Positions 1 through 64,000 of a DNA stretch of 64,000 nucleotides are shown piece by piece. The stretch's first letter is position 1, and every line of letters begins with the position of its first letter. This DNA comes from an uncultured Candidatus Saccharibacteria bacterium (lineage in GTDB: Bacteria; Patescibacteriota; WWE3; UBA101185; 2-01-FULL-41-18). The stretch spans positions 67,666 to 131,665 of the forward strand of contig CAZWQF010000004.1 of NCBI GenBank assembly GCA_964636285.1. Direction: 5' to 3'. A program made the translations under genes and the position numbers. The notes beneath the pieces are model-generated. The model saw only the letters and a list, made by a program, of their open reading frames with translations, was not told the origin of the DNA and made no database searches.

Positions 1-979
1 CCCAGTTTTATATAAAACGGTTGAAAATCTTCAAAAGCTTCTAATTACTGTTGGGGTTCCTTCAATATTCATTTTGAGCATAATTTTGGCAAATTCACAG
101 GACTGGACTGCAGTTTCAAAGGGAGTTCTTGGTATGGGCGAAGGATATTTTCTTCTTCCCGCAGGAATTTCGATCACATCATTCCTTGCTGCATTAGCCT
201 ATGCAGGAGCAGGCGGAAATTTAAACCTTGCTCAATCCTTCTATATTAAAGAAAAGGGCTACGGAATGGGTAAATATGCAGGGCGAATAACAAGTGTGCT
301 CACAGGAAAGCAGGAGGAAGTTTCTCTCTCTGGATCAACATTTGTTGTGAGTCAAGAAACCAGAAGCAGATTCATGACCTGGTGGAAAAATATAAACATA
401 GAGCACTTTGTAATTTTCTGGTTAACAGGTTCTGTAACGATTGTGTTGCTTGGGCTTCTTTCGTACACAACAACGCATTCAATATCCACTACCCTTTCGG
501 GACTTGATTTTGTATTCCTGGAAGCAGCAGAAATTGGAAAACGAATATTTCCTTTTGCAGGTACATTCTTTTTGCTTGTGGCAGGTTCTACACTGTTTGG
601 AACTCAATTAACCGTGTTTGATGCTACAAGCCGAATATTGACTGAGAACGTGATTCTTTCCTCTTTTGGAAAGCTTACTGAAAAACACATATCAAAGATT
701 TACTATATTGTACTTTGGCTCCAAATTGCAGCGGGGATTGGAATCTTTATGGCAGGGTTTACTCAGCCATTACAGCTATTAACAACAGCTGCGGTGTTAA
801 ATGCTTTTGCAATGTTTGTACACGTTGGACTTACTCTCTGGCTAAACATGACAAGTCTTGAAAAAGCTATTAGGCCATCTGTATTCAGAGTGGTATTCAT
901 GGGAATGGCGTTCTTGTTCTACGGAGGCTTTAGCATTTACACAATCTACACAAGCTGGATCCAACCTTTGTTTAAATAA
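1..979 (+). CDS. 5'-truncated polytopic membrane transporter (open to window start; weak Nramp/SLC11-like resemblance, function uncertain)
   Basis: The frame is open from nt 2 with no stop. The listed TTG at nt 74 is only the ORF-caller start. There are multiple hydrophobic helices. The segment AYAGAGGNLNLAQSFYIKEKG loosely resembles the Nramp TM6 region but lacks the MPH motif. Confidence 0.5.
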   Translation, partial: PVLYKTVENLQKLLITVGVPSIFILSIILANSQDWTAVSKGVLGMGEGYFLLPAGISITSFLAALAYAGAGGNLNLAQSFYIKEKGYGMGKYAGRITSVLTGKQEEVSLSGSTFVVSQETRSRFMTWWKNINIEHFVIFWLTGSVTIVLLGLLSYTTTHSISTTLSGLDFVFLEAAEIGKRIFPFAGTFFLLVAGSTLFGTQLTVFDATSRILTENVILSSFGKLTEKHISKIYYIVLWLQIAAGIGIFMAGFTQPLQLLTTAAVLNAFAMFVHVGLTLWLNMTSLEKAIRPSVFRVVFMGMAFLFYGGFSIYTIYTSWIQPLFK

Positions 980-980
980 C

Positions 981-1090
981 CTGGACGGGTAACGAAAACC
1001 CGCATGGTTAGTGGATATTTATGCAGTTTCTGCATAAATGTGTCCATGTGATTTTCCTGCACCGTTACTGTGTTTTCGTTACCCGTCCAC
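981..1090. repeat. ~110-bp palindromic element between convergent genes
   Basis: TGGACGGGTAACGAAAAC at 982-1000 and its exact reverse complement at 1072-1089 form perfect 17-18-bp terminal inverted repeats. A nested perfect palindrome ATTTATGCAG-ttt-CTGCATAAAT lies at 1038-1060. The same motif family recurs at 4088, 5293, 6669, 59887 and 60126. Confidence 0.7.
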
Positions 1091-1097
1091 ATAAACC

Positions 1098-1664
1098 TTA
1101 CACCCTACAGGAATCATTACTTAAAGACTTCACGCCTAGCCACACCGAATACATAAGCACCACAACAGCTAACACAGACAGCTCCATGCCTTCAAACGGC
1201 AAGGCTACCAAAATGCTGCTACTCAAACCTATTGCAGACAGAGCAGGAACTCCACACGCTGCACAACCCCCAACTACTGCGCCAACAACAGACCCTCCAA
1301 ACGTAAAAGTGGCATGCTTTCCCAGAGCAGACGCTTTTTCCACAAGCAACACTATATTTAAAGCCGTTAACACCCCAGTCACTACCAGAAGCGCAAAACT
1401 CACTGTCTCCATAGATCCACTCAAACCTCTAACAAGCCCAAAAACCAGATTTAATTTCTGCAAAAGAGTCTCTCTGCTACCTGCAAAAGAGTAATAAACA
1501 AGCGAAAAATTCCTCAAAACCGCGGATAAAAGCAGGAATCCTAAAAATACCAATAAAAAGATTGGAACTGCCCTTCTTTTATCCATAGAACAAAAAACCG
1601 CCTTAGCGGATTTTGCCTTGGAATAAGAATTATCAAAAAAGGAACTCATTTGAGGATTATACAA
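1098..1664 (-). CDS. Hypothetical membrane protein with GGCAACG (CxxC) motif in a TM segment
   Basis: 188-aa ORF with signal/TM-like segments and protein-like composition. The overlapping plus-strand ORF 1021..1494 is low-complexity and judged spurious. True start may be the internal Met (MDKRRAVPIFLL). Confidence 0.5.
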   Translation of the reverse strand: MYNPQMSSFFDNSYSKAKSAKAVFCSMDKRRAVPIFLLVFLGFLLLSAVLRNFSLVYYSFAGSRETLLQKLNLVFGLVRGLSGSMETVSFALLVVTGVLTALNIVLLVEKASALGKHATFTFGGSVVGAVVGGCAACGVPALSAIGLSSSILVALPFEGMELSVLAVVVLMYSVWLGVKSLSNDSCRV

Positions 1665-1991
1665 GAGTAGTTGATAATTCGATACCGATTAAGGAACCTA
1701 AAACCAAAAGTAAATTGTCTGGAATTACCTTGGGCGCCCTGGATATAAAAATAAGTCCAGTCCCGAGTGTAACGACTAGCTGAAGCCGTGATCCCCTATA
1801 AACTATTTTGGTTGTCCTCACTCTGTTCCACGGAACAAAAGTATCTGGATTCCCTAGGTTATAAGGTTGAGGAAATCATACAAGGCTTCCATGTCCGACT
1901 ACCTCAGGACGTAACCTTACGGTCATAGATATATTATCAAAATCTAACTGAGAATTCAATGAGTTTTTTAACAAAATATAATAGTAAATTG

Positions 1992-2408
1992 TTACTTACT
2001 TTCTATGGAGTCTTTCTTAACAAAAAATATTGAAAAGGCTACCAAAAACCACCCACTCGCCTGCATCATGATAGGTAAAAGCTTACTAAATAACAGATCC
2101 CCTACGTTAAATTTTCTAGTTGCGGGGTCAACCAGTATAAGTTCCGTAACATTCTCTCTCACATGAGGAATTAAATGCTTTGTATATTCGAATTCAAAAG
2201 TAAGAATCAAAAAACCAAGAGTTAATAAAACATAAAATCTTGAAGGCTTTAAAATGCTTCTGATAAAGCACAAAACAGTAAAAATACCAAAATAAAAAAG
2301 CTCCCAATTATGCGAATAAAAACTGTAAAATGTATTGATCAGATTTATTAAAATTTGCATAACTACCGTGACTTTCTGCAACGAACCCTGCGAAGTGCTT
2401 ATTGCCAC
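1992..2408 (-). CDS. Hypothetical small membrane protein
   Basis: 138-aa ORF with 3-4 hydrophobic helices, directly downstream (same strand) of the M50 protease gene. Confidence 0.4.
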   Translation of the reverse strand: MAISTSQGSLQKVTVVMQILINLINTFYSFYSHNWELFYFGIFTVLCFIRSILKPSRFYVLLTLGFLILTFEFEYTKHLIPHVRENVTELILVDPATRKFNVGDLLFSKLLPIMMQASGWFLVAFSIFFVKKDSIESK

Positions 2409-2414
2409 CCCATA

Positions 2415-3086
2415 TCAAAACAAAAGCTTCATTACAATGTTAACCGGCACCGAAACAAGCCTTTCGGACAATGTGCTTCCCCCTATCGGAACCAAAATTA
2501 CAAAAATCAACATATACATTCCGTATTGAGCAAGCTCAGACCATTGAAGCGCCAAGTCCCTTGGCAAAAGCCCCCAAACAACTTTAAAACCATCCAATGG
2601 GTTTATTGGAATCAAGTTAAAAAACCCAAGCACAAGATTAATTCTTGCGGCTACAAAGAACAATGGAGCCACAATCCCCACAAGTGGACTTCCAAACCCT
2701 ACTCTAAGCACAGCTTCGTGTAAAAAGGCAAAAAGTATTGCAAAAAGGAAGTTACTCACGGGACCTGCCAGAGCAGTCAAAGAAGTATAAAGCCTAGGAT
2801 TGGCAAAGTAATTTGGGTTAAAGGGTACAGGTTTTGCCCACCCGAATCCAGTAAAAGCTAAAAGTGCTGATCCTATTGGATCAAGATGCGCCAAAGGATT
2901 TAAAGTTAGCCTGCCCATAGCTTTTGGTGTTGGATCTCCAAGCCTGTCAGCAATGAAAGCGTGAGCAAATTCGTGCACGGTGAGGCACAGAACTAAAAGC
3001 CCAAAAGTGATTAAAAACATGATTATTCCGGTAATCGGCCCATAAGACGAAAGGAATTCGAATATCATTGCATTAAATAATACCAC
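2415..3086 (-). CDS. Site-2 protease family (peptidase M50) membrane metalloprotease
   Basis: HEFAHA (HExxH) motif inside a TM helix, multi-TM protein, LDG-like downstream motif (NPLDG). Confidence 0.8.
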   Translation of the reverse strand: MVLFNAMIFEFLSSYGPITGIIMFLITFGLLVLCLTVHEFAHAFIADRLGDPTPKAMGRLTLNPLAHLDPIGSALLAFTGFGWAKPVPFNPNYFANPRLYTSLTALAGPVSNFLFAILFAFLHEAVLRVGFGSPLVGIVAPLFFVAARINLVLGFFNLIPINPLDGFKVVWGLLPRDLALQWSELAQYGMYMLIFVILVPIGGSTLSERLVSVPVNIVMKLLF

Positions 3087-3222
3087 ACACCCGTTGCCTT
3101 TTCCCTTTCGTAACCAATGTTTTAGTGGACTGGTTTTTTAATTAGTGCTAGAATCTCAGGGTCACAATTACTTACAATTAAGCCTAAATCCAGTTAAGAT
3201 ATTGTAGGTTTGACTAAAGTTT

Positions 3223-3399
3223 ATGATAGGATTTATTAAAGACTCGTATTACGAGCTTCTCAAGGTAAACTGGCCCACAAAAGACCAGACAGTTCGCTTG
3301 ACGCGATATGTAATAGGTGTTAGTTTAGTCGTCGGCGTCTATGTAGCAATATTGGACGCTGTTTTTAATTTAGGGCTTAAAAACCTTATAATCAAATAA
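3223..3399 (+). CDS. secE: Preprotein translocase subunit SecE (58 aa, absent from the ORF track because it is under 60 aa)
   Basis: Hand translation gives MIGFIKDSYYELLKVNWPTKDQTVRLTRYVIGVSLVVGVYVAILDAVFNLGLKNLIIK. It has the KVxWP motif and one C-terminal TM helix, and sits immediately 5' of nusG in the canonical synteny. Confidence 0.8.
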   Translation: MIGFIKDSYYELLKVNWPTKDQTVRLTRYVIGVSLVVGVYVAILDAVFNLGLKNLIIK

Positions 3400-3401
3400 T
3401 T

Positions 3402-4004
3402 ATGGATGAGCAAAAAAAAGAGCCACAAGTAGAAGCACTTCAGGATAAGGGAGTTTTAATCATATCTGAGGTTGAAAACGAAAAAGCCAGATGGTATGTG
3501 GTTCATACATACTCAGGCCATGAAAACAAAGTTGCTATAGCATTAAAGCAAAGAGTTGAATCTTATGGTTACCAGGACAAAATTTTAAAGGTCCTAGTCC
3601 CCTCTCAAGAAAAAATTGTTATTTCAGAAGGTAAAAAAAGAAAAGTTGACGAGCGAATTTTCCCAGGCTACATTCTTGTAAACATGGAAATGGGAGATGA
3701 TACATGGCATGTTGTCAGATCAACATCAGGAGTTACAGGATTTGTAGGAACTGGCGCAACACCAACAGCCCTTCCAGAAGCCGAGGTTAAATCCATCATG
3801 AAATTCATGAAGATGGAGGCTCCAAAGTTTGAAGCCAAATTCAAAGTTGGAGATTCAGTTAAGATTGTTGATGGACCATTTACAGACTTCCTTGGTAAAG
3901 TTGACGAGGTCAATGACGAACAAGGTAAAGTAAAGGTTCTCATCTCAGTCTTTGGAAGAGAAACCCCAATGGAGCTCGACTTTTTGCAGGTAATCCCACT
4001 TTAA
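3402..4004 (+). CDS. nusG: Transcription termination/antitermination factor NusG
   Basis: NGN domain followed by a C-terminal KOW motif (FKVGDSVKIVDGPFTDFLGKV...). Follows secE. Confidence 0.9.
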   Translation: MDEQKKEPQVEALQDKGVLIISEVENEKARWYVVHTYSGHENKVAIALKQRVESYGYQDKILKVLVPSQEKIVISEGKKRKVDERIFPGYILVNMEMGDDTWHVVRSTSGVTGFVGTGATPTALPEAEVKSIMKFMKMEAPKFEAKFKVGDSVKIVDGPFTDFLGKVDEVNDEQGKVKVLISVFGRETPMELDFLQVIPL

Positions 4005-4087
4005 GCCGGCTCAGGAAACGAGGTCATGCTTCTAGACCTCTCATCCAAACTCTTACAAAGAAAGGGTTCCAAGTATTGATTTTAGTG

Positions 4088-4107
4088 CCCGGGAGACTAA
4101 AACCCGC
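4088..4107 (+). repeat. Single copy of dispersed motif CCCGGGAGACTAAAACCCGC in the rplK leader
   Basis: Exact 20-mer shared with 5293-5312 and 59887-59906; lies 25 nt upstream of rplK start. Confidence 0.7.
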
Positions 4108-4131
4108 GCTACTAAAGGAAATTTTAAGTAT

Positions 4132-4560
4132 ATGGCAGCAAAGAAATTAAAAGCACTAGTTAAACTAAACATACAAGCAGGTAAGGCTACCCCAGCACCT
4201 CCAGTAGGACCAGCACTTGGTCAGCACGGAGTTCCTTTGATGGAATTCTGTAAGGAGTTCAACGCAAGGACCTCAAAGATGGGAGACGATATTGTTCCTA
4301 TTATTATTTCGGTTTATGATGACAGATCTTTCACTTTCATCACCAAAACCCCACCTGCATCTTCCCTACTTGTTAAGGCAGCAGGTATTCCAAAAGGTTC
4401 AGGCAAACCAAATAAAGAAAAAGTAGGAGTAGTCACAAAAGCACAGGTTTCTGAGATTGCTGAGAGAAAAATGAAGGATTTAAATGCAAGGACCATTGAA
4501 GCTGCAATGAAAATAGTAGAAGGAACAGCAAGATCAATGGGAATTACTGTAAAGGAATAA
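4132..4560 (+). CDS. rplK: 50S ribosomal protein L11
   Basis: Conserved N-terminus [34 protein letters not shown]; 142 aa. Confidence 0.95.
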
Positions 4561-4561
4561 T

Positions 4562-5278
4562 ATGGCAAAAGAAACAAAAAAAGCTAAAAAGGGCGATGAG
4601 CTAAAGTCAAAAAAACACCAAATTGCTTCCAAAGTTGTGGATGCAGAAAAGGTGTACACACTTGATGAAGCACTAGACCTTGTTAAAAAATCATCTTACA
4701 CAAAGTTTGATGGTACTGTTGAGCTCCATATCAATCTTGATATAGACATCAAAAAGCCAGATCAAACTCTCAGAACCACAACTTCTCTTCCACACGGAAC
4801 AGGTAAAACTCTTAAGGTTGCAGCCTTCTCCGCTGTTGAGGTAAAAGGCGCAGATCTTTCTTTAAACGAAGAAGGAATCGCCCAAATCGAACAGAACAAA
4901 ATTAAGCCTGGAATCGACTTTGAGGCAGTTTGCGCTGACCCTTCGTTCATGCCAAAACTCACAAAGATTGCAAGAATTCTTGGTCCTAGAGGAATGATGC
5001 CAAATCCAAAGACAGGCACCGTTTCTACAGATCTTGTTAAAGTTGTAGCTGAGCTTAAAAAAGGCAAGGTTGAGCTTAGAAACGAAGCCAACGCACCTAT
5101 CATCCACACAAAGATTGGAAAAGTAAGCTTTTCAAAGGAAGCTTTGGTTGAAAACTACAACGAAATCTTCAAGACTTTAAGAGCTAACAGGCCACAAAAA
5201 GCAGGAACAGGCTGGATCAAGTCAGCATTCATTGCTTCAACAATGGGCCCATCCATTCAGGTGGCTATTGAAGCCTAA
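4562..5278 (+). CDS. rplA: 50S ribosomal protein L1
   Basis: 238 aa, L1 signatures (TLRTTTSLPHGTGK), translationally coupled to rplK. Confidence 0.95.
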   Translation: MAKETKKAKKGDELKSKKHQIASKVVDAEKVYTLDEALDLVKKSSYTKFDGTVELHINLDIDIKKPDQTLRTTTSLPHGTGKTLKVAAFSAVEVKGADLSLNEEGIAQIEQNKIKPGIDFEAVCADPSFMPKLTKIARILGPRGMMPNPKTGTVSTDLVKVVAELKKGKVELRNEANAPIIHTKIGKVSFSKEALVENYNEIFKTLRANRPQKAGTGWIKSAFIASTMGPSIQVAIEA

Positions 5279-5290
5279 CCCCCGTTATTC

Positions 5291-5456
5291 TGCCCGGGAG
5301 ACTAAAACCCGCATTGTTAAAGGAAAATCCCGAGGGTAAAACCTCGGGATTTTTGGTAGTTGTTTGTTCATACCTCTACCTTAACTGAAGCAAAGCTATG
5401 AACAGTGCGTTTTATTCTCCCGGGCAGTTTATTTGACAAAACCCCACCCCTCTAAT
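5291..5456. repeat. Inverted-pair element of the dispersed motif, flanking an intrinsic terminator (rplA 3' end / rplJ leader)
   Basis: CTGCCCGGGAGACTAAAAC at 5291-5309, and its near reverse complement GTTTTATTCTCCCGGGCAG at 5437-5456. Confidence 0.6.
5326..5356 (+). terminator. Rho-independent terminator after rplA
   Basis: TCCCGAGG-gtaaaa-CCTCGGGA stem followed by TTTTT. Confidence 0.75.
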
Positions 5457-5658
5457 ACAATCGTGAAGTTCCTAAGATAGTAAGGTGTCAAAACATAAAG
5501 TTTTGAATTAAATAGTTTAAAGGATTGGCCTACTGAGGAAACAATAGCTTAAGACACTAGTCCACGATAAATCAAGGGCATGTGTAACGCGCAAAAACGG
5601 GTTCCTATTCGTTTTTCATATTCTCCCCTATTGTTATTCTCACAAAGCTTAAAAATAG

Positions 5659-6186
5659 ATGCCAAACAAGAAAAATATCAAAGACGTATCAATGCTTAAA
5701 GAGAAAGTTGCAAAAGCAAAGTCTTTTTACTTTGTTGACTACAAAGGTCTTAAGTCAGTTGATGCTGATAACCTTAGAGCCAAACTTTCCGAAGAAGGCG
5801 CAGAAGTTGAAGTTGCCAAAAACACTTTAATGGAAGTAGCCATGAGAGAGCATGGAATTGACACTACAGTGGCCAAGGAAAATCTTAAAGGCTCAATGAT
5901 GACCATCTTTGCATATAACGATGCAGTCTCCCCTCTTAAAAAGCTTTACGAGTTTGCAAAGACCGTAAACATCCCAACAATGAAGCTTGGATTTGTAGAT
6001 GGAAGATTCTACTCCGCAACCGAAGTAGAAACGCTCAGCAAACTCCCATCAAGAAACGAGCTTATTGCAAGAGTTCTTGCAGGATTTAACACACCTATTT
6101 CAGGCTTTGTTAATGTCCTTTCTGGAACAAAGAAAAATCTAGTATATGCATTAAAGGCTGTTGCGGATAAGAAACAGGCTAACTAA
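5659..6186 (+). CDS. rplJ: 50S ribosomal protein L10
   Basis: 175 aa, L10 family composition; preceded by a ~370-nt leader. Confidence 0.9.
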   Translation: MPNKKNIKDVSMLKEKVAKAKSFYFVDYKGLKSVDADNLRAKLSEEGAEVEVAKNTLMEVAMREHGIDTTVAKENLKGSMMTIFAYNDAVSPLKKLYEFAKTVNIPTMKLGFVDGRFYSATEVETLSKLPSRNELIARVLAGFNTPISGFVNVLSGTKKNLVYALKAVADKKQAN

Positions 6187-6265
6187 CGTTTGGCTGGGAA
6201 CGGCCGAGCATAAGCTTGGTCTCATTCTTAATCGCAGTAGTAAATTTTAGAAGGAGGTGTCAAAA

Positions 6266-6655
6266 ATGGCAGATTTATCAACAAACGCAACAAAAGTAAT
6301 GGAGCTTGTAGAGGGCATGACAGTCCTTGAGCTTAACGACTTAGTAAAGGCTCTTGAAGAAAAGTTCGGAGTCTCAGCTTCAGCACCAGTAATGATGGCA
6401 GCTGCACCAGCAGCAGGACCAGCAGAACCAGTTGAAGAGAAAACACAGTTTGATGTGGTTCTTGAAAACGCAGGAGCAAACAAGATCAACGTAATTAAGG
6501 CTGTAAGAGAAATCAACCAGGCACTTGGACTTGTAGAAGCCAAGAACCTAGTAGAAGCAGCACCAAAGGCTGTTCTTGAAGGAGCAAAGAAAGAAGCAGC
6601 AGAGATTGCAAAGAAGAAGCTTGAGGAAGCAGGCGCAAAAGTCACCCTTAAGTAA
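6266..6655 (+). CDS. rplL: 50S ribosomal protein L7/L12
   Basis: Ala-rich hinge then conserved C-terminal domain ([25 protein letters not shown]). AAGGAGG sits 8 nt upstream of the ATG at 6266. The ORF-track start at 6257 (GTG) overlaps the RBS and is rejected. Confidence 0.95.
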
Positions 6656-6668
6656 TTCTAATTTCTGT

Positions 6669-6690
6669 GGACGGGTAACAAAAACCCGCA
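6669..6690 (+). repeat. Single copy of motif variant GGACGGGTAACAAAAACCCGCA immediately after the rplL stop
   Basis: Same variant as 983-1004; followed by ACTGTTAAAG as in copy 5293. Confidence 0.7.
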
Positions 6691-6717
6691 CTGTTAAAGC
6701 AAAGTTACGATCAAAGA

Positions 6718-6747
6718 AAAACCCCGTCGAAAGGCGGGGTTTTTGGT
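6718..6747 (+). terminator. Rho-independent terminator after rplL
   Basis: AAAAACCCCGTC-gaaag-GCGGGG followed by TTTTT. Confidence 0.7.
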
Positions 6748-7528
6748 ATTTGAATTCAGAGCAAGAATCTTATATACCTTAATAGTGAAGTTTTACAGTT
6801 TATTCCATGATGTTGAAGTGGATAATAGCAAGCTAATCCTTGAGAAGCATGGGGCAGATATTGGAAATCTAATGTTGCTGTTAAATTTATTTTTAGACAG
6901 AATTAATTTACTAAATGGGAAAATAAAAAGCGATGAATACCCATCCTCAACAATCCTAGACATCGCAATTCAAAATATACAACTTTGTGGCAACGCCATG
7001 ATTTTATTCACTCAAGGATATCTTAGAACCACATACATTCTAAATCGAGTTATTGCCGAACAAACTATCCTATCAATGTTTTTTGATGAATTCCCTGATA
7101 AGGAGAGAGAATATGCAACTTTAAACTATAGAGATTTCTTTCGTGACCAGAAGATGGAGGAAATTGTTAAAAGAATTGATAAAGTAGGAGTCAAATATAA
7201 GAGGGGCGAAGGAAAACAATGGTATAAAAGTTTATTTGTGCCCCTCTATAAAGAGCATTCACGCTCAGTGCATTTAGATCTTGATTTTCTGTCTAATATT
7301 CAATGGGATGAAAATATGCAAATCTCCCGCATTACACCCATGTTCCCTAATGAAAAAGCAACACTGGCAACTATGCTTATACTATATCAGTTAACTCTAA
7401 CTGCACTTAACGCATTTGAAACCCATTTCAACAAAGCCTTGCCAGAATTTACAGCTGAGCAGGAAGAAATTTTTCCTCGAGTTATAGAAATAGTAAATAA
7501 ATTAAACCTCAAGCTGAAGTCTAGCTAA
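6743..7528 (+). CDS. Hypothetical protein occupying the position where rpoB would normally follow rplL (start uncertain)
   Basis: 261-aa ORF, but its 5' end overlaps the rplL terminator, so the true start is probably an internal Met (~6870). No recognisable motif. Confidence 0.45.
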   Translation: MVFEFRARILYTLIVKFYSLFHDVEVDNSKLILEKHGADIGNLMLLLNLFLDRINLLNGKIKSDEYPSSTILDIAIQNIQLCGNAMILFTQGYLRTTYILNRVIAEQTILSMFFDEFPDKEREYATLNYRDFFRDQKMEEIVKRIDKVGVKYKRGEGKQWYKSLFVPLYKEHSRSVHLDLDFLSNIQWDENMQISRITPMFPNEKATLATMLILYQLTLTALNAFETHFNKALPEFTAEQEEIFPRVIEIVNKLNLKLKSS

Positions 7529-8621
7529 CAATATTTTCCCTCAAAAGCTTAGCGGCATCTTCTGGTGAAGCTTTATCGTTCACCCAAATCCCCGCTCCAA
7601 GCTCCAGAGCTCCAAACACCTTCAAATGAGGCAAAAAGCCCACGTGCCAGTGGAAAGGATCGTACCTTTGCGTTCTTATCCAAAAGTTTCTATCTGGATA
7701 GTTAAAAGCCTTCCCATAAATCTGCAAAAGCTTCTTCAAAACCACCGCAAAGTCATTTATCTCAGGCTCATCAATCATTCCAAAGTTTGGCCTGTGCGTC
7801 TTTGGCGTGAGCCTTACCTCATACGGCCACCTTGAAGCTTTTGGCGTAATAGCAACAAAATGTGTGCTTTCAATAACTACCCTGCTCTTATTTGGATCGG
7901 TCTCAGCCACTGCATCCTTAATCTCATCGCACCAATAACATGTATTGTGCTCGTCATAATACCTTAAAGCTGATTCTTTCTCTTTTTGCGTAGTTCCAGG
8001 AAAACCTTTCAAAGCAACTATTTGCGAATGGGGATGGTCAAGCGAAGCCCCTGCTTTATGTCCTCTGTTGTTAAAAATGAAGACCTCTTTATCCTCATTT
8101 GTGTGAGCATGAAGCCTATTAAGGTACGCTCGAACAATTCTTGTAACCTGTTCGTTTGAAAGCTCATCTATATCTTTGTTCGAATCTGGGCTGTGGATCA
8201 CAACCTCATGATCCCCTATTATAGGGTACTTGTTTGCAATCACCCTAACATTCCAGTCATCAGCATCCTGATAAAGTGCTGGAGGCGTTAAGTGTTCATT
8301 ACCCTTTGCAAAGAAGTCAATCTTGGGTTTTGGTTGACTAGCCGATTGTGCACCATTTTGCGAATTTGCAGCACTCCCCTGATCTTGACCTGTAGCGTTA
8401 TTACTATTGCTTGTTACCTTACTTGCGTCTTCTAATGAAATTTCTGAGACTTTCACACCATTTGGAACTGGAACAGTTGGCTGAGAAACAGTGTTTTGTG
8501 AATTATTTGAAGCGGGGGTTCCGTTTGTTCCCACCGCACCTGTCTGATCAGGTCTTTTTGACCTATCTGTAGATAAAATTGTTGGATCGCCTGTTAATGG
8601 ATCAAAAATAAAAGAACCCAT
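7521..8621 (-). CDS. GalT-like hexose-1-phosphate uridylyl/adenylyl-transferase (HIT superfamily, HPHSQ motif) with low-complexity N-proximal insertion
   Basis: N-terminus FDPLTGDPTILSTDRSKRP matches the GalT N-terminus (NPLTGxWxLVSxHRxKRP). The HxHxQ active-site motif is HPHSQI. A ~75-aa S/N/Q/T-rich insert lies where the GalT zinc CxxC loop normally sits, leaving IDFFAKGNEHL in place of DCFLCAGN. Confidence 0.75.
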   Translation of the reverse strand: MGSFIFDPLTGDPTILSTDRSKRPDQTGAVGTNGTPASNNSQNTVSQPTVPVPNGVKVSEISLEDASKVTSNSNNATGQDQGSAANSQNGAQSASQPKPKIDFFAKGNEHLTPPALYQDADDWNVRVIANKYPIIGDHEVVIHSPDSNKDIDELSNEQVTRIVRAYLNRLHAHTNEDKEVFIFNNRGHKAGASLDHPHSQIVALKGFPGTTQKEKESALRYYDEHNTCYWCDEIKDAVAETDPNKSRVVIESTHFVAITPKASRWPYEVRLTPKTHRPNFGMIDEPEINDFAVVLKKLLQIYGKAFNYPDRNFWIRTQRYDPFHWHVGFLPHLKVFGALELGAGIWVNDKASPEDAAKLLRENIVS

Positions 8622-8623
8622 AT

Positions 8624-10066
8624 TTACTTTGCTTTCTGCGCCTTTCTAAAATTTATCACTTTTTTATAAAGTTCCGAATAATCAAACGCGCTTGAGTCCC
8701 ATGAAAAATCCTTAGCCATAGCTTTTTTTACCATTCCTTCATACTTTGCACTCCCCCAAAGCTTAACGGCCTTATCTATTGTTCTGAAAAGTGCATCTCC
8801 TTTGAACAAAGTAAACGAAAAACCATCTTTTCCATCCGCAACAGTATCCTTAAGCCCTCCAACCTTATGAACAATTGGCAGAGCACCATATCTCATTGCT
8901 ATCATCTGAGCTAAACCGCATGGCTCCGTCCTAGATGGCATTAAGAAAAAGTCGGAAGCTGCGTAAATTTTTCTTGCTAAGCCCTCATTAAACCCAAGGT
9001 TTATTGATAACTTATCGTGATATTTTTGCATCGAAGCAAGTTTTTTAAAGTTTTCTTCGTAGGTCTTGTCCCCTTTTCCAAGAATGATAAGCTGAACATC
9101 CATCTCAAGAATTTTCCCAATAATATCTCCAAAGATATCAAGTCCTTTTTGATTTGGATCGAGTCTACTTATAAGTGAGATGACCGGGACGTTCTTATCA
9201 GCTAAAACAAGTTCTTTTTGAAGAGCTTTTTTAACTGCAAGCTTACCTTCTTTCCAGTTCTCAGCACCAAATCTCTGCACTAGGTTTACATCTGTTTTGG
9301 GGTTGAAGTATTCGTAATCAAGGCCGTTGATAATTCCAAAAAACCTACCCTGCCTTGATCTTAGTATGTCAGCCATAGGGCCACCAATATCATCAAAAAG
9401 AAGCTCCTTGGCATAAGTTGGAGATACTGTGCTAACGGCATCGCTTGACGCAATCCCTTCTAGCATAAAATTCACATGTTTATCTTCAAGATCCCACTGT
9501 AGAATTTGATGTTCTGGAACGGACAATCCCATTTCGTAAACAAGTTCCATATCCCACTGACCTTGATATGCAATATTGTGGATTGTGAAAAGCGTGGCCG
9601 GTCTATCCTCACCTATCTCCTCTTCCAAAAGATGCGTGACCATACCTGTGTGCCAGTCGTTACAATGCACAAGATCATATGTGTTAAATGAGGCTTTTAT
9701 GAACTCAACCAAGGCTTTATTGAAGAAAGCAAAGCGTTCAACCTCATCTTGTAATGAAGTGAAAGCATCAGAGCCACCGTGAGCCATGTAATCATCGTTT
9801 TTTAAAAGAAAGACATCAACATTGCTACCGGGAAGTTTTGTTTTAAACACACCCACCTCATGAGTTTTATTTGCATAGCCCACCTGTATAGTCATTTGCT
9901 TAATAATTTTAAATTTGTGGAGATCTATGATCTGGTAAAAAGGAATAACAACATCAGCTTCAATGCCAAGCTTTTGAAGCGCTTTTGGAAGCGAACCTGC
10001 TACATCGCCAAGTCCACCTACTTTAACGATTGGGGCCACTTCTGAGGCAGCAAGCAAAATTTTCAT
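8624..10066 (-). CDS. glgA: Glycogen/starch synthase (GT5, GlgA)
   Basis: MKILLAASEVAPIVKVGGLGDV N-terminus (KxGGL motif), 480 aa. Confidence 0.9.
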   Translation of the reverse strand: MKILLAASEVAPIVKVGGLGDVAGSLPKALQKLGIEADVVIPFYQIIDLHKFKIIKQMTIQVGYANKTHEVGVFKTKLPGSNVDVFLLKNDDYMAHGGSDAFTSLQDEVERFAFFNKALVEFIKASFNTYDLVHCNDWHTGMVTHLLEEEIGEDRPATLFTIHNIAYQGQWDMELVYEMGLSVPEHQILQWDLEDKHVNFMLEGIASSDAVSTVSPTYAKELLFDDIGGPMADILRSRQGRFFGIINGLDYEYFNPKTDVNLVQRFGAENWKEGKLAVKKALQKELVLADKNVPVISLISRLDPNQKGLDIFGDIIGKILEMDVQLIILGKGDKTYEENFKKLASMQKYHDKLSINLGFNEGLARKIYAASDFFLMPSRTEPCGLAQMIAMRYGALPIVHKVGGLKDTVADGKDGFSFTLFKGDALFRTIDKAVKLWGSAKYEGMVKKAMAKDFSWDSSAFDYSELYKKVINFRKAQKAK

Positions 10067-10164
10067 CTGTATAAGTGTATCAGGATAGAGGGTATGTTGG
10101 AATAACGAATTTAAACTGATTCTTGAGTACAGGTAGTAAGGTAATAAAACTACTCATTTGTCTA

Positions 10165-13100
10165 TTAATTTATGAGCCACCAGTTAATTGTGGTATCTGA
10201 AGATTGAGAGGCATCAATTAGCACTTCAAACTCGTTGTCTGACAGAATCTTGTATGCAACTGACAATGGCTTATCTTTTGAGGTTACAAACACGAGTGAC
10301 TTTGATGTCAACTTATTGCTTGTAACTTTGACACTCTTGCTACCTGCTTTGATAACTGCACTACCAAGAGCTGCGTTTTGGTTTACATTATCGTCAGCTG
10401 AAACTTGTGAGACATTTAGCTTTTCTATAGAAAGGCTATTAATTACCCCTTCTTCAGCCTCAACCGAGTCAGCTACAAGCTTAACTGCAGTTATGGCCCC
10501 ATCGTTTGAAATTACAACTTTTCCGTTGAAAATGTCCAAGTCTCCTGCAAGAACGTCTGACTGAAGCTTAAGAGTTCCGATTGACGATATTGATTGATCT
10601 GCATCACTTATTGTCAAAAGCCCTACAGTTAATTTACCGGCAACATTAAGATCCGAAAGGAACGACTGCCCTGCCACCCTCAAATCTCCAAGGACTCTTG
10701 CAAATTCGTTGACTTGAAGGCTCTTAACACTTGAGCTGGCTGAAAGCTCAGCTGACTCTGAAGATTCAGAAAGTTCAGAGCTTGATGTAGCTTCGAATGA
10801 TTCGCCGGTAAGAATCTTAAGCGTAGCCTTAAGCGAATCAATTTGAGACTGAAGATCTGTTGCCTGATCTTTTGTGGCAAATTCGTCTGAAAGATTATCA
10901 CCTTCTCTAACATCAGTCGAAAGGGCTTCTGCTGAATTTGAAGATTCAAGAGCAGAAAGCTGACTCTCAAGAGCCAAAATCCTACCTGAAAGCGAATCAA
11001 TCTTTTCGTTTAATGAAGTTGCAACTCCAGAAATTATCGCCTGTGCTTCATCTTTTGAATTTGAAACTCCAAGGGTTCTGTCTATATCTGAAAGCTTAGC
11101 GTCAACTTCTGCTTTTGTATAAGCCTCAGATGTAAGTGATCCTCCATCTGTTAGCGTCATCATAGAGTCAGGAGATGCCCAGTTTGTTGAAACAACCATT
11201 AGCACTCTGTCTTTTGAATCGCCTGGGTTCCAGAATTCAATTGCTCTTCCAAGCATAATTCCTGATTTTGTTGCTTTTTTGGCCATTCCTACAGTTGTAG
11301 AAGATGTAAGATAATCGCCTGGCACAATTGGATCTGAATCTGGTGATATCTTAACGGGAACTCTTCCTGAAATTGCTACTTTTGCGGCTGAGTTGAATTT
11401 ACCACCGCCAACTATGAGGGAAGAATCGGTTGAGATAACACCTAAGAGCTTTCTGTCACTCTCTATTGAAGAAAGCGTAATCTGACCGTTATCGTTAAGT
11501 GATACAACATCACCTGGTTTTGCTTCTGCATATGTTTCAATGTCTCTTTGGTACATCTCTGATATATCTGAGGTTGTCGTCATATCAATACCGCCAGCAA
11601 GACCATCTAAAACCGACGGCTGTGAATTAGCCTGTGTAAGCGAGCTGGGCTCAGGATCGTCCTGCCACGTCCTAACATAATCTATATCATTATTCTCAGA
11701 AGTGGTGTCCGAAGTCTCTGTCTTAAGCATAATATCCATGAGTGTTGTTGCACCGGGAATATTAGTTGTTTTTGAGACTGCTGTGCCGTCCACAGAACAA
11801 ATTACTTGAGGTGTTGTACCATTCTGAAGCCAAACTCTGAGTCTCTGGAATGTTGTTGTTGAGATATCAACACCAGTGCTAGTCACTGATTCGGTTGTCC
11901 CATCAGATGTTATACACTGCCAGGTTGTATCGGCTGCTCTCTTTCCAATATAAGCATGAGCACCTGTAAGAGTGTCAGAACCTGAACCTGGAACAGCTGT
12001 TGAAAGTCCAAAGAAAGCTCTTTGTGAGCCATTTGTATCAGTTCCAAGCTTAACGCTTGTTTCAAATACTGGGTTATTTTGTCTTTGGTAAAAGCCGTTT
12101 GTTAATGTAGCCTGAGTTGAGGTATAGCAGGCACCTGGATTTGTGGTACCAGTTGTATGCCTGAGAACCCCATTAACTACGGCAGTTTGAAATGTGAAGT
12201 TACATGTGGCAGCTCCCGTGGCAGTGGGATTTTGCCAATTATTTGTATCTAACATCCTTCCCATGAAATCATCCTGAAAAGTATTCATACCCTGCATATT
12301 TATAAAACCTTTTACAAGCTCTAGGTTAAAGTAACCTGTACCTGCATTTCTGACATTTAGAGTTGTGTAGTTGTTTGTGTCTGTTGAAGCTCTGTTCCCT
12401 ATAGCAATAGTGGCAGCGTTTGAAGTCGTGGAGTTAATAGTATCAAACATAGCTGAGTAATTTGTGTCTGCACCTGATTGGCCCGCAACATATAAACCAT
12501 ACTTTGTGGATGTTCCATTTGTTGAGGAAGTGCCATTGGCTACGTAAACTCCGTATGAATTCACAGTTCCAGATCCAGATCCTTGGGAAGCTGAAGCTGA
12601 AAAATACCCAGCGTATGCATTTGTGGTGGAAGTATTATACGAGTTTGAAGCAGATACACTGTAGTAACCCCCATACAAGGTCTTTGAACCTCCATCAACT
12701 AAACCAGAATTTGTCACAGTTGTATAATCACCATACATATTCAGGCCACTGATGGTTTGAGTGCTTGAAACAGTATTTCTCAAGCCACTTATTGTACTGC
12801 TGGATGAAGCGCTTTCATCAACGCTAGTAGATAAGTACATATTAGTAGAATAATTAGAAATAGATGGAAGAGCTGTCAAAAACGACTCTATAAGCCCTGT
12901 GTTTGCGGAGGCTGAATTAGAGTAACCGGTAGCTAAAATTGCAGACCCTGTAGTTGCAGATGATCCAATGTCGGCCCTGATGACATCTCCCGTAGTATTT
13001 GTTGAACCTATCGCCCAGATATAACTATCATCATCGCTATTTAATCTTATATCTCCGCTTCCATTTGGCGTAATTGCCAGATCTTCATTTGTACCTGTGG

Positions 13101-16100
13101 ACAAATCAACAGTCATTCCTGAAAGCACTAAGCCTGTATCAGAATCTCCAGAAAGCACATGATTGCTTGAGGCAGACACATCTGAAAGCACCAAAATATC
13201 ATTTCCATCTGTTGCAGCGTCATCTTCAAAGGTCCATGTTCCCCCATTCGCAATCTTAAAAACCGTTGTTGTATCAACTGAGTAAAGATTTGCGTCCCAT
13301 CCAGATCCAAGAGTTACGCCGTACTCTGTGCCTGCTCCAGGAGTAATTGAGGAGACATTAAGACCGTTTAAAGTTCCCGCAGAAATACCGTAGGCTGAAA
13401 CTCTAATACCATTGTTCACAAGTGTGCTGGCAGCACCGGATTGAATAGTGCTAGCTCTTAACGAACTAATTGTACATGCCCCTGAAGCACACCCTGTGAT
13501 AGTTGGAGATGCTGCTTCAATAGATGATACGTCTTTAGTACCAGCACCTGATGTATTTATTGTAGGAGCAACATAAATACCTGATGTTGACGAGTTACCA
13601 GTAGTGTTGGTAGACGCATCTGTGAAAGCTAGATCCAAATATCTTGCTGACTCAGCAGCTGTATGCACATAACTTGCTGTAGAAAGAGTTAAAACGGGTT
13701 CTGTTGTTCTTGAAGTTGCAGAGGGGTATATTTCAAAATTCCCTGTTCCTGTGAGATCAGACACTATGCTTCCCGCGTTAAAAGTCCTAAGTGTCAAATC
13801 ATTGCTCTCAAAAGATTCTCCTGCTTCAAGGTACAGAGGTGCATTGGACTTTATGTAAGAAGCTGTCTGGTTTGTAAACTGAAGATCATATGCTATAGAC
13901 ACGTCACCAGCCGCTGTAAACGAATGTGGAAGGGCAGATGTAATGCCGGTTTCAGAAACTGAGAAGAGTGATGTACCGTTGTCGGTCACATTAAAAAGGT
14001 TTCCTGATGTAGACCCATTCGAACCAATATTAATCCTGAACAGATCTCCTGTAGCTGTAGCTGAAGAGCCTGGTGACCAGTCAAAATACCCAAGCGATCC
14101 GCCTGTGGTTGCAGTTGTCAGTGCAGTAGACTGAGACATAACATTTAGGATTGTGCCTGTTGACAATGTGTTTGCAGAGCCTGTAGTCAGATCCATTAGC
14201 CTACCAGTTGTTAATGAGGAAGAATTAAAGTAGGCACCTGTTCCAGAGGTTAGTGAATTGTTTGAAAAGACCCAAGAAGAGGATGTGGTTCCAGTTGTTG
14301 CAACAGCAGATGTAAAAACTTGAGAACCTGTAGTTGTGGTTAAGTTAAGTGCCCCTACCCCATTCGGTTGAATTGTAAGCGCCTCGTCTGTATCAGCCGT
14401 GGTGATTGTTGCAGAGGAATCATTCAAGCCAAGTGTAAGATCTCCAGTAGAGAGTAATCCTGAATTAGAGTTATCTGTAAGGGTAAGAAGAGAATTTGTG
14501 TTATCTGAAATTGTTAGCGTTCCAGTGTCAGCAATAGAAATCGAAGGGGTTGTTGAGGTCAGGTCTATTTCGTTTCCAGTGCCAGAATTTGAAAGCCTTA
14601 GCGTATCGATATCTCCTGCGGCCTGCTGAGTTAAGCTCATCATAAAAGACGAATCCGTACCTGAAGAGGATGGATTTGTGAAGACTATAGAATCATCCGT
14701 ACCTGAAAGCGTGACAGTAGCATCCGATCCATCTGCGTCGTTAGAGTAAGCTTGCTGGAAAGTAGTGGACGCCCCAGATACATCAGTCCAACCCGATGAA
14801 GTGTACATGTAAAGCCTATCGTCATCCGAGTCGTACGCAAGGTATCCTTCTCCAGTTGATGGGTTTGAAAAAGAGGCAGCTTGTGGAAGTCTTAATCCTT
14901 GAGAAGCTGTAGATCCATATGTTATTGAGCCAAGATCAATATATCCAGTGTTTGGTAACGAAAGGGTTGCCGCTGCTCCATTGTCTGCAATGGTTAGAAG
15001 GTTTTGTGTTCCATCATTAATTGCGAATGTCTCACCGCTTGCAATTCTCATAGTTGGTGTTGTGCCAGCAAAATACATTTCGTAATCCCAGTTGCTACCA
15101 ATATACAATCCAGTACCCACTGCCTGAGGATCGGCTGTGATGCTATTTACATACATGCCGTAAACATTATTTCCAGTACCTGTGTGATCTCTCGCCGGAG
15201 GGTTAACATATATACCAGACTGGGAATCATTGCCGTCCATTGGAATATTAATTGAGTACTCTGGGCCATCTATAGTTAAAGTAGAAATGAACTGAGATCC
15301 AGAGAAATCTGACCCAGTTATGTAATTTCTGAATACGTGGCTAGTTGGCCCTTCGTAATAAAGATTGTCTGTTGCTGCTATAAGCTGAGAATACTTTGTT
15401 GAACCAGGATCAATCGATAGAGAACCATCAATACTAACATCACCACCAAGCGTTATTGTCCCATCCGTATTGTTATCAATTGTCTCTCCATTTTGAAGTC
15501 TAATATCAGTTGTTACTCCTGTAGAAGCAATGTTAAGTGCTGTTGTGATTGTCTGGGCTCCAGATCCAATTGTAATAGCATTTGTTAAAGCTCCTGCTGA
15601 GTTTGTAATATTAACTCCATTTGTTAGTGTACCTGCTCCTGATTGGTCAAGAAGGATACCATTGGTTTTTGTTCCTGATGTATGTGAAGAAGAAAGCTGA
15701 ATGAGCTCTCCCGTACCTGCGTTTGAGATCTGAAGAGCATCTTGTGTTCCAGTGGCTAACTGATCAATGTTTAAAAGGTAGGCGGAGTCTGTTCCAGATG
15801 CTGCTGGGTTTCTAAAGATTAACGAATCATCTGCTGATGTTAAGGCTACTATTGTATCTGATCCAGCAGCATCATTTCCATACGCCTGCTGAAGAGTTGT
15901 TGAAGCTCCGTTTACTGAAACCCAGGAGGAACCATCATAAGCATAAAGAGCGTTATCATCTGCATCCCATGCAAGGTAACCTTCTCCTGAAGTTGGGTTA
16001 GTAAATGAGTTAGCTTGAGGAAGTCTAAATCCTTGATTTGCTGAGGAAGCGTGAGTTACAGCTCCAAGGTCTAAAAATCCTGTTACGCTACTTAAAGTCA

Positions 16101-19100
16101 AACTTGTGGAGGCTGTGATTGCGTCTGAAAAAATGAATCTTGGACTTGACCCAGCAGAGTCAAGAGTAAGAGACCCATCCGCATTTGCAGTAAATGTTGT
16201 AAGGTTAGCCCCGTCAATGCCATCGTCAATAATTAACGTATCTCCTGTTCTGAAATCATATCCATAGACACCAGCCCAAGCATCGGTAGGAGACCCTAAA
16301 GCGTAATAATTATTCCCATCAGGAACAATTGTACCTGCCATAGTAATACCATCGTTAAAAGCAAAACCAGCCCCTGACCCAGCAGCATCAAAAGTAACCG
16401 TTCCTGACCCAGCAGATCCTATTGTTAGATAATAAGTACTGTCATATGCAACTCTTAGCTGAGGGGACGTGGTGCTTCTAACCTCAAGCTTGTTTGCTGT
16501 ACCACTTGAGCCCGTTCCGATACCTACATTCCCCACAAGGTATGAATTTGAAGTTGATGTTGAATAAAGTGCATACCTGCCGGTAGAACCCACATCAATG
16601 GAGGTGTCCATATAAAGGCCGTAGGATGTATTCACAGTCCCAGAATTTGACCAACCGTCCATCCTAACTCCATACACTGTTGGCATTGTTGTAGTGTTGG
16701 CAATTTGCGAAAGAATACCCGTAGCTGAAGTAGAAATTGATCCAGTACCATTAGCCGAAACTCTTCCTTGAACTCCAATTGCAGTACCAATTGAGCCTGA
16801 TGAAGCCAAAAGACTTCCATAGACTCCAGTTGCTGTTGTGATAGATCCCGCACCTGAATTTGCAATACCAAAGTAACCTGATGTTGCTGAGCCTTTTGAG
16901 CCTGATGTTGCTGAGTTTGTTACAGTGGAGCTTACACCATACAGAAAGTTTGCTAGTGTTGTACTGTCTGTTACATTTGAATTAACCCCAACCACTGCAT
17001 TCGCTTCAGTACTCGGAGAATTTGTTAAATCCACTCTAATTCCATCTCCATACCCTAGAGCAGTCGTAGTGTCTACTGTCCCTGAAATTAACAAGGCAGC
17101 GCCAGTATCGTTTATATCTGTTGTAAGTTCAACTAAACCATTTGTTACTCCTGAAGTCCCACCTGAGGGGCCGTTTAATGCCACAGCACTTCCAGAAGTT
17201 AAAGATGCAGCAGTAATTGTATGTGCATCAGTTGTTGTACCTGTATATGTCTGAGTGAATGCCCCAGCTCCTGATGTCATTGTGAAGTTTGCTCCTGCAT
17301 CAAGTGTCACTGCGTTTAATGTTGAGGATGAATCCACATTTAAGGTTGAGGTTGTTGAGATTGCAGTTGTTAAGTTATCAATTCCTGTTTCACCTGTTAA
17401 GGTACCATTTGTTGTAACCGTAACAAAGTTTGAGTTTATAGGTGCATATGTGTTTGCCAATGTTGTTCCGTTTTGGGTAACTGTGTTTACATAAAGGTTA
17501 TCCCATGGAGTTGAGGAAGAACCAAGGTCACTAACTCCTGTTGTTCCTACAGGAATTAGATCATTATCAGTTTGGATAAGTCCATTTACTGTTATTACAT
17601 CAGCAGAGTCACTTCCTAAATTTACGTTCCCATTCGCAACAAAAGCTCCGTTTGCTGTTAACTGCCCTGTTGTGGTCAAAGTGCTGCTTGCTGTGACACC
17701 CTTCGCAAACTCAATTGAATTTGCCACTGCTGCGGTTGTATCAATGTAAAGCCTTCCAGTATTTGTTACATCAAAAATAGCGTATGCACCTGTACTATAT
17801 GCAAGTCTAAATTGAGGCTCTGTTGTGGATAGAACTTCGAGCGGGTTATTAGGATCAGTTGTTCCAATACCAACATCTCCTGCCCCTTCGATTCTTATTC
17901 TCTCTTGGTTATTTGTACCAAGAACTAGTGGTTGCGAAGTAGATGTTCCAACACCCATTCCAAGGTTTGATGCTCCTCCTGCTACTACAAAGTATTTGTC
18001 TGCTCTATCAAGCCCAAAGTAGTCAAAGGATGTGTACCCGGTGCCTCCGTAGAATATACCTCCGTACGATGCCAGCGTGCCTCTGCTGTTTTCAAGGAAG
18101 AGTGCTGCCTGTTGAACATCTGAAGTGCCTGTGGTCTGAATCCTTGCCATGCTTGCGGCTGAGTTGACCACGTCAAGCTGATAGTCTGGGGCGGCTGTGC
18201 CAATTCCTATTCGATCACTGCTGGCGTCTACTGAAAAGGTACTTCCATCAAACGAAAGGCCATTTATCCCACCTGTAAGTGTAAAATCTGTATCGTTTGC
18301 TACAGTTACTGTAGCTGCATTAAGAGTTAGAGTGTCTCCTGACGCGTTGCCTATTGTTGTATTTCCGTTTGATGTAAGATCCCCTGCTAATGTTAATCCA
18401 CCTGTTGAGGTAAAGTCAGTGCCTGAGTTTCCAATGTTAACTACTGTGTTTGCATTAAGATCAATACCATTGGTCATTGTTCCTGTGATGTTAAGTCCTG
18501 TGGTTACTGTACCTGCTGTTCTTGTTAAGTTAAGAAGATTTGTGATGGTACCAGCTCCTGTTTGTTCGATGAGAGCTCCGTTTGTTGTAGATCCTGCTAC
18601 GTTTGCTAGAGATACTTGAAGAGCTTCTCCTGTACCAGCGTTTGAGATCTGAAGAGCGTCTACTGCTCCTGTTGCTAACTGATCAAGATTCATAAGGTAT
18701 CCAGAGTCTGTACCAGATGCTGCTGGGTTTCTTAGGATAAGTGAATCATCTGCTGATGTTAAGGCAAGTATAGAGTTGGAACCATCCGCATCGTTATCAT
18801 ATGCATTTTGTAGTGTTGTAGATGCTCCAGAGACATTCTGCCATGAGGATCCATTGTATGCATAGAGAGCATTATCGTCTGCATCCCAAGCAAGGTAACC
18901 TTCTCCTGATGTTGGATTGGTAAATGAGTTTGCTTGAGGAAGTCTTAAACCTTGGTTTGCTGCGGATCCATGCGTGATTGCAGAGAGATCTATGAATCCT
19001 GTGTTTGGTAACGAAAGAGTTGCAGCTGTTCCATTGTCTGCAATGGTTAGAAGGTTTTGTGTTCCATCGTAAAGAGTAAGTGTGGAAGCATTAGCCAACT

Positions 19101-22100
19101 GAATTCTAGGCGTAGTGTCGCCAAACACCAAATCAGAATCCCAACTTGCACCTATATATACACCGTATTCATTAGCCTGAAGGTCATCTATAGGAAGAGC
19201 ACCCAAATTAATCCCATATACATAGTTAGCGGATCCTGTATGGTTAACGTTTATTGGATCTATGTATAAATGATTAATTATGTTACTTCCAGATGCTGGG
19301 TTTATGCTTGATCCAGCCCCATCTACCATTAAAATAGATTGCTCTACTCCAGGGTTCATAACCTGTGATGAGGATCTAAATATAGACTCTAATGCGTTAG
19401 AAAGTATTAAATTTGACGAGGACGATGAGATATTGGGATAAGATGTGTCTGCACCAAAGTAAACTGACGCATCCTGCACACTCTCCCCAAATATAAATAG
19501 CTCATCATCAACTACTGCCTGATAAACACCATTTGTGTTCCTATCATCTTTAATTAACAAACTGCCCGTCTGTGTCTTAATAATAAAATCCCCGTCTGAA
19601 GCCTCTAGTGTTGTATGAGCTTCGCCAGCCACTCCAGTATTTGCCACCCTTACACTAAATGAGTCTGAATTAGCCGTAGTTAGATCTAGACCGTTTGAGG
19701 CAGTAACTCCAGTAATATCCAAATCCCCTCCTGTAACAACAGCGTCTCCTGTCAATGTTGTTGTACCTGTAGTAATGTTCAAAGTATTGTCACCAAAAGC
19801 AAATGTTGAATCTACTCCTGCAGAGGCATTAAATGTCCACGTTATTCCTGCTTCACTTCCAAACGTAGTAGTGCCTATCTCCGTAGTGTCAAGATTGATT
19901 GTTAATTGATCTGCAACTCCTGAAACATCAACATCAATGCCGTTGGTACCGCCATTAAATAAAACTGTGGCACCAGAAGCAATAAGCCTTGTCTCTGCAT
20001 CGTCTGATGAGTCAACTGTCCATCCTGAGTATCCACCTCCACCTATCTGAATGAATGATGTTCCGTTGTATACATAAAGGGCATCTCCTGAGGTATCGTA
20101 AACAACATCTCCTTCAACTGTCCCTGTAACTCCTGCTGGAGCTCCTGCGTTTGTAGGGAGATTAAGGCCTACGTTGTTGTTGTGAGGAGCTGTTTCAATT
20201 CTTCCGTCTGTAGTAATAGAACCAATGTTTGTTAAATCTCCTGTGGCTGAGATATCCCAATCGGATGTATTAACTTCCATAGTGTCCCCACCATCTCCAA
20301 GGATTACGCTTCCTCCTGGAGTTAGAGTGAATGCTCCAGTTGTTGTAAAGGTTGTTGAAGCTCCATCAAATGCTATGTTTGTATCGGCTATGGAAAGATC
20401 GCCGTTGGAATCTAGAGTTCCGTTTGCGGTTAATGCTCCAGTGGTCACGAGGGTGCTTGACACAGTTACCCCATCTGAGAACGTAAAAGAGGCTCCTGCG
20501 CCTGCTGCATCAAAAGTTACCGCACCATTGCTTGCAACCCCTTCTGTAACATAGTTTGAGCTATCATAAGCTACTCTAAATTGAGGGGATGTAACGCTTC
20601 TTACTTCAAGTTGATTAGAAGGAGCATCTGCTCCCGCACCTATTCCCGTTTGACCCTCAAAAAAATGGTAACCACTACCATCCGAATATATATTGTATTT
20701 ATCCGTAGTAGAAACACCTTGATCTTTAATCCTTAATCCATAATTATTCACAATTGTACCTGTAGAGTCAGGTGTCTCAATGACAACCCCGAAGGCATTT
20801 GTAATTGTAGCGTCAGAATTTGCAGACCAAATCTTTGTCATCAAACCTGTAGCGGTACCTAAGGTTGCAACAACAGCAGGGTCATAATAAATCCCTGCTT
20901 CCATGGACTGCATCTCAGCACCTGAAAGCCTATCTGCTGTTAAAGTTGTGTAAAGATTCGACTTGATGCCAATGTACTTCTCATTACTAATCCCACTAGG
21001 CCACACACTAGTGTCCACAAGCAAACTATTCTGCCAGTTAGTCGTATCTTCAAGGGAACCTGCCACGGTTACAACAGCAGCATTCGGTATGTTTTCAGCA
21101 ACACCACCAAAATATGCATTTCCTGTAAATTCTGCCCAACCATCAACCTCAAGGTTTCCTTCAATGTAAGCATCCTCTCCATCCAGCGCATTATCTGGAG
21201 TACCGTTCCCTAATTTAATATTTCCTGTAAGAACATTAAAAATGTCTGCGGTAGCACCAAGTGTTAAATCTGTTGAGTTTGAATCAAAGCCCAAAGTTGT
21301 ATCGGTTGCAGCGGAAGTACCAAATGTCCATACAAAATCCGATGTAGTTCCCCACGTAGTTGTCCCTATCTCAGTAGAATCAAAAGTGAGTGTCAATGTA
21401 TCTGTTAAACTTGTAGCGGTATCAATACCAACCCCTCCTGTAAACTCAGCGGTGTCATTAGCTGATATTGTCTGATCGCTACCTGAATCACCGGAAAGAG
21501 CCCAGGCAGAGTATGCCCCTCCTGCAACAGGAGTGAAAGTAGCACCATTGTAAACATATAGAACTCCTCCTGATGTATCCCAAACAAGATCCCCTGCTGC
21601 AGAACCTGTAACACCTACTGGAGCTCCAGCATTTGTTGGGATATTCAAACCAACTCCATTGTTATGACCTGCTGTTTCAATTCTTCCGTCTGTAGTAATA
21701 GAACCAATGTTTGTTAAGTCACCAGTTGCTGAGATATCCCAATCGGATGTATCAATAGCACCTGTATCTCCCCCATCTCCAAGTGTGAACACCCCATTCG
21801 CATCCAAAGTGCCATTTGCAGTGAGTGTTCCGTTAGCTGTTGTTGTACCTGCAATGGTCAAACCACCAGATGAATCAAAATCAGTTCCCGCATTTCCAAT
21901 ATTTTCAATAGTGTTTGCGTTCAAATTAATTCCTATTGTTGATCCAGTGACAATATTAACTGCTGTTGAGAGTCCTCCCCCAATATTTATTCCGGTTGTT
22001 ATCGCTCCAGCAGTCTCAGTGATATTAATAGCATTTGTTGTTGTTCCTGCACCAGTTTGATCAATTAAAATACCGTTTGTTCTTGTTCCAGAAGCGTTAG

Positions 22101-25100
22101 AGAGTGTAACCTGCACCCCTTCGCCTGTTCCTGCGTTCCCTACCTGAACTGTATCAACATTTCCGGTTGCAAGCTGGTCAAGATTTATCAGGTAGCCAGA
22201 GTCAGTGCCGGAAGCTGCTGGGTTTCTAAAGACAAGAGAATCATCATCTGACGAAAGAGTAATGACAGTTTCTGAACCGTCAGGATCATTTGAGTAACCT
22301 TGCTGTAATGTTGTTGAAGCGCCTGAAATGTTATTCCACGAACCGCTGTACCAAACTTTAACCTGGTTATCGTCAGTATCAAAAGCCAAAAAACCATCTC
22401 CACTTGAAGGCCCACTTGCCAAAGCAGCCTGCGGAAGCTTAAATCCAGAAATTGCATTAGTAGCGTGCGAAATAGCCGAAAGATCAAAAAATCCTGTTGA
22501 GCTTGTAAGGGATAAAACTGCTCCTGTTCCTGCAAGTGTTTGGTTGCCATCAAACCTAACCGAACCATCCACCTCTAATGTGCCTTCAATATAGCCATCC
22601 TCACCATCAAGTGAAACAGTTGGTGAGCCGTTACCAACTTTAAGATTTCCAGTCAGAACATTGAATAAATCAGTCGCAGCACCTGTTGTTAAATCAAGTG
22701 AGTTTGTATCAACCAAAAATGTTGCGTCAGTGCCTGCGCTTGAATCAAATGTCCAGGTAAAGTCGCTGTTAGCTCCAAACGTAGTTGTTCCAATCTCTGT
22801 AGTGTCAAGATTGATTGTAAGTGTGTCTGTGTTTGATGTAACCGTGTCTATCCCATTCGATCCACCCAAAATATTTGCCGAGTTACCGCTTGAAATTGTC
22901 TGGTTTGTTCCACCCGCGTCGCTTGCAAGAGTCCATGACTGGTAGTTATCAAATGTACTCGAAAGGGCTGTTGCGGCGTCAGTTGTAGTAATTCCTGTTA
23001 AATGACCGTATGTATCAAGAGTGATGTCCTGTATAAAACTTGTCCCCGAATTATCAACGCTTGTTTGTGCAGATGTGTCGTCGTGGTCAATTGTTAAAGT
23101 GTTTGTTAGTGCTGTATATGCTGATGTAAGGGCGTTTCCTCCTGAAATCACTAATGAATCGCCAGATGCAATTGATTCGGATACGGTTCCATCTGAAACT
23201 GTCCATCCTGAGTATCCACCTCCACCTATCTGAATGAATGATGTTCCGTTGTATACATAAAGGGCATCTCCTGAGGTATCGTAAACAACATCTCCTTCAA
23301 CTGTCCCTGTAACTCCTGCTGGAGCTCCTGCGTTTGTAGGGAGATTAAGGCCTACGTTGTTGTTGTGAGGAGCTGTTTCAATTCTTCCGTCTGTAGTAAT
23401 AGAACCAATGTTTGTTAAATCTCCTGTGGCTGAGATATCCCAATCGGATGTATTAACTTCCATAGTGTCCCCACCATCTCCAAGGATTACGCTTCCTCCT
23501 GGAGTTAGAGTGAATGCTCCAGTTGTTGTAAAGGTTGTTGAAGCTCCATCAAATGCTATGTTTGTATCGGCTATGGAGAGATCACCGTTGGAATCTAGAG
23601 TTCCGTTTGCGTTTAAAGTGCTAGTCACTGTTGCAGTACCGTCAAAATTTGCGGACACATTAATGTCTAAAACATCTGCATAAATATTATCCCAGGGCAA
23701 AGACGAACCTCCAAGATCATTTGTCCCTACAGTACCCACTGGGATAACATCAGAATCTTGGGCTACTCTGGCAGTTATTGTAACAATATCGCTAGTAGCG
23801 TTACCTAGTGTCGTATTACCGTTTGCTGTCAGATCAGCTGTTGCAGTGATATTAGAGGTAGCTGTGATTGAGCCAGCAGCCACAACATCCCCACTATTTG
23901 AAATTGTAAGAGAATCAGTCCCATCATACTGCTCAAACACTACAAGACCTGCTGTTTGCCCATTCACACCTTGGACTAAAAATTGAATTTGGTCAGCATC
24001 CCCATCAATTGAGAATTTTGATGACGAAAGTGGGGAGCTTCCACCAAGCACTAACTCATCTGTTGTGTCTGTTAAGTAAACAGTGCTTCCAGAATCTGTC
24101 CACTTTGAACCTCCTGCTCCGCCTGAACAGTTTCCAGAGCTTAAGCAAACGGTGCCTGTTTCGGCTGGCAGTGTAATAGTTGCATCTGCCAAAGCATCTT
24201 CTGAAGTTAATATAACTTCATAGTCATCTGCAGTCACACCCTCAAAATATAATGTATGTCCTTGAGTGCCATCAAAAGCTGCGCCGGAACCAATATTTCC
24301 AACCGCAGTAATATCTCCAACCCCTCCAATACCTGAAGGTGCTGTACATGTCCATGCTCCACCGCCTCCTGATACCCACATGAGTACTTCGGAGTCATTA
24401 CATCCTCCAAGTAGTCTTAGTCCTGATGCATCTGTTTCCAAACCTGAGTTTGATGACGCATTGAGAGTTACTCCTGTTGTGGTCGTATCAAGATCAATTT
24501 GATCAGATCCTGCGGTAAGTCCATTGCCAACTCCAACGGCTAAGGTTGCTGCTCCCCCTTCGCTTGATACATCTCCCGTTAAACCATTTCCTGCCGTGAT
24601 TGAAGCAACATAGTTACCTGTTGTATCTGTTCCAAGTGCTACTGCGTCTGCTGAGATAGTTAAGTTTCCATTCGTACTGTTGATAGTTGCATCCCCTCCT
24701 AATGTTCTAAAGATAGGAGCTGTGGAAGATACACCTACTAGAATCTGACCGTCTGTGCCGGCGGTTGTAGCACCAATTGCTGAAGCTCCATTTCCATAAA
24801 GTATTCCATTTGAGGTTAAGGTTGTTGCTCCTGTTCCACCATTCCCAACTCCAAGCGTTCCAGTAATGTCTGAGCTCGCAAGACCTACAGCACTTGCAGA
24901 TAAAGTTCCAGAGTTGGATTTAACAACACCAGTTCCTAACCCGCTAACAACAAGGCTTCCAAAAGTTCCAGAACCTGTAACAGAAACATCCCCAGAAAAA
25001 GAAACGTCCCCTGTTGAATCTACTACTAAGTATCCTGTAGACCCTGCATTGTTCGTGACACTAAAAACATTGGCACCGCCTGAAGGAGCTTGAGCAACCG

Positions 25101-26346
25101 AAAGACCAGTTACGTTTCCTGCAGTAGGCGTGATTACTTGATTAGTTGCAGGATCCATTAGAACACATGTAGGGCAGCTTCCACTTCCGGCGCTATTCCA
25201 TACTGGATTTCCTCCTGAAACGGTGAGAATCTGACCTGCAGTTCCTATTGGGAGTCTTGAAAGAGTGTTTGCAGAAGATGCATAAAGAATGTCCCCAGTT
25301 ACATAAGAGGTTAGGCCTGTGCCTCCAACTGTTGTACCCACAACTCCGCTGTTCACTGCATTTCCAGAAACACTTGCGCTAGAAGATAGTGTGATCTCAT
25401 CAGCAACATCAGCGTCTGTTATACAACTTGCGCAACCTCCATTGCTCCTAACGTCAGCAAGGTCAAGATTTTCAACGCTACTCAAATCAGCAGATATTGT
25501 TAACCCGTCTATTTGGATATTATCTCCAGCTTCTAGTTCAACATCGCCTTCCTCCCCCTGAAATGTTTTAACGCCCTCTGTTAAATCCCCTGAAAACGAA
25601 ATTGTAGGCGTCTGACCGGCAGTGATTGCCACATTTGTCCCAGCTACTAAACCGTAGATAACATTAGCAGCCGTTATACGACCAGTGCCAAGATTTAAAT
25701 TATACGAATCAGCATCTATATTTCCGTTAATCTCGACTTCGCCATCTAAAAGTGTTTTTCCTTTTACACTTAACCCCTGCTCAACACTAAGCCCAGCATT
25801 AAAATAAGCTGGTATCTGAAACGAAACTTTACCAAGTACTGCGTCCTCAGCAGTGCCTAGAATTGCATAATTGCCTTCAGTAAAGCCCTCAAGCTGAGCA
25901 GTCTCTTTACCAAGAAAAGCGTTTAGAAGCTGAAATGAACCAATGAACCCACTGATAAGTAGCACAAACATCCCAACGATATAAGCGTAAACAGCTCTTT
26001 TTGTAACACTTGTAAAGATTGATTTGGCGTTCCTGCCTGTTGAGATATAAGAGACTAGGTCTTCGTTTTTCTTTGGGTCATACTTGTCTAAGTACTCCTT
26101 GAACAAAGCGCTTTGCCCCGCTCTCTTTTTTGCTATATCAAATTTTCTCTCGACTGAATTTTGGGATAAATAAGATTTAAGTTTTTCTACCTCGGGTTTT
26201 TCGTAAAATCTATATCCAGACGCTCCATCCCTTTTAGACACAATTAAGCCCTCGGCTTCATACCTCCTAAGTGAGGATTTTGAAACTCCAAGAAACTCGG
26301 AGGCATCTTTAATTGATAACAGGTCTTGAGCAGGTACTTCGGGCAT
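10165..26346 (-). CDS. Giant (~5393 aa) cell-surface repeat protein with N-terminal cytoplasmic MerR/excisionase-like HTH, one TM helix, and a Thr/Ser/Gly-rich extracellular region
   Basis: One continuous 16-kb ORF. Start set at ATG 26346 (MPEVPAQDLL) because a TTGACA-16-TATACT promoter lies inside the ORF-track 5' extension. HTH: LSIKDASEFLGVSKSSLRRYEAEGLI. TM: AVYAYIVGMFVLLISGFIGSF. Several ~100-aa modules recur 3-4 times (DWDISATGDLTNIGSITTDGRIETA..., LRLPQANSFTNPTSGEGYLAWDADDNALYAY). A lectin-like region lies at ~11700-12300, a GRVPVK module at ~11160-11560, and a coiled-coil plus a C-terminal beta domain follow. Confidence 0.85.
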   Translation of the reverse strand: MPEVPAQDLLSIKDASEFLGVSKSSLRRYEAEGLIVSKRDGASGYRFYEKPEVEKLKSYLSQNSVERKFDIAKKRAGQSALFKEYLDKYDPKKNEDLVSYISTGRNAKSIFTSVTKRAVYAYIVGMFVLLISGFIGSFQLLNAFLGKETAQLEGFTEGNYAILGTAEDAVLGKVSFQIPAYFNAGLSVEQGLSVKGKTLLDGEVEINGNIDADSYNLNLGTGRITAANVIYGLVAGTNVAITAGQTPTISFSGDLTEGVKTFQGEEGDVELEAGDNIQIDGLTISADLSSVENLDLADVRSNGGCASCITDADVADEITLSSSASVSGNAVNSGVVGTTVGGTGLTSYVTGDILYASSANTLSRLPIGTAGQILTVSGGNPVWNSAGSGSCPTCVLMDPATNQVITPTAGNVTGLSVAQAPSGGANVFSVTNNAGSTGYLVVDSTGDVSFSGDVSVTGSGTFGSLVVSGLGTGVVKSNSGTLSASAVGLASSDITGTLGVGNGGTGATTLTSNGILYGNGASAIGATTAGTDGQILVGVSSTAPIFRTLGGDATINSTNGNLTISADAVALGTDTTGNYVASITAGNGLTGDVSSEGGAATLAVGVGNGLTAGSDQIDLDTTTTGVTLNASSNSGLETDASGLRLLGGCNDSEVLMWVSGGGGAWTCTAPSGIGGVGDITAVGNIGSGAAFDGTQGHTLYFEGVTADDYEVILTSEDALADATITLPAETGTVCLSSGNCSGGAGGSKWTDSGSTVYLTDTTDELVLGGSSPLSSSKFSIDGDADQIQFLVQGVNGQTAGLVVFEQYDGTDSLTISNSGDVVAAGSITATSNITATADLTANGNTTLGNATSDIVTITARVAQDSDVIPVGTVGTNDLGGSSLPWDNIYADVLDINVSANFDGTATVTSTLNANGTLDSNGDLSIADTNIAFDGASTTFTTTGAFTLTPGGSVILGDGGDTMEVNTSDWDISATGDLTNIGSITTDGRIETAPHNNNVGLNLPTNAGAPAGVTGTVEGDVVYDTSGDALYVYNGTSFIQIGGGGYSGWTVSDGTVSESIASGDSLVISGGNALTSAYTALTNTLTIDHDDTSAQTSVDNSGTSFIQDITLDTYGHLTGITTTDAATALSSTFDNYQSWTLASDAGGTNQTISSGNSANILGGSNGIDTVTSNTDTLTINLDTTEIGTTTFGANSDFTWTFDSSAGTDATFLVDTNSLDLTTGAATDLFNVLTGNLKVGNGSPTVSLDGEDGYIEGTLEVDGSVRFDGNQTLAGTGAVLSLTSSTGFFDLSAISHATNAISGFKLPQAALASGPSSGDGFLAFDTDDNQVKVWYSGSWNNISGASTTLQQGYSNDPDGSETVITLSSDDDSLVFRNPAASGTDSGYLINLDQLATGNVDTVQVGNAGTGEGVQVTLSNASGTRTNGILIDQTGAGTTTNAINITETAGAITTGINIGGGLSTAVNIVTGSTIGINLNANTIENIGNAGTDFDSSGGLTIAGTTTANGTLTANGTLDANGVFTLGDGGDTGAIDTSDWDISATGDLTNIGSITTDGRIETAGHNNGVGLNIPTNAGAPVGVTGSAAGDLVWDTSGGVLYVYNGATFTPVAGGAYSAWALSGDSGSDQTISANDTAEFTGGVGIDTATSLTDTLTLTFDSTEIGTTTWGTTSDFVWTFGTSAATDTTLGFDSNSTDLTLGATADIFNVLTGNIKLGNGTPDNALDGEDAYIEGNLEVDGWAEFTGNAYFGGVAENIPNAAVVTVAGSLEDTTNWQNSLLVDTSVWPSGISNEKYIGIKSNLYTTLTADRLSGAEMQSMEAGIYYDPAVVATLGTATGLMTKIWSANSDATITNAFGVVIETPDSTGTIVNNYGLRIKDQGVSTTDKYNIYSDGSGYHFFEGQTGIGAGADAPSNQLEVRSVTSPQFRVAYDSSNYVTEGVASNGAVTFDAAGAGASFTFSDGVTVSSTLVTTGALTANGTLDSNGDLSIADTNIAFDGASTTFTTTGAFTLTPGGSVILGDGGDTMEVNTSDWDISATGDLTNIGSITTDGRIETAPHNNNVGLNLPTNAGAPAGVTGTVEGDVVYDTSGDALYVYNGTSFIQIGGGGYSGWTVDSSDDAETRLIASGATVLFNGGTNGIDVDVSGVADQLTINLDTTEIGTTTFGSEAGITWTFNASAGVDSTFAFGDNTLNITTGTTTLTGDAVVTGGDLDITGVTASNGLDLTTANSDSFSVRVANTGVAGEAHTTLEASDGDFIIKTQTGSLLIKDDRNTNGVYQAVVDDELFIFGESVQDASVYFGADTSYPNISSSSSNLILSNALESIFRSSSQVMNPGVEQSILMVDGAGSSINPASGSNIINHLYIDPINVNHTGSANYVYGINLGALPIDDLQANEYGVYIGASWDSDLVFGDTTPRIQLANASTLTLYDGTQNLLTIADNGTAATLSLPNTGFIDLSAITHGSAANQGLRLPQANSFTNPTSGEGYLAWDADDNALYAYNGSSWQNVSGASTTLQNAYDNDADGSNSILALTSADDSLILRNPAASGTDSGYLMNLDQLATGAVDALQISNAGTGEALQVSLANVAGSTTNGALIEQTGAGTITNLLNLTRTAGTVTTGLNITGTMTNGIDLNANTVVNIGNSGTDFTSTGGLTLAGDLTSNGNTTIGNASGDTLTLNAATVTVANDTDFTLTGGINGLSFDGSTFSVDASSDRIGIGTAAPDYQLDVVNSAASMARIQTTGTSDVQQAALFLENSRGTLASYGGIFYGGTGYTSFDYFGLDRADKYFVVAGGASNLGMGVGTSTSQPLVLGTNNQERIRIEGAGDVGIGTTDPNNPLEVLSTTEPQFRLAYSTGAYAIFDVTNTGRLYIDTTAAVANSIEFAKGVTASSTLTTTGQLTANGAFVANGNVNLGSDSADVITVNGLIQTDNDLIPVGTTGVSDLGSSSTPWDNLYVNTVTQNGTTLANTYAPINSNFVTVTTNGTLTGETGIDNLTTAISTTSTLNVDSSSTLNAVTLDAGANFTMTSGAGAFTQTYTGTTTDAHTITAASLTSGSAVALNGPSGGTSGVTNGLVELTTDINDTGAALLISGTVDTTTALGYGDGIRVDLTNSPSTEANAVVGVNSNVTDSTTLANFLYGVSSTVTNSATSGSKGSATSGYFGIANSGAGSITTATGVYGSLLASSGSIGTAIGVQGRVSANGTGSISTSATGILSQIANTTTMPTVYGVRMDGWSNSGTVNTSYGLYMDTSIDVGSTGRYALYSTSTSNSYLVGNVGIGTGSSGTANKLEVRSTTSPQLRVAYDSTYYLTIGSAGSGTVTFDAAGSGAGFAFNDGITMAGTIVPDGNNYYALGSPTDAWAGVYGYDFRTGDTLIIDDGIDGANLTTFTANADGSLTLDSAGSSPRFIFSDAITASTSLTLSSVTGFLDLGAVTHASSANQGFRLPQANSFTNPTSGEGYLAWDADDNALYAYDGSSWVSVNGASTTLQQAYGNDAAGSDTIVALTSADDSLIFRNPAASGTDSAYLLNIDQLATGTQDALQISNAGTGELIQLSSSHTSGTKTNGILLDQSGAGTLTNGVNITNSAGALTNAITIGSGAQTITTALNIASTGVTTDIRLQNGETIDNNTDGTITLGGDVSIDGSLSIDPGSTKYSQLIAATDNLYYEGPTSHVFRNYITGSDFSGSQFISTLTIDGPEYSINIPMDGNDSQSGIYVNPPARDHTGTGNNVYGMYVNSITADPQAVGTGLYIGSNWDYEMYFAGTTPTMRIASGETFAINDGTQNLLTIADNGAAATLSLPNTGYIDLGSITYGSTASQGLRLPQAASFSNPSTGEGYLAYDSDDDRLYMYTSSGWTDVSGASTTFQQAYSNDADGSDATVTLSGTDDSIVFTNPSSSGTDSSFMMSLTQQAAGDIDTLRLSNSGTGNEIDLTSTTPSISIADTGTLTISDNTNSLLTLTDNSNSGLLSTGDLTLGLNDSSATITTADTDEALTIQPNGVGALNLTTTTGSQVFTSAVATTGTTSSSWVFSNNSLTSGTGAYFNSSSLTTGRLMDLTTGSANTLSTGTILNVMSQSTALTTATTGGSLGYFDWSPGSSATATGDLFRINIGSNGSTSGNLFNVTDNGTSLFSVSETGITSALPHSFTAAGDVSIAYDLQFTNQTASYIKSNAPLYLEAGESFESNDLTLRTFNAGSIVSDLTGTGNFEIYPSATSRTTEPVLTLSTASYVHTAAESARYLDLAFTDASTNTTGNSSTSGIYVAPTINTSGAGTKDVSSIEAASPTITGCASGACTISSLRASTIQSGAASTLVNNGIRVSAYGISAGTLNGLNVSSITPGAGTEYGVTLGSGWDANLYSVDTTTVFKIANGGTWTFEDDAATDGNDILVLSDVSASSNHVLSGDSDTGLVLSGMTVDLSTGTNEDLAITPNGSGDIRLNSDDDSYIWAIGSTNTTGDVIRADIGSSATTGSAILATGYSNSASANTGLIESFLTALPSISNYSTNMYLSTSVDESASSSSTISGLRNTVSSTQTISGLNMYGDYTTVTNSGLVDGGSKTLYGGYYSVSASNSYNTSTTNAYAGYFSASASQGSGSGTVNSYGVYVANGTSSTNGTSTKYGLYVAGQSGADTNYSAMFDTINSTTSNAATIAIGNRASTDTNNYTTLNVRNAGTGYFNLELVKGFINMQGMNTFQDDFMGRMLDTNNWQNPTATGAATCNFTFQTAVVNGVLRHTTGTTNPGACYTSTQATLTNGFYQRQNNPVFETSVKLGTDTNGSQRAFFGLSTAVPGSGSDTLTGAHAYIGKRAADTTWQCITSDGTTESVTSTGVDISTTTFQRLRVWLQNGTTPQVICSVDGTAVSKTTNIPGATTLMDIMLKTETSDTTSENNDIDYVRTWQDDPEPSSLTQANSQPSVLDGLAGGIDMTTTSDISEMYQRDIETYAEAKPGDVVSLNDNGQITLSSIESDRKLLGVISTDSSLIVGGGKFNSAAKVAISGRVPVKISPDSDPIVPGDYLTSSTTVGMAKKATKSGIMLGRAIEFWNPGDSKDRVLMVVSTNWASPDSMMTLTDGGSLTSEAYTKAEVDAKLSDIDRTLGVSNSKDEAQAIISGVATSLNEKIDSLSGRILALESQLSALESSNSAEALSTDVREGDNLSDEFATKDQATDLQSQIDSLKATLKILTGESFEATSSSELSESSESAELSASSSVKSLQVNEFARVLGDLRVAGQSFLSDLNVAGKLTVGLLTISDADQSISSIGTLKLQSDVLAGDLDIFNGKVVISNDGAITAVKLVADSVEAEEGVINSLSIEKLNVSQVSADDNVNQNAALGSAVIKAGSKSVKVTSNKLTSKSLVFVTSKDKPLSVAYKILSDNEFEVLIDASQSSDTTINWWLIN

Positions 26347-26387
26347 TATATTTTTGCGCCGTTGCGCTAAAATTTGGTGATACATTG

Positions 26388-26415
26388 AGTATAGAACCGC
26401 ACCAAAAAATGTCAA
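26388..26415 (-). promoter_or_regulatory. Sigma70-like promoter for the giant gene
   Basis: Minus strand: TTGACA (26415-26410), 16-nt spacer, TATACT (26393-26388), ~40 nt upstream of ATG 26346. Confidence 0.5.
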
Positions 26416-26579
26416 CAATTTAGTGTTATAGAATCAAGGTTTATAAATACTATGGGTACAAAATGAACTATGAAAAGTTAGGAATTTCTGAGAGGTAACT
26501 GAGATTTTTTTAAGGGTTTTTAATCTTGATGTGCGTACGGCTAGTCTCTAATTAAACATTAAACGTGGTGATTCAGGTG

Positions 26580-26915
26580 CTAGAGGCCAAAATTAGACTT
26601 CATCTTTGTTGAAATAAGCTCAACAAGCTCCGGTTCTCCTCTTACATATCTATCCGGAATACCAAAATCTACAATCTTTTTGTTCATGGGCTTAAGAAAA
26701 GGGAATTTTTGATGTAGCTTAAATGAATGCCTGTCGTGCATACCGTCCATTACAACAATAACATCCGCCCACTCTACCATCTCCTTTGTCACAATTTTCT
26801 CTGCGTCAGCATCAACTCCAGCTGATTTTACCTCTACATTGCCCCTACCTTTGTACATGTCTTCTGCTGTAGGGCTTCTATCTTTGTTTCTGGAGCAAAT
26901 AAACAGTATTTTCAC
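26580..26915 (-). CDS. Low-molecular-weight protein-tyrosine phosphatase / ArsC-like (CX5R P-loop)
   Basis: N-terminal KILFICSRNKDRSPTAE is a C-x5-R(S/T) signature; 111 aa. Confidence 0.75.
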   Translation of the reverse strand: MKILFICSRNKDRSPTAEDMYKGRGNVEVKSAGVDADAEKIVTKEMVEWADVIVVMDGMHDRHSFKLHQKFPFLKPMNKKIVDFGIPDRYVRGEPELVELISTKMKSNFGL

Positions 26916-26972
26916 AATTTAAAATAGTACCAAATTGAACCTTAAAATAAAATAGCTAAAACCATGACAATC

Positions 26973-28463
26973 TTACGAACCCCTTTGTTCAGGCTGACCT
27001 CCCCGTATCTCTTTGTATTTTCCTTCGTAACTTTTAATTACTTCTTCCACTTTTTCGTTACCAAGCTCCACCCTAACCAAATCTATGGCATTTATTGCAT
27101 CATAGACGTCAGACTTGTTCTCAAGTTTGTAGTAAGCGTCACGCCAGAGAATGGCTTTTTCATACTCCCCAACTTCAGCTGCTTTTTTCTCTAGTTGTCT
27201 TATCATGTCTATGAAAGCAAGGTACACATTTTCTTTACCAGAAGTCTCAAGGGTCCTTTCCTTAAAAGGTATCCTTAGCACCCCATTTTGCTGAGATGCC
27301 ATATCTCTAATTTTTCCGCTTCTTTGCCAATCTAATGCTGTTGTAACAATCTTTTCGCAAAAATCTTGGCCTTTGTTTACCTCTTCTTGAGTTACATCAG
27401 GAATCCTTTTTAAAACCGAAAGAAGTTTGTAGGCCGCTTCGGTAATCATATCAAGTCCCCACCAAGGTTTGGCAGACGCCCACCAGTAGTGATCACTGGC
27501 AATACACTTGTCCATATCAGCTCTTATCTCAGAATATCCTGAAACAGATTCGTCTAATGCGTGTACTTTATTCAATACAAAATGTAGGAAGTCCCATTGC
27601 ATGGTATGGATTTCGTTGGCTGGATCTGACCATGACAAAAACTGAATATTACTGTCAATATCTTGCTTACTGCTTGCCCAGTTAGATGCTACTGGGCTGA
27701 TTTCCTCAACATTTGGATAAAGACCTATAAGCTCAGAGATCCCCACGAGCCTGTAAGCCTTTGAGGCAAGGATGTCCGACATAAGTTTTTCAAGGCCAGG
27801 CCTGTGGTGACCAAACGTCTCGCCATCCATAGCGGTAATAATGTAGTTTCCCGATCTAATTTCATGCTTCATCCCCTCAAACAGTGTGTCTCCTGATCTT
27901 GGGACCGCAGCCATGATTGTGTTACTGAGTCTCCTCTCCCTAAAGAATGCAAAGACATTAGAACCCTTTATCTTGTAGGTCTTTGAATAATCCACGGTAC
28001 CAACATTCCCGTCTTTGGCAATCTCATCTATTAGTAACCACTTGTACCCAAGCTCCTCAATAATTTTCTCAAGCCCAGGTTTGTAACCCATCTCAGGAGG
28101 AAAAAAGCCGACCGGTTTATAACCTTCGCCAAGAAAATATCTATTAGTGTCATAGTTTATCTTAATCTGTCTATATATTTCTTTCTCTGGTGTTAGTGGC
28201 AAGAAAGCGTGGAACTTGGCTGACCCAGTAAATTCAATTTGCCCGTTCGCGCCAAGCTCTCTCATTAAATCCAAAATGTCATGAAAACCATATTTATCTA
28301 AAAGCTCTGTCAAAGATGCGTTTATATTCAAGTTAATTTTTGCATGAGGATTTGCCTTCAAACTTGTAAGCAGTGGTCTATAGCTCTGCTTTACTACAGC
28401 CTCAATAATGTCTTTGTATTGATCCGCGGGTTGATAAATATGTAAAAAATTTGCCCAAACCAT
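26973..28463 (-). CDS. Glycoside hydrolase family 57 alpha-glucan enzyme (branching enzyme / 4-alpha-glucanotransferase-like)
   Basis: LHIYQP N-terminus, catalytic MDGETFGHH motif, 496 aa. Confidence 0.8.
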   Translation of the reverse strand: MVWANFLHIYQPADQYKDIIEAVVKQSYRPLLTSLKANPHAKINLNINASLTELLDKYGFHDILDLMRELGANGQIEFTGSAKFHAFLPLTPEKEIYRQIKINYDTNRYFLGEGYKPVGFFPPEMGYKPGLEKIIEELGYKWLLIDEIAKDGNVGTVDYSKTYKIKGSNVFAFFRERRLSNTIMAAVPRSGDTLFEGMKHEIRSGNYIITAMDGETFGHHRPGLEKLMSDILASKAYRLVGISELIGLYPNVEEISPVASNWASSKQDIDSNIQFLSWSDPANEIHTMQWDFLHFVLNKVHALDESVSGYSEIRADMDKCIASDHYWWASAKPWWGLDMITEAAYKLLSVLKRIPDVTQEEVNKGQDFCEKIVTTALDWQRSGKIRDMASQQNGVLRIPFKERTLETSGKENVYLAFIDMIRQLEKKAAEVGEYEKAILWRDAYYKLENKSDVYDAINAIDLVRVELGNEKVEEVIKSYEGKYKEIRGGQPEQRGS

Positions 28464-28491
28464 AAAAATTAGCAGGATAAAAAATTATTAA

Positions 28492-29781
28492 CTAATTGGA
28501 GGTCTTCAAAGCACCAAGAATGTTGTCCCTAAGGGTTTTAGCTTCCTTTATCACTCTTTCCTGATCTTTGGGAATTCTATCCACAACCTTCATCAAAATC
28601 TCCAAACTTCTTTTGATCATATTTAAATCATAATAAGGATTCTTGCAGGACCACCAGTACTTATCCGAATTTAAGGCTTTATCTAAAGAAACTCTGAGCT
28701 TTATCACATCTTTAACCTCATTGCTTAACTCCTGATTATTTGAAAGAAGGTTAAAATTCCAAACTGGTAGGTTATTTGCAGACTCTGGAAATGTAGCAAC
28801 CGAAGGATTGGCAAAAGCCGACTTCTCAAGCACATCCTTACAGTAATCAAGTAGCAATTTTTCAAACTGCATAAACTGCTCATGTAAAAAGTTACCCGAA
28901 ATATACCACCTAGGATATAAATTTCCCTGAGCAACATCCTCATCTGAAGCACCCCAGGAAGACTCTACAACTTTTGTTTCTTTCTTGGATCTAAATTCAT
29001 CAACAACTTCTGAGTAAGTTGCAAATGTAGAACCTTGCATCAAGACTTCGTCTACCAAATTCTCCAAAAGCTCTATACCCTCTTTGTTATGGTGCCCAAA
29101 AGTTTCTCCGTCAAGTGCTATAAAAACAAATTTGTGACCACAGGACTTAATATAGTTAAATCCTTCCATAAAGTCAGAAGGGTCTGCATCCCTCTTAAAT
29201 GCCAGTGAGAGGCTCAACGCTCTATTTCTAACAGCAAGGGCAACACTTGTTCCCTCGGCCTTGTGAATATGTGCTAGATCATAAGCAGTGCCCTTATCAA
29301 CGGCTACTTCATCCACGGCAACCCATTCGTAAGCAAGCTCATTTAGCACATTTACAACCTTGGTGCTAACAGACATTTCGGGAGGAAAAAATCCTTTAAT
29401 ACCTTTAATCATCAATGAAGGCTCCCCTTCAAACCCAGATGTCTTCCCAAGATAATAAGCAAGACCTCCTTCGTTTAAAATGATCTGCCTTTCAATCTCA
29501 GGCTCTTCAAATTTTGTTAAGATTGGGTGAAAAGCTCCTGAGCCAACAATTTCTACCCTACCTGCAGCAACAAGACTTTTAATCTCAGGCATAAATGTCT
29601 CAATTTTTTCTTTTTCAAACCATTCAAGAAGGCTGAGTGGAACATTAAGTGTAAGTTTAAGATCTTTCTTTGCTCTTAGAAGCTTTAAAAGTGGCAAGTA
29701 TGATGACTTAGCAATCTCGTGCACAACGTGCGCGTTCTGCTGAGGCGGTTGATAAAGGTGTAGGAGCAATGCAACTTTCAT
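28492..29781 (-). CDS. Second GH57 paralog
   Basis: LHLYQPPQQ N-terminus, ALDGETFGHH motif, 429 aa. Confidence 0.8.
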   Translation of the reverse strand: MKVALLLHLYQPPQQNAHVVHEIAKSSYLPLLKLLRAKKDLKLTLNVPLSLLEWFEKEKIETFMPEIKSLVAAGRVEIVGSGAFHPILTKFEEPEIERQIILNEGGLAYYLGKTSGFEGEPSLMIKGIKGFFPPEMSVSTKVVNVLNELAYEWVAVDEVAVDKGTAYDLAHIHKAEGTSVALAVRNRALSLSLAFKRDADPSDFMEGFNYIKSCGHKFVFIALDGETFGHHNKEGIELLENLVDEVLMQGSTFATYSEVVDEFRSKKETKVVESSWGASDEDVAQGNLYPRWYISGNFLHEQFMQFEKLLLDYCKDVLEKSAFANPSVATFPESANNLPVWNFNLLSNNQELSNEVKDVIKLRVSLDKALNSDKYWWSCKNPYYDLNMIKRSLEILMKVVDRIPKDQERVIKEAKTLRDNILGALKTSN

Positions 29782-29808
29782 AACGGCTTTTTTGTATCTC
29801 AGATGTAA

Positions 29809-31407
29809 CTAAAGACCTGATGTGTGATAAATTTCTGGCACTCTCTGCTTAAAATCTATCGATTTATTATATATCCTAACATAATCCTTTGCACTTCTAG
29901 ACCACGAATAATCTTTTTGCATTGCGTTTACCTGAATCTGTCTCCAAACTTCCTTATGCCTGTAGGTCTCTACTGCTCGAACAAGCTGGCCATAAAAAGA
30001 AATTACGTTAAAGTCCTCGAATACAAAACCTGTTCCTGTTTTTGTCTCCGGGTCAAAGTCTTCAACCGTATCAGAAAGACCTCCAACTTTTCTTACAATT
30101 GGAATTGCACCGTACCTCATGGCTTCAAGCTGAACAATTCCGCAAGGCTCAAATCTTGAAGGGTACAAAATCATATCGCATCCCGAAAAAAGCATTCGTG
30201 GGAGAGTAAAGTTAGGCATTGTATGAACTCCTACGTTTTTTGGAAATGTTGCTTTGAGCTCTCGAGCCTTACCTGCAATACCTGTATCTCCTCCACCAAC
30301 TAATACAAACTGAACTCCAAATTCTCTGATAAGGTAACCTACCCCTTCGAGAACTAAATCTATGCCCTTTTGGAAATCAAGCCTACCTACAAACCCAAGC
30401 ATTGGAGTTGTCTCAGATACTTTCAGATCAAATTCTTTTTGAAGCGCAAGTTTGTTAGCAACTCTATTATCAAGAGTGCTAATGTCATAGTTCTTCTCTA
30501 TCAGTGGGTCACTTGATGGATTAAAGACTTCATAGTCTATTCCGTTTAACACACCATAAAGCTTTCCCCTAACTTCGGTTAAAAGCTTATCAAGCCCTTC
30601 GCCATATTGAGGCGTTAAAACTTCTCTAGAATAGGTTGGCGAAACAGTGACAAGCAAATCCGAATAGATAATTCCCCTCTTCATGAAGTTCTGCTTTGCA
30701 AGAGTGTCGCTAAAAAATGGTGCAATTGGAGACTTTCCATCATCAAAATCAAGCTCGCTTATGTTTCTTGGATCAAACATACCTTGATAGCTTAAATTGT
30801 GAATTGCAAGAATTGTAGAAATCTTTGAAAGCACGGGGTCGTGTGTGTATTCGGTTTTCAAATAATTTGGGAGGACTGCTGTGTGCCAGTCATTCACATG
30901 AATAACCTGAGGAATAAAGGTCTTTGTATCAGAGTCTAAAGCCTCATCTATGTGCTTCAAGAACTCAAGGGCACCTCTAGATAAAAGAACCCATCTTGTA
31001 GGATCATCGCTGTATCCATATACATTAGCTCTTTTCTCATAGTATTCCATGTTTTCCAAAAAATAGTTTGTAACACCATTTTTTAGCTTGTGCATTTTTA
31101 CATTACAGATAAGCTCTGGGGTTGAATGATCCCCTGTTGGAACTCTAAGCCCTTTAAGAACCATCTTTGTTTTAAATTTTTCCTCATCAAGAAATCCAAA
31201 TTTTGGAGTAAAAACTCGCACGTCATGACCAAGACTGACAAGTTCGGCTGAAAGAGACTCTATTACTCTTGAGAAACCGCCAACGGCAGCAAAAGGTGCA
31301 ACTTCAGCGGCCACTATCAATATTTTTAATGGGTTTGCTTCCTGATTTAATGGGGACTGTTTCAATACCACGTATAGATTGTAACTCAAAAACAAAAATA
31401 TTGACAA
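29809..31407 (-). CDS. Second GlgA-like alpha-glucan synthase (GT5/GT4), start uncertain
   Basis: LKILIVAAEVAPFAAVGGFS matches the GlgA N-terminus. No in-frame ATG near the 5' end; likely a GTG start around 31350. Confidence 0.75.
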   Translation of the reverse strand: MSIFLFLSYNLYVVLKQSPLNQEANPLKILIVAAEVAPFAAVGGFSRVIESLSAELVSLGHDVRVFTPKFGFLDEEKFKTKMVLKGLRVPTGDHSTPELICNVKMHKLKNGVTNYFLENMEYYEKRANVYGYSDDPTRWVLLSRGALEFLKHIDEALDSDTKTFIPQVIHVNDWHTAVLPNYLKTEYTHDPVLSKISTILAIHNLSYQGMFDPRNISELDFDDGKSPIAPFFSDTLAKQNFMKRGIIYSDLLVTVSPTYSREVLTPQYGEGLDKLLTEVRGKLYGVLNGIDYEVFNPSSDPLIEKNYDISTLDNRVANKLALQKEFDLKVSETTPMLGFVGRLDFQKGIDLVLEGVGYLIREFGVQFVLVGGGDTGIAGKARELKATFPKNVGVHTMPNFTLPRMLFSGCDMILYPSRFEPCGIVQLEAMRYGAIPIVRKVGGLSDTVEDFDPETKTGTGFVFEDFNVISFYGQLVRAVETYRHKEVWRQIQVNAMQKDYSWSRSAKDYVRIYNKSIDFKQRVPEIYHTSGL

Positions 31408-31437
31408 TAAAGTACTAAGTGCATTAGAGTAAACATA

Positions 31438-32112
31438 GTACGCTTTGAGAATCCGCTTTCATTAAGCGGTAAGGAGACAGCCATAGTACATGGAGTACTC
31501 ATTAGAAGCTCTTAGGCAGATACTCTTAAGATAAGATTTTTTTCACTGCCCTAGCCTGAAAGCCTCGTGATGATTATCGGCCCGGACTGCACCACGGTTC
31601 CAATTTTGGTGTGCTCCACATCCATGAGCTCGTTGAAACTTGAATAGCCTAAATCTGCAAATACTCAGAGGAAAAGCACTGTCCGATTTTTTAGTCAGTG
31701 TCCCCTCGCCCCAAATCCACGTCGCGTACCTTATCCTTCAGGCATAACTGGTATGATGACAAGTTTGGTCAAAGTATAGTCAGGAGAGGAGAGCTCTTTT
31801 GTAGCTGGATAGCTACTTAAAGCCCCCTAGCGGCACAGGTATATATTCATTCCCTAGAAAATTCTTTCATTTGGCAGTCAAATGTTGTTACTGTTAATTT
31901 GGTTGGTTTATCTTTTCACATCAAGTAAAGCATTTGGATTCGGCCCTATTTGGTATCCCAAGGCACGGTTAATTGTAAAAGCATGTATGCATTTGGTTTG
32001 ATTCGGTACATCCGGGTCCTAAGAGTCATGTTGAATCACAGTTTATGTAAGTTTCTACAACCAAAGTCAATTTTCCGTTTATGAGTGTGACCCCCGCGAG
32101 GGGGCTTTTTTC
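31438..32112 (+). ncRNA. Candidate ~680-nt non-coding RNA of unknown class
   Basis: No ORF of 60 aa or more on either strand across 780 bp, and GC is locally raised to ~45%. A plus-strand TTGACA (31401-31406) with an 18-nt spacer and TAGAGT (31425-31430) sits upstream. A plus-strand intrinsic terminator CCCCC-gcga-GGGGG then TTTTTT lies at 32091-32112. Only short ORFs (39 aa or less) lacking SD sites are present. Confidence 0.35.
32089..32112 (+). terminator. Plus-strand intrinsic terminator with no annotated plus-strand gene upstream
   Basis: GC stem followed by a U6 run on the plus strand only; the minus-strand reading lacks a U-run. Confidence 0.6.
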
Positions 32113-32187
32113 GTGCTTATTTTTGTATACATTTTGGAAAATTACTAGGTATGGAGCATTTAATGCGCAGATGAGGTACAGCAAAAA

Positions 32188-34086
32188 CTAGCTTTGAACC
32201 ATGTCAAGTTCGCCTGCCAACTCGTCCTCCCCACCATCAAGAAGATCTTTTCTAAGCCTCACAAGCGATACAACTTTAAGACCGTGCATTTCTTTTACAG
32301 TCTCAAAAATCACTTTATCGTCAGAGACAATAAGGCAAAGCTGAGCAGCATCTCTTTCACAAGGTTTAAGCTGAAGTGACTTTTCAAAAAATCCCCTGTG
32401 CTCGGGCTTTACATACGCATGAAGTATAGAGAAAGGTCGGATAGATTTATAAAGAGACATGCCAGCGTACATAGTGAAACAGTAAGGAATCATGGATGTG
32501 TTAGCAGACTTGTTAAGAGAGTGCGCAAGTTCTTTGAGACCTGACAAGCCACTTGTGTAGTAATTAAAAACACCATCACTTTTTTCAGGAGTTTTTATTT
32601 CCTGGGGCTTTTCAACTGGCTGAACTGGTTGTGCGGGTCTAATTTCAGAAACTCGTGCTGTTGCAGGCTGATACACCACTTCAGGTCTGGGCTCAGGTCT
32701 TACCTCCTGCTGAGGCGCTTGAGCTGGCTCTGGTCTTGGCTCAGGCTTATATTCAACCCTAGGCTCGGGCCTCTGAACTGGCGGAACCTGAGGTTGTTGA
32801 ACCTGCTGGGATGACTGAACCTGAGGTTGCTGAACAAACTGCGGAATCTGATTTGCCGAAACAGGTTGAGGTACAGGCTGTGGTTGCGCCTGCTGTGCAT
32901 ACCTTTGAGCCAAAGCCTCCCTATCCTGTTTAACTTTCATTTCCCATGTCATTTGATTTGTCATTGCGGGTTCCGTGTTTTGTGGACCCACTGGAGCTGT
33001 TGCCTGAGCCTGCTGCTGGGGGGTCTGACCAACCTGTGAAGCCTGGACGGGCTGACCTTGTTGACCCATCTCTGCCTTTGACTTCTCAAGTTCTGCCTTT
33101 GCAGCCTTAAACCTTGCTAACCAATCTACGGCAACTGGTTTTTCCTCTACAGGAGGCTGGGGTACAAAAGCAGGTTGCGGCTGTTGAACCACCTGCGGTT
33201 GTGTCTGAGGTTGATAAGGCATTTGCTGTGCTTGAGGCATCTGTGGCATAGGCTGAACCGTAGCCTGATACTGCGGGACGCGCTGGTAACCCTGTTGATC
33301 GTATGGATAAGCTCCAGAATTTGGCATTTGAGCGAATGGGGTGGGCTGACCAAAGTTCTGCGCAGGATTATGCATAGGGTTCTGCATAGAATTTTGACCC
33401 TGATCGTGCTTCAAAAAGTCCATAGGTTCATCCATATCCTGACCTCCCGTAGTCTGCTGAGCAAAAGGCGGAACCTGATGCGTAGGATTCATTGTTGGAG
33501 GCACCGCTGGAAACACTGGCTGAGAAACTCCCTGCCTGCTAAGTCTTGCTTTTTGAGCCTCTCTAAATTTGGCTAACCAATCAATAGGCTCTTCTGGTTG
33601 AGCATTCGGTTGAGGTACTTGCTGGGAAATTGGCTGGGAGCCTACTTGTGAGTAAGGACGTGCAACTGGCGAAGCAAAACCTTGATTCGTCTGACCAATA
33701 GGATTCAAGGGCTCTAGGTAATCCGATTCTTTGTAACTTGCGGCTTTACTTGCAATGTCACTTACTTTTGCTCCTGTCTGAGGTCTTACAAAATCTTCTT
33801 TTACCAATTCATGATCTGTCCTGCTGTCTACCTCAACTCTTAAATCTGTCTCAAAAGGCTTACTTCTATCTTGGGAATCCGGATATAAAAATTCTAAAAT
33901 GTTATTTTTTGAAAATCTGTGCCTTCCAGTTGCTGTTTTAATATCTGCTTTAAGGCTACCCTCTTCAAGGTATCTATAAACAGATCTTAGGCTTACCCCA
34001 AGTATATCGGCAACTTCAGTGCTTGAATAAAGTCTATCTTCAAGATTCATAGTTCCCAATGTGACATAAGTTGAAAATGATGTCAA
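32188..34086 (-). CDS. HTH (MerR/excisionase-like) protein with long Pro/Gln-rich disordered region and a C-terminal globular domain
   Basis: N-terminal STEVADILGVSLRSVYRYLEEGSLKADIKTATGRHRFSKNNI is the same HTH type as in the giant proteins. Duplicated motif PIDWLAKFREAQKARL (~33570-33600) and VAVDWLARFKAAKAEL (~33105-33145). No TM. Confidence 0.7.
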   Translation of the reverse strand: MTSFSTYVTLGTMNLEDRLYSSTEVADILGVSLRSVYRYLEEGSLKADIKTATGRHRFSKNNILEFLYPDSQDRSKPFETDLRVEVDSRTDHELVKEDFVRPQTGAKVSDIASKAASYKESDYLEPLNPIGQTNQGFASPVARPYSQVGSQPISQQVPQPNAQPEEPIDWLAKFREAQKARLSRQGVSQPVFPAVPPTMNPTHQVPPFAQQTTGGQDMDEPMDFLKHDQGQNSMQNPMHNPAQNFGQPTPFAQMPNSGAYPYDQQGYQRVPQYQATVQPMPQMPQAQQMPYQPQTQPQVVQQPQPAFVPQPPVEEKPVAVDWLARFKAAKAELEKSKAEMGQQGQPVQASQVGQTPQQQAQATAPVGPQNTEPAMTNQMTWEMKVKQDREALAQRYAQQAQPQPVPQPVSANQIPQFVQQPQVQSSQQVQQPQVPPVQRPEPRVEYKPEPRPEPAQAPQQEVRPEPRPEVVYQPATARVSEIRPAQPVQPVEKPQEIKTPEKSDGVFNYYTSGLSGLKELAHSLNKSANTSMIPYCFTMYAGMSLYKSIRPFSILHAYVKPEHRGFFEKSLQLKPCERDAAQLCLIVSDDKVIFETVKEMHGLKVVSLVRLRKDLLDGGEDELAGELDMVQS

Positions 34087-34117
34087 TGCTATACAAGCAA
34101 AATGCTGCCACAGAGCC

Positions 34118-35125
34118 TTAATTAGACCTAAGCTGAAAGCTGTTCTTGTTCTTTATGCTGTCAAAATACACTAATATAGGAAAATAAGGGAAAGCTTTGA
34201 GAATTCGCTTAAATCTAGCCATACTAGGCTCCTGAAGAAGCCTAAAAATCCATTCAAGCCCAAGCTTCTGCACAAACACAGGGGCTCTTTTTTTTGAGCC
34301 TCGAATGAAGTCAAAAGTACCCCCAACACCCGCAATTACCTTAAAGGGCAAATCATTTTTGTGCTTTTGAATCCAAAACTCCTGCCTTTTGTGCCCTGTC
34401 CCTACAAACACAAAGTCTACAGTATTAAGCTGGTATTTAGCTAAATCAGAAAGGATTTTACTCTTAACAAGCTCAAAATCTACATCCTTCATTCGACCAA
34501 AGTTCTCAGAAACTGCCGTATCTTTTGAGCCTGAACTAGCCTGAAATGAGTCCAAACCCACTTCTTGCCTACAACTGACACTACCAACTAGCTTTGCATT
34601 AGGAAATTCCTTTTGTAGAGCCTTAAAAGCCTCGTTCGCACTCTCAATACCCGACTGATACCTTGTACCTATAAAATAGAAGGTTTTATCAGGGTAAGAA
34701 GAGATGAGGTCTTTAACCAGATTAGACCCTTGGTACCTTTCAAACTCGTAGTTTCTACCCTCCAAACTCAGTAAAGAAACTTCAGAGTGAAAACTATGAC
34801 AAACAACATTTAGAGCCTCAAATAAGCCTAGAATCGGCTTTAGCAACTCTACTTTGCAAGAGCTTATTTTTGACAAGTAAATGAGGGCAAGTTCTAGACC
34901 TTTTCCGTCAACCAAGGACAAATCCGCCTGATTTAGGGCCTCACAAAACAGTGGGTCAGACTGAGCATCCACAACAATTTCAGGATTAGGCGTAAAAACG
35001 GTATAACCACGAACGCTATCTCCAAGCTGACCAAGCATATCAAGAACTAATTTCTTTGTTAAAAGATCAACAGGAACTTTTAAGATTTTTACCCTATTTT
35101 CATGTAACTTCATACTATTTGTCAT
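34118..35125 (-). CDS. WecB/TagA/CpsF family glycosyltransferase (GT26)
   Basis: C-terminal signature LGLEWIFRLLQEPSMARFKRILKAFPYF (GLEW...EP.R..RY), 335 aa. Confidence 0.85.
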   Translation of the reverse strand: MTNSMKLHENRVKILKVPVDLLTKKLVLDMLGQLGDSVRGYTVFTPNPEIVVDAQSDPLFCEALNQADLSLVDGKGLELALIYLSKISSCKVELLKPILGLFEALNVVCHSFHSEVSLLSLEGRNYEFERYQGSNLVKDLISSYPDKTFYFIGTRYQSGIESANEAFKALQKEFPNAKLVGSVSCRQEVGLDSFQASSGSKDTAVSENFGRMKDVDFELVKSKILSDLAKYQLNTVDFVFVGTGHKRQEFWIQKHKNDLPFKVIAGVGGTFDFIRGSKKRAPVFVQKLGLEWIFRLLQEPSMARFKRILKAFPYFPILVYFDSIKNKNSFQLRSN

Positions 35126-35142
35126 ATATTTACATGTTATTG

Positions 35143-36147
35143 CTACTTCTTGGTGAGGCTTTTGTTGTACAGCTCAAGGTTATCAAGAGCTATTGCAATA
35201 CCTTTTACAACACACAAAAGTGGGCTATCAGCAACGTGCGCTGGTACAGATGTGGCCTGAGAAATAAAGGAGTCCAGATTCCTGAGCTGGCTAGTTCCCC
35301 CGCTAAGTACAAAACCCTTATCCAAAATATCAGACGACAACTCAGGGGGTGTCTGTTCCAAAACCGACCTAATTGCAGACACTATCTGAGACAAGGGGCT
35401 CTGAATTGCTTGGCTGATTTCAGTGGATGTAACAGTAATAGTTTTGGGTAAACCGGAGATAAAATCCCGCCCCCTAACCTCTAGTGTCTCTTCTTTAGCC
35501 AAAGGATAGGCACTTCCTATCGTTTTTTTCACGTCCTCAGCGGTCTTATCGCCTACCAGCAGTCCGTGCTTTCGCCTGATATGTTGGCTTATAGCCTCAT
35601 CTATCTTGTTTCCAGCCACCCTAATACTTCCGTAAGCCACCAAACCATATAGCGAGATAACGGCTATTTCGCTTGTCCCACCTCCAATATTTACAATCAT
35701 ATTGCCCGAAGGCTCTGAAATAGGAAGCCCCGTCCCAATCGCTGCAGCAAGAGGCTCAGGAATCAAATAGGCACTTTTTGCTCCAGCAGAATAAGCCGCA
35801 TCAAGCACAGCCCTAGCCTCAACTGAGGTAACCCCAGCAGGCACGGAAACCATCACATCAGGCCTAAAGAGCCTAGATCCCCCTATCGATTTGTTAATGA
35901 AATACCTAAGCATTGCCTCAGTTACGGCATAATCTGCAATAACACCATCCCTTAAAGGTCTACAGGCCGTAATGCCCTCAGGGGTTTTTCCAAGCATATC
36001 CCTAGCATCGTTACCCACGGCCACAACTCTCCCGTCGTCATCTGAAACAGCCACAACTGTAGGCTCATTCAGAACGATGCCCCTTCCAAGAACATACACC
36101 AAAGAGTTTGCGGTGCCTAAATCTATTGCAATTCGTTTTCCAAACAT
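35143..36147 (-). CDS. mreB: Rod-shape determining actin homolog MreB
   Basis: IAIDLGTANSLVYV N-terminus and actin-fold motifs throughout, 334 aa. Confidence 0.9.
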   Translation of the reverse strand: MFGKRIAIDLGTANSLVYVLGRGIVLNEPTVVAVSDDDGRVVAVGNDARDMLGKTPEGITACRPLRDGVIADYAVTEAMLRYFINKSIGGSRLFRPDVMVSVPAGVTSVEARAVLDAAYSAGAKSAYLIPEPLAAAIGTGLPISEPSGNMIVNIGGGTSEIAVISLYGLVAYGSIRVAGNKIDEAISQHIRRKHGLLVGDKTAEDVKKTIGSAYPLAKEETLEVRGRDFISGLPKTITVTSTEISQAIQSPLSQIVSAIRSVLEQTPPELSSDILDKGFVLSGGTSQLRNLDSFISQATSVPAHVADSPLLCVVKGIAIALDNLELYNKSLTKK

Positions 36148-36263
36148 TCGATACCTATTATAAATGGAATATTGAAAATTTACATGGTAGTATATATCCA
36201 GACCTCAGTAATTTTTATATAAAAGGAACAAGGAAAGTTTCAAAAACAACCTAATTAAAATAT

Positions 36264-37526
36264 ATGAGCAAAACATCCATTATTACTGCTGTTTCAGCCC
36301 TTGTGCTTGTGGGAGCAACTGTTGGAGTGTACATGTACACATCCGGCCTAAGAATAGACAAAAAAGGTGAGCTAAAATCCACAGGTATGGTTGCTGTAAA
36401 GTCAGTACCGAACGGAGCAAATGTTTATCTTAACGACGAACTTACCACAGCCACAGACGGTAGCGTTCAGGGTCTAAATCCCGGAAAATACAACCTTAAA
36501 GTGGTAAAAAACGGATTCACCACATGGGAAAAAGAAATCGAAGTTTTTGAACAACTTGTTACCGACATCACCGCAGTTCTAGTTTCTAAAACACCAAGGC
36601 TTGAACCTCTTACAAATACAGGAGCAAGAAATCCCGTAATCTCCCCTTCGTTAACCAAAATCGCCTATTTTACAAAAGATGGAGAAAATCCAGGAGTCTG
36701 GGTTTATCCACTTGGAGGCAATCTTCAGGTCAACCTTTTCAAAAACTCACCCGGAGTAGTTCTTGAAGACACAGCAAAAGCAATTTACTCAAACGGCGAG
36801 GCAATTGAATGGAGCCCAGATGAAAGAGAGATCCTTGTTACACTTAGTGATTCAAAATCAATGGGACTTTTTAGCAGGACAGCACTACCGGTTGCTAAAG
36901 AAGCTGGAGCAACTGCAACACCAACCCCTACCCCAACAATAAACCCATTAAAACCAGCTGTTCCTGATGTCAAAAAGTTCTTTATTGTGAAGCTTGATAA
37001 ACAAGTTGCAGAGTCTACATCAAGCGCAGAGCTCACAAGAGCTGGCTGGAAAAATGATGTTGCCCAAAAAAGAGAGCTCTTCCTCTCAAAACTTCAGCTA
37101 GAGGACCAAGTAACCAAACTTGCAAACGATCCCGGCTCAGTTTGGTCACCAGATGAAAAGAAATTCCTTTATAAAGAAGAATTTGGAGACGAGGTTGTAT
37201 ATAAAGTTTATAACCTTGAAAAACCACTTCCAGTAGGCGAAAAGACAAACTACACCGTATTCTCAGTCAAAAAGACGGAGATGCAACCAAAAATATACTG
37301 GTATTCAGATAGCTTTCACTTGATTTTGGTATCAGGAGATGTTGAGAAGGAGAAAAAAGGAACCATATACCTTGTCAGAATCGACGGAACAAACAAAGTT
37401 GAGCTATACAATAACACTTTGTACTCGGATATTGCCTACTCTACGCCAAGCGGAGACAAGATTGTAATCCTAGCTGGATTCAAGTCTGATGGTCAGCCAG
37501 ACCTATACGCAATTGGAATCAGGTAA
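36264..37526 (+). CDS. Membrane-anchored PEGA-domain protein with TolB-like beta-propeller repeats
   Basis: N-terminal TM; PEGA-like VAVKSVPNGANVYLNDELTTATDGSVQGLNPGKYNLKVVKNGFTTWEKEIEV; repeated WSPDE.. motifs. Confidence 0.65.
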   Translation: MSKTSIITAVSALVLVGATVGVYMYTSGLRIDKKGELKSTGMVAVKSVPNGANVYLNDELTTATDGSVQGLNPGKYNLKVVKNGFTTWEKEIEVFEQLVTDITAVLVSKTPRLEPLTNTGARNPVISPSLTKIAYFTKDGENPGVWVYPLGGNLQVNLFKNSPGVVLEDTAKAIYSNGEAIEWSPDEREILVTLSDSKSMGLFSRTALPVAKEAGATATPTPTPTINPLKPAVPDVKKFFIVKLDKQVAESTSSAELTRAGWKNDVAQKRELFLSKLQLEDQVTKLANDPGSVWSPDEKKFLYKEEFGDEVVYKVYNLEKPLPVGEKTNYTVFSVKKTEMQPKIYWYSDSFHLILVSGDVEKEKKGTIYLVRIDGTNKVELYNNTLYSDIAYSTPSGDKIVILAGFKSDGQPDLYAIGIR

Positions 37527-37588
37527 GCAAAAATACAATTCTAAATCAAAATTAAATTGTTAGCGTAATAGCAGCCGTACTTTGTTGA

Positions 37589-38260
37589 TTATTGTACTTT
37601 TATAAGTCTTGAGGTAACTACAAGCCTGTTAAATGTAGTTCCCGGAGGGTCACATGTCTGCAATGTTAATGTTGGCTCAAGAACGGTTCTAGTTAACGAA
37701 TAAGTATTCCACCCACTTACAACTTCTTTACCAAGAACTTCGTAAATATAATCCTTGTTCTGATAAAAAAGGTGGACTTGATCGCCTTTATCAAGCTTCC
37801 TTAATAAATTAAAAACAGCCGCGTATTTTGAGAACCTAAAAAACCCAAGTGACGAATGGGCAAAGATGTACACGTTTCCCTTTTCGCCTGGCAAAGCAGT
37901 TCCTACTGCGTGCGCAACACCGTTATCAAGTGACTTCATGTACTCATTTTCATCTGTCACAGAAACATTTTTAACAACTGGTGCGCTAACTCCAATCTTT
38001 TCAATCGCAATTGAAAAATCTGAATTAACAGGCTGAAGTGGCAAAGGACCGCTCTTTAAATACTGAGAAAACACACTTACATTGTCAGGTTTTTGAACGG
38101 TTTTTGCGGTGAGAGTGTAGGTCATTTTCCTAAGCTTCATGATCTGGTACCACACTTCCCCGCCAATGATTGGTAGGTAGGTATAACCCAAAATCACAAA
38201 CCCTCCAAGAATGAGGGCATTTGCAACGAGCCTAGCAACAAAGAGTTTTATTTTTCCCAT
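37589..38260 (-). CDS. Sortase family transpeptidase
   Basis: N-terminal TM anchor, conserved His (YIFAHS) and catalytic TLQTC motif, 223 aa. Confidence 0.8.
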   Translation of the reverse strand: MGKIKLFVARLVANALILGGFVILGYTYLPIIGGEVWYQIMKLRKMTYTLTAKTVQKPDNVSVFSQYLKSGPLPLQPVNSDFSIAIEKIGVSAPVVKNVSVTDENEYMKSLDNGVAHAVGTALPGEKGNVYIFAHSSLGFFRFSKYAAVFNLLRKLDKGDQVHLFYQNKDYIYEVLGKEVVSGWNTYSLTRTVLEPTLTLQTCDPPGTTFNRLVVTSRLIKVQ

Positions 38261-38266
38261 AAAGTT

Positions 38267-38342
38267 TGGTCGGAGTGTCCGGACTTGAACCGGAAACCTC
38301 TGCTTCCCGAAAGCAGCGCGCTACCAATTGCGCTACACCCCG
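38267..38342 (-). tRNA. tRNA-Pro (anticodon CGG), CCA encoded
   Basis: Reverse complement folds as a 76-nt cloverleaf with a 7-bp acceptor stem (CGGGGTG/CACTCCG). D-arm is GCGC-AATTGGTA-GCGC and the anticodon arm is CTGCT-TTCGGGA-AGCAG. T-arm is TCCGG-TTCAAGT-CCGGA, followed by discriminator A and CCA. Confidence 0.85.
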
Positions 38343-38345
38343 AAA

Positions 38346-39401
38346 TTACTTGCGGAATCTTCTTTCAAGTAGCTTAAATATTATCACTAGTGCTACTACA
38401 AGTGCCACTATACTTATTAAAAGCTGTAACGGCGTAGAACTTCCAAAGGTAAAAAAGCTTGCCTTTGTCTCCAAAAACTTGTCTCCAGCCTCCCCATACC
38501 TCAAAACAATTTTGGCATTATACATGCCAGGACTGACAAATGCCCTTAAAACAGTGAGCTTAATATCAAAAGCCCTGATTGTCTCTGGCAAAACAAGAAG
38601 TGACCCTTCGTTTAAAATGCCTTTTGCAACCAGCTCTCCAAACACGTCTCTAACTTCAACACTTCCATGAGGGGTAAGTTGAACATTCCCTGTATTCTTA
38701 AATCTCAAACTATAAGATTCTGGAAAAAGATAATCCCCCATTCGTTTAGGTGTAAAACTTGAGACCTCCCCTTGCTCCATTGCAGACTCAGTACCTCCAC
38801 TCACAAATACAAGCGTTGCAAGAATGCTCTTAACTGACACCGACCCACTTTTTTCACTCTCAAGCGGTATGATTTGCCCCAAGATGCTTGCGTAGTGACC
38901 ACCCTGACTCAGTCTATCCTTTTCAAAAAAAACTTTAACCTTGGCCGTCTCAAGAGGTCCAAGTGTGACCGATTCTCTATCAAACTTAATCCAAGACGCT
39001 AGAGAATACTTGTAGTTCTGAGAATCTTTTTTGTCCAAAAATTTAACCTTCCACCCGTCCTCCATTTCGGTAAAGTCAGATGCGGAAAATCTTATCTCAA
39101 TATTTGAGTTTGTGTTGTTCTCATAAAGAATTTCTGTGCTTGTTGATTTTGAAAGATCTAGTTTAATAATCGAAGGGGTAACGCTCACGCCTTTTTCTGC
39201 TATGGCTGGAGCCGACTTGGCGGACTTTGTAGACTCATCATCACTTAACTTTGTTTGAAGCAAAACTGGAACTTCATCCTCAGCATGCGCAGTAGGGAGC
39301 AACCCCAGAAGCAGAGATCCTGGAAGCGAAGCCCCCAGAAGTACCAAGCCAAGTGCAAGGGCAGCAAAATATGTAAGGGCAAGCGCATTTAGCTTCTTCA
39401 C
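38346..39401 (-). CDS. Secreted surface protein with N-terminal signal peptide and C-terminal TM anchor (paralog A)
   Basis: Signal peptide, then beta-rich ectodomain, then C-terminal TM LLISIVALVVALVIIF plus a basic tail. Architecture resembles DUF916-type Gram-positive surface proteins. Confidence 0.6.
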   Translation of the reverse strand: MKKLNALALTYFAALALGLVLLGASLPGSLLLGLLPTAHAEDEVPVLLQTKLSDDESTKSAKSAPAIAEKGVSVTPSIIKLDLSKSTSTEILYENNTNSNIEIRFSASDFTEMEDGWKVKFLDKKDSQNYKYSLASWIKFDRESVTLGPLETAKVKVFFEKDRLSQGGHYASILGQIIPLESEKSGSVSVKSILATLVFVSGGTESAMEQGEVSSFTPKRMGDYLFPESYSLRFKNTGNVQLTPHGSVEVRDVFGELVAKGILNEGSLLVLPETIRAFDIKLTVLRAFVSPGMYNAKIVLRYGEAGDKFLETKASFFTFGSSTPLQLLISIVALVVALVIIFKLLERRFRK

Positions 39402-39429
39402 AAGTATCCTAAGCTATATTTAAGCTTCA

Positions 39430-40500
39430 CTATTGAACTTTTGAGTTGTTGATTTGTTTTTTGATGTAAGCTCCAAGAACAAACTTAAAGAGTACAAAAC
39501 CAATTATCAAAACTCCTAATATGATGGCGATCAATGTGTAAGGAATTACCCAGAATGTGGTTACTCCTTCTATCAGGACATCTTTATTACCGCCGTCAAA
39601 TACAAGCTTCATTTCTGCGCTGTATTTTCCAAATCTGAACGAGGTCAGCTTGTTTAGGTTAAAAGTAAGCTTTGTAACTGGATTTCCATTTTTATCAAGC
39701 CTTACTTCCCCGTTCTCTGTTACAGGCTCTCTGACAAAGAACCCATCTTTCCAACCTGTTTCAAAGCTTCTCTGTGAGTCAGGAAGAATTCTTCCATTCT
39801 CAGAATTTACTTCAATAATTCCAATGTCTTTTCCACCTGATTCTTTTTTGATGAATATATTTCCTCTTGGTCTGATATGTACATTTCCAGTATTTCTTAG
39901 GGTAGCAACAAACTCTACAGGAAGATACTCATTAATATTGTTTTTTGGTTTAAAATCTAAAAGCTGAGCAGAGGAAACTGCCCCGTCCTTCACTACTGCA
40001 ACAAGAAGCGGAACGCCCACTTCACCTGAAAGTGCTGTCTGACCATCCTGAACATCTGGAGACTGAGTCTTTTTAAAAGTAACCATGTAGTAATAACCAA
40101 ACGCAGCGTCAGAAGGGACATCAAGCGTAAAATTAATATTTCCCCACTCCCCAGGCTTAATGACAATCTCCGGATTTTCAAACTTCACCCAACTAATGTA
40201 TTCATCCAGAGCAGAGGGCTCTAAGACATCAATTTTCTCATCTTTTGAAACAAGCTTTTTTACTGTTGCAGTAAGGGAAAGATCTCCTCTTGTGTTATTT
40301 CTAATTTTTATTTTATCCGAAATAGATACACCAGGTTCAACCCTTAGATCCAAGAATACTGGCGAAATTGTAACATCAACACCCTGCTGAGCTTCCTGAG
40401 CTTGTGTGAAACTTAAGAATCCAAGAAAGAAAACTGTTGAAAGGAGTGCCCCGGTTAATACTTTTTTGACGTTCGCGTTCTTAGTTGTAAGATGCATCAT
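39430..40500 (-). CDS. Secreted surface protein with C-terminal TM anchor (paralog B)
   Basis: Same architecture as 38346..39401 (signal, ectodomain, C-terminal TM VIPYTLIAIILGVLIIGFVLF). Confidence 0.6.
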   Translation of the reverse strand: MMHLTTKNANVKKVLTGALLSTVFFLGFLSFTQAQEAQQGVDVTISPVFLDLRVEPGVSISDKIKIRNNTRGDLSLTATVKKLVSKDEKIDVLEPSALDEYISWVKFENPEIVIKPGEWGNINFTLDVPSDAAFGYYYMVTFKKTQSPDVQDGQTALSGEVGVPLLVAVVKDGAVSSAQLLDFKPKNNINEYLPVEFVATLRNTGNVHIRPRGNIFIKKESGGKDIGIIEVNSENGRILPDSQRSFETGWKDGFFVREPVTENGEVRLDKNGNPVTKLTFNLNKLTSFRFGKYSAEMKLVFDGGNKDVLIEGVTTFWVIPYTLIAIILGVLIIGFVLFKFVLGAYIKKQINNSKVQ

Positions 40501-40544
40501 AAATCATAATTGCGGGGCAGAGCGCTTTAAACCTAATCTAATAA

Positions 40545-41618
40545 TTAAAACCTACCCGCTGCTACTACAGTGAGTACGTCTGTGTAATCTGTGGCTGCTG
40601 CTGTAACGGCTGAGATTGTGGCTCTTGCAGTAAGCGTGAGCACATCACCATCAGTGGTTCCATTTGACCTTGCAATTGGCTGAAAGTTTGTTGAAAGTGT
40701 ACCACCACCTGATGCAGTTCCTACATACTCTGCACCATAACCTGCTGGCTGTGATACAGTACCGTCTCCTGTAGCACTGTCTGTTGTTATATCAACATCA
40801 AGGACGTAGCCATTAGTGCCTGTAGACAAAACTGAAGGTGTGTCATCAACTGAGCCTGTTGTTCCAATTGTTTCACCTGTAATGGTGGAGGAAAGACCAA
40901 CGTTTGCACTTCTAACCCAAGCTATCCAACCATTTTGAGCATTTGTTGCCATTGTTGCTGTTCTGCCGTTTGTAGAGACCACGGCGGATGATGAGAGGTT
41001 GGATGTGAACGTATCGGTACTATTACTCAATGAGAAAGAGAACGTAGATGGTACTGTAGCTGTTATAGTAATCTGATCACTTGACACCGTGGCTGTTGCC
41101 CAAGTTGACTGATCAATTGTTGCCGCTGCACCTGTCCTTGTAGTAATGGTGCCTGTTCTATCTGAACCTGTTGTCCCTGGGTTTGTAAGTGTAGAAGTTC
41201 CAGTAAAATTAAAACAATAGGTTGTACCTACGGAAAGTTCACCACTTGGGAAGGTAACTACATTTCCTGTAACATCTGTAGCAGTTCCAATACCTACCCA
41301 GGCAGAAGTACCTGAAGGTAAGTCTGTAGTAGTAACTGTCCAGTTAGTATCAGTAGGGTTGACTGTAAAAGACGCCGGAAACTCAACTTGAACATCGGCT
41401 TCAGTATTTGCTGTATTAGGCCTTGCACAAACTGTCCCACCTGTGGCCTGTGAGGTATTCATCCTGTCTAGTCTTACATATGCTTCTTGAAAGATTGCGT
41501 GTGAATCATTTGAAAGCCATCCAAAATAATATGATGTAGAAAGCATTAAACCGGCAATAATTGGGGCGACCTTTAGGGAATTTTTTAAAATTTGTTTTTT
41601 GGTGCAGGTATTTCTCAT
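40545..41618 (-). CDS. Secreted Thr/Ser-rich surface protein
   Basis: Signal/TM at the N-terminus, T/S/G-rich beta repeats. C-terminus ...TDYTDVLTVVAAGRF is shared with the next gene. Confidence 0.55.
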   Translation of the reverse strand: MRNTCTKKQILKNSLKVAPIIAGLMLSTSYYFGWLSNDSHAIFQEAYVRLDRMNTSQATGGTVCARPNTANTEADVQVEFPASFTVNPTDTNWTVTTTDLPSGTSAWVGIGTATDVTGNVVTFPSGELSVGTTYCFNFTGTSTLTNPGTTGSDRTGTITTRTGAAATIDQSTWATATVSSDQITITATVPSTFSFSLSNSTDTFTSNLSSSAVVSTNGRTATMATNAQNGWIAWVRSANVGLSSTITGETIGTTGSVDDTPSVLSTGTNGYVLDVDITTDSATGDGTVSQPAGYGAEYVGTASGGGTLSTNFQPIARSNGTTDGDVLTLTARATISAVTAAATDYTDVLTVVAAGRF

Positions 41619-41735
41619 AGTTAAGAACTATCGTAAGCAGTTACAAACTTGTTGTCAACAACTTTGTAATAAATTTTGGAACATAGACAAATATCTATAC
41701 TCAAAAACCTTTAAACACCGCTGTAAAAGCAAATA

Positions 41736-42932
41736 CTAAAAAGCTGACGATGCAACCACCGTGATAACATCTGAATAGTCTGTAGATGCCGGAGTAACAG
41801 CTGTGACTTTTGCTTTTAGCTCAAAACTTGCTCTTCCTGATGTTACAGGCTGGGCGTTTGAGTCAAACATCAATCTTTTTTCCGTGTCTATTGGACCCAC
41901 AATATCCCCTCCCCCGTTGTAGGGTGCCGCTATCTGCATAGGACCTCCAGAGGCTTCATCTACAGAAACGCCTTTTGCACCATAACCTTCAGACAGACTT
42001 GTGAGATTTCCTGTAACAGTTCCAATCGTGTGAGTTGTTGCTTCACTTAATAGTCCAGTGTTTGTTCCATAAACGTACACAGCCCCTCCAGCCATTCCGT
42101 TAGTTGATACATCAACCCAAACCTTATCTGGAGATGTAACAACTGAATCCGCTGTAAGATTTCCTATGTTTAGCTCAAAAGGAGGTTCGTTATCTGTATC
42201 CGTGGGCGCTACATCTATATCAAAGGTAAGCTTTGTAATTGAAGTAACGGCAGAAGCAGTGGGTCCAAATCCCGATTCGGTATCGGCGCCTCTTTTTGCA
42301 GCAACTTTAACTGAATAAGTTGTGCCAGGAAGAAGGTCTATTATGTAAAAACCAGACGCGCCTCCCCAAGTGGTGTAATCCTGCCAATCTTCGACTCCCA
42401 ATGTTGTGTTAACAGTGTTATCACTCTGCACATATCTTGTATCCGAAACAAAGTTATCAGCGGATATTGCTATGGCATATAAAGCATCTGATGGGTTTGC
42501 ACCAGTATTTATAATCAACTGAAGCCTGTTGTAGTTATCATCGGTATTTGTAAGCGAAGGGGCTGGCGGGACATTTGCCATCATTGTGTATAAAAGACCT
42601 CCTCCAATCTTGTAAGCTCCTGATGCGGACTGGCCTGCTTGAAGTTCGCCTGTGACGCCAAGAATTGAGTAGTTTGATGAAGAAACCGAATCCCCTCCCC
42701 CACCAAAGCTGTAATCTTTTAATTCATATGTTGAACTTGAAGGCCCTGCAAATACTGTGTGCAAAAAGCTAGATACGGGCATTCCTGAAAAATAAAATAA
42801 AGTGGAGGTCAGTAAATAAAAAACAACAACCTTTTTTGCCTTTCTTTTAATGGAAGTTTTGGATTTAATAACAGGATTTTTGACTTTAGAGTCAAGTTTG
42901 CTACTTCTGACTTGGTGATTGAGCAGGAACAT
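41736..42932 (-). CDS. Secreted surface protein with FN3-like domain
   Basis: N-terminal TM/signal; FN3-like segment (PGTTYSVKVAAK); C-terminus ...TDYSDVITVVASSAF paralogous to 40545..41618. Confidence 0.55.
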   Translation of the reverse strand: MFLLNHQVRSSKLDSKVKNPVIKSKTSIKRKAKKVVVFYLLTSTLFYFSGMPVSSFLHTVFAGPSSSTYELKDYSFGGGGDSVSSSNYSILGVTGELQAGQSASGAYKIGGGLLYTMMANVPPAPSLTNTDDNYNRLQLIINTGANPSDALYAIAISADNFVSDTRYVQSDNTVNTTLGVEDWQDYTTWGGASGFYIIDLLPGTTYSVKVAAKRGADTESGFGPTASAVTSITKLTFDIDVAPTDTDNEPPFELNIGNLTADSVVTSPDKVWVDVSTNGMAGGAVYVYGTNTGLLSEATTHTIGTVTGNLTSLSEGYGAKGVSVDEASGGPMQIAAPYNGGGDIVGPIDTEKRLMFDSNAQPVTSGRASFELKAKVTAVTPASTDYSDVITVVASSAF

Positions 42933-43140
42933 AAGCCTATATTCTACTACATCTGTAAAGTAGAATTTTTACTACCAATACATAATAGCACATTGAGTTT
43001 TTTAACTCAGAACCCATAAAGATTAAAAGATTTATTGAGTACATTTAACTTATCAAAATTAAAGAAAGTGCGGGCTTTGCCCGCACTTCTTGGTTAACTC
43101 TTTAATAATCTTCATTATTTAATCACGATATTTTGATCAA

Positions 43141-43155
43141 TGCAACTTAGTTGCA
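43141..43155. promoter_or_regulatory. Perfect 15-bp palindrome TGCAACT-t-AGTTGCA overlapping the -35 region of the micro-ORF promoter (candidate operator)
   Basis: Palindrome read directly from the sequence. TTGCAC with a -10-like TATTAT/TATGTT lies downstream, ~60 nt upstream of the ATG at 43215. Confidence 0.45.
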
Positions 43156-43214
43156 CAGATTTATTATTTATGTTATCTTAGCAACACCGGAGACCCAACG
43201 AAAGGAGAAAAACC

Positions 43215-43292
43215 ATGACGCGCATCAATGTGTCGCAGTGCAAGAACTGCGGCGACTCCAGCTGCTCGGGCTGCGGTGGCGGCGATAACTAA
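43215..43292 (+). CDS. 25-aa Cys/Gly/Ser-rich micro-protein MTRINVSQCKNCGDSSCSGCGGGDN (two CxxC pairs)
   Basis: Strong SD AAAGGAG 7 nt upstream of the ATG. Codons are almost uniformly GC3-rich (acg cgc atc gtg tcg cag tgc ggc ...), unlike the flanking AT3-rich genes. A hairpin plus T-run lies downstream (43294-43376). Confidence 0.5.
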   Translation: MTRINVSQCKNCGDSSCSGCGGGDN

Positions 43293-43399
43293 GCCCCACA
43301 AGCGCTGAGCACTGCCTCACCCAACGCTATCTAAAGGATCACGGGATCAACAGGAATAGCATTGGGTGGGGCAAACTTTTTAAAACTAAAATAACTAGT

Positions 43400-44185
43400 A
43401 TGACTTCAAGCACGTTAAATCAAAAAAATATGATTCAGGAGTATGCAAACTATGTAGGTGCTGATGACCTATCGCCAAAAACAGTACAAAAAGGTGTGAA
43501 GATATATAACAAACTTTTAAAAGATCAAAGTCTAGTCAATGCTGGGATAAGCCTAAAAGCAGACTCCAAAATGCAGAACGCAATTCTATCAATTCTTACT
43601 GGAATGTCTGCTGAAACAGGAGCGAACAACGGATCATTTAATAACCTGACTCTTGAGCAAGTAAAACTTTTAAGCCGAGTAATTGAAAAGGAAACTGGGG
43701 GAAATTGTTACATCAACAGAGCTCAAGAAAAACCATACCTGGTCACTTATGCTATTAACACTGCAAGGTTTATAAAAACAATTAAAAGGTATCCAAACTA
43801 TTTTAAATTCTTAAACCAGTTTGCAGATAAGAAGCGGTACAGCCTAAGTCAATTCAGGACCTTTATTGATAGTTCGTCCTCAAAATGGTACGTGCATTTC
43901 AGAGAAAGAAACCAAAATAAGGAATCCTTAATTAGGTATGGCCTTCTGAGCGGCTACCCCCTCCAAGCTACAATTAGCTTTTTTGACATGGAATCCCTGC
44001 CTCACCACGTAGTTCAACTACCATTTGGGGGCTACATTGGATTTAATAAAGAAATTGACAATATTTTTGCAGAGAAGAGGTTTATCATGGTCAAGGATGC
44101 TTACAATTCATTTAGTGACACTTGGAACAAAGACCAAAAAACTCAATTGCATGATCTTCAGCCTCAAAACCGGAATTTACTTTAA
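43400..44185 (+). CDS. Hypothetical protein
   Basis: 261-aa ORF; its 3' end overlaps the convergent Fur-family gene by ~74 nt; no recognisable motif. Confidence 0.4.
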   Translation: MTSSTLNQKNMIQEYANYVGADDLSPKTVQKGVKIYNKLLKDQSLVNAGISLKADSKMQNAILSILTGMSAETGANNGSFNNLTLEQVKLLSRVIEKETGGNCYINRAQEKPYLVTYAINTARFIKTIKRYPNYFKFLNQFADKKRYSLSQFRTFIDSSSSKWYVHFRERNQNKESLIRYGLLSGYPLQATISFFDMESLPHHVVQLPFGGYIGFNKEIDNIFAEKRFIMVKDAYNSFSDTWNKDQKTQLHDLQPQNRNLL

Positions 44186-44576
44186 ACCCCTCTTCAAGGC
44201 CTTTGATACATTTTTCTAACTCCTCAGAATGAAAATCTAAAACACATCCGCAGCTTTTACACACCAAATGATGGTGATGCTCAAGAGAGGCAAGTTCGTA
44301 CATCTTTTTTTCGCCTGATAAAACCACCTCTTTTAGCACCCCTCTGGTCAAAAGCTTATCAATCTCTCTATAAACACTAGTCTTATTAATCTTTTTCCCG
44401 CTTTTGCTTAGTGCTTGCAGAATCTCAGAAGCCGAAACTGGTTTTCCTGAGGCTACAAATTTATATAGCACGTAACACCTTAATGATGAGTGATTTAGAC
44501 TACTTTCATTTAAGATACGCTGGATCTTTTTTTCAATTTGAGCTTTACTCGATTTTTGACTGACTTCATTTTTCAT
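44112..44576 (-). CDS. Fur-family metalloregulator (Fur/Zur/PerR)
   Basis: N-terminal wHTH and C-terminal metal site HHHHLVCKSCGCV...GLCSKCH, typical of Fur proteins. Confidence 0.8.
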   Translation of the reverse strand: MKNEVSQKSSKAQIEKKIQRILNESSLNHSSLRCYVLYKFVASGKPVSASEILQALSKSGKKINKTSVYREIDKLLTRGVLKEVVLSGEKKMYELASLEHHHHLVCKSCGCVLDFHSEELEKCIKGLEEGFKVNSGFEAEDHAIEFFGLCSKCH

Positions 44577-44612
44577 AGCAGCTCAGACTAAAACACAAAA
44601 GAGTACGAACAA

Positions 44613-45602
44613 CTACAACTTAATGTAGTACACTGACCGCCCTTTCCCATGAGGGGCAATAAGGCCCATATCTGCAAGTCTGGCAAGGTCTCTTGATGCA
44701 GTTATCTGTGAAACATTAAATTTTGACTGAACCATTCTATTTGTAACCGAAAGCCCAGGATCCTCAAAAAGCTTAAGAACTTTCTTTTGCCTCTCGTTTA
44801 AATCCCAAAACTCACCACCAGCACTTGAAATAGTCTCATCTTTGGCAATGTTTCTTAATGCCTTCTCTAGGCTCAAAGTCATGGAGTGTATAAAAAATTC
44901 AAGCCATTCGTTTAAGTTTCCACTTTTGAGCGCACTTTGTATCCCACCGGGCAAAATTGACGGGTTTGAAAGGAATTCTTCAATAACAAGAAGTCTTCTG
45001 ACATCGTAACCCTCTTTGTACAAGAAAATGTACGTTAGCAATAGGTTTATTCTGTTGCTAAGTTGACCGAATGGAGCCATGTTACCAAGGTAAATGTAAG
45101 ATACAGCAGATTTAACAACTGGATGGTCGTTGCCTGATTGAAGATACTTCAAAAGCCTCTCCAAGGACTTCTCAAAAATATCGTATTTAACAAAATCTTT
45201 CTTCTGATCTTTTGGAAGTAAGCTATTAAGCCTCTCAAACATCTGAAGGACGGTGGCTACAGTTACCTCGTTTTTGGATGCTTTCCAATCTAAAAAGATG
45301 TCAAAAAGCTCATCTTTGTAGGATTGAAGCAGGAAGACCTGAAGATTTAGTGCCTGATTTGAGCCGTTTTTTGAGTCCGCGCTCATCAAAATCTTTGCCA
45401 GCTTCTCTTTTGACTGGATGACCTGGTTCCCAGCTAAAACAGTGTCCATAGAAAAATACATCCTATCAAGCATAGCCTCCCAAGCTAATGAAGCTTCCAC
45501 TCTTGGGTTGATGTTTTTAGTCAAAATCTGGTTTTTTAGGCTGTCCAGCTCCTTAAGCTGTTCTTTAATCGAAGAATTGATGTTATAGGATAACGTTAAC
45601 AC
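44613..45602 (-). CDS. Fic-fold protein with degenerate active-site motif and C-terminal winged-helix domain
   Basis: HPVVKSAVSYIYLGNMAPFGQLSNRINLLLTYIFLYKEGY aligns with the Fic core HPxxxxAxxH....IHPFxDGNGRxGRLL. The catalytic His is replaced by Ala and the GNGR motif is absent. A C-terminal wHTH (SQITASRDLARLADMGLI) is present. Confidence 0.6.
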   Translation of the reverse strand: MLTLSYNINSSIKEQLKELDSLKNQILTKNINPRVEASLAWEAMLDRMYFSMDTVLAGNQVIQSKEKLAKILMSADSKNGSNQALNLQVFLLQSYKDELFDIFLDWKASKNEVTVATVLQMFERLNSLLPKDQKKDFVKYDIFEKSLERLLKYLQSGNDHPVVKSAVSYIYLGNMAPFGQLSNRINLLLTYIFLYKEGYDVRRLLVIEEFLSNPSILPGGIQSALKSGNLNEWLEFFIHSMTLSLEKALRNIAKDETISSAGGEFWDLNERQKKVLKLFEDPGLSVTNRMVQSKFNVSQITASRDLARLADMGLIAPHGKGRSVYYIKL

Positions 45603-45765
45603 CTCTTAATCTTATCCTAATCATGTCAAAGTGTCAAATAATTTGTTTTCTTGTATTTTAGGCTTAAAAATAACACTTATATAAGATTAAGATAAGATAA
45701 TGTTCAAGCCACTTAACCCTTGACAAGCTAAAGATAAGAATATTTAATAATAAGTAAGGTTGTAG

Positions 45766-48700
45766 ATGAGCCGAACTAAGCCTATTTATAGGCTACCACT
45801 GCCCAGTTTAATTACGAACACTCGTGCCCTTGCAGAAAAACACATAAAAGGGTTGGGGTCTTTTTATACAATTTTAGCCTCTGTAAGTTTATTTTTCCTT
45901 ATAGCTACAACCTTTATAGCTTTTAACACCTCCTTACTCCGTAGTGCTAACGCTGCTACTGGTATAAATAGGCAAATTTCCTTTCAAGGTAAGGTTGTAA
46001 ACATTAACGGCACAAATGTAACTAACGGAAACTATAATTTTGTCTTCCGAATATACACTGTAGATACTGGAGGGTCCCCAATCTGGACAGAAACCAGAAC
46101 AGGAGGAAATCAGCTAACAGTGACTGATGGTATTTTTAGAGCTAGCCTTGGCTCAGTAACATCTCTCCCAGGCTCAATAGACTTTAACACCGACAATATT
46201 TACCTAAGCGTTGAGTTCAACACAACCGATGGCACAAACGAAATGAGTCCTAGAATTCGTTTTTCTGCTGTCCCGTACGCTATCAACGCTGAAAAAGTCT
46301 CAGGACTGACCGTAACAAACACAACAGGTACTTTAACGATTCCAAACTCAAAGACCCTTTCGATTGCAGACGATTTTTCAACGTCTGGTGCATTTGGACT
46401 AACTTTAACCACCACTGCATCTACCAATGTAACCCTACCCACTACAGGGACGCTTTCAACGCTTGCAGGCACTGAGATTCTTACAAATAAATCCATAGGG
46501 TCAACAGGACTAGTATTCTCTGGAGCTACTACGGATATAACTACAGCAACTGATGAGGACTTCACTGTGACCGTCAACGGAACTGGAGATTACATAATAA
46601 ACACGGATGCAGACACCCAGTTTAGACTTGCTGGGCTTGCTAACTGCGACAGCATTGACACTGACGCAAGTGGAAATCTTGCTTGCGGAACTGATGCAGG
46701 AGCCTCATCTTCCCCATTTAATACTGCAGTCGGCGTTATTGATAAGGCAACACTTGGAGATAGATTAAGGCTTAGATACGGAGATGTGGCGGACACACAG
46801 CTTGAGATCGAAAACACATTCCTTGGGTCTGCTCCAACAGCAGATGCAATGGTGATTGACCTTACAGGAGGCGCATCGGGTATTGTAACAAACGGGGTTG
46901 ATGCTCTTTCTATTTCAGCCGAATTTGGAAACGGAACTTCAAGCACAAATTCAGGTTTAAATATAATAATCACGCCTGTTGGATCCCCAACCGGCGACGA
47001 AACATTTTACGGATTGAACATTGCAACTTTAACCGGTACAAGCGCAACAGAAACAGCGGTAAACATTGGTGCGGGCTGGGACACTGGAATTAATTTAAAC
47101 GCTAATACACTTGTAAATATTGGTGATTCAGGTACAGACTTTACCCCAACTGGCGGGCTAACACTGGCCGGAGCTCTTCAGATTAACAACACCATAAATG
47201 CAACCGGAACCGCAACATTTGACGGGACTTTAGACGCCAACGGAATTTTTACTTTAGGCGATGGGGCCGAAATCGGCACAATTGACACTTCCGACTGGGA
47301 TATATCACTTACAGGAGACTTAACAGGTATCAGCTTTGACGCTAACGGAACAGGAAACTCAATCACAAACATTGAGTCAGCGGACATTCTTGATGGTACT
47401 ATTGCTCCTACAGACCTTAATCTAACAACTTCCGACTCCCCTAACGATGAGGACTGTCTAACTTTTGAAAATTCGACTACAGACTTTGAATGGCAAACAT
47501 GCCAGGTTTCCTGGAATAATTTAACAGCCCCTTCCGACAATCTTTCATTATCAATGGCTTCAAATACAACAACTTTTACATGGGGTAATGCAACAGGAGC
47601 CAGCGATATGTTCACTCTAACAGACACTACAAATAATACCGGAACTGGAGCAGTATTTAGTGTTAGCACTGCATCAGGCTCAACTGCTACACCTTTTGAG
47701 GTTTCAGCTCAAGGAAACCCTGCAATAACCGTGAGCAGTAGAGCAAATGTGGGAATTAAAAACATAAATCCACAAGAAGCTCTTGAGGTTGGAAATGACA
47801 CAACTAGAGCTAATATGAAAATATATGGGGACATACTTAAAGATGGATATATTGATTCTACAGGTTTAGCAAATGTTACTGATGTTTTTATTTACGACAC
47901 AACAAGAGACAGCGATGGAGGAGCATGGACTAATGGAACAATAGCTCAAGGACTTTCCTGGTATACCGAGACAAAAGATAATACAAGTACAGCATGCAGT
48001 ATCACAACTGATGATAGATGCGGTAGAAGCGAATTCCCAAAAAAAGCCTTAATTATTTCAACACCAAGCGCCGCATACATCTTTGATGCAAGAGATAATA
48101 CAATGTGGATGAAATTCAACCAGAATTCTGCTGGCTACGCTATTGGGGTGGATACAAACAACAACCCGACCGGAGTATTTGCGCTAAATGGGACCGTTTA
48201 CATTGGAATGAATGGTAGCGCTGCTAGCGGTCTGTACGCTATTAATTTTACAAATGACACTCTACTTAATTACGACTCAGTTGATAGAACCCAGGGAGAT
48301 AAAAACATTGCAAACAGGAATTCTGCAGTGAGCTACGCCACTAATGCTAATACAGCTTTTTCAATCACAGACAACATTGTAAATGATGTACATGGTGCGG
48401 TAATTTTTGGATCCACCACTGCGGGTAGCCCTCTGAATGGAGGTACCTTTATTGCGGCCGCAACAGACTCGGGCACCGCTGTAATAAACTTAACTGCTGG
48501 AAGAGTAATACGGTATGCAGGTACAACAATCACAAATGATATAAATCAGGTTTGGTTAACACGAAGAGGAAGGCTTTACCAGACAAATGAAGCGTTGTTA
48601 CAGGTTGAAAGATTTAATGATATAGAAGCTGATACAGCAAACCAAACTTCAGCAGACGATATTTATGACGAACAGTCAGCAAATGTACCTCACTTGGCAA

Positions 48701-51700
48701 AAACAGCTCCAACTATTTCCACATCTCCGGGCGCACTCTTTGTTCTTGAGAGAGCGTCAGTAGTAGATGATCAAGGAGATGTTCTGTACGTTGGACATTC
48801 GTTGGGATTGTCCGAACTACACCTTGGAAATACAGTATCCGCAACTGCAGTAGGATGGGCAAAATACTACACAATAGACGGTTCTTATCAGTACCTATCC
48901 GGAAACATAAGGGGAGCTTTTGCTATGAATGGGGCTTCAGGAGATATTACGGATCTTTCAATGAGAAATAATGTTCTGGATGTTAAAAACTCCCCTACTT
49001 ATGGTGTTGCAGGAGTACGCGGAAAAGCTATGTCATTTAATGGGACCAACCAGTATGCGTGTTCGGACACCAATAACGACGGCACTTGCGATCTGGATGC
49101 AGATTTCAGCCCTGCGGCTGTTTCATTTCATATTGAAGCCTGGTTCAAACACTCAACGGCTATATCAGGGACTGACGTTCTCATTGACCACACCTATACC
49201 ACAGCGCCAGCATACGCTGGAGGCTATAGAATTTTCATGAATGCATCAGGACAGATGGTATTTGGAATAGACGATGATGCTACTGCGTGGGGAGATGATG
49301 ATGTTGTGACATCTACCCAAACATATAACGATAATCAGTGGCACCACCTTGTTGCTGTAAACACAGACACTGGAATTTGTTTGTACATAGATGGCAAGCT
49401 GGCCGTAGCTTGTGACACCTCTTTACTTGCTACTGCCACACTTACAATTGCAAATGTGGTGCTTGGAGTTGGTGCTGATTGTTCTGTAGGGGCAAACTGC
49501 TCCACAGGCGCAAACTTTTGGACTGGGGAAATTGATGATGTAAACATATCTATGGGCGGATCCACAACATCGGATTCACTAACACAAGCACAAGTCAGGA
49601 AAAAATATCTTGAGGGCAGAGCAGCGCTATCTAGACCCCTGGTACAGGTTACGGATGCAACAACGGCTTCTTCTACAACTATTGGAGATTCAGCAGAAAC
49701 CTGGATTCCAAATCAGCTCTCAGGTTCTGTAGTTGAGATCACTCAAGGCACGGGAGTTGGTCAAACAAGGAGAGTTGTCTCAAATACGGCTACTACACTT
49801 ACAGTCACACCTGCATTTACAACCACACCAGATACCACCTCTGATTTTGAAATCGTACCCGAACAGCTCTACGGAGCAACAAACACAGTTACTTCGATTG
49901 CAGTTCAGGATACTGACGTGCTTGGGTACGGAAAGACACTAATGGTTGGAACAAATAATGGTTCAGACGGTGGAGGTGTGACGATATTTGGTGGACAAGG
50001 CCATGCATATATCACGGATGTTTACCACGCAGATGCAGGAAAAACCGATGATAATGCCGCAACATATTCCGGAACAGACTACGACGATATAACTGCTGTA
50101 GCTGCTAAGTCAGGGGTAAGGGTTGTAGGTAATCTGGCTGGGTTCTGGACAGAAACAGATAACAAAGAATACGAAGCAAACATAGACAGAATTATGAATG
50201 AGATTACAAACATGAAGCAGGAACTTCTGGTTGATGGTATTACGGGTACATCAACAGAGACCGGACTTATGGGAGGAGCGGATCTTGCTGAGTACTACTA
50301 CTCCACCGAGCTACTTGAGGCAGGAGAAGTTGTGGCAATAGATAAAACTTTGAATGCAGGAGTTAAAAGATCCAGCACAGCCTACCAAACTGATGTAATA
50401 GGCATTGTTGCTACGTACCCAGGAATTATTCTTGGCACTAAAACTGATAATTCATTTCCTATCGCTTTATCTGGAAGAGTGCCAGTAAAAGTGAGTATTG
50501 AGAACGGTATAATTTTGGCAGGAGATAGATTAACAGCGTCAAGTGTACCAGGGCATGCTATGAGAACAGATACTGCAGGTAGAGTTATAGGGGTTGCAAT
50601 TGAAGACATGAGCCTTGATTCTCTTAGTGCCTGCGTGGATAACAACGGCCAGCCAATTACAAACTCGCAAGGTGAGGTCAAAAAGTGCGGAACAATAACA
50701 GCTTTTGTAAACCTTTCGGATTACAATAAAAATTCAGACGACACATTACTTAGTAGCTGGTACCAACAGCAAGCTGCAACTGAGCTCTACACAAAACTTT
50801 ACGAATCAGAGAGCGCAAATCAGGAGAGTACAGAATCAGCAACAATTCAAAGCTGTATTGACAACAACTGCACAGATAACGCGCTAGCAAGGCAAAGAAC
50901 AAAAGTTAAAGAGATACTTTCTATACTCAAAAATGCCAGTGAGGCCGGTGAGAAAGAAGGAACCATGTCTGCTCTCACAAAGCTACCTGAACTGCTAGCC
51001 AAAAAAATAACTGCAAGTCAAGAAATTATCACTCCTCTACTCTCTTCGCTTGTTGTGAACTCTGAAGAAGTAAACTCGGTAAAAATTAAGTCTGACTACT
51101 TGGAGGCTGGTTCACTTAAAACAGATTCGATTCAAGCAAATAATAAGGACATTAAGATCAACGTAGCCGAGGATGGAAAGGTGATTCTTTTTGGCACTGA
51201 TTCAAATGGCAAACCAAAAGACATTATCACTTTTGATCAATATGGAAACGCAAGTTTTAACGGCGACATAACCGCTGGAACAATCACCGCCGACAAAATC
51301 AAAGCAAATCAGATAGAAGGCATGGAGATTGTTACGGACAAGCTATCTTCGATCTCCAAAGAGCTCTCAGTGCTCTCAAAACAGTCCTCAGAGAGCGCTT
51401 TTATTAATCCTGAAGATCCTGAGGGAACTCTAATAAAAGGCATCAAGATAGGCGCCCTAGAGGCTCAGACGGCCAAGGTTATAGACATCACTGCTCTTGG
51501 AAAGATGTTCGTTAAAAAATCTTTGACTGTGGATGGACCTGCAACGTTTAAGGCAAATACTTTCTTTGAAAAACTTGCCGTCTTTATTAACAAAGTAATC
51601 TTTAAAAACGAAGTAATTTTTGAACAAGTTCCTACTTTCAACAGCGATACAGCAGGCTTTGCAATTATTAAGGAAGGTGACGATAGAGTAAGAATCAAGT

Positions 51701-52224
51701 TTGAGAAGGAATATAAAGATTTGCCGGTTGTTAACGCCTCTATTGCTTTATATAAGGACGACGATGGCAAAGAGAAAGACCAGGAATTTAAAGATAGACA
51801 GGATAGGGTTTTGGATCACGAATACCCATACATTGTGAGCGAACTTTCAACTGAAGGATTCACAATTATCTTGGGCAAAGAGGCAAAGGAATCAATCAAC
51901 TTTAGCTGGGTGGCATTTGCGGTTAAAGACGCAGTAACAGCAGGCGAAGAAAAAAAGGTCAAAGATCAGGTTGAGAGGCTCTTAAATCCAGACTTTGTGA
52001 AGAAGGCACAGGAGAATGAAGACAAAGAGAATAAAGATGAAAATAAAAACGAAGTAAAAGAAGAAAAGAAAGAGGAGCCTGTAAAAGATGAGCTCAAAAA
52101 TGAGAATTCAGATTCTGGTTCTTCAAGCTCTGTGTTAGGAGCAAGCACAAACTCAAATTTTGTGGAGACTTTGTTTAACACCGGATTATCCGGCGGGAAA
52201 GAAAGCTCAAGTTCGGCAAGGTAA
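45766..52224 (+). CDS. Giant (2152 aa) secreted/anchored surface protein, paralog of the 16-kb gene, with LamG/concanavalin-like lectin domain
   Basis: Short cytoplasmic N-terminus plus TM (FYTILASVSLFFLIATTFIAF), no HTH. Shares the NLNANTLVNIG...DTSDWDISLTGDLT module with the 16-kb gene. LamG-like region ~48980-49460 (MSFNGTNQYA...NQWHHLVAVNTDTGICLYIDGKL). ALSGRVPVKVS module ~50260-50620, then coiled-coil and a K/E-rich tail. Confidence 0.85.
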   Translation: MSRTKPIYRLPLPSLITNTRALAEKHIKGLGSFYTILASVSLFFLIATTFIAFNTSLLRSANAATGINRQISFQGKVVNINGTNVTNGNYNFVFRIYTVDTGGSPIWTETRTGGNQLTVTDGIFRASLGSVTSLPGSIDFNTDNIYLSVEFNTTDGTNEMSPRIRFSAVPYAINAEKVSGLTVTNTTGTLTIPNSKTLSIADDFSTSGAFGLTLTTTASTNVTLPTTGTLSTLAGTEILTNKSIGSTGLVFSGATTDITTATDEDFTVTVNGTGDYIINTDADTQFRLAGLANCDSIDTDASGNLACGTDAGASSSPFNTAVGVIDKATLGDRLRLRYGDVADTQLEIENTFLGSAPTADAMVIDLTGGASGIVTNGVDALSISAEFGNGTSSTNSGLNIIITPVGSPTGDETFYGLNIATLTGTSATETAVNIGAGWDTGINLNANTLVNIGDSGTDFTPTGGLTLAGALQINNTINATGTATFDGTLDANGIFTLGDGAEIGTIDTSDWDISLTGDLTGISFDANGTGNSITNIESADILDGTIAPTDLNLTTSDSPNDEDCLTFENSTTDFEWQTCQVSWNNLTAPSDNLSLSMASNTTTFTWGNATGASDMFTLTDTTNNTGTGAVFSVSTASGSTATPFEVSAQGNPAITVSSRANVGIKNINPQEALEVGNDTTRANMKIYGDILKDGYIDSTGLANVTDVFIYDTTRDSDGGAWTNGTIAQGLSWYTETKDNTSTACSITTDDRCGRSEFPKKALIISTPSAAYIFDARDNTMWMKFNQNSAGYAIGVDTNNNPTGVFALNGTVYIGMNGSAASGLYAINFTNDTLLNYDSVDRTQGDKNIANRNSAVSYATNANTAFSITDNIVNDVHGAVIFGSTTAGSPLNGGTFIAAATDSGTAVINLTAGRVIRYAGTTITNDINQVWLTRRGRLYQTNEALLQVERFNDIEADTANQTSADDIYDEQSANVPHLAKTAPTISTSPGALFVLERASVVDDQGDVLYVGHSLGLSELHLGNTVSATAVGWAKYYTIDGSYQYLSGNIRGAFAMNGASGDITDLSMRNNVLDVKNSPTYGVAGVRGKAMSFNGTNQYACSDTNNDGTCDLDADFSPAAVSFHIEAWFKHSTAISGTDVLIDHTYTTAPAYAGGYRIFMNASGQMVFGIDDDATAWGDDDVVTSTQTYNDNQWHHLVAVNTDTGICLYIDGKLAVACDTSLLATATLTIANVVLGVGADCSVGANCSTGANFWTGEIDDVNISMGGSTTSDSLTQAQVRKKYLEGRAALSRPLVQVTDATTASSTTIGDSAETWIPNQLSGSVVEITQGTGVGQTRRVVSNTATTLTVTPAFTTTPDTTSDFEIVPEQLYGATNTVTSIAVQDTDVLGYGKTLMVGTNNGSDGGGVTIFGGQGHAYITDVYHADAGKTDDNAATYSGTDYDDITAVAAKSGVRVVGNLAGFWTETDNKEYEANIDRIMNEITNMKQELLVDGITGTSTETGLMGGADLAEYYYSTELLEAGEVVAIDKTLNAGVKRSSTAYQTDVIGIVATYPGIILGTKTDNSFPIALSGRVPVKVSIENGIILAGDRLTASSVPGHAMRTDTAGRVIGVAIEDMSLDSLSACVDNNGQPITNSQGEVKKCGTITAFVNLSDYNKNSDDTLLSSWYQQQAATELYTKLYESESANQESTESATIQSCIDNNCTDNALARQRTKVKEILSILKNASEAGEKEGTMSALTKLPELLAKKITASQEIITPLLSSLVVNSEEVNSVKIKSDYLEAGSLKTDSIQANNKDIKINVAEDGKVILFGTDSNGKPKDIITFDQYGNASFNGDITAGTITADKIKANQIEGMEIVTDKLSSISKELSVLSKQSSESAFINPEDPEGTLIKGIKIGALEAQTAKVIDITALGKMFVKKSLTVDGPATFKANTFFEKLAVFINKVIFKNEVIFEQVPTFNSDTAGFAIIKEGDDRVRIKFEKEYKDLPVVNASIALYKDDDGKEKDQEFKDRQDRVLDHEYPYIVSELSTEGFTIILGKEAKESINFSWVAFAVKDAVTAGEEKKVKDQVERLLNPDFVKKAQENEDKENKDENKNEVKEEKKEEPVKDELKNENSDSGSSSSVLGASTNSNFVETLFNTGLSGGKESSSSAR

Positions 52225-52263
52225 AACTTAATATGCCCTGAAAAGGGCTCCAAAATTTAATCT

Positions 52264-52300
52264 AAGCGGCGGGTTCATCTACAACCTAACCCCGCCGCTT
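52264..52300. other. Strong 10-bp-stem hairpin after the giant gene
   Basis: AAGCGGCGGG-(17 nt)-CCCGCCGCTT, with an A-run on the plus side and no canonical U-run on either strand. Confidence 0.5.
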
Positions 52301-52559
52301 AAAAAATGTACAGACTTGGGAGTTTTGAAGTGTAAGGTTAAAAATTAAATTTGATATAAGTAAATTCCGCGGGTGCAAGTCAAAGTGTTTTAAACGCAAA
52401 ACAGCCCGGCCTCCACACTCATCATTCGTAACTTTCGTCACAAAATCAAAGTTTTGGATTCCGGGCTGTCACTAGCACCTAGGCTAGATTTTTGTCATTT
52501 TTACTCAGTCACTTGGGCGGAAGTGTGAGCTCGGATGACTTCCGATTTAGAGCAAGAGA

Positions 52560-53081
52560 TCAGGCGCGGGCGGATGTACGCATGGTACGATTCCGCTTGT
52601 TGACCGACTTCTTGCTTTTGCCGCCGCCCATCTGTGGACCACCCTGACCCCCGGTGCCCTTGGCTTTCTGGCACGCGGCGGCGCGGTTCTGCTGGCGGGC
52701 CTTGCGAGCGGCCTCTTTCTGGTTCCGAACACGATTCGCCTCGGCTTTATCCTGTTGCGAAGCGCCCTGCGTAGCGTATTGGACAAACGCCTTGGTGGCA
52801 AGTTCAACAGCGGTCTTGCGGTTGACGGCGGCGTTGCGATAGCCGATCCACTCTTCATTGGCAGCCTCTCGCGCCGCGTGGTAGCTAGCACAGGACTTGT
52901 CGCAGAAGCGGTGAACCACCTCATGAGAACCCTCTTGGACGGGGGGGAAAGACCACCCAGACAAGGAGGTACGCATGAGCACCGCAGGCGCAGCGCCCGA
53001 TCGGCTCGGGCTCCAGTTCCTTGATCGTAACCTTGCTCAAGCTCGACAAAGAAACTTCCGATGCAAAGTAGTGGGACATGA
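52560..53081 (-). pseudogene. Island ORF a: possibly frameshifted gene (basic, Gly-rich C-terminal tail) split at a G7/C7 homopolymer
   Basis: A 52-aa ORF with SD AAGGAGG (start ~53081, MSHYFASEV...) ends just upstream of the 140-aa frame 52560..52982 (…KTAVELATKAFVQYAT…KSKKSVNKRNRTMRTSARA). The frames change at the run GGGGGGG 52938-52944. Either a true pseudogene or a sequencing error. Confidence 0.35.
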
Positions 53082-53328
53082 CTGCCTCCTTGCCTTTTTA
53101 GGGCATGAAAAAAGAACGAAAATTGAGCCACTTCTAACAACTTCTTTGTTATAACAAAGCCGTCAAAAGCGGCCCAACTTCTCTTTTTGGGAGGACTGCC
53201 CTCCCCCATTCGGTTAATAGTATTGTTGAGATTTGAAAAGCGAATAGATACAAAAAAGGGGCGTCTGCCAGCGAATGCTACGGCATCTTTATTAGAAAAT
53301 TAAAACTAAATTGAAAACGCCTCCGAGT

Positions 53329-53484
53329 TGGGATGATACCAAGTTCGGAGGCGCCTATGAATGCAGTCCCTGATTTTATACCGGTTCGGGCTTGCTTGCC
53401 TTTCTCGCTAATACATAAAGGCAAACGAATTATTCCGGCAACCACGCCCGCGTTGTGCGAAGGTGGCTAATGAAGGGAAGGCAG
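53329..53484. repeat. Island intergenic repeat R2, copy a (hairpin plus conserved ~130-nt body)
   Basis: Hairpin GCCTCCGA-(loop)-TCGGAGGC. The body is shared with 55453-55622 through the conserved blocks TACCGGTTCGGG, AATTCCGGCAACCACG, GCGAAG-TGG-TAATGA and AGGCAG. Confidence 0.55.
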
Positions 53485-53876
53485 TCTATTTTTGCACAAC
53501 CCTTTTAACATGCATCAAATTTCTAATGTTGACCCGCTTACTGCGATAATCTGCAGAAAGCCCCGTTGTAGTTAGGTCTCATCTACGCCTGATGCAGGCG
53601 AGGCAGCTAGCAAGTTCCTAAGAACCTGTTTTGCCGGAGTACTCGACACCAGTTGACGATCAAACTGTCAACTAGTCGTTGTTCCACCCACTCATCCCCT
53701 TAACCGCGCCCTTTTCTCTGCGGGATAAATCATTACGGGGATTGCGGAAGCTCTCTGGACCCTTTCCATCTAGGAACCCAGTGCAGAAAGTGAGCTTCAT
53801 TCATTAAGCCCAGAACGTACCTGGACAGGATTTACTGATCGATGGGTTGATCAGCTGCACATCCTTTTTTCCAAGG

Positions 53877-54197
53877 CTATTTCGGAGTCGACGGCAACGG
53901 CAGGTAAAGCAGAAGGTATCCGCTAACCATACCAAAGTCGTACGTCAGAACCGAAAAGCGAGTGACCACCTCAGTTGCAGCCATGACCATGTCAGCTTGC
54001 AGAATCTGCATGCGCATGGGAACTTCAAGCTGCTTCTTGGTGGGCTTAATCGCAAGGACGTAAACATCCTTACTCGCTTTGCACCAAGCAAAGCGACCAC
54101 CAAGCCTCTCACGCAGCACCCTGGCATCCTCAAACTGCTTTCCAGGCTTTTTGTGCGTGAACTCGAGCTTGCCGATCTTGAAATCCTTGGGAGGCAT
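53877..54197 (-). CDS. Island ORF b: hypothetical 106-aa protein
   Basis: SD AAGGGGGT 7 nt upstream of ATG; protein-like composition. Confidence 0.5.
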   Translation of the reverse strand: MPPKDFKIGKLEFTHKKPGKQFEDARVLRERLGGRFAWCKASKDVYVLAIKPTKKQLEVPMRMQILQADMVMAATEVVTRFSVLTYDFGMVSGYLLLYLPLPSTPK

Positions 54198-54198
54198 G

Positions 54199-54405
54199 TT
54201 AATACCCCCTTCTGGATAAGAGCGAGCTCAAGAACAGGAGCCCCGCCCAAAACAACGCCACGGTGATACAAGCAAGAGGTACCGCTACCTCAAAGCTCAT
54301 ACCGTGACGGCTTGACGACAACATGGAGGCTGAAAAGACAACCACATTCACCGCCAAGACCAACATCGACGCCTTGACACGATCTTTCCAACTGTTTTTT
54401 CCCAT
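54199..54405 (-). CDS. Island ORF c: 68-aa two-TM membrane peptide (holin-like topology)
   Basis: Two hydrophobic helices and a charged C-terminus. SD AAAGGAAGG upstream. Ends 1 nt before ORF b. Confidence 0.4.
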   Translation of the reverse strand: MGKNSWKDRVKASMLVLAVNVVVFSASMLSSSRHGMSFEVAVPLACITVALFWAGLLFLSSLLSRRGY

Positions 54406-54849
54406 GGTAGGGAAACCTTCCTTTCGGAATACTCATAAACGCTGTTGGAAAGCGTTTCTGAGAGGTTTATCGGATTGAAGTACTTTGATAAACCCAAATA
54501 GAACAACTCGATTCTATTTGTTATCCTATTTTGATTTACCAAGTAGCTCTCAACTTTAGCCTGCTTTCGTCTTGCCTTTCGGAAGACTCATCAGTACCTC
54601 TTTGAGGTAAAGCAGGACAAGACACGCGTTCGATTTAAGATTTTAGAACATAGTGTACTAAAATCCCCTGCTTGGAGGTTTTGGCTATATCTCATGAACC
54701 AGCTTGCTTCCGCATCGGGTTTCTCTCCTCTGCAACAGGCTGCACGCTTCCTTCTCTAATTGCTTAGAGCTAGTACGCTATGACCTGCGCTTCAACGGGC
54801 GAGTGTCCCTACGGAGTTTTTAACTTAGGGCTAGCCATGAGATGCGATT

Positions 54850-55158
54850 TTAGGCGATTCGAGTTACAACTTTGGCCTTGAGCTGACTCACGTCAGAGAC
54901 CGCGGTGTGTACTGTCCATCCATTCTCACGCTTGTTCTGCGCAAGAGGAACGGCCAGGTAACTTTCGCCAATCTGCAGACCACCAAAAAGCTTGGAAGTC
55001 GCAGGCACTGCACCTAAAGCCTCAACGAGGCTCTTGGTATCCGGGTGTCCCACGTAATGCGGGGTGCCGGACAAGTCTTGCGGAAAGGCTACTTCTTTAC
55101 ATTCAAAAGTGCCTCCCGTAAGAACAGTGCTGGATAGAATCGCAACATACTTAGCCAT
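54850..55158 (-). CDS. Island ORF d: hypothetical 102-aa protein
   Basis: SD GGAGGTG 6 nt upstream of the ATG. Sequence MAKYVAILSSTVLTGGTFECKEV... Confidence 0.5.
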   Translation of the reverse strand: MAKYVAILSSTVLTGGTFECKEVAFPQDLSGTPHYVGHPDTKSLVEALGAVPATSKLFGGLQIGESYLAVPLAQNKRENGWTVHTAVSDVSQLKAKVVTRIA

Positions 55159-55384
55159 TTTTCACCTCCGTGTGGGCTGGCTAGCCCATGAAAATCCCCT
55201 ACCCGCTGGCTTTCGTTTTGGGTTACGCCTCTTTAATTACTTGAGGGAAAAACCTGCTAAAAATTCTATTACAGACTTTTCCCCCAAGTAATTATTGAGA
55301 ATATATCGAACTGCGTATCTTGCCACATAGGTTAATCTTTATTAATTTGTTGAAGATAACCTACAGAGAGAGTTGCTAAATTAG

Positions 55385-55448
55385 CTTCTTCCCTCGTTTA
55401 GCTAAAGAAACACCTACCAAGCCTTCTTTAGCTAAATGAAGAAAGAGT
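55385..55448. repeat. Island repeat R1, copy a (hairpin-containing ~64-bp direct repeat)
   Basis: ~94% identical to 56036-56099. Internal hairpin TAGCTAAAGAA-(14 nt)-TTCTTTAGCTA. Confidence 0.7.
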
Positions 55449-55452
55449 TTGT

Positions 55453-55622
55453 TTAAGCGCCCCTCAGGTTATACCACTATTGGGGCGCTTAAGGATGAAC
55501 TCGTTCTATACCCTAGTTTTACACCGGTTCGGGTCATCTATGCCAGCAAATGATGATCGAACAATAAATTCCGGCAACCACGTTCGCCTAAGCGAAGATG
55601 GGTTAGTGATGCGCTAGGCAGG
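55453..55622. repeat. Island repeat R2, copy b
   Basis: 11-bp-stem hairpin TTAAGCGCCCC-(loop)-GGGGCGCTTAA, then a body homologous to 53353-53484. Confidence 0.55.
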
Positions 55623-55952
55623 AATCAAATCCCCCCAACTCCAGCTAGAAAAGTCGGGACCATACTCCCACACCACATTCTCAAGCTGGAATTCCCACTC
55701 TCCTTGGAGCCGCCAAGCATGGATGTGCTCACATAGAATGTCGGCGGGCTCATCGTCCTCGTGCACCTCGCTCGGAAGGTGGGCAGTGCATGGCCATTTG
55801 GACGTCCCAGGATCCACAGGCTCAATCATGAACCAGTTGGCCTCTCCAAACACTGCTCTAAAAGACCTGCGCTCCAGCGTCCCCTCACAGTACACGCCTC
55901 GCGATATTTGGGTATCGTAAGGTTCCCACATTGAGATATAAACCTGAAGCAT
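55614..55952 (-). CDS. Island ORF e: hypothetical 112-aa acidic protein
   Basis: SD AAAGGAG ~8 nt upstream of the ATG. Trp/Glu-rich (…EHIHAWRLQGEWEFQLENVVWEYGPDFSSWSW). Confidence 0.5.
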   Translation of the reverse strand: MLQVYISMWEPYDTQISRGVYCEGTLERRSFRAVFGEANWFMIEPVDPGTSKWPCTAHLPSEVHEDDEPADILCEHIHAWRLQGEWEFQLENVVWEYGPDFSSWSWGDLIPA

Positions 55953-56035
55953 TTAGCACTACTCCTTTCTTGGAGTTACAACCGTTATCCCGTGCTTGGA
56001 TAATGGAGGTTAGTTAGAGAAAAGAACTCTGGAAA

Positions 56036-56099
56036 CTTCTTCCCTCGTTCAGTTAAAGAAACACCTACCAAGCTTTCTTTAGCTAAATGAAGAAAGAGT
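56036..56099. repeat. Island repeat R1, copy b
   Basis: Direct repeat of 55385-55448, upstream of ORF e and adjacent to the right island border. Confidence 0.7.
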
Positions 56100-56375
56100 G
56101 TGCACGCCCGGCCTGACTTATATCCAATTCACGAAATTTTATTTACTAGAGTAAAACCAAAAAAGCCGAGGCTTTTGAGAAACCACTTTCTCCAAAATCT
56201 CGGCCTTTCCAAACTTAGAATATCACCTAGGTAATAGTTTGAGAGGTAGGTTTTGGTAGGTTTCACCTATAATCTCTTACATGACAATTATATCCTATAG
56301 TATATAATAGGTCAACAGTGACCGCTTTGAACAAGTAGTCTTACATTCAATTTTTAAAACTTGTAGTATTAGGAC

Positions 56376-59093
56376 ATGTCTAAGTACTCACCTACTCAGG
56401 ACGACTTGGAATCCGATCAGAGTATAAAAATTGAAGAACAAAGAGCTACAATCGAATCTGTAGAAAAAATCCTAGTATTACTTGAAAATTTTGAGTTTGA
56501 GGAAGCCATGTATCTCAAGGAGGAAATCCTTCAAACTCCAAGTGATGACATCACAGAGATCCTTAGATCAGATGAGGAGCTTAGGCAGCGTGTGCTTGAC
56601 ACCATAAATCTCTACGCAACTAAATATTCAGCTAAAAAGTATTTACTAAACGAGGAACATTTGGAAACCTACGTGAAAACCAGGAATTTGATAAAGATTT
56701 TTGGAGTTGCACCAGATATGTATCCTGAAAGTATTGAGAATGCGATGGTGAGAACAATAAAAGCACTCTCGGTACATGATGGCTTTGCAACAACATTAGG
56801 AAGGTGTGAGGAACTCCATCTAGAAAGGGCACCGCATGTTTATGACACAGTCAGAAAAACACTTTATGAGTGCGCAGTGGAACAACCAATAATCTATGGC
56901 TCGTCTGATGAAGCTTTCATGTATACAAGATGTATTGAAATAATGGCCAATTTATATGAATACAAGGATGAAGAGATATCAAACCTACTTACAGAAGCGT
57001 TTATACATCCACTAGATGACTATGCAAACTGGTCTCGTGAAACTCGTATTGTAATGAGCGCAGTAGAGTACTTTGGCGTAGCTGATCCCGTTTATTCAAA
57101 TCCAGAGGTAATAAGCCACGTTAGAGATAAATTCGTATACTTTATAGAAAGTGACACAACAGGAATTCCAGAATACATAGCTGAAAAGTGCGCGGTACAG
57201 CTGGATGTTCAAGCTCCAGAATACCCACATGGCATGACGTATGCAGACTTAATTAAAGTAAGAGGCTCCGATGAGGCGGCAGGTAAATGGAACCTTAAAA
57301 GGATGCGTGGGTTAACCTATCTTGTGAAATCAGATGCGCTGCAAATTATTGCAGCACAAGGAGACGGGGCTTCTCATTACTTCCATGAGATTTCAAAAGG
57401 TATCCCCTCTTCTAATCAAGTAGAGCGAGAAGAAATAGAATTTTATGTTTATATTGCTAAAAAGTATGGGGTGCAGGCTAGATCGGTATTGGTAAATCTT
57501 GTAAACCGAAAAGGTACTGACATAGCAGATCAAAAAGCTGATATAGACATTTATATGGCATCTGTCGGAGTACCAGATCAAAAGCTTCTCGATGAATTCA
57601 AACATACGGAACAAGACCCAATAGCGCGAGAGGCGTTAGTAAGTAGGGTTAATACAATGAAAAAAGGGGCAATTGATGCAGATTCAGATTCGCTATGGCA
57701 ACCGGGTGGAGTAGCAGTTTTATATAGTGTTTTTCCTCCAACCTCTTCGGTAACATCTGCAGAATATCAAAGAATGTTATCTAACAGATGTGACTACAGT
57801 TTAGATGCAAATTTATCAAACATAAATAATAGGAGAGTAAGAGTACCTACGGGTAGATTAATGTTTGAATCCGGGGCAGAACTTGACAGAGACCTCTGGG
57901 ACTTGATTAACAACGCGATTGAAAATGCTAATACAAACCCGGCAGGATCGATAGATTCAAATGCAATTGCATTAAAACTTATTAAATCTGCCGTTTCTGG
58001 ACAGGAAGCCGATCAAGACTTGATAGAGCTTTTATACAGATTTCATTTACAAAGCGGTGGCGCTAAAGTGGAGCCAGCTGAAGACTCCTCTTATCAATCA
58101 TTAGCAAGGCTCTCTGAGTTTGTGAGAACAGAGATTGCTGGAAAATATATCCCGCAGGTACTCCAAACTTATTCACAAGAACATGCCGAGGAGTGGGCAC
58201 AGATAGAATCAGAGCTATTTAACAGAGTTAAAAAAACTAGGGAAAAGGATTTTGCTAGAGTTAAGAGTCTAATGCTAGGGTTAAAAAAATCAAAAAACCC
58301 TAGCGATGCTGAAAGATCTACTCAGATGCTACAGGAGACCCTGGAAAAATACGCATTATCTATTGCTGAGGCACAGATAATGGATGAAGATAGATTAAAA
58401 TCAATGATTGAAGCAGTCCCAGTGACTGAAGATGAAGATATACAGAGATCCGAGGACTACTACAACTCCCCTGAATTTCACAGGGCTTTAGATAAATTTG
58501 AAGAAAAGTACGATAGAAATAAGCTGGCTATAGGTAAGATCAGAGATCAGGCGATGAACCCTTTAATTAGATCCATGAACACAGAACTTGGAAAATTTAC
58601 TACCGAAGGTGATATAGAGGAGGAATCCAGAGAATTAGAATTAATTATAACCAAAAAACATGCTCACTCTATTGCAGGTTTCAATATGGGCGTGTGCACC
58701 GTGATTGATGAAGACCTGTGGGACAACCCAAACTTTATGAATTGCATCCTAGTAGATAGGGACAGAAACCTTGGGTTAGGTGGCATGCACTTGTTTGTCG
58801 CTGGTGGATACCTCACACTTCCAGGAATAAATCCATCAAATGAAGCGTTATCCAACGTAGAGTTAGGCAACCTAACGGATCAGATGCTTGAGTACTCTAA
58901 AGAAGTTGCTCGAGCCCTAAATTTAAGGGGAGTGCTTATACCCACCGACAAGTATATCGCTTCGAACAGGTCTAGGGTTTACTCATATCTGGAGGATCAA
59001 AAGTGGCCAAAGCTGAGATTACCAGCCCCAGTACACTTTGCAACAGTTGGTAACACATCTTACGAAATTAGAGACTGCTGGGTAGTTAAATAA
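56376..59093 (+). CDS. Large (905 aa) hypothetical cytoplasmic protein, mostly alpha-helical, with possible Cys/His C-terminal domain
   Basis: AT-rich, host-like codon usage. No signal peptide. C-terminal segment IAGFNMGVCTVIDEDLWDNPNF...LGLGGMHLFVAGGYLTLPG has a conserved-looking Cys/His pair. Confidence 0.5.
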   Translation: MSKYSPTQDDLESDQSIKIEEQRATIESVEKILVLLENFEFEEAMYLKEEILQTPSDDITEILRSDEELRQRVLDTINLYATKYSAKKYLLNEEHLETYVKTRNLIKIFGVAPDMYPESIENAMVRTIKALSVHDGFATTLGRCEELHLERAPHVYDTVRKTLYECAVEQPIIYGSSDEAFMYTRCIEIMANLYEYKDEEISNLLTEAFIHPLDDYANWSRETRIVMSAVEYFGVADPVYSNPEVISHVRDKFVYFIESDTTGIPEYIAEKCAVQLDVQAPEYPHGMTYADLIKVRGSDEAAGKWNLKRMRGLTYLVKSDALQIIAAQGDGASHYFHEISKGIPSSNQVEREEIEFYVYIAKKYGVQARSVLVNLVNRKGTDIADQKADIDIYMASVGVPDQKLLDEFKHTEQDPIAREALVSRVNTMKKGAIDADSDSLWQPGGVAVLYSVFPPTSSVTSAEYQRMLSNRCDYSLDANLSNINNRRVRVPTGRLMFESGAELDRDLWDLINNAIENANTNPAGSIDSNAIALKLIKSAVSGQEADQDLIELLYRFHLQSGGAKVEPAEDSSYQSLARLSEFVRTEIAGKYIPQVLQTYSQEHAEEWAQIESELFNRVKKTREKDFARVKSLMLGLKKSKNPSDAERSTQMLQETLEKYALSIAEAQIMDEDRLKSMIEAVPVTEDEDIQRSEDYYNSPEFHRALDKFEEKYDRNKLAIGKIRDQAMNPLIRSMNTELGKFTTEGDIEEESRELELIITKKHAHSIAGFNMGVCTVIDEDLWDNPNFMNCILVDRDRNLGLGGMHLFVAGGYLTLPGINPSNEALSNVELGNLTDQMLEYSKEVARALNLRGVLIPTDKYIASNRSRVYSYLEDQKWPKLRLPAPVHFATVGNTSYEIRDCWVVK

Positions 59094-59150
59094 AAAAATA
59101 ACTGCAGTCTCTTGAACTTTACCCACCCAAACCCTATCATTAAGTAGTCT

Positions 59151-59882
59151 ATGCAAAACTCAATGAACCCCAAACTTAAAAGGGTTCTGACGTCTCTTGG
59201 CGTTGTCCTCTTAATAGCGCTTGCCGCGGCCCCTGCTTACTACTTTTACCAAAAGTACCAAAGGGCTCAGTCACTTGTTCGAGATCCTGAAATGGCTTTA
59301 AGAGAAGAAAAAGCCGACCTTTTAAAAACTGTTTCAAAGCTAATCCAACTACCAGCATCAGAAGAACCTACTATTGCAACCGTATCCGATGTTGAAAAAA
59401 TTAAGGATCAGCCCTTTTTTGCAAAGTCTCAGAACGGCGACAAAGTAATAATTTATGCTCAAGATAAAAAGGCGTACCTCTATAGACCTTCGGAAAAAAG
59501 ACTTGTTGATGTGGCTCCAATAAATTTAGGAACACAGGAGGTTGCAGGTGCAAACACAACGCAGGAGAACATAACTTTAAGATTAGCTTTGTTTAATGGC
59601 ACTCAGATTAACGGCCTGACAAAACAAGTAGACATAAAACTTTTAAAGAATGTATCCTTAAGTTACGAAGTAGTGACGCGAAAAAACGCAGTTAAGACCA
59701 ACTACGCAAAGACCCTTGTGATAGATCTTAGTACTGATGAAAGTGGAAAAGGTAAGTTTGCAGATCAAGCAAAAGAAATTGCAAATGCACTTGGAGGAGA
59801 GGTACTAGCACTCCCACAAGAAGAAGCAAAACCAGAAGGAGCCGATATTTTAATTATTGCAGGCCCTAACCTTCAAGACTAA
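59151..59882 (+). CDS. Membrane-anchored LytR_C (LytR/CpsA/Psr C-terminal)-like domain protein
   Basis: N-terminal TM, then a C-terminal ~90 aa with LRLALFNGTQINGLTKQV...TNYAKTLVIDLSTDESGK...ADILIIAGPNLQ, resembling the LytR_C fold pattern. Confidence 0.55.
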   Translation: MQNSMNPKLKRVLTSLGVVLLIALAAAPAYYFYQKYQRAQSLVRDPEMALREEKADLLKTVSKLIQLPASEEPTIATVSDVEKIKDQPFFAKSQNGDKVIIYAQDKKAYLYRPSEKRLVDVAPINLGTQEVAGANTTQENITLRLALFNGTQINGLTKQVDIKLLKNVSLSYEVVTRKNAVKTNYAKTLVIDLSTDESGKGKFADQAKEIANALGGEVLALPQEEAKPEGADILIIAGPNLQD

Positions 59883-59886
59883 TCTG

Positions 59887-60144
59887 CCCGGGAGACTAAA
59901 ACCCGCATTCCATAAGCATTTGTAGTGTTAAGCTTTTAAAACACAGTGAAAATCATGCGCTAACGCCAAACCAACCTTACTAACTTTAAGCCCAATTCAT
60001 TAAAGCTAAATCAAAGTAAAAACCTGGTACTAGAAAAGTCACCCAAAACTATCCCATAGAACAAATTTTTAGCAATAAATAAACTACCCTATATTATTTT
60101 CACTATCAATTTATCCAATGATAATGCGGGTTTTAGTCTCCCGG
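59887..60144. repeat. Inverted-pair element of the dispersed motif (~260 bp)
   Basis: CCCGGGAGACTAAAACCCGCATT at 59887-59909, right after the stop of the LytR_C gene, and its reverse complement at 60123-60144 (AATGCGGGTTTTAGTCTCCCGG). Confidence 0.7.
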
Positions 60145-60299
60145 ACTGAAAATTGAACACACTATACCCTGCAAAAATACTCATTGTAGGAATATTTAAT
60201 ACTACAAAATAAACTATTGCATAATTCAATCCCATAATGCTAATATCTAGAAATTGAATCCACATCATTTCGCCCCACAACGGGAAATGACACAGATTT

Positions 60300-63200
60300 A
60301 TGACAACTGCCCAAAATGTACTCAAATCCAATGATGCTGCAAAGAAGCTTGGAATTTCCAAGTCTACATTGCTTCGTTACCAAAAAGAGGGCCTTGTCAC
60401 TGCAACAAAAAACCCCAAAACGGGCTATCAATATTTTAACCTTGAAGACATTAATGCGCTTAAAAAAACACTCTCAGAAACCGAATCGGATAGAAGAGCG
60501 GAGATTGCCAGAAAAAGAGCTGGAAGAAGCGCTATATATCAGCAAAGCCACCCATCAATTAAGGTAGAAGATACCGCAGTTGACCCAAAAATAAACAAGG
60601 TTGAGACCCAAATAAAACCACTAAACAGTAAAAAAACTAAGTCAGGAGAACAACAGACTGCAAAATCAAGACTTAGGGAAAGCTCTGAAGCAGATGGCTT
60701 GTTAAACAATCCCCTCTCATCAATACCCTCCTCTACTCCATCTGAAATTGAAAAGCTTGAGGAGCTCAACCTTAAGACCGCAAGAATGGTCTCAACCATT
60801 AGAAATCTTCTTGTTATTGTTGCAATAGTCATAATGCTAGGCATTCCAGCAATTCTTTATTTTTCCACAGGTACAAACATGATCTTCTTCACCCAGCAGG
60901 GAGATTCTAGTAAACAGATGGGAGTTAAGGAAAACGCACAAGCCCAAAACAGCGGAAAAAACGGAGGAGCCGGAAATGTATACCCAAGCGCTGGAGAAGG
61001 AAACGGAAATACAAACGACAAAGGCCTTACCATCCCAACTGAAAATTCAGGAGGCGGCCCTGTTTCTGCTTTTTTTAACTTTTTTGGCGGTTCAGGCCCA
61101 ACAAACAATTCGGATATTAATGAGATCAATATTTCAGACAACCCGCATTTCAATTCGGTTACAACAAATTCCCTTAACGCTTCAAACATAGACACTGACA
61201 GCCTAGATACACAAAGCATTAAAGCCTCAGGGACATCATATTTTGCCGGAGCAGAATTTTCTGGACAAGTTAGCTTAAACGGAGGCGCTACTTTTGGAGG
61301 CGATATAAATGCACAAGGAAAAACGCTCAATCTTGGCGACGGAAAACTCACAGCATCAAATGTTTTATACGGAATAAAGGCTGGAGACGGCGTCACCATA
61401 ACAGGAGAGGCGCAGAACCCAACAATTAGTGTGGATTTGGCAGGTCTTAATTCGCAACTCAAAGAAGAGGTTGTAACAACATTTCAAGGCCTAACCGGAG
61501 CTGTAACACTTAAAGCTGGAAACGGTGTAAAAATCTCTGGCACAGAAATAACAGTTGATGCAACCATGACAGAGATTCTAGAAAATGGTGACTGCAGTGG
61601 CTGTATTTATAACGAAAACATCAGCGACGCTCTCACTATCTCCGATGCAGGAAGTGTTTCCACACTCGCACTTGTAGGTGCTGTGGGAACCGCAAAAGGA
61701 GGCACAGGAATTACCGATTACGCACCAGGTGACATTTTATATGCTTCTGGAGCAGACATTCTCTCAAAGCTTCCTGTGGGCTCTACAAACCAAGTGCTTG
61801 CAATCATTGGTGGGATGCCAACATGGACAACGCTAGCTGGAGGTGGAAGTTGTCCTGAATGTTTGATCAACAATCCGGTGTCAACTCAAACTATCTTGGC
61901 AAGTGCTACTAGTGCGATTGGGCTTTCTATTGAGCAACCGTCTGGAGGAACTGCGGATGTGTTCCGTGTCACAAATTCCGGAGGCGGAACAAGCTACATG
62001 CGAATAAATTCCTCAGGAAATGTTTTGCTTTCAGGAAGTTTAAATGCGAATGGGGTTGTGACCTCTTCCCTTTCGGCAACATCTAGTACCGTGACAACTG
62101 AAAATGTCACGAATTTAACGGTTTCATCAGGCGTTACTTTCTCTGGAATCTCAACTGGCGTTTTGAAGTCATCTTCAGGAACAATTTCATCTGGAAGTGT
62201 TAATTTGGCTTCAGAAGTAACTGGAACGCTTGGTGTTAACAGAGGCGGTACTGGGACTGCTACTTTCACCTCAAATGGACTTTTATTCGGTAATGGCACG
62301 TCAGCAATTGGGGCAACTACAGCAGGAACAGATGGTCAACTTTTGGTTGGAGTGACGGGCTCTGCTCCAGTATTTAGAAGCCTTTCAGGTGATGCAACCA
62401 TCAATAGCACAACAGGTGTACTCAGTATTTCATCAGATTCGGTTACATTGGGTACAGATACAACAGGTAACTATGTGTCCGGTATCACAGCAGGAAATGG
62501 ACTTATCGGCACTGTAGCTAGTGAAGGTGCTAATGCTACTCTTAATATAGGAGCAGGAAATGGAATCACAGTTAATGCAGACGATATTACAATTGATGCT
62601 ACAACAACAGGTACAACTGCAACTGCATCTTCCAACTCTGGTATTGAAGTTACCTCCGAAGGTATAAGACTTCTTGGGGGATGTACAAATAACTATGTTT
62701 TGGCATGGGTTTCAGGTGGGGGCGGAGCGTGGACATGCACAGACCCTAACACATTATTTTCAGGCGGGTATGCCAGCTGGACTGTATCTGACGGATCAGC
62801 AAGCGAAGCCGTTGCATCAGGCAATACAGTCACATTTAGCGGAGGCAACGCACTAACTGCTACTTACAACACAGGCACAAACACCCTAACAATTGATCAC
62901 GACGACACTTCTTCACAGGCTAGTGTGGACAACTCCGGCGCAAACTTTATACAAGACATACTACTTGATGCAAATGGCCATTTAACAGGGATCGTAACGG
63001 CAGATGCGGCGGTAGCACTTTCGGGCTCCTTTGATAATTATCAATCCTGGTCACTTGTAAGTGATGCCGGAGGAATAAATCAAACAATTTCCAGTGGAAA
63101 CTCAGCAAATATTCTTGGTGGAACAAACGGTATAGATACAGTAACCAGCAACACAGACACGCTTACAATTAACCTAGACACCACAGAGATTGGAACAACA

Positions 63201-64000
63201 ACATTTGGATCTGGAAGTGACTTCGCATGGACATTTGGGTCAAGCGCTGTGACCGACCCTACCCTAGCCTTTACCTCAGGCGCTGTCAGTTTGGATTCGA
63301 ATGGAGCAGTTAATGTTACAACAGGCTCTGCTTCAGATTCGTTTAATGTGTTGTCTGGAAATATAAAAGTTGGAAACGGAACACCTAATACAACACTTAA
63401 TGGCGAAGATCTTTATGTTGAGGGCACGCTGGAAGCTGATGGAAGCGTAAGATTTGACGGAGCTATACAGACAGCGCTTTCATCCGGAGTCCTCTACTCT
63501 AATTCTGGAACTGTAACAAGTGAAGCTCAGCTTGATGTAACAAGAGGAGGTACAGGCGCCTCCACTTTGACAGCGAACAGCCTATTATTAGGAAACGGAA
63601 CATCTGCTATTGGTGTGGTTAGCGCAGGATTAGATGGGCAACTTTTAGTTGGAGTGACGGGATCTGCTCCAGTTTTTAGAAGCCTCTCAGGAGACGCAAC
63701 TATCAACAGCGGAACTGGAGCGCTAACAATTTCTACGAACGCAGTAACTCTAAGTACTGATACAGCAGGAAACTATATTGCAAACATTACAGGTAGTTCG
63801 CAGATAACTGTTAACGGTACAGGATCAGAAAACGCCACGGCATCACTTAGCATCACAGGGAACTCGGTAGACTTTACGCAACTTGCCAATTCGCTTTCAC
63901 TTGATGCTTCTACTGATATAGCTGTTACCGGTTCAAATGTTTTGTCTGTCACAAATTCAGGAAGCGCAAACTCCTTTGTAGTTAATGACCAAGCCTCCGA
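60300..64000 (+). CDS. Third giant surface-protein paralog (3'-truncated by window end) with N-terminal MerR/excisionase-like HTH + TM
   Basis: Hand-translated frame from ATG 60300 is open to the window end. It is absent from the ORF track because it has no stop. HTH: NDAAKKLGISKSTLLRYQKEGLVTATKNPKTGYQYF. TM: LLVIVAIVIMLGIPAILYF at ~60801-60857. Downstream is a T/S/G-rich ectodomain with segments near-identical in pattern to the 16-kb gene (GGTGITDYAPGDILYASGADILSKLPVGSTNQVLAIIGG...GSCPECL). Candidate promoter TTGCAT-18-TAATAT lies at ~60215-60245. Confidence 0.8.
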   Translation, partial: MTTAQNVLKSNDAAKKLGISKSTLLRYQKEGLVTATKNPKTGYQYFNLEDINALKKTLSETESDRRAEIARKRAGRSAIYQQSHPSIKVEDTAVDPKINKVETQIKPLNSKKTKSGEQQTAKSRLRESSEADGLLNNPLSSIPSSTPSEIEKLEELNLKTARMVSTIRNLLVIVAIVIMLGIPAILYFSTGTNMIFFTQQGDSSKQMGVKENAQAQNSGKNGGAGNVYPSAGEGNGNTNDKGLTIPTENSGGGPVSAFFNFFGGSGPTNNSDINEINISDNPHFNSVTTNSLNASNIDTDSLDTQSIKASGTSYFAGAEFSGQVSLNGGATFGGDINAQGKTLNLGDGKLTASNVLYGIKAGDGVTITGEAQNPTISVDLAGLNSQLKEEVVTTFQGLTGAVTLKAGNGVKISGTEITVDATMTEILENGDCSGCIYNENISDALTISDAGSVSTLALVGAVGTAKGGTGITDYAPGDILYASGADILSKLPVGSTNQVLAIIGGMPTWTTLAGGGSCPECLINNPVSTQTILASATSAIGLSIEQPSGGTADVFRVTNSGGGTSYMRINSSGNVLLSGSLNANGVVTSSLSATSSTVTTENVTNLTVSSGVTFSGISTGVLKSSSGTISSGSVNLASEVTGTLGVNRGGTGTATFTSNGLLFGNGTSAIGATTAGTDGQLLVGVTGSAPVFRSLSGDATINSTTGVLSISSDSVTLGTDTTGNYVSGITAGNGLIGTVASEGANATLNIGAGNGITVNADDITIDATTTGTTATASSNSGIEVTSEGIRLLGGCTNNYVLAWVSGGGGAWTCTDPNTLFSGGYASWTVSDGSASEAVASGNTVTFSGGNALTATYNTGTNTLTIDHDDTSSQASVDNSGANFIQDILLDANGHLTGIVTADAAVALSGSFDNYQSWSLVSDAGGINQTISSGNSANILGGTNGIDTVTSNTDTLTINLDTTEIGTTTFGSGSDFAWTFGSSAVTDPTLAFTSGAVSLDSNGAVNVTTGSASDSFNVLSGNIKVGNGTPNTTLNGEDLYVEGTLEADGSVRFDGAIQTALSSGVLYSNSGTVTSEAQLDVTRGGTGASTLTANSLLLGNGTSAIGVVSAGLDGQLLVGVTGSAPVFRSLSGDATINSGTGALTISTNAVTLSTDTAGNYIANITGSSQITVNGTGSENATASLSITGNSVDFTQLANSLSLDASTDIAVTGSNVLSVTNSGSANSFVVNDQAS

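Follow-up and report, generated by a model that had tools for sequence, protein, structure and literature searches.

A probable MITE- or REP/BIME-like family of small palindromic interspersed repeats in a Patescibacteria genome

REPs of E. coli near stop codons reportedly affect translation termination and mRNA stability, as Liang, Rudd and Deutscher are said to have found in 2015. BOX, RUP and SPRITE repeats show enrichment at the 3' ends of genes and in the DNA that separates convergent genes (PMC3049150). One dispersed repeat that is located near the 3' ends of coding sequences, and is strongly enriched between convergent genes, has no known parent IS and is thought to have been co-opted as a terminator (PMC3049150). 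Hairpins of MITEs are RNase III substrates or terminators (PMC10969869). Tn3-derived TIMEs have 5-bp AT-rich target duplications such as AAATA/AATAT, and inverted ends can, as in TIME-COMP, mobilise arbitrary DNA between them (PMC4133298). Sites for ribosomal protein L1 are found before rplK or rplA in different phyla and are 37-41 nt long; the leader site has a 6-12-bp stem and an internal bulge with a G-A pair and an unpaired A (PMC3616713). For Patescibacteria/CPR there is hardly any description of small interspersed repeats, and a literature search, judged by title and abstract, found no paper on a MITE- or REP-type repeat family in CPR.

The window analyzed here is a 64-kb (64,000-nt) stretch of DNA from a Patescibacteria (CPR) bacterium. 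It contains eight repeat units at five intergenic sites (Table 1), with the consensus TG[CC/GA]CGGG[AGACT/TAACR]AAAACCCGC; shuffled sequence is expected to contain 0.00 matches. An earlier note on this DNA had reported dispersed copies of a 20-22-nt motif, and these are real, being exact or near-exact. The sequence CCCGGGAGACTAAAACCCGC is present without mismatch at 4088, 5293 and 59887 on the plus strand, with one mismatch at 60126 on the minus strand, and with three mismatches, in effect a 2-nt deletion, at 5405 on the minus strand. The sequence GGACGGGTAACRAAAACCCGC is present without mismatch at 983 and 6669 (plus strand) and with three mismatches at 1068 (minus strand). Three identical 22-mers are found among the copies. 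Similarity continues about 15-20 nt 3' of the 20-mer (GCAYNGTTRAWGG), and the basic module is a repeat unit of about 35-40 nt with a variable 5' half and a conserved 3' half (AAAACCCGCAYNGTTRAWGG). The 5' half is built on a CCGGG/CGGG core, as TGCCCGGGAGACT, TGGACGGGTAACR and GTCCGGGACTCT here and as GGCCGGGCGTKAT in relatives; across the window and relatives, units start with TGCC, TGGA, GGCC or GTCC. The unit carries an imperfect dyad, TGC-CGGG...CCCG-GCA, and the asymmetric spacer and 3' tail are conserved as much as the dyad.

An nhmmer profile of the unit recovers the eight known units and nothing else in 64 kb, with none in coding DNA; all eight lie in the intergenic DNA that makes up 9.9% of the window. 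Units occur solo, in tandem, or as inverted pairs with 11 to 213 nt between them, and the solo units are mostly in sense orientation. A GC-rich island at 52.4-56.1 kb is bracketed by imperfect inverted repeats containing GGCCGGGC. These flanking sequences were rejected as family members: a profile from relatives gives them E values of 0.38 and 2.5, which are not significant.

Table 1. Repeat units, inverted pairs and the rplA terminator in the window. Unit subtypes are given by their sequence; a dot in the strand column marks the pairs.
Feature	Position	Strand	Remarks
Pair 1	981..1091	.	110-nt imperfect palindrome, between convergent genes
Unit, subtype TGGACGGGTAACG	982..1020	+	left arm of pair 1; 2 nt past Nramp TAA; profile E 6e-9
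Degenerate unit, subtype TGGACGGGTAACG	1054..1089	-	right arm of pair 1; profile E 7e-5
Solo unit, subtype TGCCCGGGAGACT	4086..4125	+	between nusG and rplK
Pair 2	5290..5432	.	143 nt, bounded by inverted arms
Unit, subtype TGCCCGGGAGACT	5291..5330	+	left arm of pair 2; 12 nt past rplA TAA; profile E 4e-11
Intrinsic terminator hairpin of rplA	5323..5354	+	13-bp stem and T-run; inside pair 2
Degenerate unit TGCCCGGGAGAATAAAAC--GCACTGTT	5393..5431	-	right arm of pair 2; profile E 4e-6
Solo unit, subtype TGGACGGGTAACA	6668..6707	+	12 nt past rplL TAA
Pair 3	59883..60151	.	269 nt; 27-nt arms 93% complementary
Unit, subtype TGCCCGGGAGACT	59885..59922	+	left arm of pair 3; 2 nt past LytR_C TAA
Unit GTCCGGGAGACTAAAACCCGCATTATCATTGGA	60112..60151	-	right arm of pair 3; profile E 7e-9

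The placement of the units right after stop codons is non-random. The gaps from stop codon to unit start are 2 nt at Nramp, 8 nt at the minus-strand ORF 1098-1664, 12 nt at both rplA and rplL, and 2 nt at LytR_C. With uniform placement within each site's own gap, the probability that at least four of five sites lie that close to a stop codon is P = 3.5e-4. Within the window this bears out the enrichment that the earlier note had proposed to test. The 4088 copy lies farther from a stop: it begins 81 nt behind that of nusG, and the ATG of rplK is 24 nt away from it. The unit of the 983 copy does start 2 nt past the stop of the transporter gene that the note named, and this gene can be refined to the C-terminal part of an Nramp gene. 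The 60126 copy on the minus strand is present too, but no minus-strand gene precedes it; the unit to which it belongs lies upstream of a MerR-HTH gene on the plus strand that starts at 60300, about 150 nt away. At the unit between nusG and rplK, the 3' flank AAAGGA precedes the rplK ATG at 4132, and TTTTAGT upstream of the unit is complementary to ACTAAAA within it. Five of the six sites known in this genome, including one outside the window, lie within about 7 kb around secE-nusG-rplKAJL.

Three of the five window sites are inverted pairs, with arms of 18-27 nt that are 83-100% identical. All three pair loci of the earlier note stand, although the second spans 5290-5432 and not 5291-5456. When folded, as that note had suggested, the paired versions give very stable predicted hairpins of -51 to -70 kcal/mol. 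Pair 1, with the central hairpin ATTTATGCAG/CTGCATAAAT, folds at -51.5 kcal/mol (z -8.3); the first 18 nt of its right arm equal the left arm, and the CCCG half is missing. Pair 2 folds at -69.6 kcal/mol (z -10.1), and its right arm directly adjoins the rplJ promoter, TTGACA-17-TACAAT (5433-5461). In pair 3 the arms are separated by 213 nt of unrelated AT-rich DNA. The interiors between arms (11, 65, 95 and 213 nt) are unrelated past about 15-20 nt beside the core, so the pairs do not represent a single MITE that was copied together with its interior. The elements are 54-269 nt in size and non-coding.

The left unit of pair 2 is followed by ATTGTTAAAG and then the rplA terminator, and the unit after rplL by ACTGTTAAAG and then the rplL terminator (about 6716-6745). 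These two copies have a common module, consisting of the unit, AYTGTTAAAG, the terminator and TTTTTGGTAKTTG. They are the only 2 of the 10 units known in this genome that are joined to a hairpin and T-run, and the repeated core itself is no terminator. The CGGG/CCCG stem of single units is 4-5 bp long and by itself of no unusual stability, folding at -4.4 and -7.7 kcal/mol (z -0.7 and -2.5). Palindromes of 7-10 bp centered on CCGGG are present in a few copies (4086, 60126 on the minus strand, and the unit TTTAGAGTCCGGGACTCTAAA of contig L046). The mini-stem had been claimed for each copy. Most copies do have it, but the reverse arms at 1068 and 5405 are without the CCCG half. A functional RNA hairpin formed by this mini-stem was rejected: the six base pairs tested for covariation yielded no compensatory change, 81.7% of alignment cells are paired versus 83.1% in shuffles, and the stem is broken in 3 of 12 copies.

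Contig L046 overlaps the window with 100% identity over 6655 nt and carries a further site 0.5 kb upstream of the window and 39 nt upstream of the Nramp start. This site consists of two tandem units of different subtypes, is not behind any stop codon, and lies in a divergent promoter region that holds antisense and tandem copies. With it, this one genome has 10 units, distributed over 6 sites, in 69.5 kb of sequence. Neither a transposase, nor a RAYT, nor a longer element with unit-type ends was found in these 69.5 kb by Pfam, NCBIfam and PHROGs scans of the window proteins and the Pfam labels of the L046 genes; no window protein matches DDE_Tnp_Tn3 or a resolvase. A TfoX_N gene is located 3 kb upstream of the window.

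Comparison of orthologous loci, which the earlier note had called for, reveals presence/absence differences between relatives. In L004 a 59-nt palindromic copy is located exactly at the rplK|rplA junction. The sequence there reads ...GAATAATATGGCA in the window and in L030 versus GAATAA[GGCCGGG...59 nt...AAAATAA]TATGGCA in L004, where the insert is flanked by a 5-bp duplication, AATAA. As the junction is uninterrupted in the window and the insert has this duplication, the two represent a filled and an empty site. The insert is an imperfect palindrome in which 16 of 21 arm positions pair as counted by eye, and its MFE fold was also computed. In comparisons at genus level or deeper, L004 has a copy at this junction and the window, L030, L033 and L006 have none; at the 3' end of LytR_C, the window and L043 carry a unit that L044/L045 lack. 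Duplications in the window are less regular. The flanks of pair 2 are TTATT (left) and (T)TTATT (right), offset by 1 nt, those of pair 1 are the imperfect ATAACC/ATAAACC, and pair 3 has no clear target duplication. A homologue search with ORF 1098-1664, intended to find an empty pair 1 site, returned only that protein itself.

Among the relatives nearest in L1 or LytR_C identity, the repeat is present in L004 (75%), L033 (65%) and L043 and absent at the same junctions in L030, L031/32, L005-9, L041, L042 and L044/45; five of eight relative lineages are without a unit at matching junctions. Each of the two repeat-carrying relatives with a short rplKA contig has 2-3 copies on it, and both Logan contigs of repeat-carrying relatives break off in or at a unit, which fits a multi-copy repeat. 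Within one genome the copies are nearly identical, with a 5' half specific to each genome and a 3' half common across genomes. A profile from the L004 and L033 copies alone finds the window copies with E values of 0.003-0.35. At the rplL site, the tail and terminator can be aligned with L006, which is without the 22-nt core. Scans for the exact pattern gave only isolated matches in high-GC unrelated contigs (3 in GTDB genomes, 20 in JGI metagenomes, and 7, then 0, in IMG/VR); the family is not in the GTDB, JGI metagenome and IMG/VR sets scanned.

These comparisons show that units have been copied into new places; one was inserted where two genes abut, with duplication of 5 bp of AT-rich sequence. 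The repeat is multi-copy, homogeneous within a genome and different between genomes. We consider it probable that these are small palindromic interspersed repeats of a lineage-specific, MITE- or REP/BIME-like family in a Patescibacteria genome. Among the three candidates of the earlier note, a non-autonomous mobile element preferring gene 3' ends is the best supported, by the filled and empty site at the L004 insertion, the presence/absence differences, the within-genome identity and the extra tandem site. The repeat is not a textbook MITE, however, since interiors are unrelated, solo units are common, a target duplication is clear at only one or two sites, and the 69.5 kb yielded no parent transposase. 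The observed pattern, patchy and without covariation, differs from the perfect synteny in all relatives with covariation that the note had named as speaking against mobility. The same two observations weigh against its second candidate, a 3'-UTR RNA element, but the LytR_C copy is syntenic and conserved in L043, so some copies may have a co-opted RNA role. Its third candidate, a tie to ribosomal-protein leaders, is weak, given the copies behind Nramp and LytR_C, the antisense copies and the absence of the published L1-site architecture.

A transposase or recombinase encoded elsewhere would recognize the unit as an end and move it in trans, probably with a target preference for AT-rich DNA containing (A)ATAA/TAA. 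In a 90%-coding genome, selection would retain mostly insertions right 3' of stops or between cistrons. The units would be co-transcribed with the upstream gene, and paired units would form long 3'-UTR or intercistronic hairpins. Such hairpins might stop 3' exonucleases or be RNase III substrates, and might act as or carry intrinsic terminators after rplA, after rplL and between convergent genes. A few copies appear to have been co-opted, as SD context for rplK and as the conserved copy after LytR_C; the non-random stop-codon placement and the conserved LytR_C copy suggest that some may serve as 3'-end hairpins, terminator modules or SD context. The clustering near secE-nusG-rplKAJL and the comparable junctions in relatives could reflect function instead of hopping.

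Function is central to an alternative that we regard as unlikely, in which the unit is a domesticated cis-acting RNA module, a sense-strand 3'-UTR or intercistronic element recognized by a lineage-specific trans factor, protein or RNA, with which its variable 5' half co-evolves. The module would punctuate the secE-nusG, rplKA and rplJL units and a few other genes. There it would govern termination, the stability of 3' ends, processing, or how translation is coupled at the stop codon, and it would have been spread by duplication and kept by selection. The non-random stop-codon adjacency (P 3.5e-4) is consistent with this, as is the unit abutting the TAA of rplK, rplL and LytR_C in relatives. 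So are the junctions that L033 and the window have in comparable form: before rplK, where the L033a unit, counterpart of the 4086 unit, directly precedes the gene and AAAGGA is the SD; between rplL and the terminator; and upstream of rplJ in antisense orientation. The LytR_C copy is identical to its L043 ortholog at 33 of 42 positions (79%) beside intergenic DNA that cannot be aligned, two copies have the same unit-and-terminator module, and the 3' half is constant across genomes with the 5' half changing genome by genome. However, there is no covariation, the stem is broken in three copies, and Rfam over 900-6900 gives no family match at any unit at the gathering score or at E<=10. Antisense and tandem copies are found in the divergent promoter region upstream of Nramp, the unit is missing at the same junctions in five of eight relative lineages, and there is a fresh insertion between rplK and rplA in L004. 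A 35-nt sequence-conserved unit without a structural signal suits a protein or transposase site equally well. An rrn boxA-like reading of the tail's reverse complement (CTTTAACAATG) was discarded, since the strand is wrong and the sequence not conserved.

A broader version is less likely still. The unit would be a clade-specific gene-end punctuation element of CPR, not merely selfish: a sense-strand RNA or non-template DNA signal at the stop codon, read by a co-evolving trans factor that sets termination, 3'-end processing or translational coupling, concentrated on secE-nusG-rplKAJL, with copy-and-paste or gene conversion renewing it genome by genome.

We think it very improbable that the unit is a DNA-level recognition site, such as a dimeric-regulator operator, a DNA-uptake signal or an att/dif-like recombination site. 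The imperfect dyad suits such a site, DNA-uptake sequences of other bacteria are often inverted pairs in terminators, a TfoX_N gene is nearby, and the GGCCGGGC-containing repeats bracket the GC-rich island. But the unit is much longer and rarer than uptake signals and absent from coding DNA, its asymmetric spacer and 3' tail are conserved like the dyad, and the island-flank matches are not significant. Integron attC was rejected, the core sites RYYYAAC/GTTRRRY not being present.

One subtype has GGGAG...GAC, which presumably recalls the L1 site of 23S rRNA. That the unit mimics a ribosomal-protein binding site, for example the L1 autoregulatory site in the rplKA leader, with the other copies as decoys, is the least probable reading: three copies lie directly before rplK (window 4086, L033a) or rplA (L004a), but mimicry fails because the published bulged-stem architecture (PMC3616713) is not formed in predicted folds, and GGGAG is missing from other subtypes, copies are also behind Nramp, LytR_C and rplL and antisense, and L030, L031, L006 and L041 have no unit ahead of rplK or rplA.

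A MITE/REP-like family would be of a common kind, and only the host would be unusual for it. CPR genomes are tiny and about 90% coding, so a repeat that tolerates or exploits places right behind stops and at the junctions of adjoining ribosomal-protein genes is informative. It would indicate that mobile DNA persists in streamlined episymbiont genomes, and it marks break points in MAG assemblies. Its insertions are natural material on operon punctuation and 3'-end formation in organisms without genetics. If co-option is true (the rplK SD context, the terminator modules, the LytR_C copy), these copies would be an example of regulatory exaptation in CPR; otherwise the family is an ordinary MITE/REP-type one.

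Among known systems, the L1-binding rplKA leader resembles the unit in small size and in position immediately ahead of rplK or rplA, but differs in its bulged stem, in the copies at unrelated genes and in antisense here, and in that most relatives have no unit there. IS200/IS605-type ends were rejected, having direct subterminal hairpins versus inverted arms here. The unit's inner portion (GAAAAC...GCAYGGTTAAAG) bears a loose resemblance to the inner Tn3 IR, GAAAAC..ACGTTAAG; Tn3-family ends, however, are 38 bp and start with GGGG, whereas the unit is about 32-35 nt without terminal GGGG, and no Tn3-type transposase or resolvase is among the window proteins. The 5-bp AT-rich duplications of Tn3-derived TIMEs can be compared with AATAA at the L004 insertion and, approximately, with TTATT at pair 2. 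The terminator-like dispersed repeat (PMC3049150) differs in that most units here are not joined to a hairpin and T-run and the core is no terminator.

The REP/BIME/REPIN elements mobilized by RAYTs are, like these, short extragenic units with a GC-rich palindromic core, single or in inverted pairs, often within about 15 nt of stop codons and without obligatory target duplication. Here, unlike there, the unit's own stem is weak in most copies (4-5 bp, -4 to -8 kcal/mol), and there is no conserved GTAG/GTGG head, no fixed pair spacing and no RAYT gene in 69.5 kb. Compared with the long-hairpin MITEs (Correia/NEMIS of Neisseria, ERIC of enterobacteria, RUP and BOX of S. pneumoniae), these repeats have interiors that are unrelated to one another, a conserved module of only about 35-40 nt, frequent solo and tandem units, just one clear target duplication (5-bp AATAA), no sequence similarity to those families and a CPR/Patescibacteria host. 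A homologous interior from a parent IS is lacking, and the window and L046 have no IS or transposase. The likenesses are that the elements are small, non-coding and intergenic with inverted terminal arms, presumably form stable co-transcribed hairpins, favor the 3' ends of genes and the space between convergent ones, and are clustered, with insertion polymorphism between lineages. With BOX they share modularity, variable internal content and lone modules. With MITEs in general they share terminal inverted repeats, small size, multiple copies, and presence or absence at orthologous sites.

The repeat units of the window are most simply accounted for as small palindromic interspersed repeats that make up one MITE/REP-like family. 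They are non-random and multi-copy: both 20-21-mer motifs of the earlier note are present at its positions, dinucleotide-preserving shuffles give a chance expectation of 0.00 matches, and a profile built from the window copies detects exactly eight units in 64 kb and no others. The left edge of the unit is a TG 2 bases 5' of the motif as first described, and similarity extends about 15-20 nt 3' of the motif (GCAYNGTTRAWGG), giving a unit length of about 35-40 nt. All eight units are intergenic, compared with an intergenic share of 9.9% for the window. Of the CGGG...CCCG mini-stem attributed to every copy, the CCCG half has been lost from two minus-strand arms, those at 1068 and 5405. The window encodes secE-nusG-rplK-rplA-rplJ-rplL, glycogen metabolism, MreB, a sortase and several giant ORFs, and its closest named L1 homologues are from Patescibacteria.

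Repeat units, inverted pairs and neighboring features of the window
Feature	Position	Strand	Details
CCCGGGAGACTAAAACCCGC	4088, 5293, 59887	+	exact
CCCGGGAGACTAAAACCCGC copy	60126	-	1 mismatch
CCCGGGAGACTAAAACCCGC copy	5405	-	3 mismatches
GGACGGGTAACRAAAACCCGC	983, 6669	+	exact
GGACGGGTAACRAAAACCCGC copy	1068	-	3 mismatches
Pair 1	981-1091		fold -51.5 kcal/mol, z -8.3
Pair 2	5290-5432		fold -69.6 kcal/mol, z -10.1; rplA terminator 5323-5354 inside
Pair 3	59883-60151		arms 27 nt, 93% complementary
ORF	1098-1664	-	188 aa
Spacer hairpin	~4024-4044		GAGGTC-N9-GACCTC, in 4005-4085 of the nusG-rplK spacer
rplJ promoter	5433-5461		TTGACA-17-TACAAT (11/12, near-consensus)
rplJ leader	within 5433-5658, 3' of the promoter		GTTCCWAAGAWAGTAWGGT...GGCCTACYGAGGAA
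Giant ORF	10165-26418	-	5417 aa, internal 300-nt repeats
Giant ORF	45766-52224	+	2152 aa, Laminin_G_3 domain
Giant ORF	60300-64000	+	at least 1233 aa, N-terminal MerR HTH, runs off window
GC-rich island	52,400-56,120		~3.7 kb, GC 0.45-0.63 (~0.40 elsewhere)
Island ORFs (examples)	52547-53209, 53877-54197, 54850-55158, 55614-55952	-	5-6 small orphan ORFs in all
Island inverted repeats	52404-52427 / 56089-56112		imperfect, with GGCCGGGC, 75% complementary
Hammerhead-like motif	54559-54617	-	type III, spans Rfam model 1-54
67-nt direct repeats	55385-55451, 56036-56102		94% identical, each a hairpin, flank ORF 55614-55952
Other hairpins	55229-55299, 55368-55465

Sense-strand units start 2 nt (Nramp), 8 nt (ORF 1098-1664), 12 nt (rplA), 12 nt (rplL) and 2 nt (LytR_C) 3' of a TAA. 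At least four of five units would lie that close to a stop with P = 3.5e-4 under uniform placement within their own intergenic gaps; the adjacency to stop codons is therefore real. It does not extend to the copy at 4088, which sits between nusG and rplK, 81 nt from the stop of the first and 24 nt from the start of the second, or to the minus-strand arm at 60126, which no minus-strand gene precedes, the plus-strand MerR-HTH gene starting at 60300. The "transporter gene" is more exactly an Nramp gene, of which the window has the C-terminal part. Searched against 5.8 billion proteins, ORF 1098-1664 matches itself alone, and it falls into no family. It is thus an ORFan or a spurious gene, and in the second case no stop codon precedes the right arm of pair 1.

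The Nramp gene is 468 aa long in L046, a Logan contig of the same genome (run SRR12762304) whose 6655-nt overlap with the window (positions 1-6655) is 100% identical, with 0 mismatches, and which, as reverse complement, reaches 5.5 kb upstream of position 1. It adds a site in the divergent intergenic region 39 nt 5' of the Nramp start, where two minus-strand units, TGGACGGGTAACAAAAACCCGCATGGTTGGGG and AGTCCGGGACTCTAAAACC, stand in tandem, the second within a 10+10 palindrome (TTTAGAGTCCGGGACTCTAAA) and of the subtype found in the related contig L043. One genome thus holds 10 units at six sites in 69.5 kb, with at least three subtypes, and the family is not limited to stop codons. Past the tandem units come small ORFs, some of them for TfoX_N and PIN-domain proteins, and, at the end of L046, the 3' half of a tRNA; the other end of the contig is the rplL stop codon, 12 nt short of the 6668 unit.

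Among related lineages, eight compared over the rplKA region (L1 identity 64-75%) and three over that of LytR_C, the distribution of units is patchy. Contig L004 (L1 75%) has GGCCGGGCGTTATAAACCCGCACGGTTGATGGA directly 3' of the rplK TAA and an antisense unit 3 nt 5' of the nusG ATG. Contig L033 (L1 65%) has three units of subtype GGCCGGGCGTG: one immediately 5' of rplK, whose AAAGGA is the SD, an antisense one 25 nt ahead of rplJ, and one directly 3' of the rplL TAA, which is interrupted by a ~40-nt hairpin and followed by a terminator. In L043 (LytR_C 76%), GTCCGGGACTCTAAAACCCACAATCTAAAGCATTT lies 3 nt past the LytR_C TAA and is identical to the window copy at 33/42 positions, the DNA beyond being unalignable. 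The compared junctions of L030, L031/32, L005-9, L041, L042 and L044/45 hold no units; L045 and L004 come from the same sample. A profile from the L004 and L033 copies alone recovers the window copies (E 0.003-0.35). On this evidence the units are one family, with a conserved 3' half and a genome-specific 5' half, homogeneous within genomes and divergent between them. The L004 and L033 contigs both break off within or at a unit, the outcome to be expected of a repeat that is multi-copy there. Exact-pattern scans of GTDB representative genomes, JGI contigs and IMG/VR returned only chance matches in high-GC organisms, and the species is absent from those collections.

Presence and absence at orthologous loci, a check proposed earlier, is seen between rplK and rplA. 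The window sequence there is AAGGAATAATATGGCA, with a TAATATG junction that L030 shares; in L004, AAGGAATAA is followed by GGCCGGG...59 nt...CAAAATAA and then by TATGGCA. L004 carries a filled site, and the window and L030 the empty one, with a 5-bp AT-rich duplication (AATAA). The insert is an imperfect palindrome in which 16/21 arm positions pair (counted by eye; an MFE fold was also computed). The flanks of pair 2 are TTATT and (T)TTATT and those of pair 1 ATAACC and ATAAACC; around pair 3 there is no convincing duplication. After rplL, the tail and terminator (ACTGTTAA...AAGAAAAACCCCG...GCGGGGTTTTTGG) can be aligned between the window and L006, which is without the 22-nt core; the window lineage could have gained the core, or L006 could have lost it.

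The three readings of the earlier note were a mobile element, a 3'-UTR RNA and a ribosomal-protein leader site. With caveats, the first is best supported, by the filled and empty sites and the patchy distribution. A co-opted sense-strand "gene-end" RNA function we think improbable, but several observations leave room for it: five of the six sites of this genome fall within ~7 kb around the ribosomal-protein cluster, the short rplKA contigs of L004 and L033 bear 2-3 units each, in part at comparable junctions, conservation of the LytR_C copy extends across lineages, and the DNA inside the pairs differs from pair to pair. All of these are also explicable by local hopping, repeat clustering, which is a described behavior (PMC10969869), selection on tolerated sites, or gene conversion. 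Rfam gives no matches to the units at the gathering score or E≤10. Over 12 aligned units there is no compensatory change in the CGGG/CCCG stem or the outer 2-bp helix, the stem is broken in three, and paired cells (81.7%) do not exceed shuffles (83.1%); folded in isolation, the stem is not unusually stable. Conservation is therefore at the level of sequence, which suits an end recognized by a protein (transposase or recombinase) no less than it suits an RNA. That the unit mimics an L1-binding site is unlikely, because it does not form the published bulged-stem architecture (PMC3616713), other subtypes lack GGGAG, and copies are also present beside unrelated genes and in antisense orientation.

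The spacer between nusG and rplK measures 127 nt in the window and 26-68 nt in relatives, and its hairpin might be a candidate for the true L1 regulatory site. The rplJ promoter and the L10-type leader behind it are conserved among relatives. The leader recurs 5' of rplJ in L006, L030, L031 and L033; it is probably the L10(L12)4 autoregulatory leader, and is unmatched by Rfam L10_leader even at E≤10. The 5417-aa gene separates glycogen-metabolism genes that are contiguous in L005/L006. The GC-rich island is possibly foreign or mobile DNA; its ORFs have no matches in Pfam, PHROGs or NCBIfam. One side of its bracketing repeats, AAGTCAGGCCGGGCGTG, is identical to the L033 unit at 17/18 positions, and neither repeat is significant against the unit profile (E 0.38 and 2.5). 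In the hammerhead-like motif within it the CUGAUGAG...CGAAA core is intact and is joined by three stems and a UU context at the cleavage site; the motif is sub-threshold (24.5 bits against a gathering score of 48.5; E 0.004 when 301 nt are searched, 0.06 for 4.5 kb).

As a mobile family, the units would be mobilized by an enzyme that acts in trans and whose gene lies elsewhere, with a preference for (A)ATAA/TAA-rich targets, and selection in a 90%-coding genome would leave mostly insertions just 3' of stops or between cistrons. Co-transcribed hairpins may then stabilize 3' ends, terminate transcription or serve as RNase III substrates, in line with what is described of Correia, ERIC, BOX, RUP and SPRITE (PMC10969869, PMC3049150). 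Our literature search found no such family described for the phylum Patescibacteria; what is new is the presence there of a small palindromic interspersed repeat family of a known kind. All three inverted pairs of the earlier note stand, the second now bounded at 5290-5432 instead of 5291-5456, and pairs 1 and 2 fold stably, as it had suggested examining. The DNA enclosed by the arms is unrelated between pairs, so that they resemble two units bracketing local DNA, in the style of a BIME or TIME-COMP, more than copies of one MITE. The 5-bp AT-rich duplication is also the signature of Tn3-derived TIMEs (PMC4133298), but the unit does not have their defining 38-bp GGGG...TAAG and is not assigned to them.

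Follow-up and report, generated by a model that had tools for sequence, protein, structure and literature searches.

Giant tail-fibre-like proteins of CPR bacteria carry a MerR-type winged helix-turn-helix ahead of a single membrane anchor

Results

Two giant proteins, G1 and G3, encoded in the 64-kb stretch of DNA analysed here (the window), carry an N-terminal MerR-type winged helix-turn-helix (HTH), with its family assignment and fold established by profile matches and structure prediction. In both, a basic linker and one transmembrane (TM) helix lead from the HTH into a very acidic, T/S/G-rich ectodomain with paired cysteines, and Pfam, hydropathy and composition bear out this architecture, which a previous sequence-only reading had proposed. 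The fusion recurs in many CPR lineages and is not an artefact. In the literature we found no paper on a MerR-type HTH–TM–giant-fibre fusion and, as that reading had said, no described function for such an architecture. The likeliest function, which we put forward tentatively, is that the HTH tails contact DNA at the membrane and regulate transcription from there as transmembrane proteins; a tether that serves only to hold the nucleoid comes close behind.

The G1 frame and its winged HTH

G1 (5393 aa, 548 kDa, pI 4.05; 10165..26346, minus strand) is translated from a single ORF, and its frame stays open over 10165..26418, without the frameshift between HTH and TM/ectodomain that would have undone the proposed fusion. 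The ATG at 26346 is a sensible start, because the TTG at 26418 sits in a promoter-like TTGACA-16-TATACT site (26388..26415, minus strand), already pointed out in the earlier reading, read directly here and kept in the related contig L001. The next Met, residue 127, falls within the TM helix, so that no alternative start leaves the anchor intact.

The N-terminal segment, suspected from the outset to fold as an HTH, is predicted by Pfam, AF2 and Foldseek to be a winged HTH of MerR/Xis type at residues 9-62 (26161..26322, minus strand). Specifically, residues 11-48 matched Pfam MerR with 46.4 bits (cut-off 28.2) and MerR_1 with 35.1 bits (cut-off 21.6), and AF2 placed H12-19, H23-31, E37-39, E46-49 and H50-62 with pLDDT 83-90. 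Foldseek assigned the G1 model a probability of 1.00 to SoxR, GlnR, RacA, Xis and BldC, with E-values (4.7e-4 to 1e-2) that are weak because the model takes in the TM helix. Structure and profile matches together comprised the DNA-binding MerR-type domains of NmlR, CueR, SoxR, BrlR, GlnR, BldC, RacA and Xis, with RacA and BldC among the closest solved relatives. In the Pfam search only MerR-type and generic HTH models matched, and none was Trans_reg_C (OmpR/PhoB-type).

In the family alignment A3, whose proteins are 28-43% identical to the HTH of G1, residues S18, T21, R23, R24, G29, R35 and R42 are kept in at least 90% of the sequences, and the recognition-helix motif is near-invariant over very distant lineages; judged by sequence, the conserved residues are those common to the whole MerR family and are uninformative on specificity. 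The cytoplasmic part of G1 is without a C-terminal effector-binding domain or any further domain: the HTH is followed by a short predicted helix (64-87, AF2 pLDDT ~52-61), then by a disordered linker, the TM helix and the ectodomain.

The HTH of RodZ binds MreB and CbpM binds CbpA, and the fold could likewise contact a protein here and so connect the fibres with a scaffold in the cytoplasm or with the machinery of secretion/insertion. The structure matches of G1 include, at rank 50, the protein-binding MerR-like fold of CbpM, and MreB is encoded nearby (35143..36147). However, the HTH of RodZ is XRE-type and unrelated to the MerR type, the canonical MerR DNA-contact motif is retained, nearly all the solved relatives found are DNA-bound, and 89% of 310 HTH units have a positive net charge (mean +4.0), all of which makes protein binding in place of DNA binding very improbable.

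Charge and topology around the anchor

The linker of G1 (residues 63-116; 25999..26160, minus strand) is basic and contains the motif ERKFDIAKKRAGQSA, kept in G3 and in the homologue P0001; the invariant columns of alignment A1 in this region are R67, I71, A72, K74, R75, A76, G77, S79 and A80. The earlier figure of ~70 aa between HTH and TM helix has to be corrected to ~55 aa in G1 and ~100 aa in G3. TM helices were called from Kyte-Doolittle windows above 1.6, and only one such peak was found in the 5393 aa of G1, at residues 117-146 (25909..25998, minus strand), where hydropathy and AF2 (helix 110-156) predict a single TM helix or type II signal anchor that includes the helix-destabilising residues G, S and N.

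Residues 1-116 of G1 have a net charge of +5. More generally, cytoplasmic tails range from +2 to +29, and ectodomains from -2 to -10 per 100 aa. This charge distribution fits an N-in/C-out topology, with the HTH on the cytoplasmic side as had been supposed.

Fibre features of the ectodomain

The G1 ectodomain (10168..25908, minus strand) consists, by composition, cysteines and charge, of acidic T/S/G-rich fibre modules (T 13.8%, G 12.1%, S 11.8% of G1; net charge -7.3 per 100 aa), with 7 close cysteine pairs, a C-terminal coiled coil and a terminal beta domain. Matches to phage tail-fibre and structural proteins were short; the AF2 monomer of residues 183-670 was poor (mean pLDDT 60), and Foldseek with this model returned nothing significant. 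Domain searches found Peptidase_S74 at the extracellular C-terminal end of the HTH-bearing homologues P0037, P0142, P0022, P0091, L022, L028 and L037, and collagen repeats also occur in HTH-bearing homologues; the same searches found no S74 in G1 or G2, and the C-terminus of G3 lies beyond the window. Because HTH-bearing homologues have S74 and collagen repeats, the ectodomains are probably trimeric tail-fibre-like adhesins. From these homologues we infer trimerisation of G1 and G3 themselves, G1 being at best a non-S74 member of such fibres. The label 'megadalton', previously given to the ectodomain, would suit a trimer only and not the single 548-kDa chain.

A relationship with the MAT (mosaic adhesive trimer) fibres of Bdellovibrio is probable. 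These are likewise mosaic, module-swapping fibres with S74 and non-S74 members (PMC10769870), and related loci labelled Bdellovibrionota have the same ectodomain motifs as the giant fibres. The signal peptide of MAT fibres is cleaved off, and an N-terminal domain docks them on the surface of a diderm cell (PMC10769870), whereas the N-terminus of the G1 type is predicted to stay in the cytoplasmic membrane and can bear a cytoplasmic HTH. All 10 Bdellovibrionota-labelled loci with a complete N-terminus lacked an HTH.

A DNA-binding domain, a TM helix and an S74 chaperone in one chain (P0037, P0142, L022, L028, L037) also recall, by analogy only, MyRF, a membrane-bound transcription factor of eukaryotes whose S74/ICA domain derives from phage and whose DNA-binding domain is Ndt80-type. 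In MyRF the S74/ICA domain is cytoplasmic, lies between the DNA-binding domain and the TM helix and self-cleaves to release the former. In the fibres, by contrast, S74 is extracellular and C-terminal, far past the TM helix, the DNA-binding domain is MerR-type, and there is no sign of release by self-cleavage. A Notch-, RsgI- or MyRF-like mechanism, in which host binding or load leads a protease, such as a site-2 protease, to cut within or close to the TM helix and the soluble HTH then regulates genes, would draw on this likeness, on the S74–MyRF link noted in the MAT paper (PMC10769870), on the G, S and N residues of the G1 anchor, on an M50-family protease gene in the window (2415..3086) and on the control of the transmembrane regulators TcpP and CadC by proteolysis, as given in the available parts of the sources (PMC4388833, PMC11484849). 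However, the M50 gene lies within conserved ribosomal-protein synteny, unlinked to the fibre genes, the S74 domain, placed as it is, cannot free the HTH, and the linkers, variable as they are, showed no conserved cleavage motif. We consider such release improbable.

Paralogues and neighbours in the window

G3 (60300..>64000, plus strand) ends at the window edge after 1233 codons without a stop. Its HTH (residues 7-60; 60318..60479, plus strand) matched Pfam MerR_1 with 30.1 bits, and its single predicted TM helix (residues 160-192; 60777..60875, plus strand) has a hydropathy of 2.91. Identity between the two ectodomains, that of G1 and that of G3, is 50% over 517 aa and 71% over 233 aa, but only 36% over 97 aa between the HTH regions. 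The HTHs have thus diverged more than the ectodomain modules, which is compatible with different DNA specificities.

G2 (2152 aa; 45766..52224, plus strand) is a paralogous fibre with a Laminin_G_3 domain. As anticipated, it has ectodomain modules in common with G1 (47% over 175 aa, E 1.7e-25) and no HTH match, and starts with a plain N-terminal TM anchor at residues 29-58. Its residues 60-137 matched NCBIfam Bdello_MAT_N weakly (27.5 bits, under the cut-off of 60), a model with no match in G1 or G3. A sortase and four pilin-like genes, one with a weak PamT match, lie ~3 kb from G2. A gene for a 'tail fibre-like protein' co-localises with the CPR Pam pilus operon according to the available text of a preprint (bioRxiv 10.64898/2026.03.03.709456), and the context of G2 resembles the one described there; in locus L013 the HTH-fibre gene adjoins ATP synthase genes, a setting that the preprint reports. 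In that text the fibre gene is a neighbour only, with no anchor or HTH architecture described, and the term 'helix-turn' does not occur.

The view of the HTH as a swappable N-terminal module held good: related giants begin with HTH(s) and a TM helix or with a signal anchor alone, and one starts with a zinc-ribbon-like tail. The PQ-rich soluble protein (632 aa; 32188..34086, minus strand), said to be headed by the same HTH, does have an N-terminal HTH at residues 19-67 and no TM helix by hydropathy. This HTH is of the HTH_17/excisionase type (Pfam HTH_17, 34.6 bits, cut-off 27) and only marginally like that of G1 (38% over 40 aa, pairwise E 0.003). By sequence, the PQ protein belongs to the same superfamily, outside the fibre family, with an HTH of a different subfamily.

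In addition, a small TM protein with a Pfam LytR_C domain (59151..59882, plus strand) is a recurrent neighbour of giant fibre genes; its homologues occur in 12 of 75 related loci, and in seven of these they share the strand of the giant gene and lie 114-958 bp downstream of it. The three fibre genes make up 41% of the window.

The fusion in other CPR lineages

An exhaustive HMMER search for the HTH family gave 1430 cluster representatives (50% clustering) at E<=1e-3. Among the best 150 of these 1430, the HTH copy number ranges from one to eight, with two copies in 113, three in 17 and eight in one; 36 of the 150 are proteins of at least 400 aa, and 30 of these 36 consist of HTH(s), one TM helix (two in P0137) and a T/S/G/N-rich tail of up to 4227 aa. 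The linkers between HTH and TM helix are long, K/S/P/E-rich and variable (3-269 aa, median 56). The survey of related genomes called for by the earlier reading found HTH+TM on giant homologues in 12 species-representative genomes; of the 61 N-terminally complete giant homologues in such genomes, 12 carry the HTH. Family members, including CPR surface proteins of 2000-4000 aa, are labelled 'MerR family transcriptional regulator' in databases.

Giant repetitive genes misassemble easily, and a small MerR-type gene might have been fused in silico to a fibre gene. However, the fusion occurs twice in the window, in sequences as diverged as G1 and G3. It recurs, with 82% identity and the same synteny, in P0001/L001, a JGI contig of independent origin, and further in the 12 species-representative genomes and in dozens of NCBI, ENA, JGI and Logan cluster representatives; the position of the first downstream Met inside the TM helix of G1 also speaks against it. 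Recurrence in independent assemblies effectively refutes an artefact, for which hardly any likelihood is left.

The tandem HTHs, up to eight, suggest multivalent DNA tethering no less than they suggest classical regulation. RacA anchors the B. subtilis chromosome to the pole and provides the model for a structural DNA–envelope tether, in which tails of low specificity and high avidity (1-8 HTHs in each of three chains) would hold the nucleoid, or part of the chromosome, at the membrane beneath the fibres. The arrays counted above fit this model, as do the long and variable linkers, the trimers, hence multivalency, implied by S74 and collagen repeats, the presence of RacA and BldC among the closest solved relatives, and the near-invariant recognition helix. 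So does P0002, a complete gene with eight HTHs and only ~100 residues outside the membrane, by which the HTH+TM module is seen, from sequence, on proteins with short extracellular parts too. On the other hand, G1 and G3 have one HTH each, many related fibres have none, the conserved residues are mute on specificity, and no repeated DNA site was identified. A tether in which transcription plays no part is, in our judgement, less likely than not, but only slightly behind the regulator reading.

Discussion

In the regulator reading, G1 and G3 would be host-adhesion fibres of a Saccharimonadia-like CPR bacterium. A single signal-anchor helix at the N-terminus would fix a tail-fibre-like ectodomain, encoded by 3-16 kb and probably homotrimeric, in the cytoplasmic membrane, and a short basic cytoplasmic tail with the MerR/Xis-type winged HTH would bind the chromosome on the inner side of this membrane via a flexible linker. 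The unreleased fibre would then act as a transmembrane transcription regulator by ToxR/CadC logic and, in the simplest version, its abundance, or its clustering on host contact, would feed back on its own or other envelope genes.

This reading is supported by the MerR-type HTH, assigned by Pfam and fold, with its conserved residues named above, by the positive charge of HTH units and tails as opposed to acidic ectodomains, by the recurrence of the architecture (1430 representatives; 30 of 36; 12 of 61), and by the existence of a recognised regulator class of DNA-binding-domain and TM proteins. According to the available part of a survey (PMC10269533), this class is widespread, 56% of its members being single-pass and 57% without another recognisable domain, and G1 and G3 fall within its broad definition, a DNA-binding domain with at least one TM helix. 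In the survey text neither CPR nor Patescibacteria is mentioned, 'MerR' matches nothing but the author name Merrell, and no giant ectodomains are described in the part available.

The analogy with ToxR and CadC made in the earlier reading stands at the level of DNA-binding domain and TM helix: ToxR, TcpP and CadC also carry their DNA-binding domain at a cytoplasmic N-terminus, cross the membrane once and have their C-terminal part beyond it, with no phosphorelay. The HTH is unrelated to theirs, as claimed, being MerR/Xis-type and often tandem where ToxR and CadC have the OmpR type, and the outside part is a 1000-5000-aa tail-fibre-like adhesin, probably a trimer, instead of a ~100-250-aa sensor. 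By sequence and fold, the domain resembles the winged HTHs of the MerR family, BldC, Xis and RacA, and BldC, Xis and RacA are, like G1, without the effector domain. Unlike these relatives, the G1-type HTH is covalently joined to a membrane anchor and a giant ectodomain, and in family members tandem repeats in one chain would replace dimerisation.

Several observations weigh against the regulator reading. A single TM helix under a fibre of ~0.5 MDa offers no obvious signal route, the canonical MerR effector domain is missing, and HTH copies from one to eight, together with a member with ~100 outside residues, look more like avidity tethering than like sensing. The G1 promoter-like site has a 16-nt spacer, and not the 19-20 nt of MerR-activated promoters. 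An operator search gave nothing convincing: the palindrome in the G1 5'UTR is weak (z -1.1), and the G3 hairpin (z -3.3) may act as RNA. In addition, the HTH is dispensable for fibre function, because paralogues with the same modules and no HTH exist (G2, most related loci).

A bolder version of the regulator reading, in which the fibres are direct adhesion-to-genome transducers and host engagement of the tip alters the clustering, tension or proteolysis of the anchor, and hence the action of the HTH array on DNA, is in our opinion unlikely. If true, it would be a prokaryotic counterpart of Notch/MyRF logic, made from a phage fibre and an excisionase-like HTH, and in CPR episymbionts, which are poor in conventional sensors, a single protein would connect host contact with gene expression.

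The family is open to experiment, since the tails with the HTH are small, soluble pieces and some Saccharibacteria can now be manipulated genetically (PMC10633639). A real MerR HTH on CPR giants would explain why pipelines label surface proteins of 2000-4000 aa 'MerR family transcriptional regulators'. A large part of bacterial diversity belongs to CPR/Patescibacteria, which live in attachment to other cells. Should the HTH bind DNA, one continuous polypeptide would join the chromosome, across membrane and wall, to the tip that binds the host, which can lie thousands of residues off, and would represent a new solution for transmembrane gene regulation or for nucleoid–envelope coupling.

Architecture of G1, G2 and G3

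The observation that the window encodes giant proteins combining an HTH domain, one transmembrane (TM) helix and T/S/G-rich repeats in a single chain is confirmed by continuous open reading frames, Pfam matches and hydropathy. Specifically, G1 occupies a single minus-strand frame that is open from 10165 to 26418. Since the earliest possible start, TTG 26418, falls within a promoter-like site (TTGACA-16-TATACT, 26388..26415), ATG 26346 is the sensible start, giving a protein of 5393 aa, 548 kDa and pI 4.05. The frame of G3 starts at 60300 on the plus strand and runs stop-free for 1233 codons to the window end. Each protein has exactly one strong hydrophobic stretch (residues 117-146 in G1 and 160-192 in G3), and is T/S/G-rich outside this stretch and the HTH. 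The paralogue G2 (45766..52224, plus strand) does, as had been claimed, share the ectodomain modules without the HTH: it carries an N-terminal hydrophobic anchor only, and the modules in common with G1 are 47% identical over 175 aa (E 1.7e-25). The ectodomains of G1 and G3 align with 50% identity across 517 aa and with 71% across 233 aa, compared to just 36% in the HTH region.

The N-terminal HTH domain

The N-terminal segments passed the curated Pfam thresholds, with 46.4 bits for MerR and 35.1 for MerR_1 in G1, and 30.1 for MerR_1 in G3. An AlphaFold2 model of G1 residues 1-160 showed two helices (12-19 and 23-31), wing strands (37-39 and 46-49) and a further helix (50-62) at pLDDT 83-90, and past residue 62 a helix of lower confidence (64-87), a disordered segment and then the TM helix. 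Foldseek comparison of this model with the PDB retrieved SoxR, BrlR, GlnR, RacA, mycobacteriophage Xis, BldC, CueR, NmlR and TipA, in agreement with the HTH fold that had been proposed; the same set was recovered by a sequence profile of 31 family HTHs (E 3e-8 to 1e-3).

In the alignment of these 31 domains, S18, T21, R23, R24, G29, R35 and R42 are kept in at least 90%, and identity of the aligned family HTHs to that of G1 is just 28-43%. The mean net charge over 310 HTH units is +4.0. We infer that the HTH tails bind DNA, given that the solved relatives retrieved are nearly all DNA-binding domains and that the conserved basic residues are kept; a role of the HTH in protein binding is improbable.

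The sequence-only reading had also placed the same HTH at the head of the 632-aa soluble PQ-rich protein (32188..34086, minus strand), and this part did not hold. The domain in question is of the HTH_17/excisionase type, resembles the G1 HTH only marginally (pairwise E 0.003), and is a different module of the same superfamily. In this protein, HTH_17 is followed by a P/Q-rich low-complexity region of about 430 aa and then by a C-terminal domain of some 130 aa, with weak NCBIfam matches to excisionase, MamR and BldC models. Its gene lies two genes from mreB and adjoins a WecG-family glycosyltransferase gene.

Topology and nature of the ectodomain

Neither G1 nor G3 has an N-terminal signal peptide. 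The 116-160 residues ahead of the TM helix carry a net charge of +5 in G1 and +8 in G3, and of +2 to +29 in eleven homologues longer than 1000 aa, while G1 beyond the TM helix has a markedly acidic net charge (-7.3 per 100 aa). In addition, this part of G1 contains close cysteine pairs, among others 305/308, 391/394, 649/667, 734/740 and 4286/4291, and closely spaced cysteine pairs are typical of extracytoplasmic proteins. Of the possible readings, only the predicted N-in/C-out orientation, with the TM helix as a type II signal anchor, fits both the charge and the cysteine evidence.

The AlphaFold2 monomer of the first G1 ectodomain modules was poor (mean pLDDT 60), with just two confident beta units of about 50 aa ('GGTG...GDILY'), and gave no Foldseek match in the PDB at E<=0.001; therefore, we make no fold claim from this model. 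Pfam gave almost nothing for the ectodomain of G1. G2 and the C-terminal half of G1 (2601-5393) had no match among PDB sequences, PHROGs had none to the G1 ectodomain, and Pfam at E<=1 detected no Peptidase_S74 (S74) in the C-terminal 600 aa of G1 and of G2.

The nature of the ectodomain is suggested by its relatives. Peptidase_S74 is the intramolecular chaperone through which phage tail spikes and fibres trimerise. Among HTH-bearing relatives, Pfam detected S74 in P0037 (50.6 bits) and, together with Collagen (47.6 bits), in P0142 (56.6 bits), and a local S74 HMM placed the domain near the C-terminus in P0022, P0091, L022, L028 and L037. Collagen-like runs occur in P0018, P0091, P0101, L022 and L037. 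A search of a large protein collection with the ectodomain found homologues that also bear PF13884, and all matches listed were at most 848 aa, with no giants among them. Short matches to phage tail-fibre and structural proteins were obtained as well. The G1 C-terminus has a coiled coil along with a terminal beta domain, and these resemble the stretch that follows S74 in L044. G2 residues 60-137 match NCBIfam Bdello_MAT_N weakly, and 14 related loci carry a Bdellovibrionota label.

All together, these data indicate that G1, G2 and G3 are probably mosaic, tail-fibre-like and homotrimeric adhesion fibres, the trimeric state of G1 and G3 themselves being deduced from their relatives, and that G1 and G2 are non-S74 members of the tail-fibre-like adhesins. 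They are akin to the mosaic adhesive trimer (MAT) family of Bdellovibrio (PMC10769870) and to the 'tail fibre-like protein' which a preprint reports beside the Pam pilus operon of Patescibacteria (CPR) (bioRxiv 10.64898/2026.03.03.709456). A prophage origin was rejected, as the genes on either side of G1 encode glycogen synthase, GH57 and GalT, phage structural genes are absent and the protein is membrane-anchored.

Recurrence of the HTH-TM module

With G1 1-200 as query, a word-indexed protein search matched the truncated orthologue P0001 alone, and an exhaustive HMMER search with the N-terminal profile of G1, G3 and P0001 (E<=1e-3) yielded 1430 cluster representatives. Among the best 150 of these 1430, two tandem HTHs were found in 113, three in 17, one in 16 and eight in one. 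A hydrophobic TM-like segment was present in 68 of the best 150, and in 67 of these 68 the first such segment lies past the last HTH, after a K/S/P/E-rich linker of 3-269 aa (median 56); the longest tail past the TM segment reaches 4227 aa (P0137). As for the HTH-bearing matches without a TM segment, 61 of 81 stop no more than 60 aa past the last HTH, and for this reason may be contig-end fragments. Such proteins are named 'MerR family DNA-binding transcriptional regulator [Patescibacteria group bacterium]' at NCBI, as in the case of MBN1162167.1 (2849 aa).

The extreme case of this HTH-array-plus-anchor module is P0002 (L078 2467-4338), a complete protein of 623 aa with eight tandem MerR-type HTHs, one TM segment and about 100 residues outside, which shows that the module is not confined to giant fibres. 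In L078, a separate TM protein gene lies 6 bp past P0002. A multivalent, RacA-like tether between DNA and envelope would suit the range of one to eight tandem HTHs, the flexibility of the linkers, the trimer that the relatives imply and the existence of an eight-HTH protein whose ectodomain is minimal; this reading is less likely than not, yet close behind a regulatory role.

A scan that took the ectodomain as its starting point and covered one genome per species yielded 75 loci, in 61 of which the N-terminus of the giant ORF is complete. One or more HTHs and a TM segment head 12 of these 61 (L010, L013, L017, L022, L028, L029, L037, L041, L046, L047, L049 and L070), and two further loci (L053 and L066) have a sub-threshold MerR-like tail. 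The L014 giant lacks an HTH and carries, before the TM segment, a CxxC...CxxxC zinc-ribbon-like basic segment, without a Pfam match in this N-terminal tail, and a proline-rich linker of about 230 aa, which suggests that other nucleic-acid-binding-like tails are also in use. The remaining N-terminally complete giants have plain anchors. Therefore, the survey of related genomes supports the proposal of a swappable N-terminal HTH module, and recurrence across cluster representatives and species-representative genomes excludes an in-silico fusion artefact.

No HTH was found in the ten Bdellovibrionota-labelled loci with a complete N-terminus, as expected if a diderm exports the whole fibre, while CPR keep the N-terminus in their sole membrane. 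Five of the 12 HTH-bearing loci (L013, L017, L029, L041 and L049) come from MAGs labelled 'uncultured Gammaproteobacteria'. L013 combines ATP synthase with the fibre, a context reported for CPR in the same preprint (bioRxiv 10.64898/2026.03.03.709456), and the membrane-anchored architecture also fits a monoderm-like envelope; these five labels are probably wrong. In conclusion, the HTH-TM-fibre architecture is widespread in CPR.

Genomic neighbourhood and upstream regions

The window is assigned to Saccharimonadia or its vicinity by the synteny of NusG, L1, L10 and M50 and by a NusG 66% identical to that of a Saccharibacteria MAG (L046), which likewise has an HTH-giant close by. The glycogen-metabolism surroundings of G1 recur in part, as the order of GH57 followed by the HTH-giant is repeated in an independent JGI contig.

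Just upstream of G3, a small TM protein (59151..59882, plus strand) carries LytR_C and a conserved domain (residues ~30-138). Homologues were found in 12 related loci, seven of which have them on the strand of the giant and 114-958 bp downstream of it; the loci with this neighbour include L004, L019, L022, L047, L050, L056 and L074. It is a candidate accessory or assembly factor for the giant fibres. G2 is preceded by a divergent gene (44613-45602, minus strand) for a 329-aa protein that ends in an ArsR-like winged HTH, and a 34% identical homologue (L041 8678-9622) has the corresponding divergent position ahead of an HTH-bearing giant; this protein may be a regulator dedicated to the fibre genes. 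About 3 kb from G2, a sortase gene is followed by four adjacent paralogous genes encoding about 350-400 aa each (37589-42932, minus strand). The gene at 41736-42932 gave a weak NCBIfam match to CPR_pilus_PamT and another of the four a weak Fn3-like match. The cluster probably represents a Pam-type CPR pilus operon, and its proximity to G2 parallels the 'tail fibre-like protein' of the preprint. As it is soluble and cytoplasmic, p905 (56376..59093) was rejected as a fibre partner.

No operator footprint was readable upstream of G1, where the sequence is about as conserved as the coding region in L001, the sole close relative, and a repeat finder detected no inverted repeats close to the start of either G1 or G2. 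Compared to shuffled sequences, the 5'UTR hairpin is no better for G1 (z -1.1) and better for G3 (z -3.3).

A 22-nt element, CCGGGAGACTAAAACCCGCATT, has four copies in the window, with none expected by chance: upstream of an L11-like gene and just after the L1 stop (4089-4110 and 5294-5315), just after the LytR_C stop (within 59883-59909) and, inverted, 150 nt before G3 (within 60123-60149). The latter two intervals form a 27-nt inverted repeat (93%) around 213 nt directly upstream of G3. This arrangement might represent a phase-variable promoter segment able to invert, an insertion of MITE type or an RNA hairpin with a regulatory role. If the segment inverts, the junction would read …AACCCGCATT joined directly to ATCATTGGATAAATTG….

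The 3.2 kb at 53210-56376 have no ORF longer than 139 aa and a GC content of ~48%, compared to ~41% elsewhere. This region gave no Rfam match (gathering threshold or E<=0.001), and no tandem repeats, and at the protein level it does not resemble the fibre genes. It contains a 67-bp direct repeat (94%) at 55385-55451 and 56036-56102.

Relation to known systems and possible function

Proteins combining a DNA-binding domain with a TM helix are an established class of regulators (PMC10269533). G1 and G3 qualify as transmembrane transcription regulators (TTRs) in the broad definition, but not as members of the ToxR/CadC family, since the HTH type is wrong. The interpretation of the sequence-only reading, which drew the analogy to ToxR/CadC, is partly supported. 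G1 and G3 are not canonical MerR regulators, whose mechanism is disfavoured because G1 lacks an effector domain and a clear dimerisation helix, and its promoter spacer is 16 nt. We tentatively rank first a membrane-bound regulator acting in the manner of ToxR/CadC, because the TTR class is established, MerR-type domains are overwhelmingly regulators and the HTHs of the paralogues have diverged beyond their ectodomains. This regulator might simply feed fibre abundance or clustering back onto transcription.

Release of the HTH by proteolysis is improbable. The set of DNA-binding domain, TM helix and S74 recalls eukaryotic MyRF; however, S74 in the present family is extracellular and C-terminal, and for this reason the MyRF release mechanism is inapplicable. 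Through the ectodomain, G1 and G3 are related to S74 and non-S74 tail-fibre-like adhesins such as MAT.

Literature searches within the library covered gave no description of the HTH-TM-fibre fusion, and neither did a TTR survey, a Saccharibacteria Tn-seq paper, a Patescibacteria perspective, a giant-gene preprint, and the MAT and Pam papers. A 'MerR' match in a T4SS review proved to be the surname Merryweather. The fusion is built from known kinds, namely TTR logic, a MerR/Xis HTH and a phage-like fibre. The HTH-fibre family, with its small HTH tails, merits experimental follow-up. If the HTH does bind DNA, then DNA would be physically tethered to the envelope.

Follow-up and report, generated by a model that had tools for sequence, protein, structure and literature searches.

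The window analysed here is a 64,000-nt stretch of contig CAZWQF010000004.1, and it contains an ORF-poor gap at 31372-32187 between two minus-strand genes, an HTH_17 gene, whose stop lies at 32188, and the glycogen synthase gene glgA. The longest ORF in any frame of this gap is 52 aa (32026-32184, minus strand), while within 31438-32112 the longest internal ORF is 44 aa. An earlier reading of the letters (the first-pass annotation) had described the gap as 780 bp free of ORFs, and the absence of ORFs holds up. The mechanical ORF of glgA starts at TTG 31407, while its true start, judged from the sequence, is probably GTG 31371 or TTG 31365, so the gap is ~816 nt long, not 780. The GC content, reported earlier as raised to ~45%, does peak at 45.3% (31500-31799), but the rise is modest, with flanks of ~36-42% and a window average of ~40%; the region resembles coding DNA in this respect, unlike AT-rich spacer. 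No tandem or array repeats were found in the repeat search.

The window derives from a CPR/WWE3-like genome. The best matches of its GlgA come from Patescibacteria/WWE3 MAGs (71% and 69% identity), and genome and metagenome scans gave no relative nearer than 71% GlgA identity. A homologous element occupies the same place between HTH_17 and glgA in eight related genomes. In the nine genomes the HTH_17-glgA gap is ORF-poor and measures 400-860 nt, and the nine copies have in common a promoter followed by AGUAC, a core of ~140 nt, a purine-rich block and a terminal stem with a U-tract. The RNA gene so outlined lies on the plus strand, antisense to both neighbours.

The promoter of the RNA gene is placed at 31401-31430 (plus strand), with a -35 box TTGACA (31401-31406), an 18-nt spacer and a -10 box TAGAGT (31425-31430), and a consensus scan matched it at 10 of 12 positions. 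The number of promoter-like sites in the region is not significant alone (4 vs 3.2 expected from shuffles); of the exact TTGACA-18-TAGAGT pattern, the 64 kb contain a single instance (0.06 expected). It is identical in 8 of the 9 copies, the remaining one (L169) having TTGACA-17-TAAAGT, and AGUAC stands 6 nt past the -10 box in all nine. The plus-strand promoter element proposed by the first-pass annotation is thereby confirmed, and its spacing too is kept in 8 homologous loci. On the minus strand, the consensus scan placed a glgA promoter, TTGTCA-18-TACAAT, at 31378-31407, within ~10 nt of the likely glgA start codon, and the alignment shows it to be kept in L001 and L004. Because glgA has its own conserved promoter so close to its start codon, the gap cannot be read as a long 5' UTR or promoter region of this gene. 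The -35 boxes of the two promoters overlap and make a back-to-back divergent pair in the window, L001, L004 and L162, while in L163, L164 and L165 the two promoters lie 200-530 nt apart, so not all members of the family have the overlap. By inspection, no conserved complementarity between the glgA 5' regions and the RNA was seen, only a same-sense similarity, UUGAAAC.

At the other end, an intrinsic terminator is predicted at 32091-32112 (plus strand), consisting of the local hairpin CCCCC-GCGA-GGGGG and CUUUUUU. In the minus-strand reading, TCACACTCAT comes after the hairpin and has no T-run, in agreement with the earlier description of a plus-strand-only terminator. Every homologue carries a GC hairpin with a U-rich or pyrimidine-rich tail in the same orientation. 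The 3' strand of the terminator (32099-32108) doubles as the 3' strand of the terminal stem, in which the 5' strand AAAGCCCCCUAGCGG (31819-31833, plus strand) pairs with 32094-32108. These two segments form an inverted repeat of 15 nt with 93% complementarity, and the helix is given both by the full-length MFE fold of the window copy and by the repeat search. An equivalent helix of 7-10 contiguous bp exists in 8 of the 8 sequences examined, and RNAalifold predicts it on the plain MAFFT alignment A7, where 4 of 8 pairs have changed on both sides. For the 3' strand of the terminator there are two alternative pairings, one within a local hairpin of 4-6 bp and the other in a long-range helix of 7-15 bp; either puts a GC helix right before the U-tract. 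In every type 1 locus the distance from the terminator to the stop codon of the convergent HTH_17 gene is 11-76 nt. No co-oriented ORF was found downstream of the terminator in the nine loci, the next gene being convergent everywhere.

From the conserved promoter and terminator, the transcript is predicted to cover ~676 nt (31437-32112, plus strand), with the conserved AGUACGC, six nt past the -10 box, as its 5' end and the U-tract as its 3' end. Sequence comparison defines a variable 5' domain (31437-31619, plus strand), in which AGUACGC (31437-31443), the local hairpin CCGCUU/AAGCGG (31454-31469) and GGAGUACUC (31492-31500), able to pair with the 5' GUAC, are conserved; RNAalifold returned no consensus fold for this domain. 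It is 202 nt long in the window and 81-105 nt in the eight homologues, all of which are missing the genome-specific insertion 1 (~110 nt; 31500-31612, plus strand). The second insertion (~245 nt; 31845-32090, plus strand), also genome-specific, lies towards the apex of the terminal stem. In most homologues the strands of this stem are ~35-50 nt apart, with L001 and L165 having different 3' domains. Neither insertion turned up a second time in the window or elsewhere in the searched loci, and since both are unique and tandem or array repeats are lacking, we rejected the interpretation as a repeat, an array or a mobile element. The window copy reaches ~675 nt vs ~300-440 nt in the homologues, the extra length being the two private insertions. 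The first-pass annotation had spoken of a large ncRNA; the element is real and has its own signals, but the conserved RNA amounts to only ~300 of the ~675 nt.

The conserved core (31620-31763, plus strand) is 144 nt long here and 138-144 nt long in the eight aligned homologues, with a mean column identity of 66% (alignment A3). The nhmmer profile of the core matches the window with E = 1e-22, and the covariance model R1 gives the window core 69.6 bits (E = 2e-13) and finds no second copy in the window. Three hairpins with conserved loops, B, C and D, make up the core. Hairpin B (31627-31649, plus strand) has a short stem AGCU/AGCC and a conserved 15-nt loop, CGUUGAAACUUGAAU, and its motif reads GCWCNUUNANA...AAUAGCC. 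Hairpin C (31668-31707, plus strand) consists of an outer helix GAGG/CCUC, an internal loop, an inner helix CACUG/CAGUG and a 14-nt apical loop with the family consensus UCUGCUUUUGCAAU. Hairpin D (31721-31760, plus strand) is a helix of ~12 bp with the loop motif C-U-U-C-R-G-G-C-A-A, preceded by a conserved (A)CCACG (31716-31721) and followed by GACA. Downstream of the core, all type 1 homologues keep a purine-rich, Shine-Dalgarno-like block (AGGAGAGGAGAG, 31782-31793, plus strand; family consensus AAGGAGAG), after which no start codon follows. Candidate pseudoknots between the B and C loops, between the purine block and the D loop, and between the purine block and the linker were inspected by hand and rejected, being A-rich against U-rich or inconsistent among sequences.

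The GlgA proteins of the genomes that keep the copies share only 64-71% identity with that of the window, and the mean column identity of the full-length RNA is 39%. L001 matches the window in nhmmer with E = 1.5e-7, the core profile recovers all type 1 copies with E from 1e-20 to 6e-29, and model R1 scores 57-94 bits for its eight seed copies and, weakly, 14.3 bits (E = 0.037) for L169. In 11 loci that are more distant, the B motif also occurs, again upstream of glgA and antisense to it, and the distant B-motif RNAs reach no more than 21 bits with R1; R1 contains N-padded columns and detects only type 1 copies strongly, so the membership of these distant RNAs rests on position, orientation and motif only. 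The farther relatives of the RNA adjoin a different convergent gene. In the sister clade L170-L172, which has the same gene order, the element is absent from the position between HTH_17 and glgA, the two genes lying 30-130 nt apart on the same strand, which means that the RNA is dispensable or located elsewhere in that clade. As for phage origin, two pattern scans of IMG/VR gave 16 and 29 matches with a best R1 score of no more than 19 bits; we regard them as chance matches, and the two that were inspected have no hairpins C and D.

Comparative alignment, which the first-pass annotation had named as a check, gave covarying helices that are in part recovered on plain MAFFT alignments. In alignment A4, 94.1% of the cells are paired and 17 of 32 pairs have changed on both sides, although A4 was fitted by hand to the structure, which biases this main covariation count, and the family has only nine close members. 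Such pairing was reached by none of 500 shuffles and slid controls stayed at or below 45%, a comparison to be read with the caveat that kinship alone can lift related sequences above shuffles without any structure. Helices 2 and 3 of hairpin C are 98% and 100% paired, with 11 of 15 pairs changed on both sides, and in hairpin D, 92.6% of the cells are paired and 5 pairs show a double change. RNAalifold recovered hairpin D from the MAFFT alignment A3 as it stood, without editing, and inner hairpin C from a plain MAFFT alignment. Both hairpins C and D also appear in the individual MFE fold of each homologue. The folding stability itself is unremarkable, with an MFE z-score of -1.17 for the whole RNA and z-scores from +0.12 to -3.85 (mean ~-1.6) for the core. 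There are 9 G-U cells vs 6 A-C cells, counts which alone do not settle the strand.

Known families were searched with Rfam 15. For the whole window, the gathering scores left only tRNAs beyond noise and no match in the region, and a search of a 951-nt region at E <= 10 with permissive filters gave no match to an RNase P, tmRNA, 6S or SRP model. Among the 4227 families, only isrD (terminator only, E = 6.5) and sR53 (E = 9.7) appeared, both far under their gathering scores. In 10 related loci, the homologous regions gave no family match at E <= 1, and ARAGORN found no tmRNA and no tRNA-like domain in the window or in 168 loci. The cmscan-type check suggested by the first-pass annotation has in this way been made with no known family matched in the region, and its opinion that the element is none of RNase P, tmRNA, SRP and 6S is borne out by the Rfam models and ARAGORN. 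The MFE folds are a row of separate hairpins rather than a 6S-type rod, with RF00013 unmatched in the region, and no P4-type long-range pairing of the conserved regions was found. A likeness to RNase P on the opposite strand had also been pointed out. The minus-strand string AGUCCGGGC...UAGGGCAG (~31551-31588) is truly in the sequence, but it sits inside insertion 1, which the eight homologues lack; with RF00010 and RF00011 unmatched at E <= 10, we take it as a chance match and reject a minus-strand RNase P. Literature searches on CPR/WWE3 structured RNAs and on glgA-divergent RNAs gave no account of the element.

We conclude that the region probably (about 70%) holds a stand-alone structured ncRNA gene on the plus strand, belonging to a family outside Rfam and likely acting in trans, its transcription being predicted from the promoter and terminator. 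This agrees with the first-pass proposal of a plus-strand structured ncRNA with its own promoter and terminator, which conservation, covariation and the lack of a conserved ORF support. Judged by sequence comparison, the ncRNA appears to be real and its family uncatalogued and narrowly distributed. Transcription would start at ~31437 from a near-consensus promoter of the sigma-70 type and would end at the GC-rich stem and U-tract (32091-32112). The functional part would comprise ~300 nt, namely a short 5' element, the ~140-nt core, the purine-rich block in single-stranded form and the long terminal stem, which may double as the terminator. Within the core, the apical loops and joining segments are constrained in sequence and the helices of B, C and D covary. 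The insertions, lying in the 5' domain and at the tip of the terminal stem, would let extra RNA protrude and leave the core undisturbed. Such an RNA may form a stable particle that shows unpaired conserved loops to a protein or RNA partner, serving as a scaffold or regulatory RNA; action in trans through these loops is the most likely mode, by default. More ambitiously, the constant-length 140-nt core, with the invariant nucleotides of its junctions and loops, might serve as the active centre of a functional class of RNA that is new and restricted to Katanobacteria (WWE3), as a ligand-binding element, a catalytic element or the RNA subunit of an RNP. The very divergent B-motif RNAs upstream of glgA in other WWE3-like genomes would then belong to the same, much wider family, linked to glycogen metabolism. 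We consider this extension doubtful.

A cis-acting element could be imagined in two forms, either as a riboswitch- or attenuator-like sensor that gates antisense run-on into HTH_17, or as an antisense unit that blocks read-through from HTH_17 to glgA or competes with the glgA promoter. The core is indeed aptamer-like in its constant length, conserved junctions and loops, and covarying helices, and the terminator behind it has a 3' strand open to the two pairings described above, yet in both of them a GC helix stands directly in front of the U-tract, with no obvious anti-terminator, and no locus has a downstream ORF on the same strand. The closeness of the terminator to the HTH_17 stop in every type 1 locus, the overlap of the -35 boxes in the window, L001, L004 and L162, and the short HTH_17-glgA distance in the sister clade that has no element would all suit action in cis. 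However, the overlap is missing in L163, L164 and L165, the distant relatives adjoin a different convergent gene, and pure interference would need no conserved, covarying 140-nt fold. Altogether, action in cis seems unlikely. A housekeeping RNA (RNase P RNA, tmRNA, 6S or SRP RNA) so diverged that it escapes the Rfam models is very improbable. The conserved size of ~300 nt, the single copy in the window and the strong conserved promoter would fit such an RNA, and the B loop, which always ends in UAA/UAG within a hairpin loop, is reminiscent of tmRNA helix 5. The models nevertheless remain unmatched at the permissive thresholds in both the 951-nt region and the 10 loci, ARAGORN finds no tRNA-like domain, the fold is a row of hairpins instead of a 6S-type rod, and the element is absent from its locus in the sister clade. 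In comparison with the E. coli sequences, the conserved blocks are also unlike RNase P CR-I/CR-V, the tmRNA acceptor and T-arm, and SRP helix 8. Diverged RNase P RNAs that fall under the Rfam thresholds and are without some helices have been documented in CPR genomes (PMC8172020), which is a further point in favour of a housekeeping origin.

Even less probable is that the RNA, as an mRNA or a dual-function RNA, encodes a very small peptide, either in the 7-codon frame AUG AGC UCG UUG AAA CUU GAA UAG (31624-31647) or in a start-less, tag-like frame. In ~20 sequences the B motif can be read as (S/G/C)-(S/T)-(L/F)-K-x-x-stop, with wobble-like variation at the third positions of "codons" 2 and 3 and a conserved UAA/UAG closing the frame, and an in-frame AUG exists in 3 of the 8 type 1 copies compared (window, L163 and L161). 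Most copies, however, have neither a start codon nor a suitably spaced Shine-Dalgarno sequence; "codon 4" reads A-N-A, with the third base fixed and the middle base free, and "codon 1" varies at its first base, which is a non-coding pattern. The upstream frame is not conserved either, differing between L088 and L091. An all-against-all comparison of the ORFs of at least 12 aa in the nine RNAs, on either strand, gave no conserved peptide, and we rejected the small-ORF reading on this ground; the tmRNA-like reading of the B motif was rejected because there is no tRNA-like domain and the variation is not codon-like. Least probable of all is non-functional DNA, that is, a decayed gene remnant or a long spacer carrying its signals by chance. 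The regional promoter scan is not enriched over shuffles, the MFE z-scores are weak and about half of the window copy is a unique, unconserved insertion. Against this, nine genomes with GlgA proteins at only 64-71% identity keep the promoter, its spacing, the start motif, the core length, the loops and the terminal stem, the helices carry compensatory substitutions and a protein-coding signal is absent, while a full-length column identity of 39% argues against recent horizontal copies. The conservation pattern has largely refuted this reading already.

Among known systems, the stand-alone structured RNA preferred here is close to OLE, GOLLD, ROOL, HEARO and raiA-motif RNAs, large "orphan" ncRNAs of bacteria whose functions are unknown or have begun to emerge only recently. 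Like them, it is long (~300 nt conserved, ~675 nt in the window copy), non-coding and found in one lineage only; its several covarying helices come with loops and junctions of conserved sequence, and its peripheral stems accept large insertions. Unlike them, it leaves their Rfam models unmatched, has a different motif set and a CPR/WWE3 host, and shows none of their typical protein or phage associations, the two IMG/VR scans having given chance matches only. CsrB/RsmZ-type protein-sponge RNAs, which regulate glycogen genes in Proteobacteria, are similar in being stand-alone, terminator-ended rows of hairpins, and the window RNA adjoins a glycogen synthase gene; the AAGGAGAG block of the family even contains the A(N)GGA core of CsrA sites. 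However, GGA occurs 3-8 times per RNA in the nine RNAs (~1 per 100 nt), which equals the shuffle expectation, whereas CsrB has a GGA roughly every 20 nt. The hairpin loops carry other motifs and no csrA gene was seen, and since GGA is not enriched in any of the nine RNAs, we rejected a CsrB-like sponge. With tmRNA (SsrA) the RNA shares the size range and a start-less short frame that ends in UAA/UAG within a hairpin loop, with several hairpins after it, but it has no tRNA-like domain, CCA acceptor stem or T-arm. Riboswitches and attenuators likewise have a compact conserved fold and then a terminator with alternative 3'-strand partners; the window RNA differs in having its own promoter, in the lack of a downstream co-oriented gene in nine loci, in two pairings that should both terminate and in leaving the known aptamer classes unmatched. 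With RNase P RNA (RF00010, RF00011; for CPR forms see PMC8172020) the RNA has in common a similar conserved size and, by chance, the CR-I-like AGUCCGGGC followed by UAGGGCAG, but there is no model match at E <= 10 and the likeness lies on the wrong strand inside a private insertion, so this string is misleading.

Much of bacterial diversity belongs to the CPR/Patescibacteria, which have tiny genomes, and almost none of their regulatory RNAs have been studied experimentally. A conserved and structured RNA of 300-675 nt with a strong promoter, outside the 4227 Rfam families, would be among the few lineage-specific ncRNAs of CPR and among the longer ncRNAs of bacteria, and the upkeep of such a gene in a genome of ~1 Mb suggests a real function. 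Its fixed place beside the glycogen synthase cluster offers a starting hypothesis, according to which the RNA might be linked to glycogen metabolism. A covariance model seeded with the nine-member alignment and the motifs of hairpins B, C and D can serve to map the family across CPR metagenomes and to look for the RNA in metatranscriptomes.

Between the HTH_17/MerR-like gene (32188-34086, minus strand) and glgA downstream of it (29809-31407 as a mechanical ORF, minus strand; the first gene of a glycogen cluster, followed on the same strand by two GH57 genes), the longest ORF has only 52 aa. The first-pass annotation described this gap as ORF-free, with a promoter-like element, a plus-strand terminator and raised GC, and the description is accurate, although the GC peak is modest (45% vs ~40% window-wide), being coding-like and not strikingly high. 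The promoter found by consensus scan (TTGACA-18-TAGAGT, 31401-31430, plus strand) has a pattern that occurs once in 64 kb versus 0.06 expected, and promoter-like sites in the region are not enriched (4 vs 3.2 expected). The terminator hairpin CCCCC-GCGA-GGGGG is followed by CTTTTTT (32091-32112, plus strand). Folding gave MFE z-scores of -1.17 (plus strand) and -0.67 (minus strand). None of these features (promoter, hairpin, GC, MFE) is significant by itself.

The best matches of GlgA (71% and 69% identity) come from Patescibacteria and candidate division WWE3 MAGs, which places the window in a CPR bacterium. The order MreB - WecG - HTH_17 - gap - glgA - GH57 - GH57 is kept in these two MAGs and in six more contigs, which were retrieved via GlgA homologues of 64-70% identity, and the HTH_17-glgA gap is 400-860 nt in the relatives that bear the RNA. 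In three loci of a sister clade (L170, L171, L172; GlgA ~62% identical), the order WecG - HTH_17 - glgA is kept with a spacing of just 30-130 nt, and the RNA gene is missing at this junction. The similarity between the gaps is weak but significant (nhmmer E = 1.5e-7 for the related locus L001 against the window). A profile of the central part detects every copy with E from 1e-20 to 6e-29 and gives no other convincing match in 1.5 Mb.

We compared the copies in the window plus orientation, namely antisense to glgA, and it turned out that the order of elements is common to all. Each copy has TTGACA, then a spacer of 18 nt and T(T)TAGAGTA, and after six more bases AGUAC(A/G)C, except one with a 17-nt spacer and TAAAGT. 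Then comes a variable 5' domain (81-105 nt in the homologues, 202 nt in the window) and a core of constant length (138-144 nt; 31620-31763 in the window), followed by a variable hairpin, a AAGGAGAG-like block rich in purines, and GCCCCC(G/U). Next are a segment that varies between copies and a GC hairpin whose tail is rich in U or in pyrimidines. All homologues lack two segments of the window copy, one within the 5' domain (31500-31612) and one at the terminal stem's tip (~31845-32090), and neither has a second copy in the window or the loci searched. The predicted RNA tolerates large peripheral insertions; minus both, the window RNA would be ~320 nt, as in the related loci L162, L163 and L164.

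When the nine cores were folded singly, hairpins C (31668-31707) and D (31721-31760) recurred in all of them and the short hairpin B (31627-31649) in most. In hairpin B, a short stem closes a conserved loop (GCWCNUUNANA...AAUAGCC). The helix of hairpin C has two parts and is capped by a conserved loop of 14 nt (UCUGCUUUUGCAAU), and hairpin D is a helix of ~12 bp with ACCACG before it, GACA after it and a CUUCGGCAA-type loop. We also fitted eight sequences by hand to the three-hairpin model, with gaps written as N to preserve the alignment. Standard pairs then fill 94.1% of cells, and both sides are changed in 17 of 32 pairs; none of 500 shuffles reached any of five measures, and pairing falls to 34-45% when the partners are slid. 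The fit of the alignment to the structure makes these values an upper limit. RNAalifold also predicted D and inner C from the unedited MAFFT alignment, so the fitting cannot be the only source of the structural signal.

At the 3' end, the terminator 3' strand pairs locally with the adjacent CCCCC run (4-6 bp) and is also complementary to the upstream GCCCCC block over 7-10 contiguous bp. With seven 3' domains in a plain MAFFT alignment, RNAalifold chose the long-range helix, in which 4 of 8 pairs are changed on both sides (for example, AGCCCCCU/AGGGGGCU in the window, GGCCCCU/AGGGGCC in L162 and AACCCCCG/CGGGGGUU in the related locus L004). With this helix, the RNA would end in a long stem with a GC-rich base and then the U-tract; in the window the stem is an inverted repeat of 15 nt (31819-31833 / 32094-32108, plus strand; 93% complementary) which is also present in the full-length MFE structure. 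The local and the long-range pairing should each terminate transcription. What the comparison shows is a conserved putative transcription unit that lacks a coding frame and has a covarying fold of several hairpins, with loops and linkers conserved in sequence.

None of the known RNA classes compared here accounts for this unit. The first-pass annotation could not assign it to RNase P, tmRNA, SRP or 6S, which holds: no Rfam 15 family matches the RNA, with cut-offs of gathering score for the window, E <= 10 for the region and E <= 1 for ten related loci, and ARAGORN finds no tmRNA. The negative at relaxed E matters because diverged CPR RNase P RNAs were recovered precisely through lowered thresholds (PMC8172020). 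The RNase P-like AGUCCGGGC...UAGGGCAG that had been noted on the minus strand is a chance match, since it lies in the insertion 31500-31612, private to the window. A tmRNA-like or small-ORF reading would give the B motif the form (S/G/C)(S/T)(L/F)K..stop over ~20 sequences, and the variation is wobble-like. What speaks against it is that most copies lack a start codon, the upstream frame is not conserved, and one "codon" is A-N-A with the third base fixed. No peptide is common to the nine RNAs. GGA motifs are not enriched, so the RNA is no CsrB-type sponge, although such a sponge would suit the glycogen neighbourhood. No repeats or arrays were found in the RNA region, and pattern scans of viral contigs gave chance matches only.

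We propose that a discrete, stable RNA is produced, which would act in trans and offer its conserved single-stranded elements (the B, C and D loops, the CUUCAAAAACUU linker and the AAGGAGAG block) to a partner. The main rival is a cis role, in which antisense read-through into HTH_17 is controlled or glgA is shielded from upstream transcription. We give it less weight, since the 3' end forms no anti-terminator in either of its alternative structures and interference alone would not require the conserved fold. The RNA -35 box overlaps the glgA promoter -35 in the window, L001, L004 and L162, which suggests coupled or competing initiation of the RNA and glgA; the overlap is lost in L163-L165 and so cannot be the conserved function. 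In L163, a called 91-aa ORF without Pfam hit (2633-2908, on the glgA strand) lies between the RNA promoter and glgA and puts ~530 nt between the two promoters. The RNA represents a family that is found neither in Rfam 15 nor in the literature searched, within the known category of lineage-restricted structured bacterial ncRNAs without assigned function. It is relevant to ncRNA research and CPR biology, with a narrow distribution and a small alignment.

Besides, more distantly related WWE3-like loci, at least 11 (L002, L003, L010, L011, L019, L041, L084, L088, L091, L094, L113), carry the B motif 150-300 nt upstream of glgA, likewise antisense. A TTGACA promoter accompanies it there, as do a hairpin resembling C (with a UCCUGGCAUUGCCAAC loop in L091) and a GC terminal stem with U-tract. 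The motif regex hits about once per 100 kb elsewhere, so this clustering is not chance. These RNAs are probable distant relatives and not proven members, because the covariance model of the close (type 1) copies gives them at most 21 bits. Some have the form of a compact RNA-like element of 190-270 nt on the minus strand of the locus (L088 827-1053; L091 3701-3879; L094 3661-3879; L084 1147-1411; L041 5635-5874). It lies upstream of and antisense to glgA, with a TTGACA promoter, a GC terminator, a GGAGG...CCUCC helix around the B motif (GGCACUUUUAGAACUUAAUAACC), a C-like hairpin and a conserved CCCCUCUUUAGAAC block, and has no Rfam match. In L002, a weak 6S RNA match below the gathering score (12132-12298; 24.5 bits, E = 0.6) adjoins a tRNA cluster away from the glgA locus, which hints that 6S may be encoded elsewhere in genomes related to the window.

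Several other observations concern the neighbourhood. glgA appears leaderless or nearly so (31363-31407, minus strand): its conserved -10 TACAAT (31383-31378) has the likely starts GTG 31371 or TTG 31365 within ~7-13 nt, and the mechanical start TTG 31407 falls inside the -35 box. The layout is alike in the L091 homologue (TAGAAT, 9 nt, ATG). In the HTH_17 gene, a GC-rich stretch (32550-33600, minus strand; 50-54% vs 40% elsewhere) codes for ~400 aa of low-complexity, Q/P-rich linker that joins the N-terminal HTH_17 domain to a C-terminal globular part. The length of the homologues varies from 302 to 632 aa, so the linker grows and shrinks from genome to genome. A second starch/glycogen-synthase-like gene (8624-10066, minus strand; 480 aa) adjoins a GalT/HIT-like gene (7521-8621, minus strand), separate from the glgA-GH57-GH57 cluster (26973-31371). 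Two giant ORFs (10165-26418, minus strand, 5417 aa; 45766-52224, plus strand, 2152 aa, the latter with a Laminin_G_3/ConA-like domain) resemble the very large surface proteins of CPR genomes. Across all 64 kb of the window, Rfam and ARAGORN detect only tRNA-Pro(CGG) (38267-38342, minus strand), which has a sortase gene on one side and a series of ORFs without Pfam match on the other.
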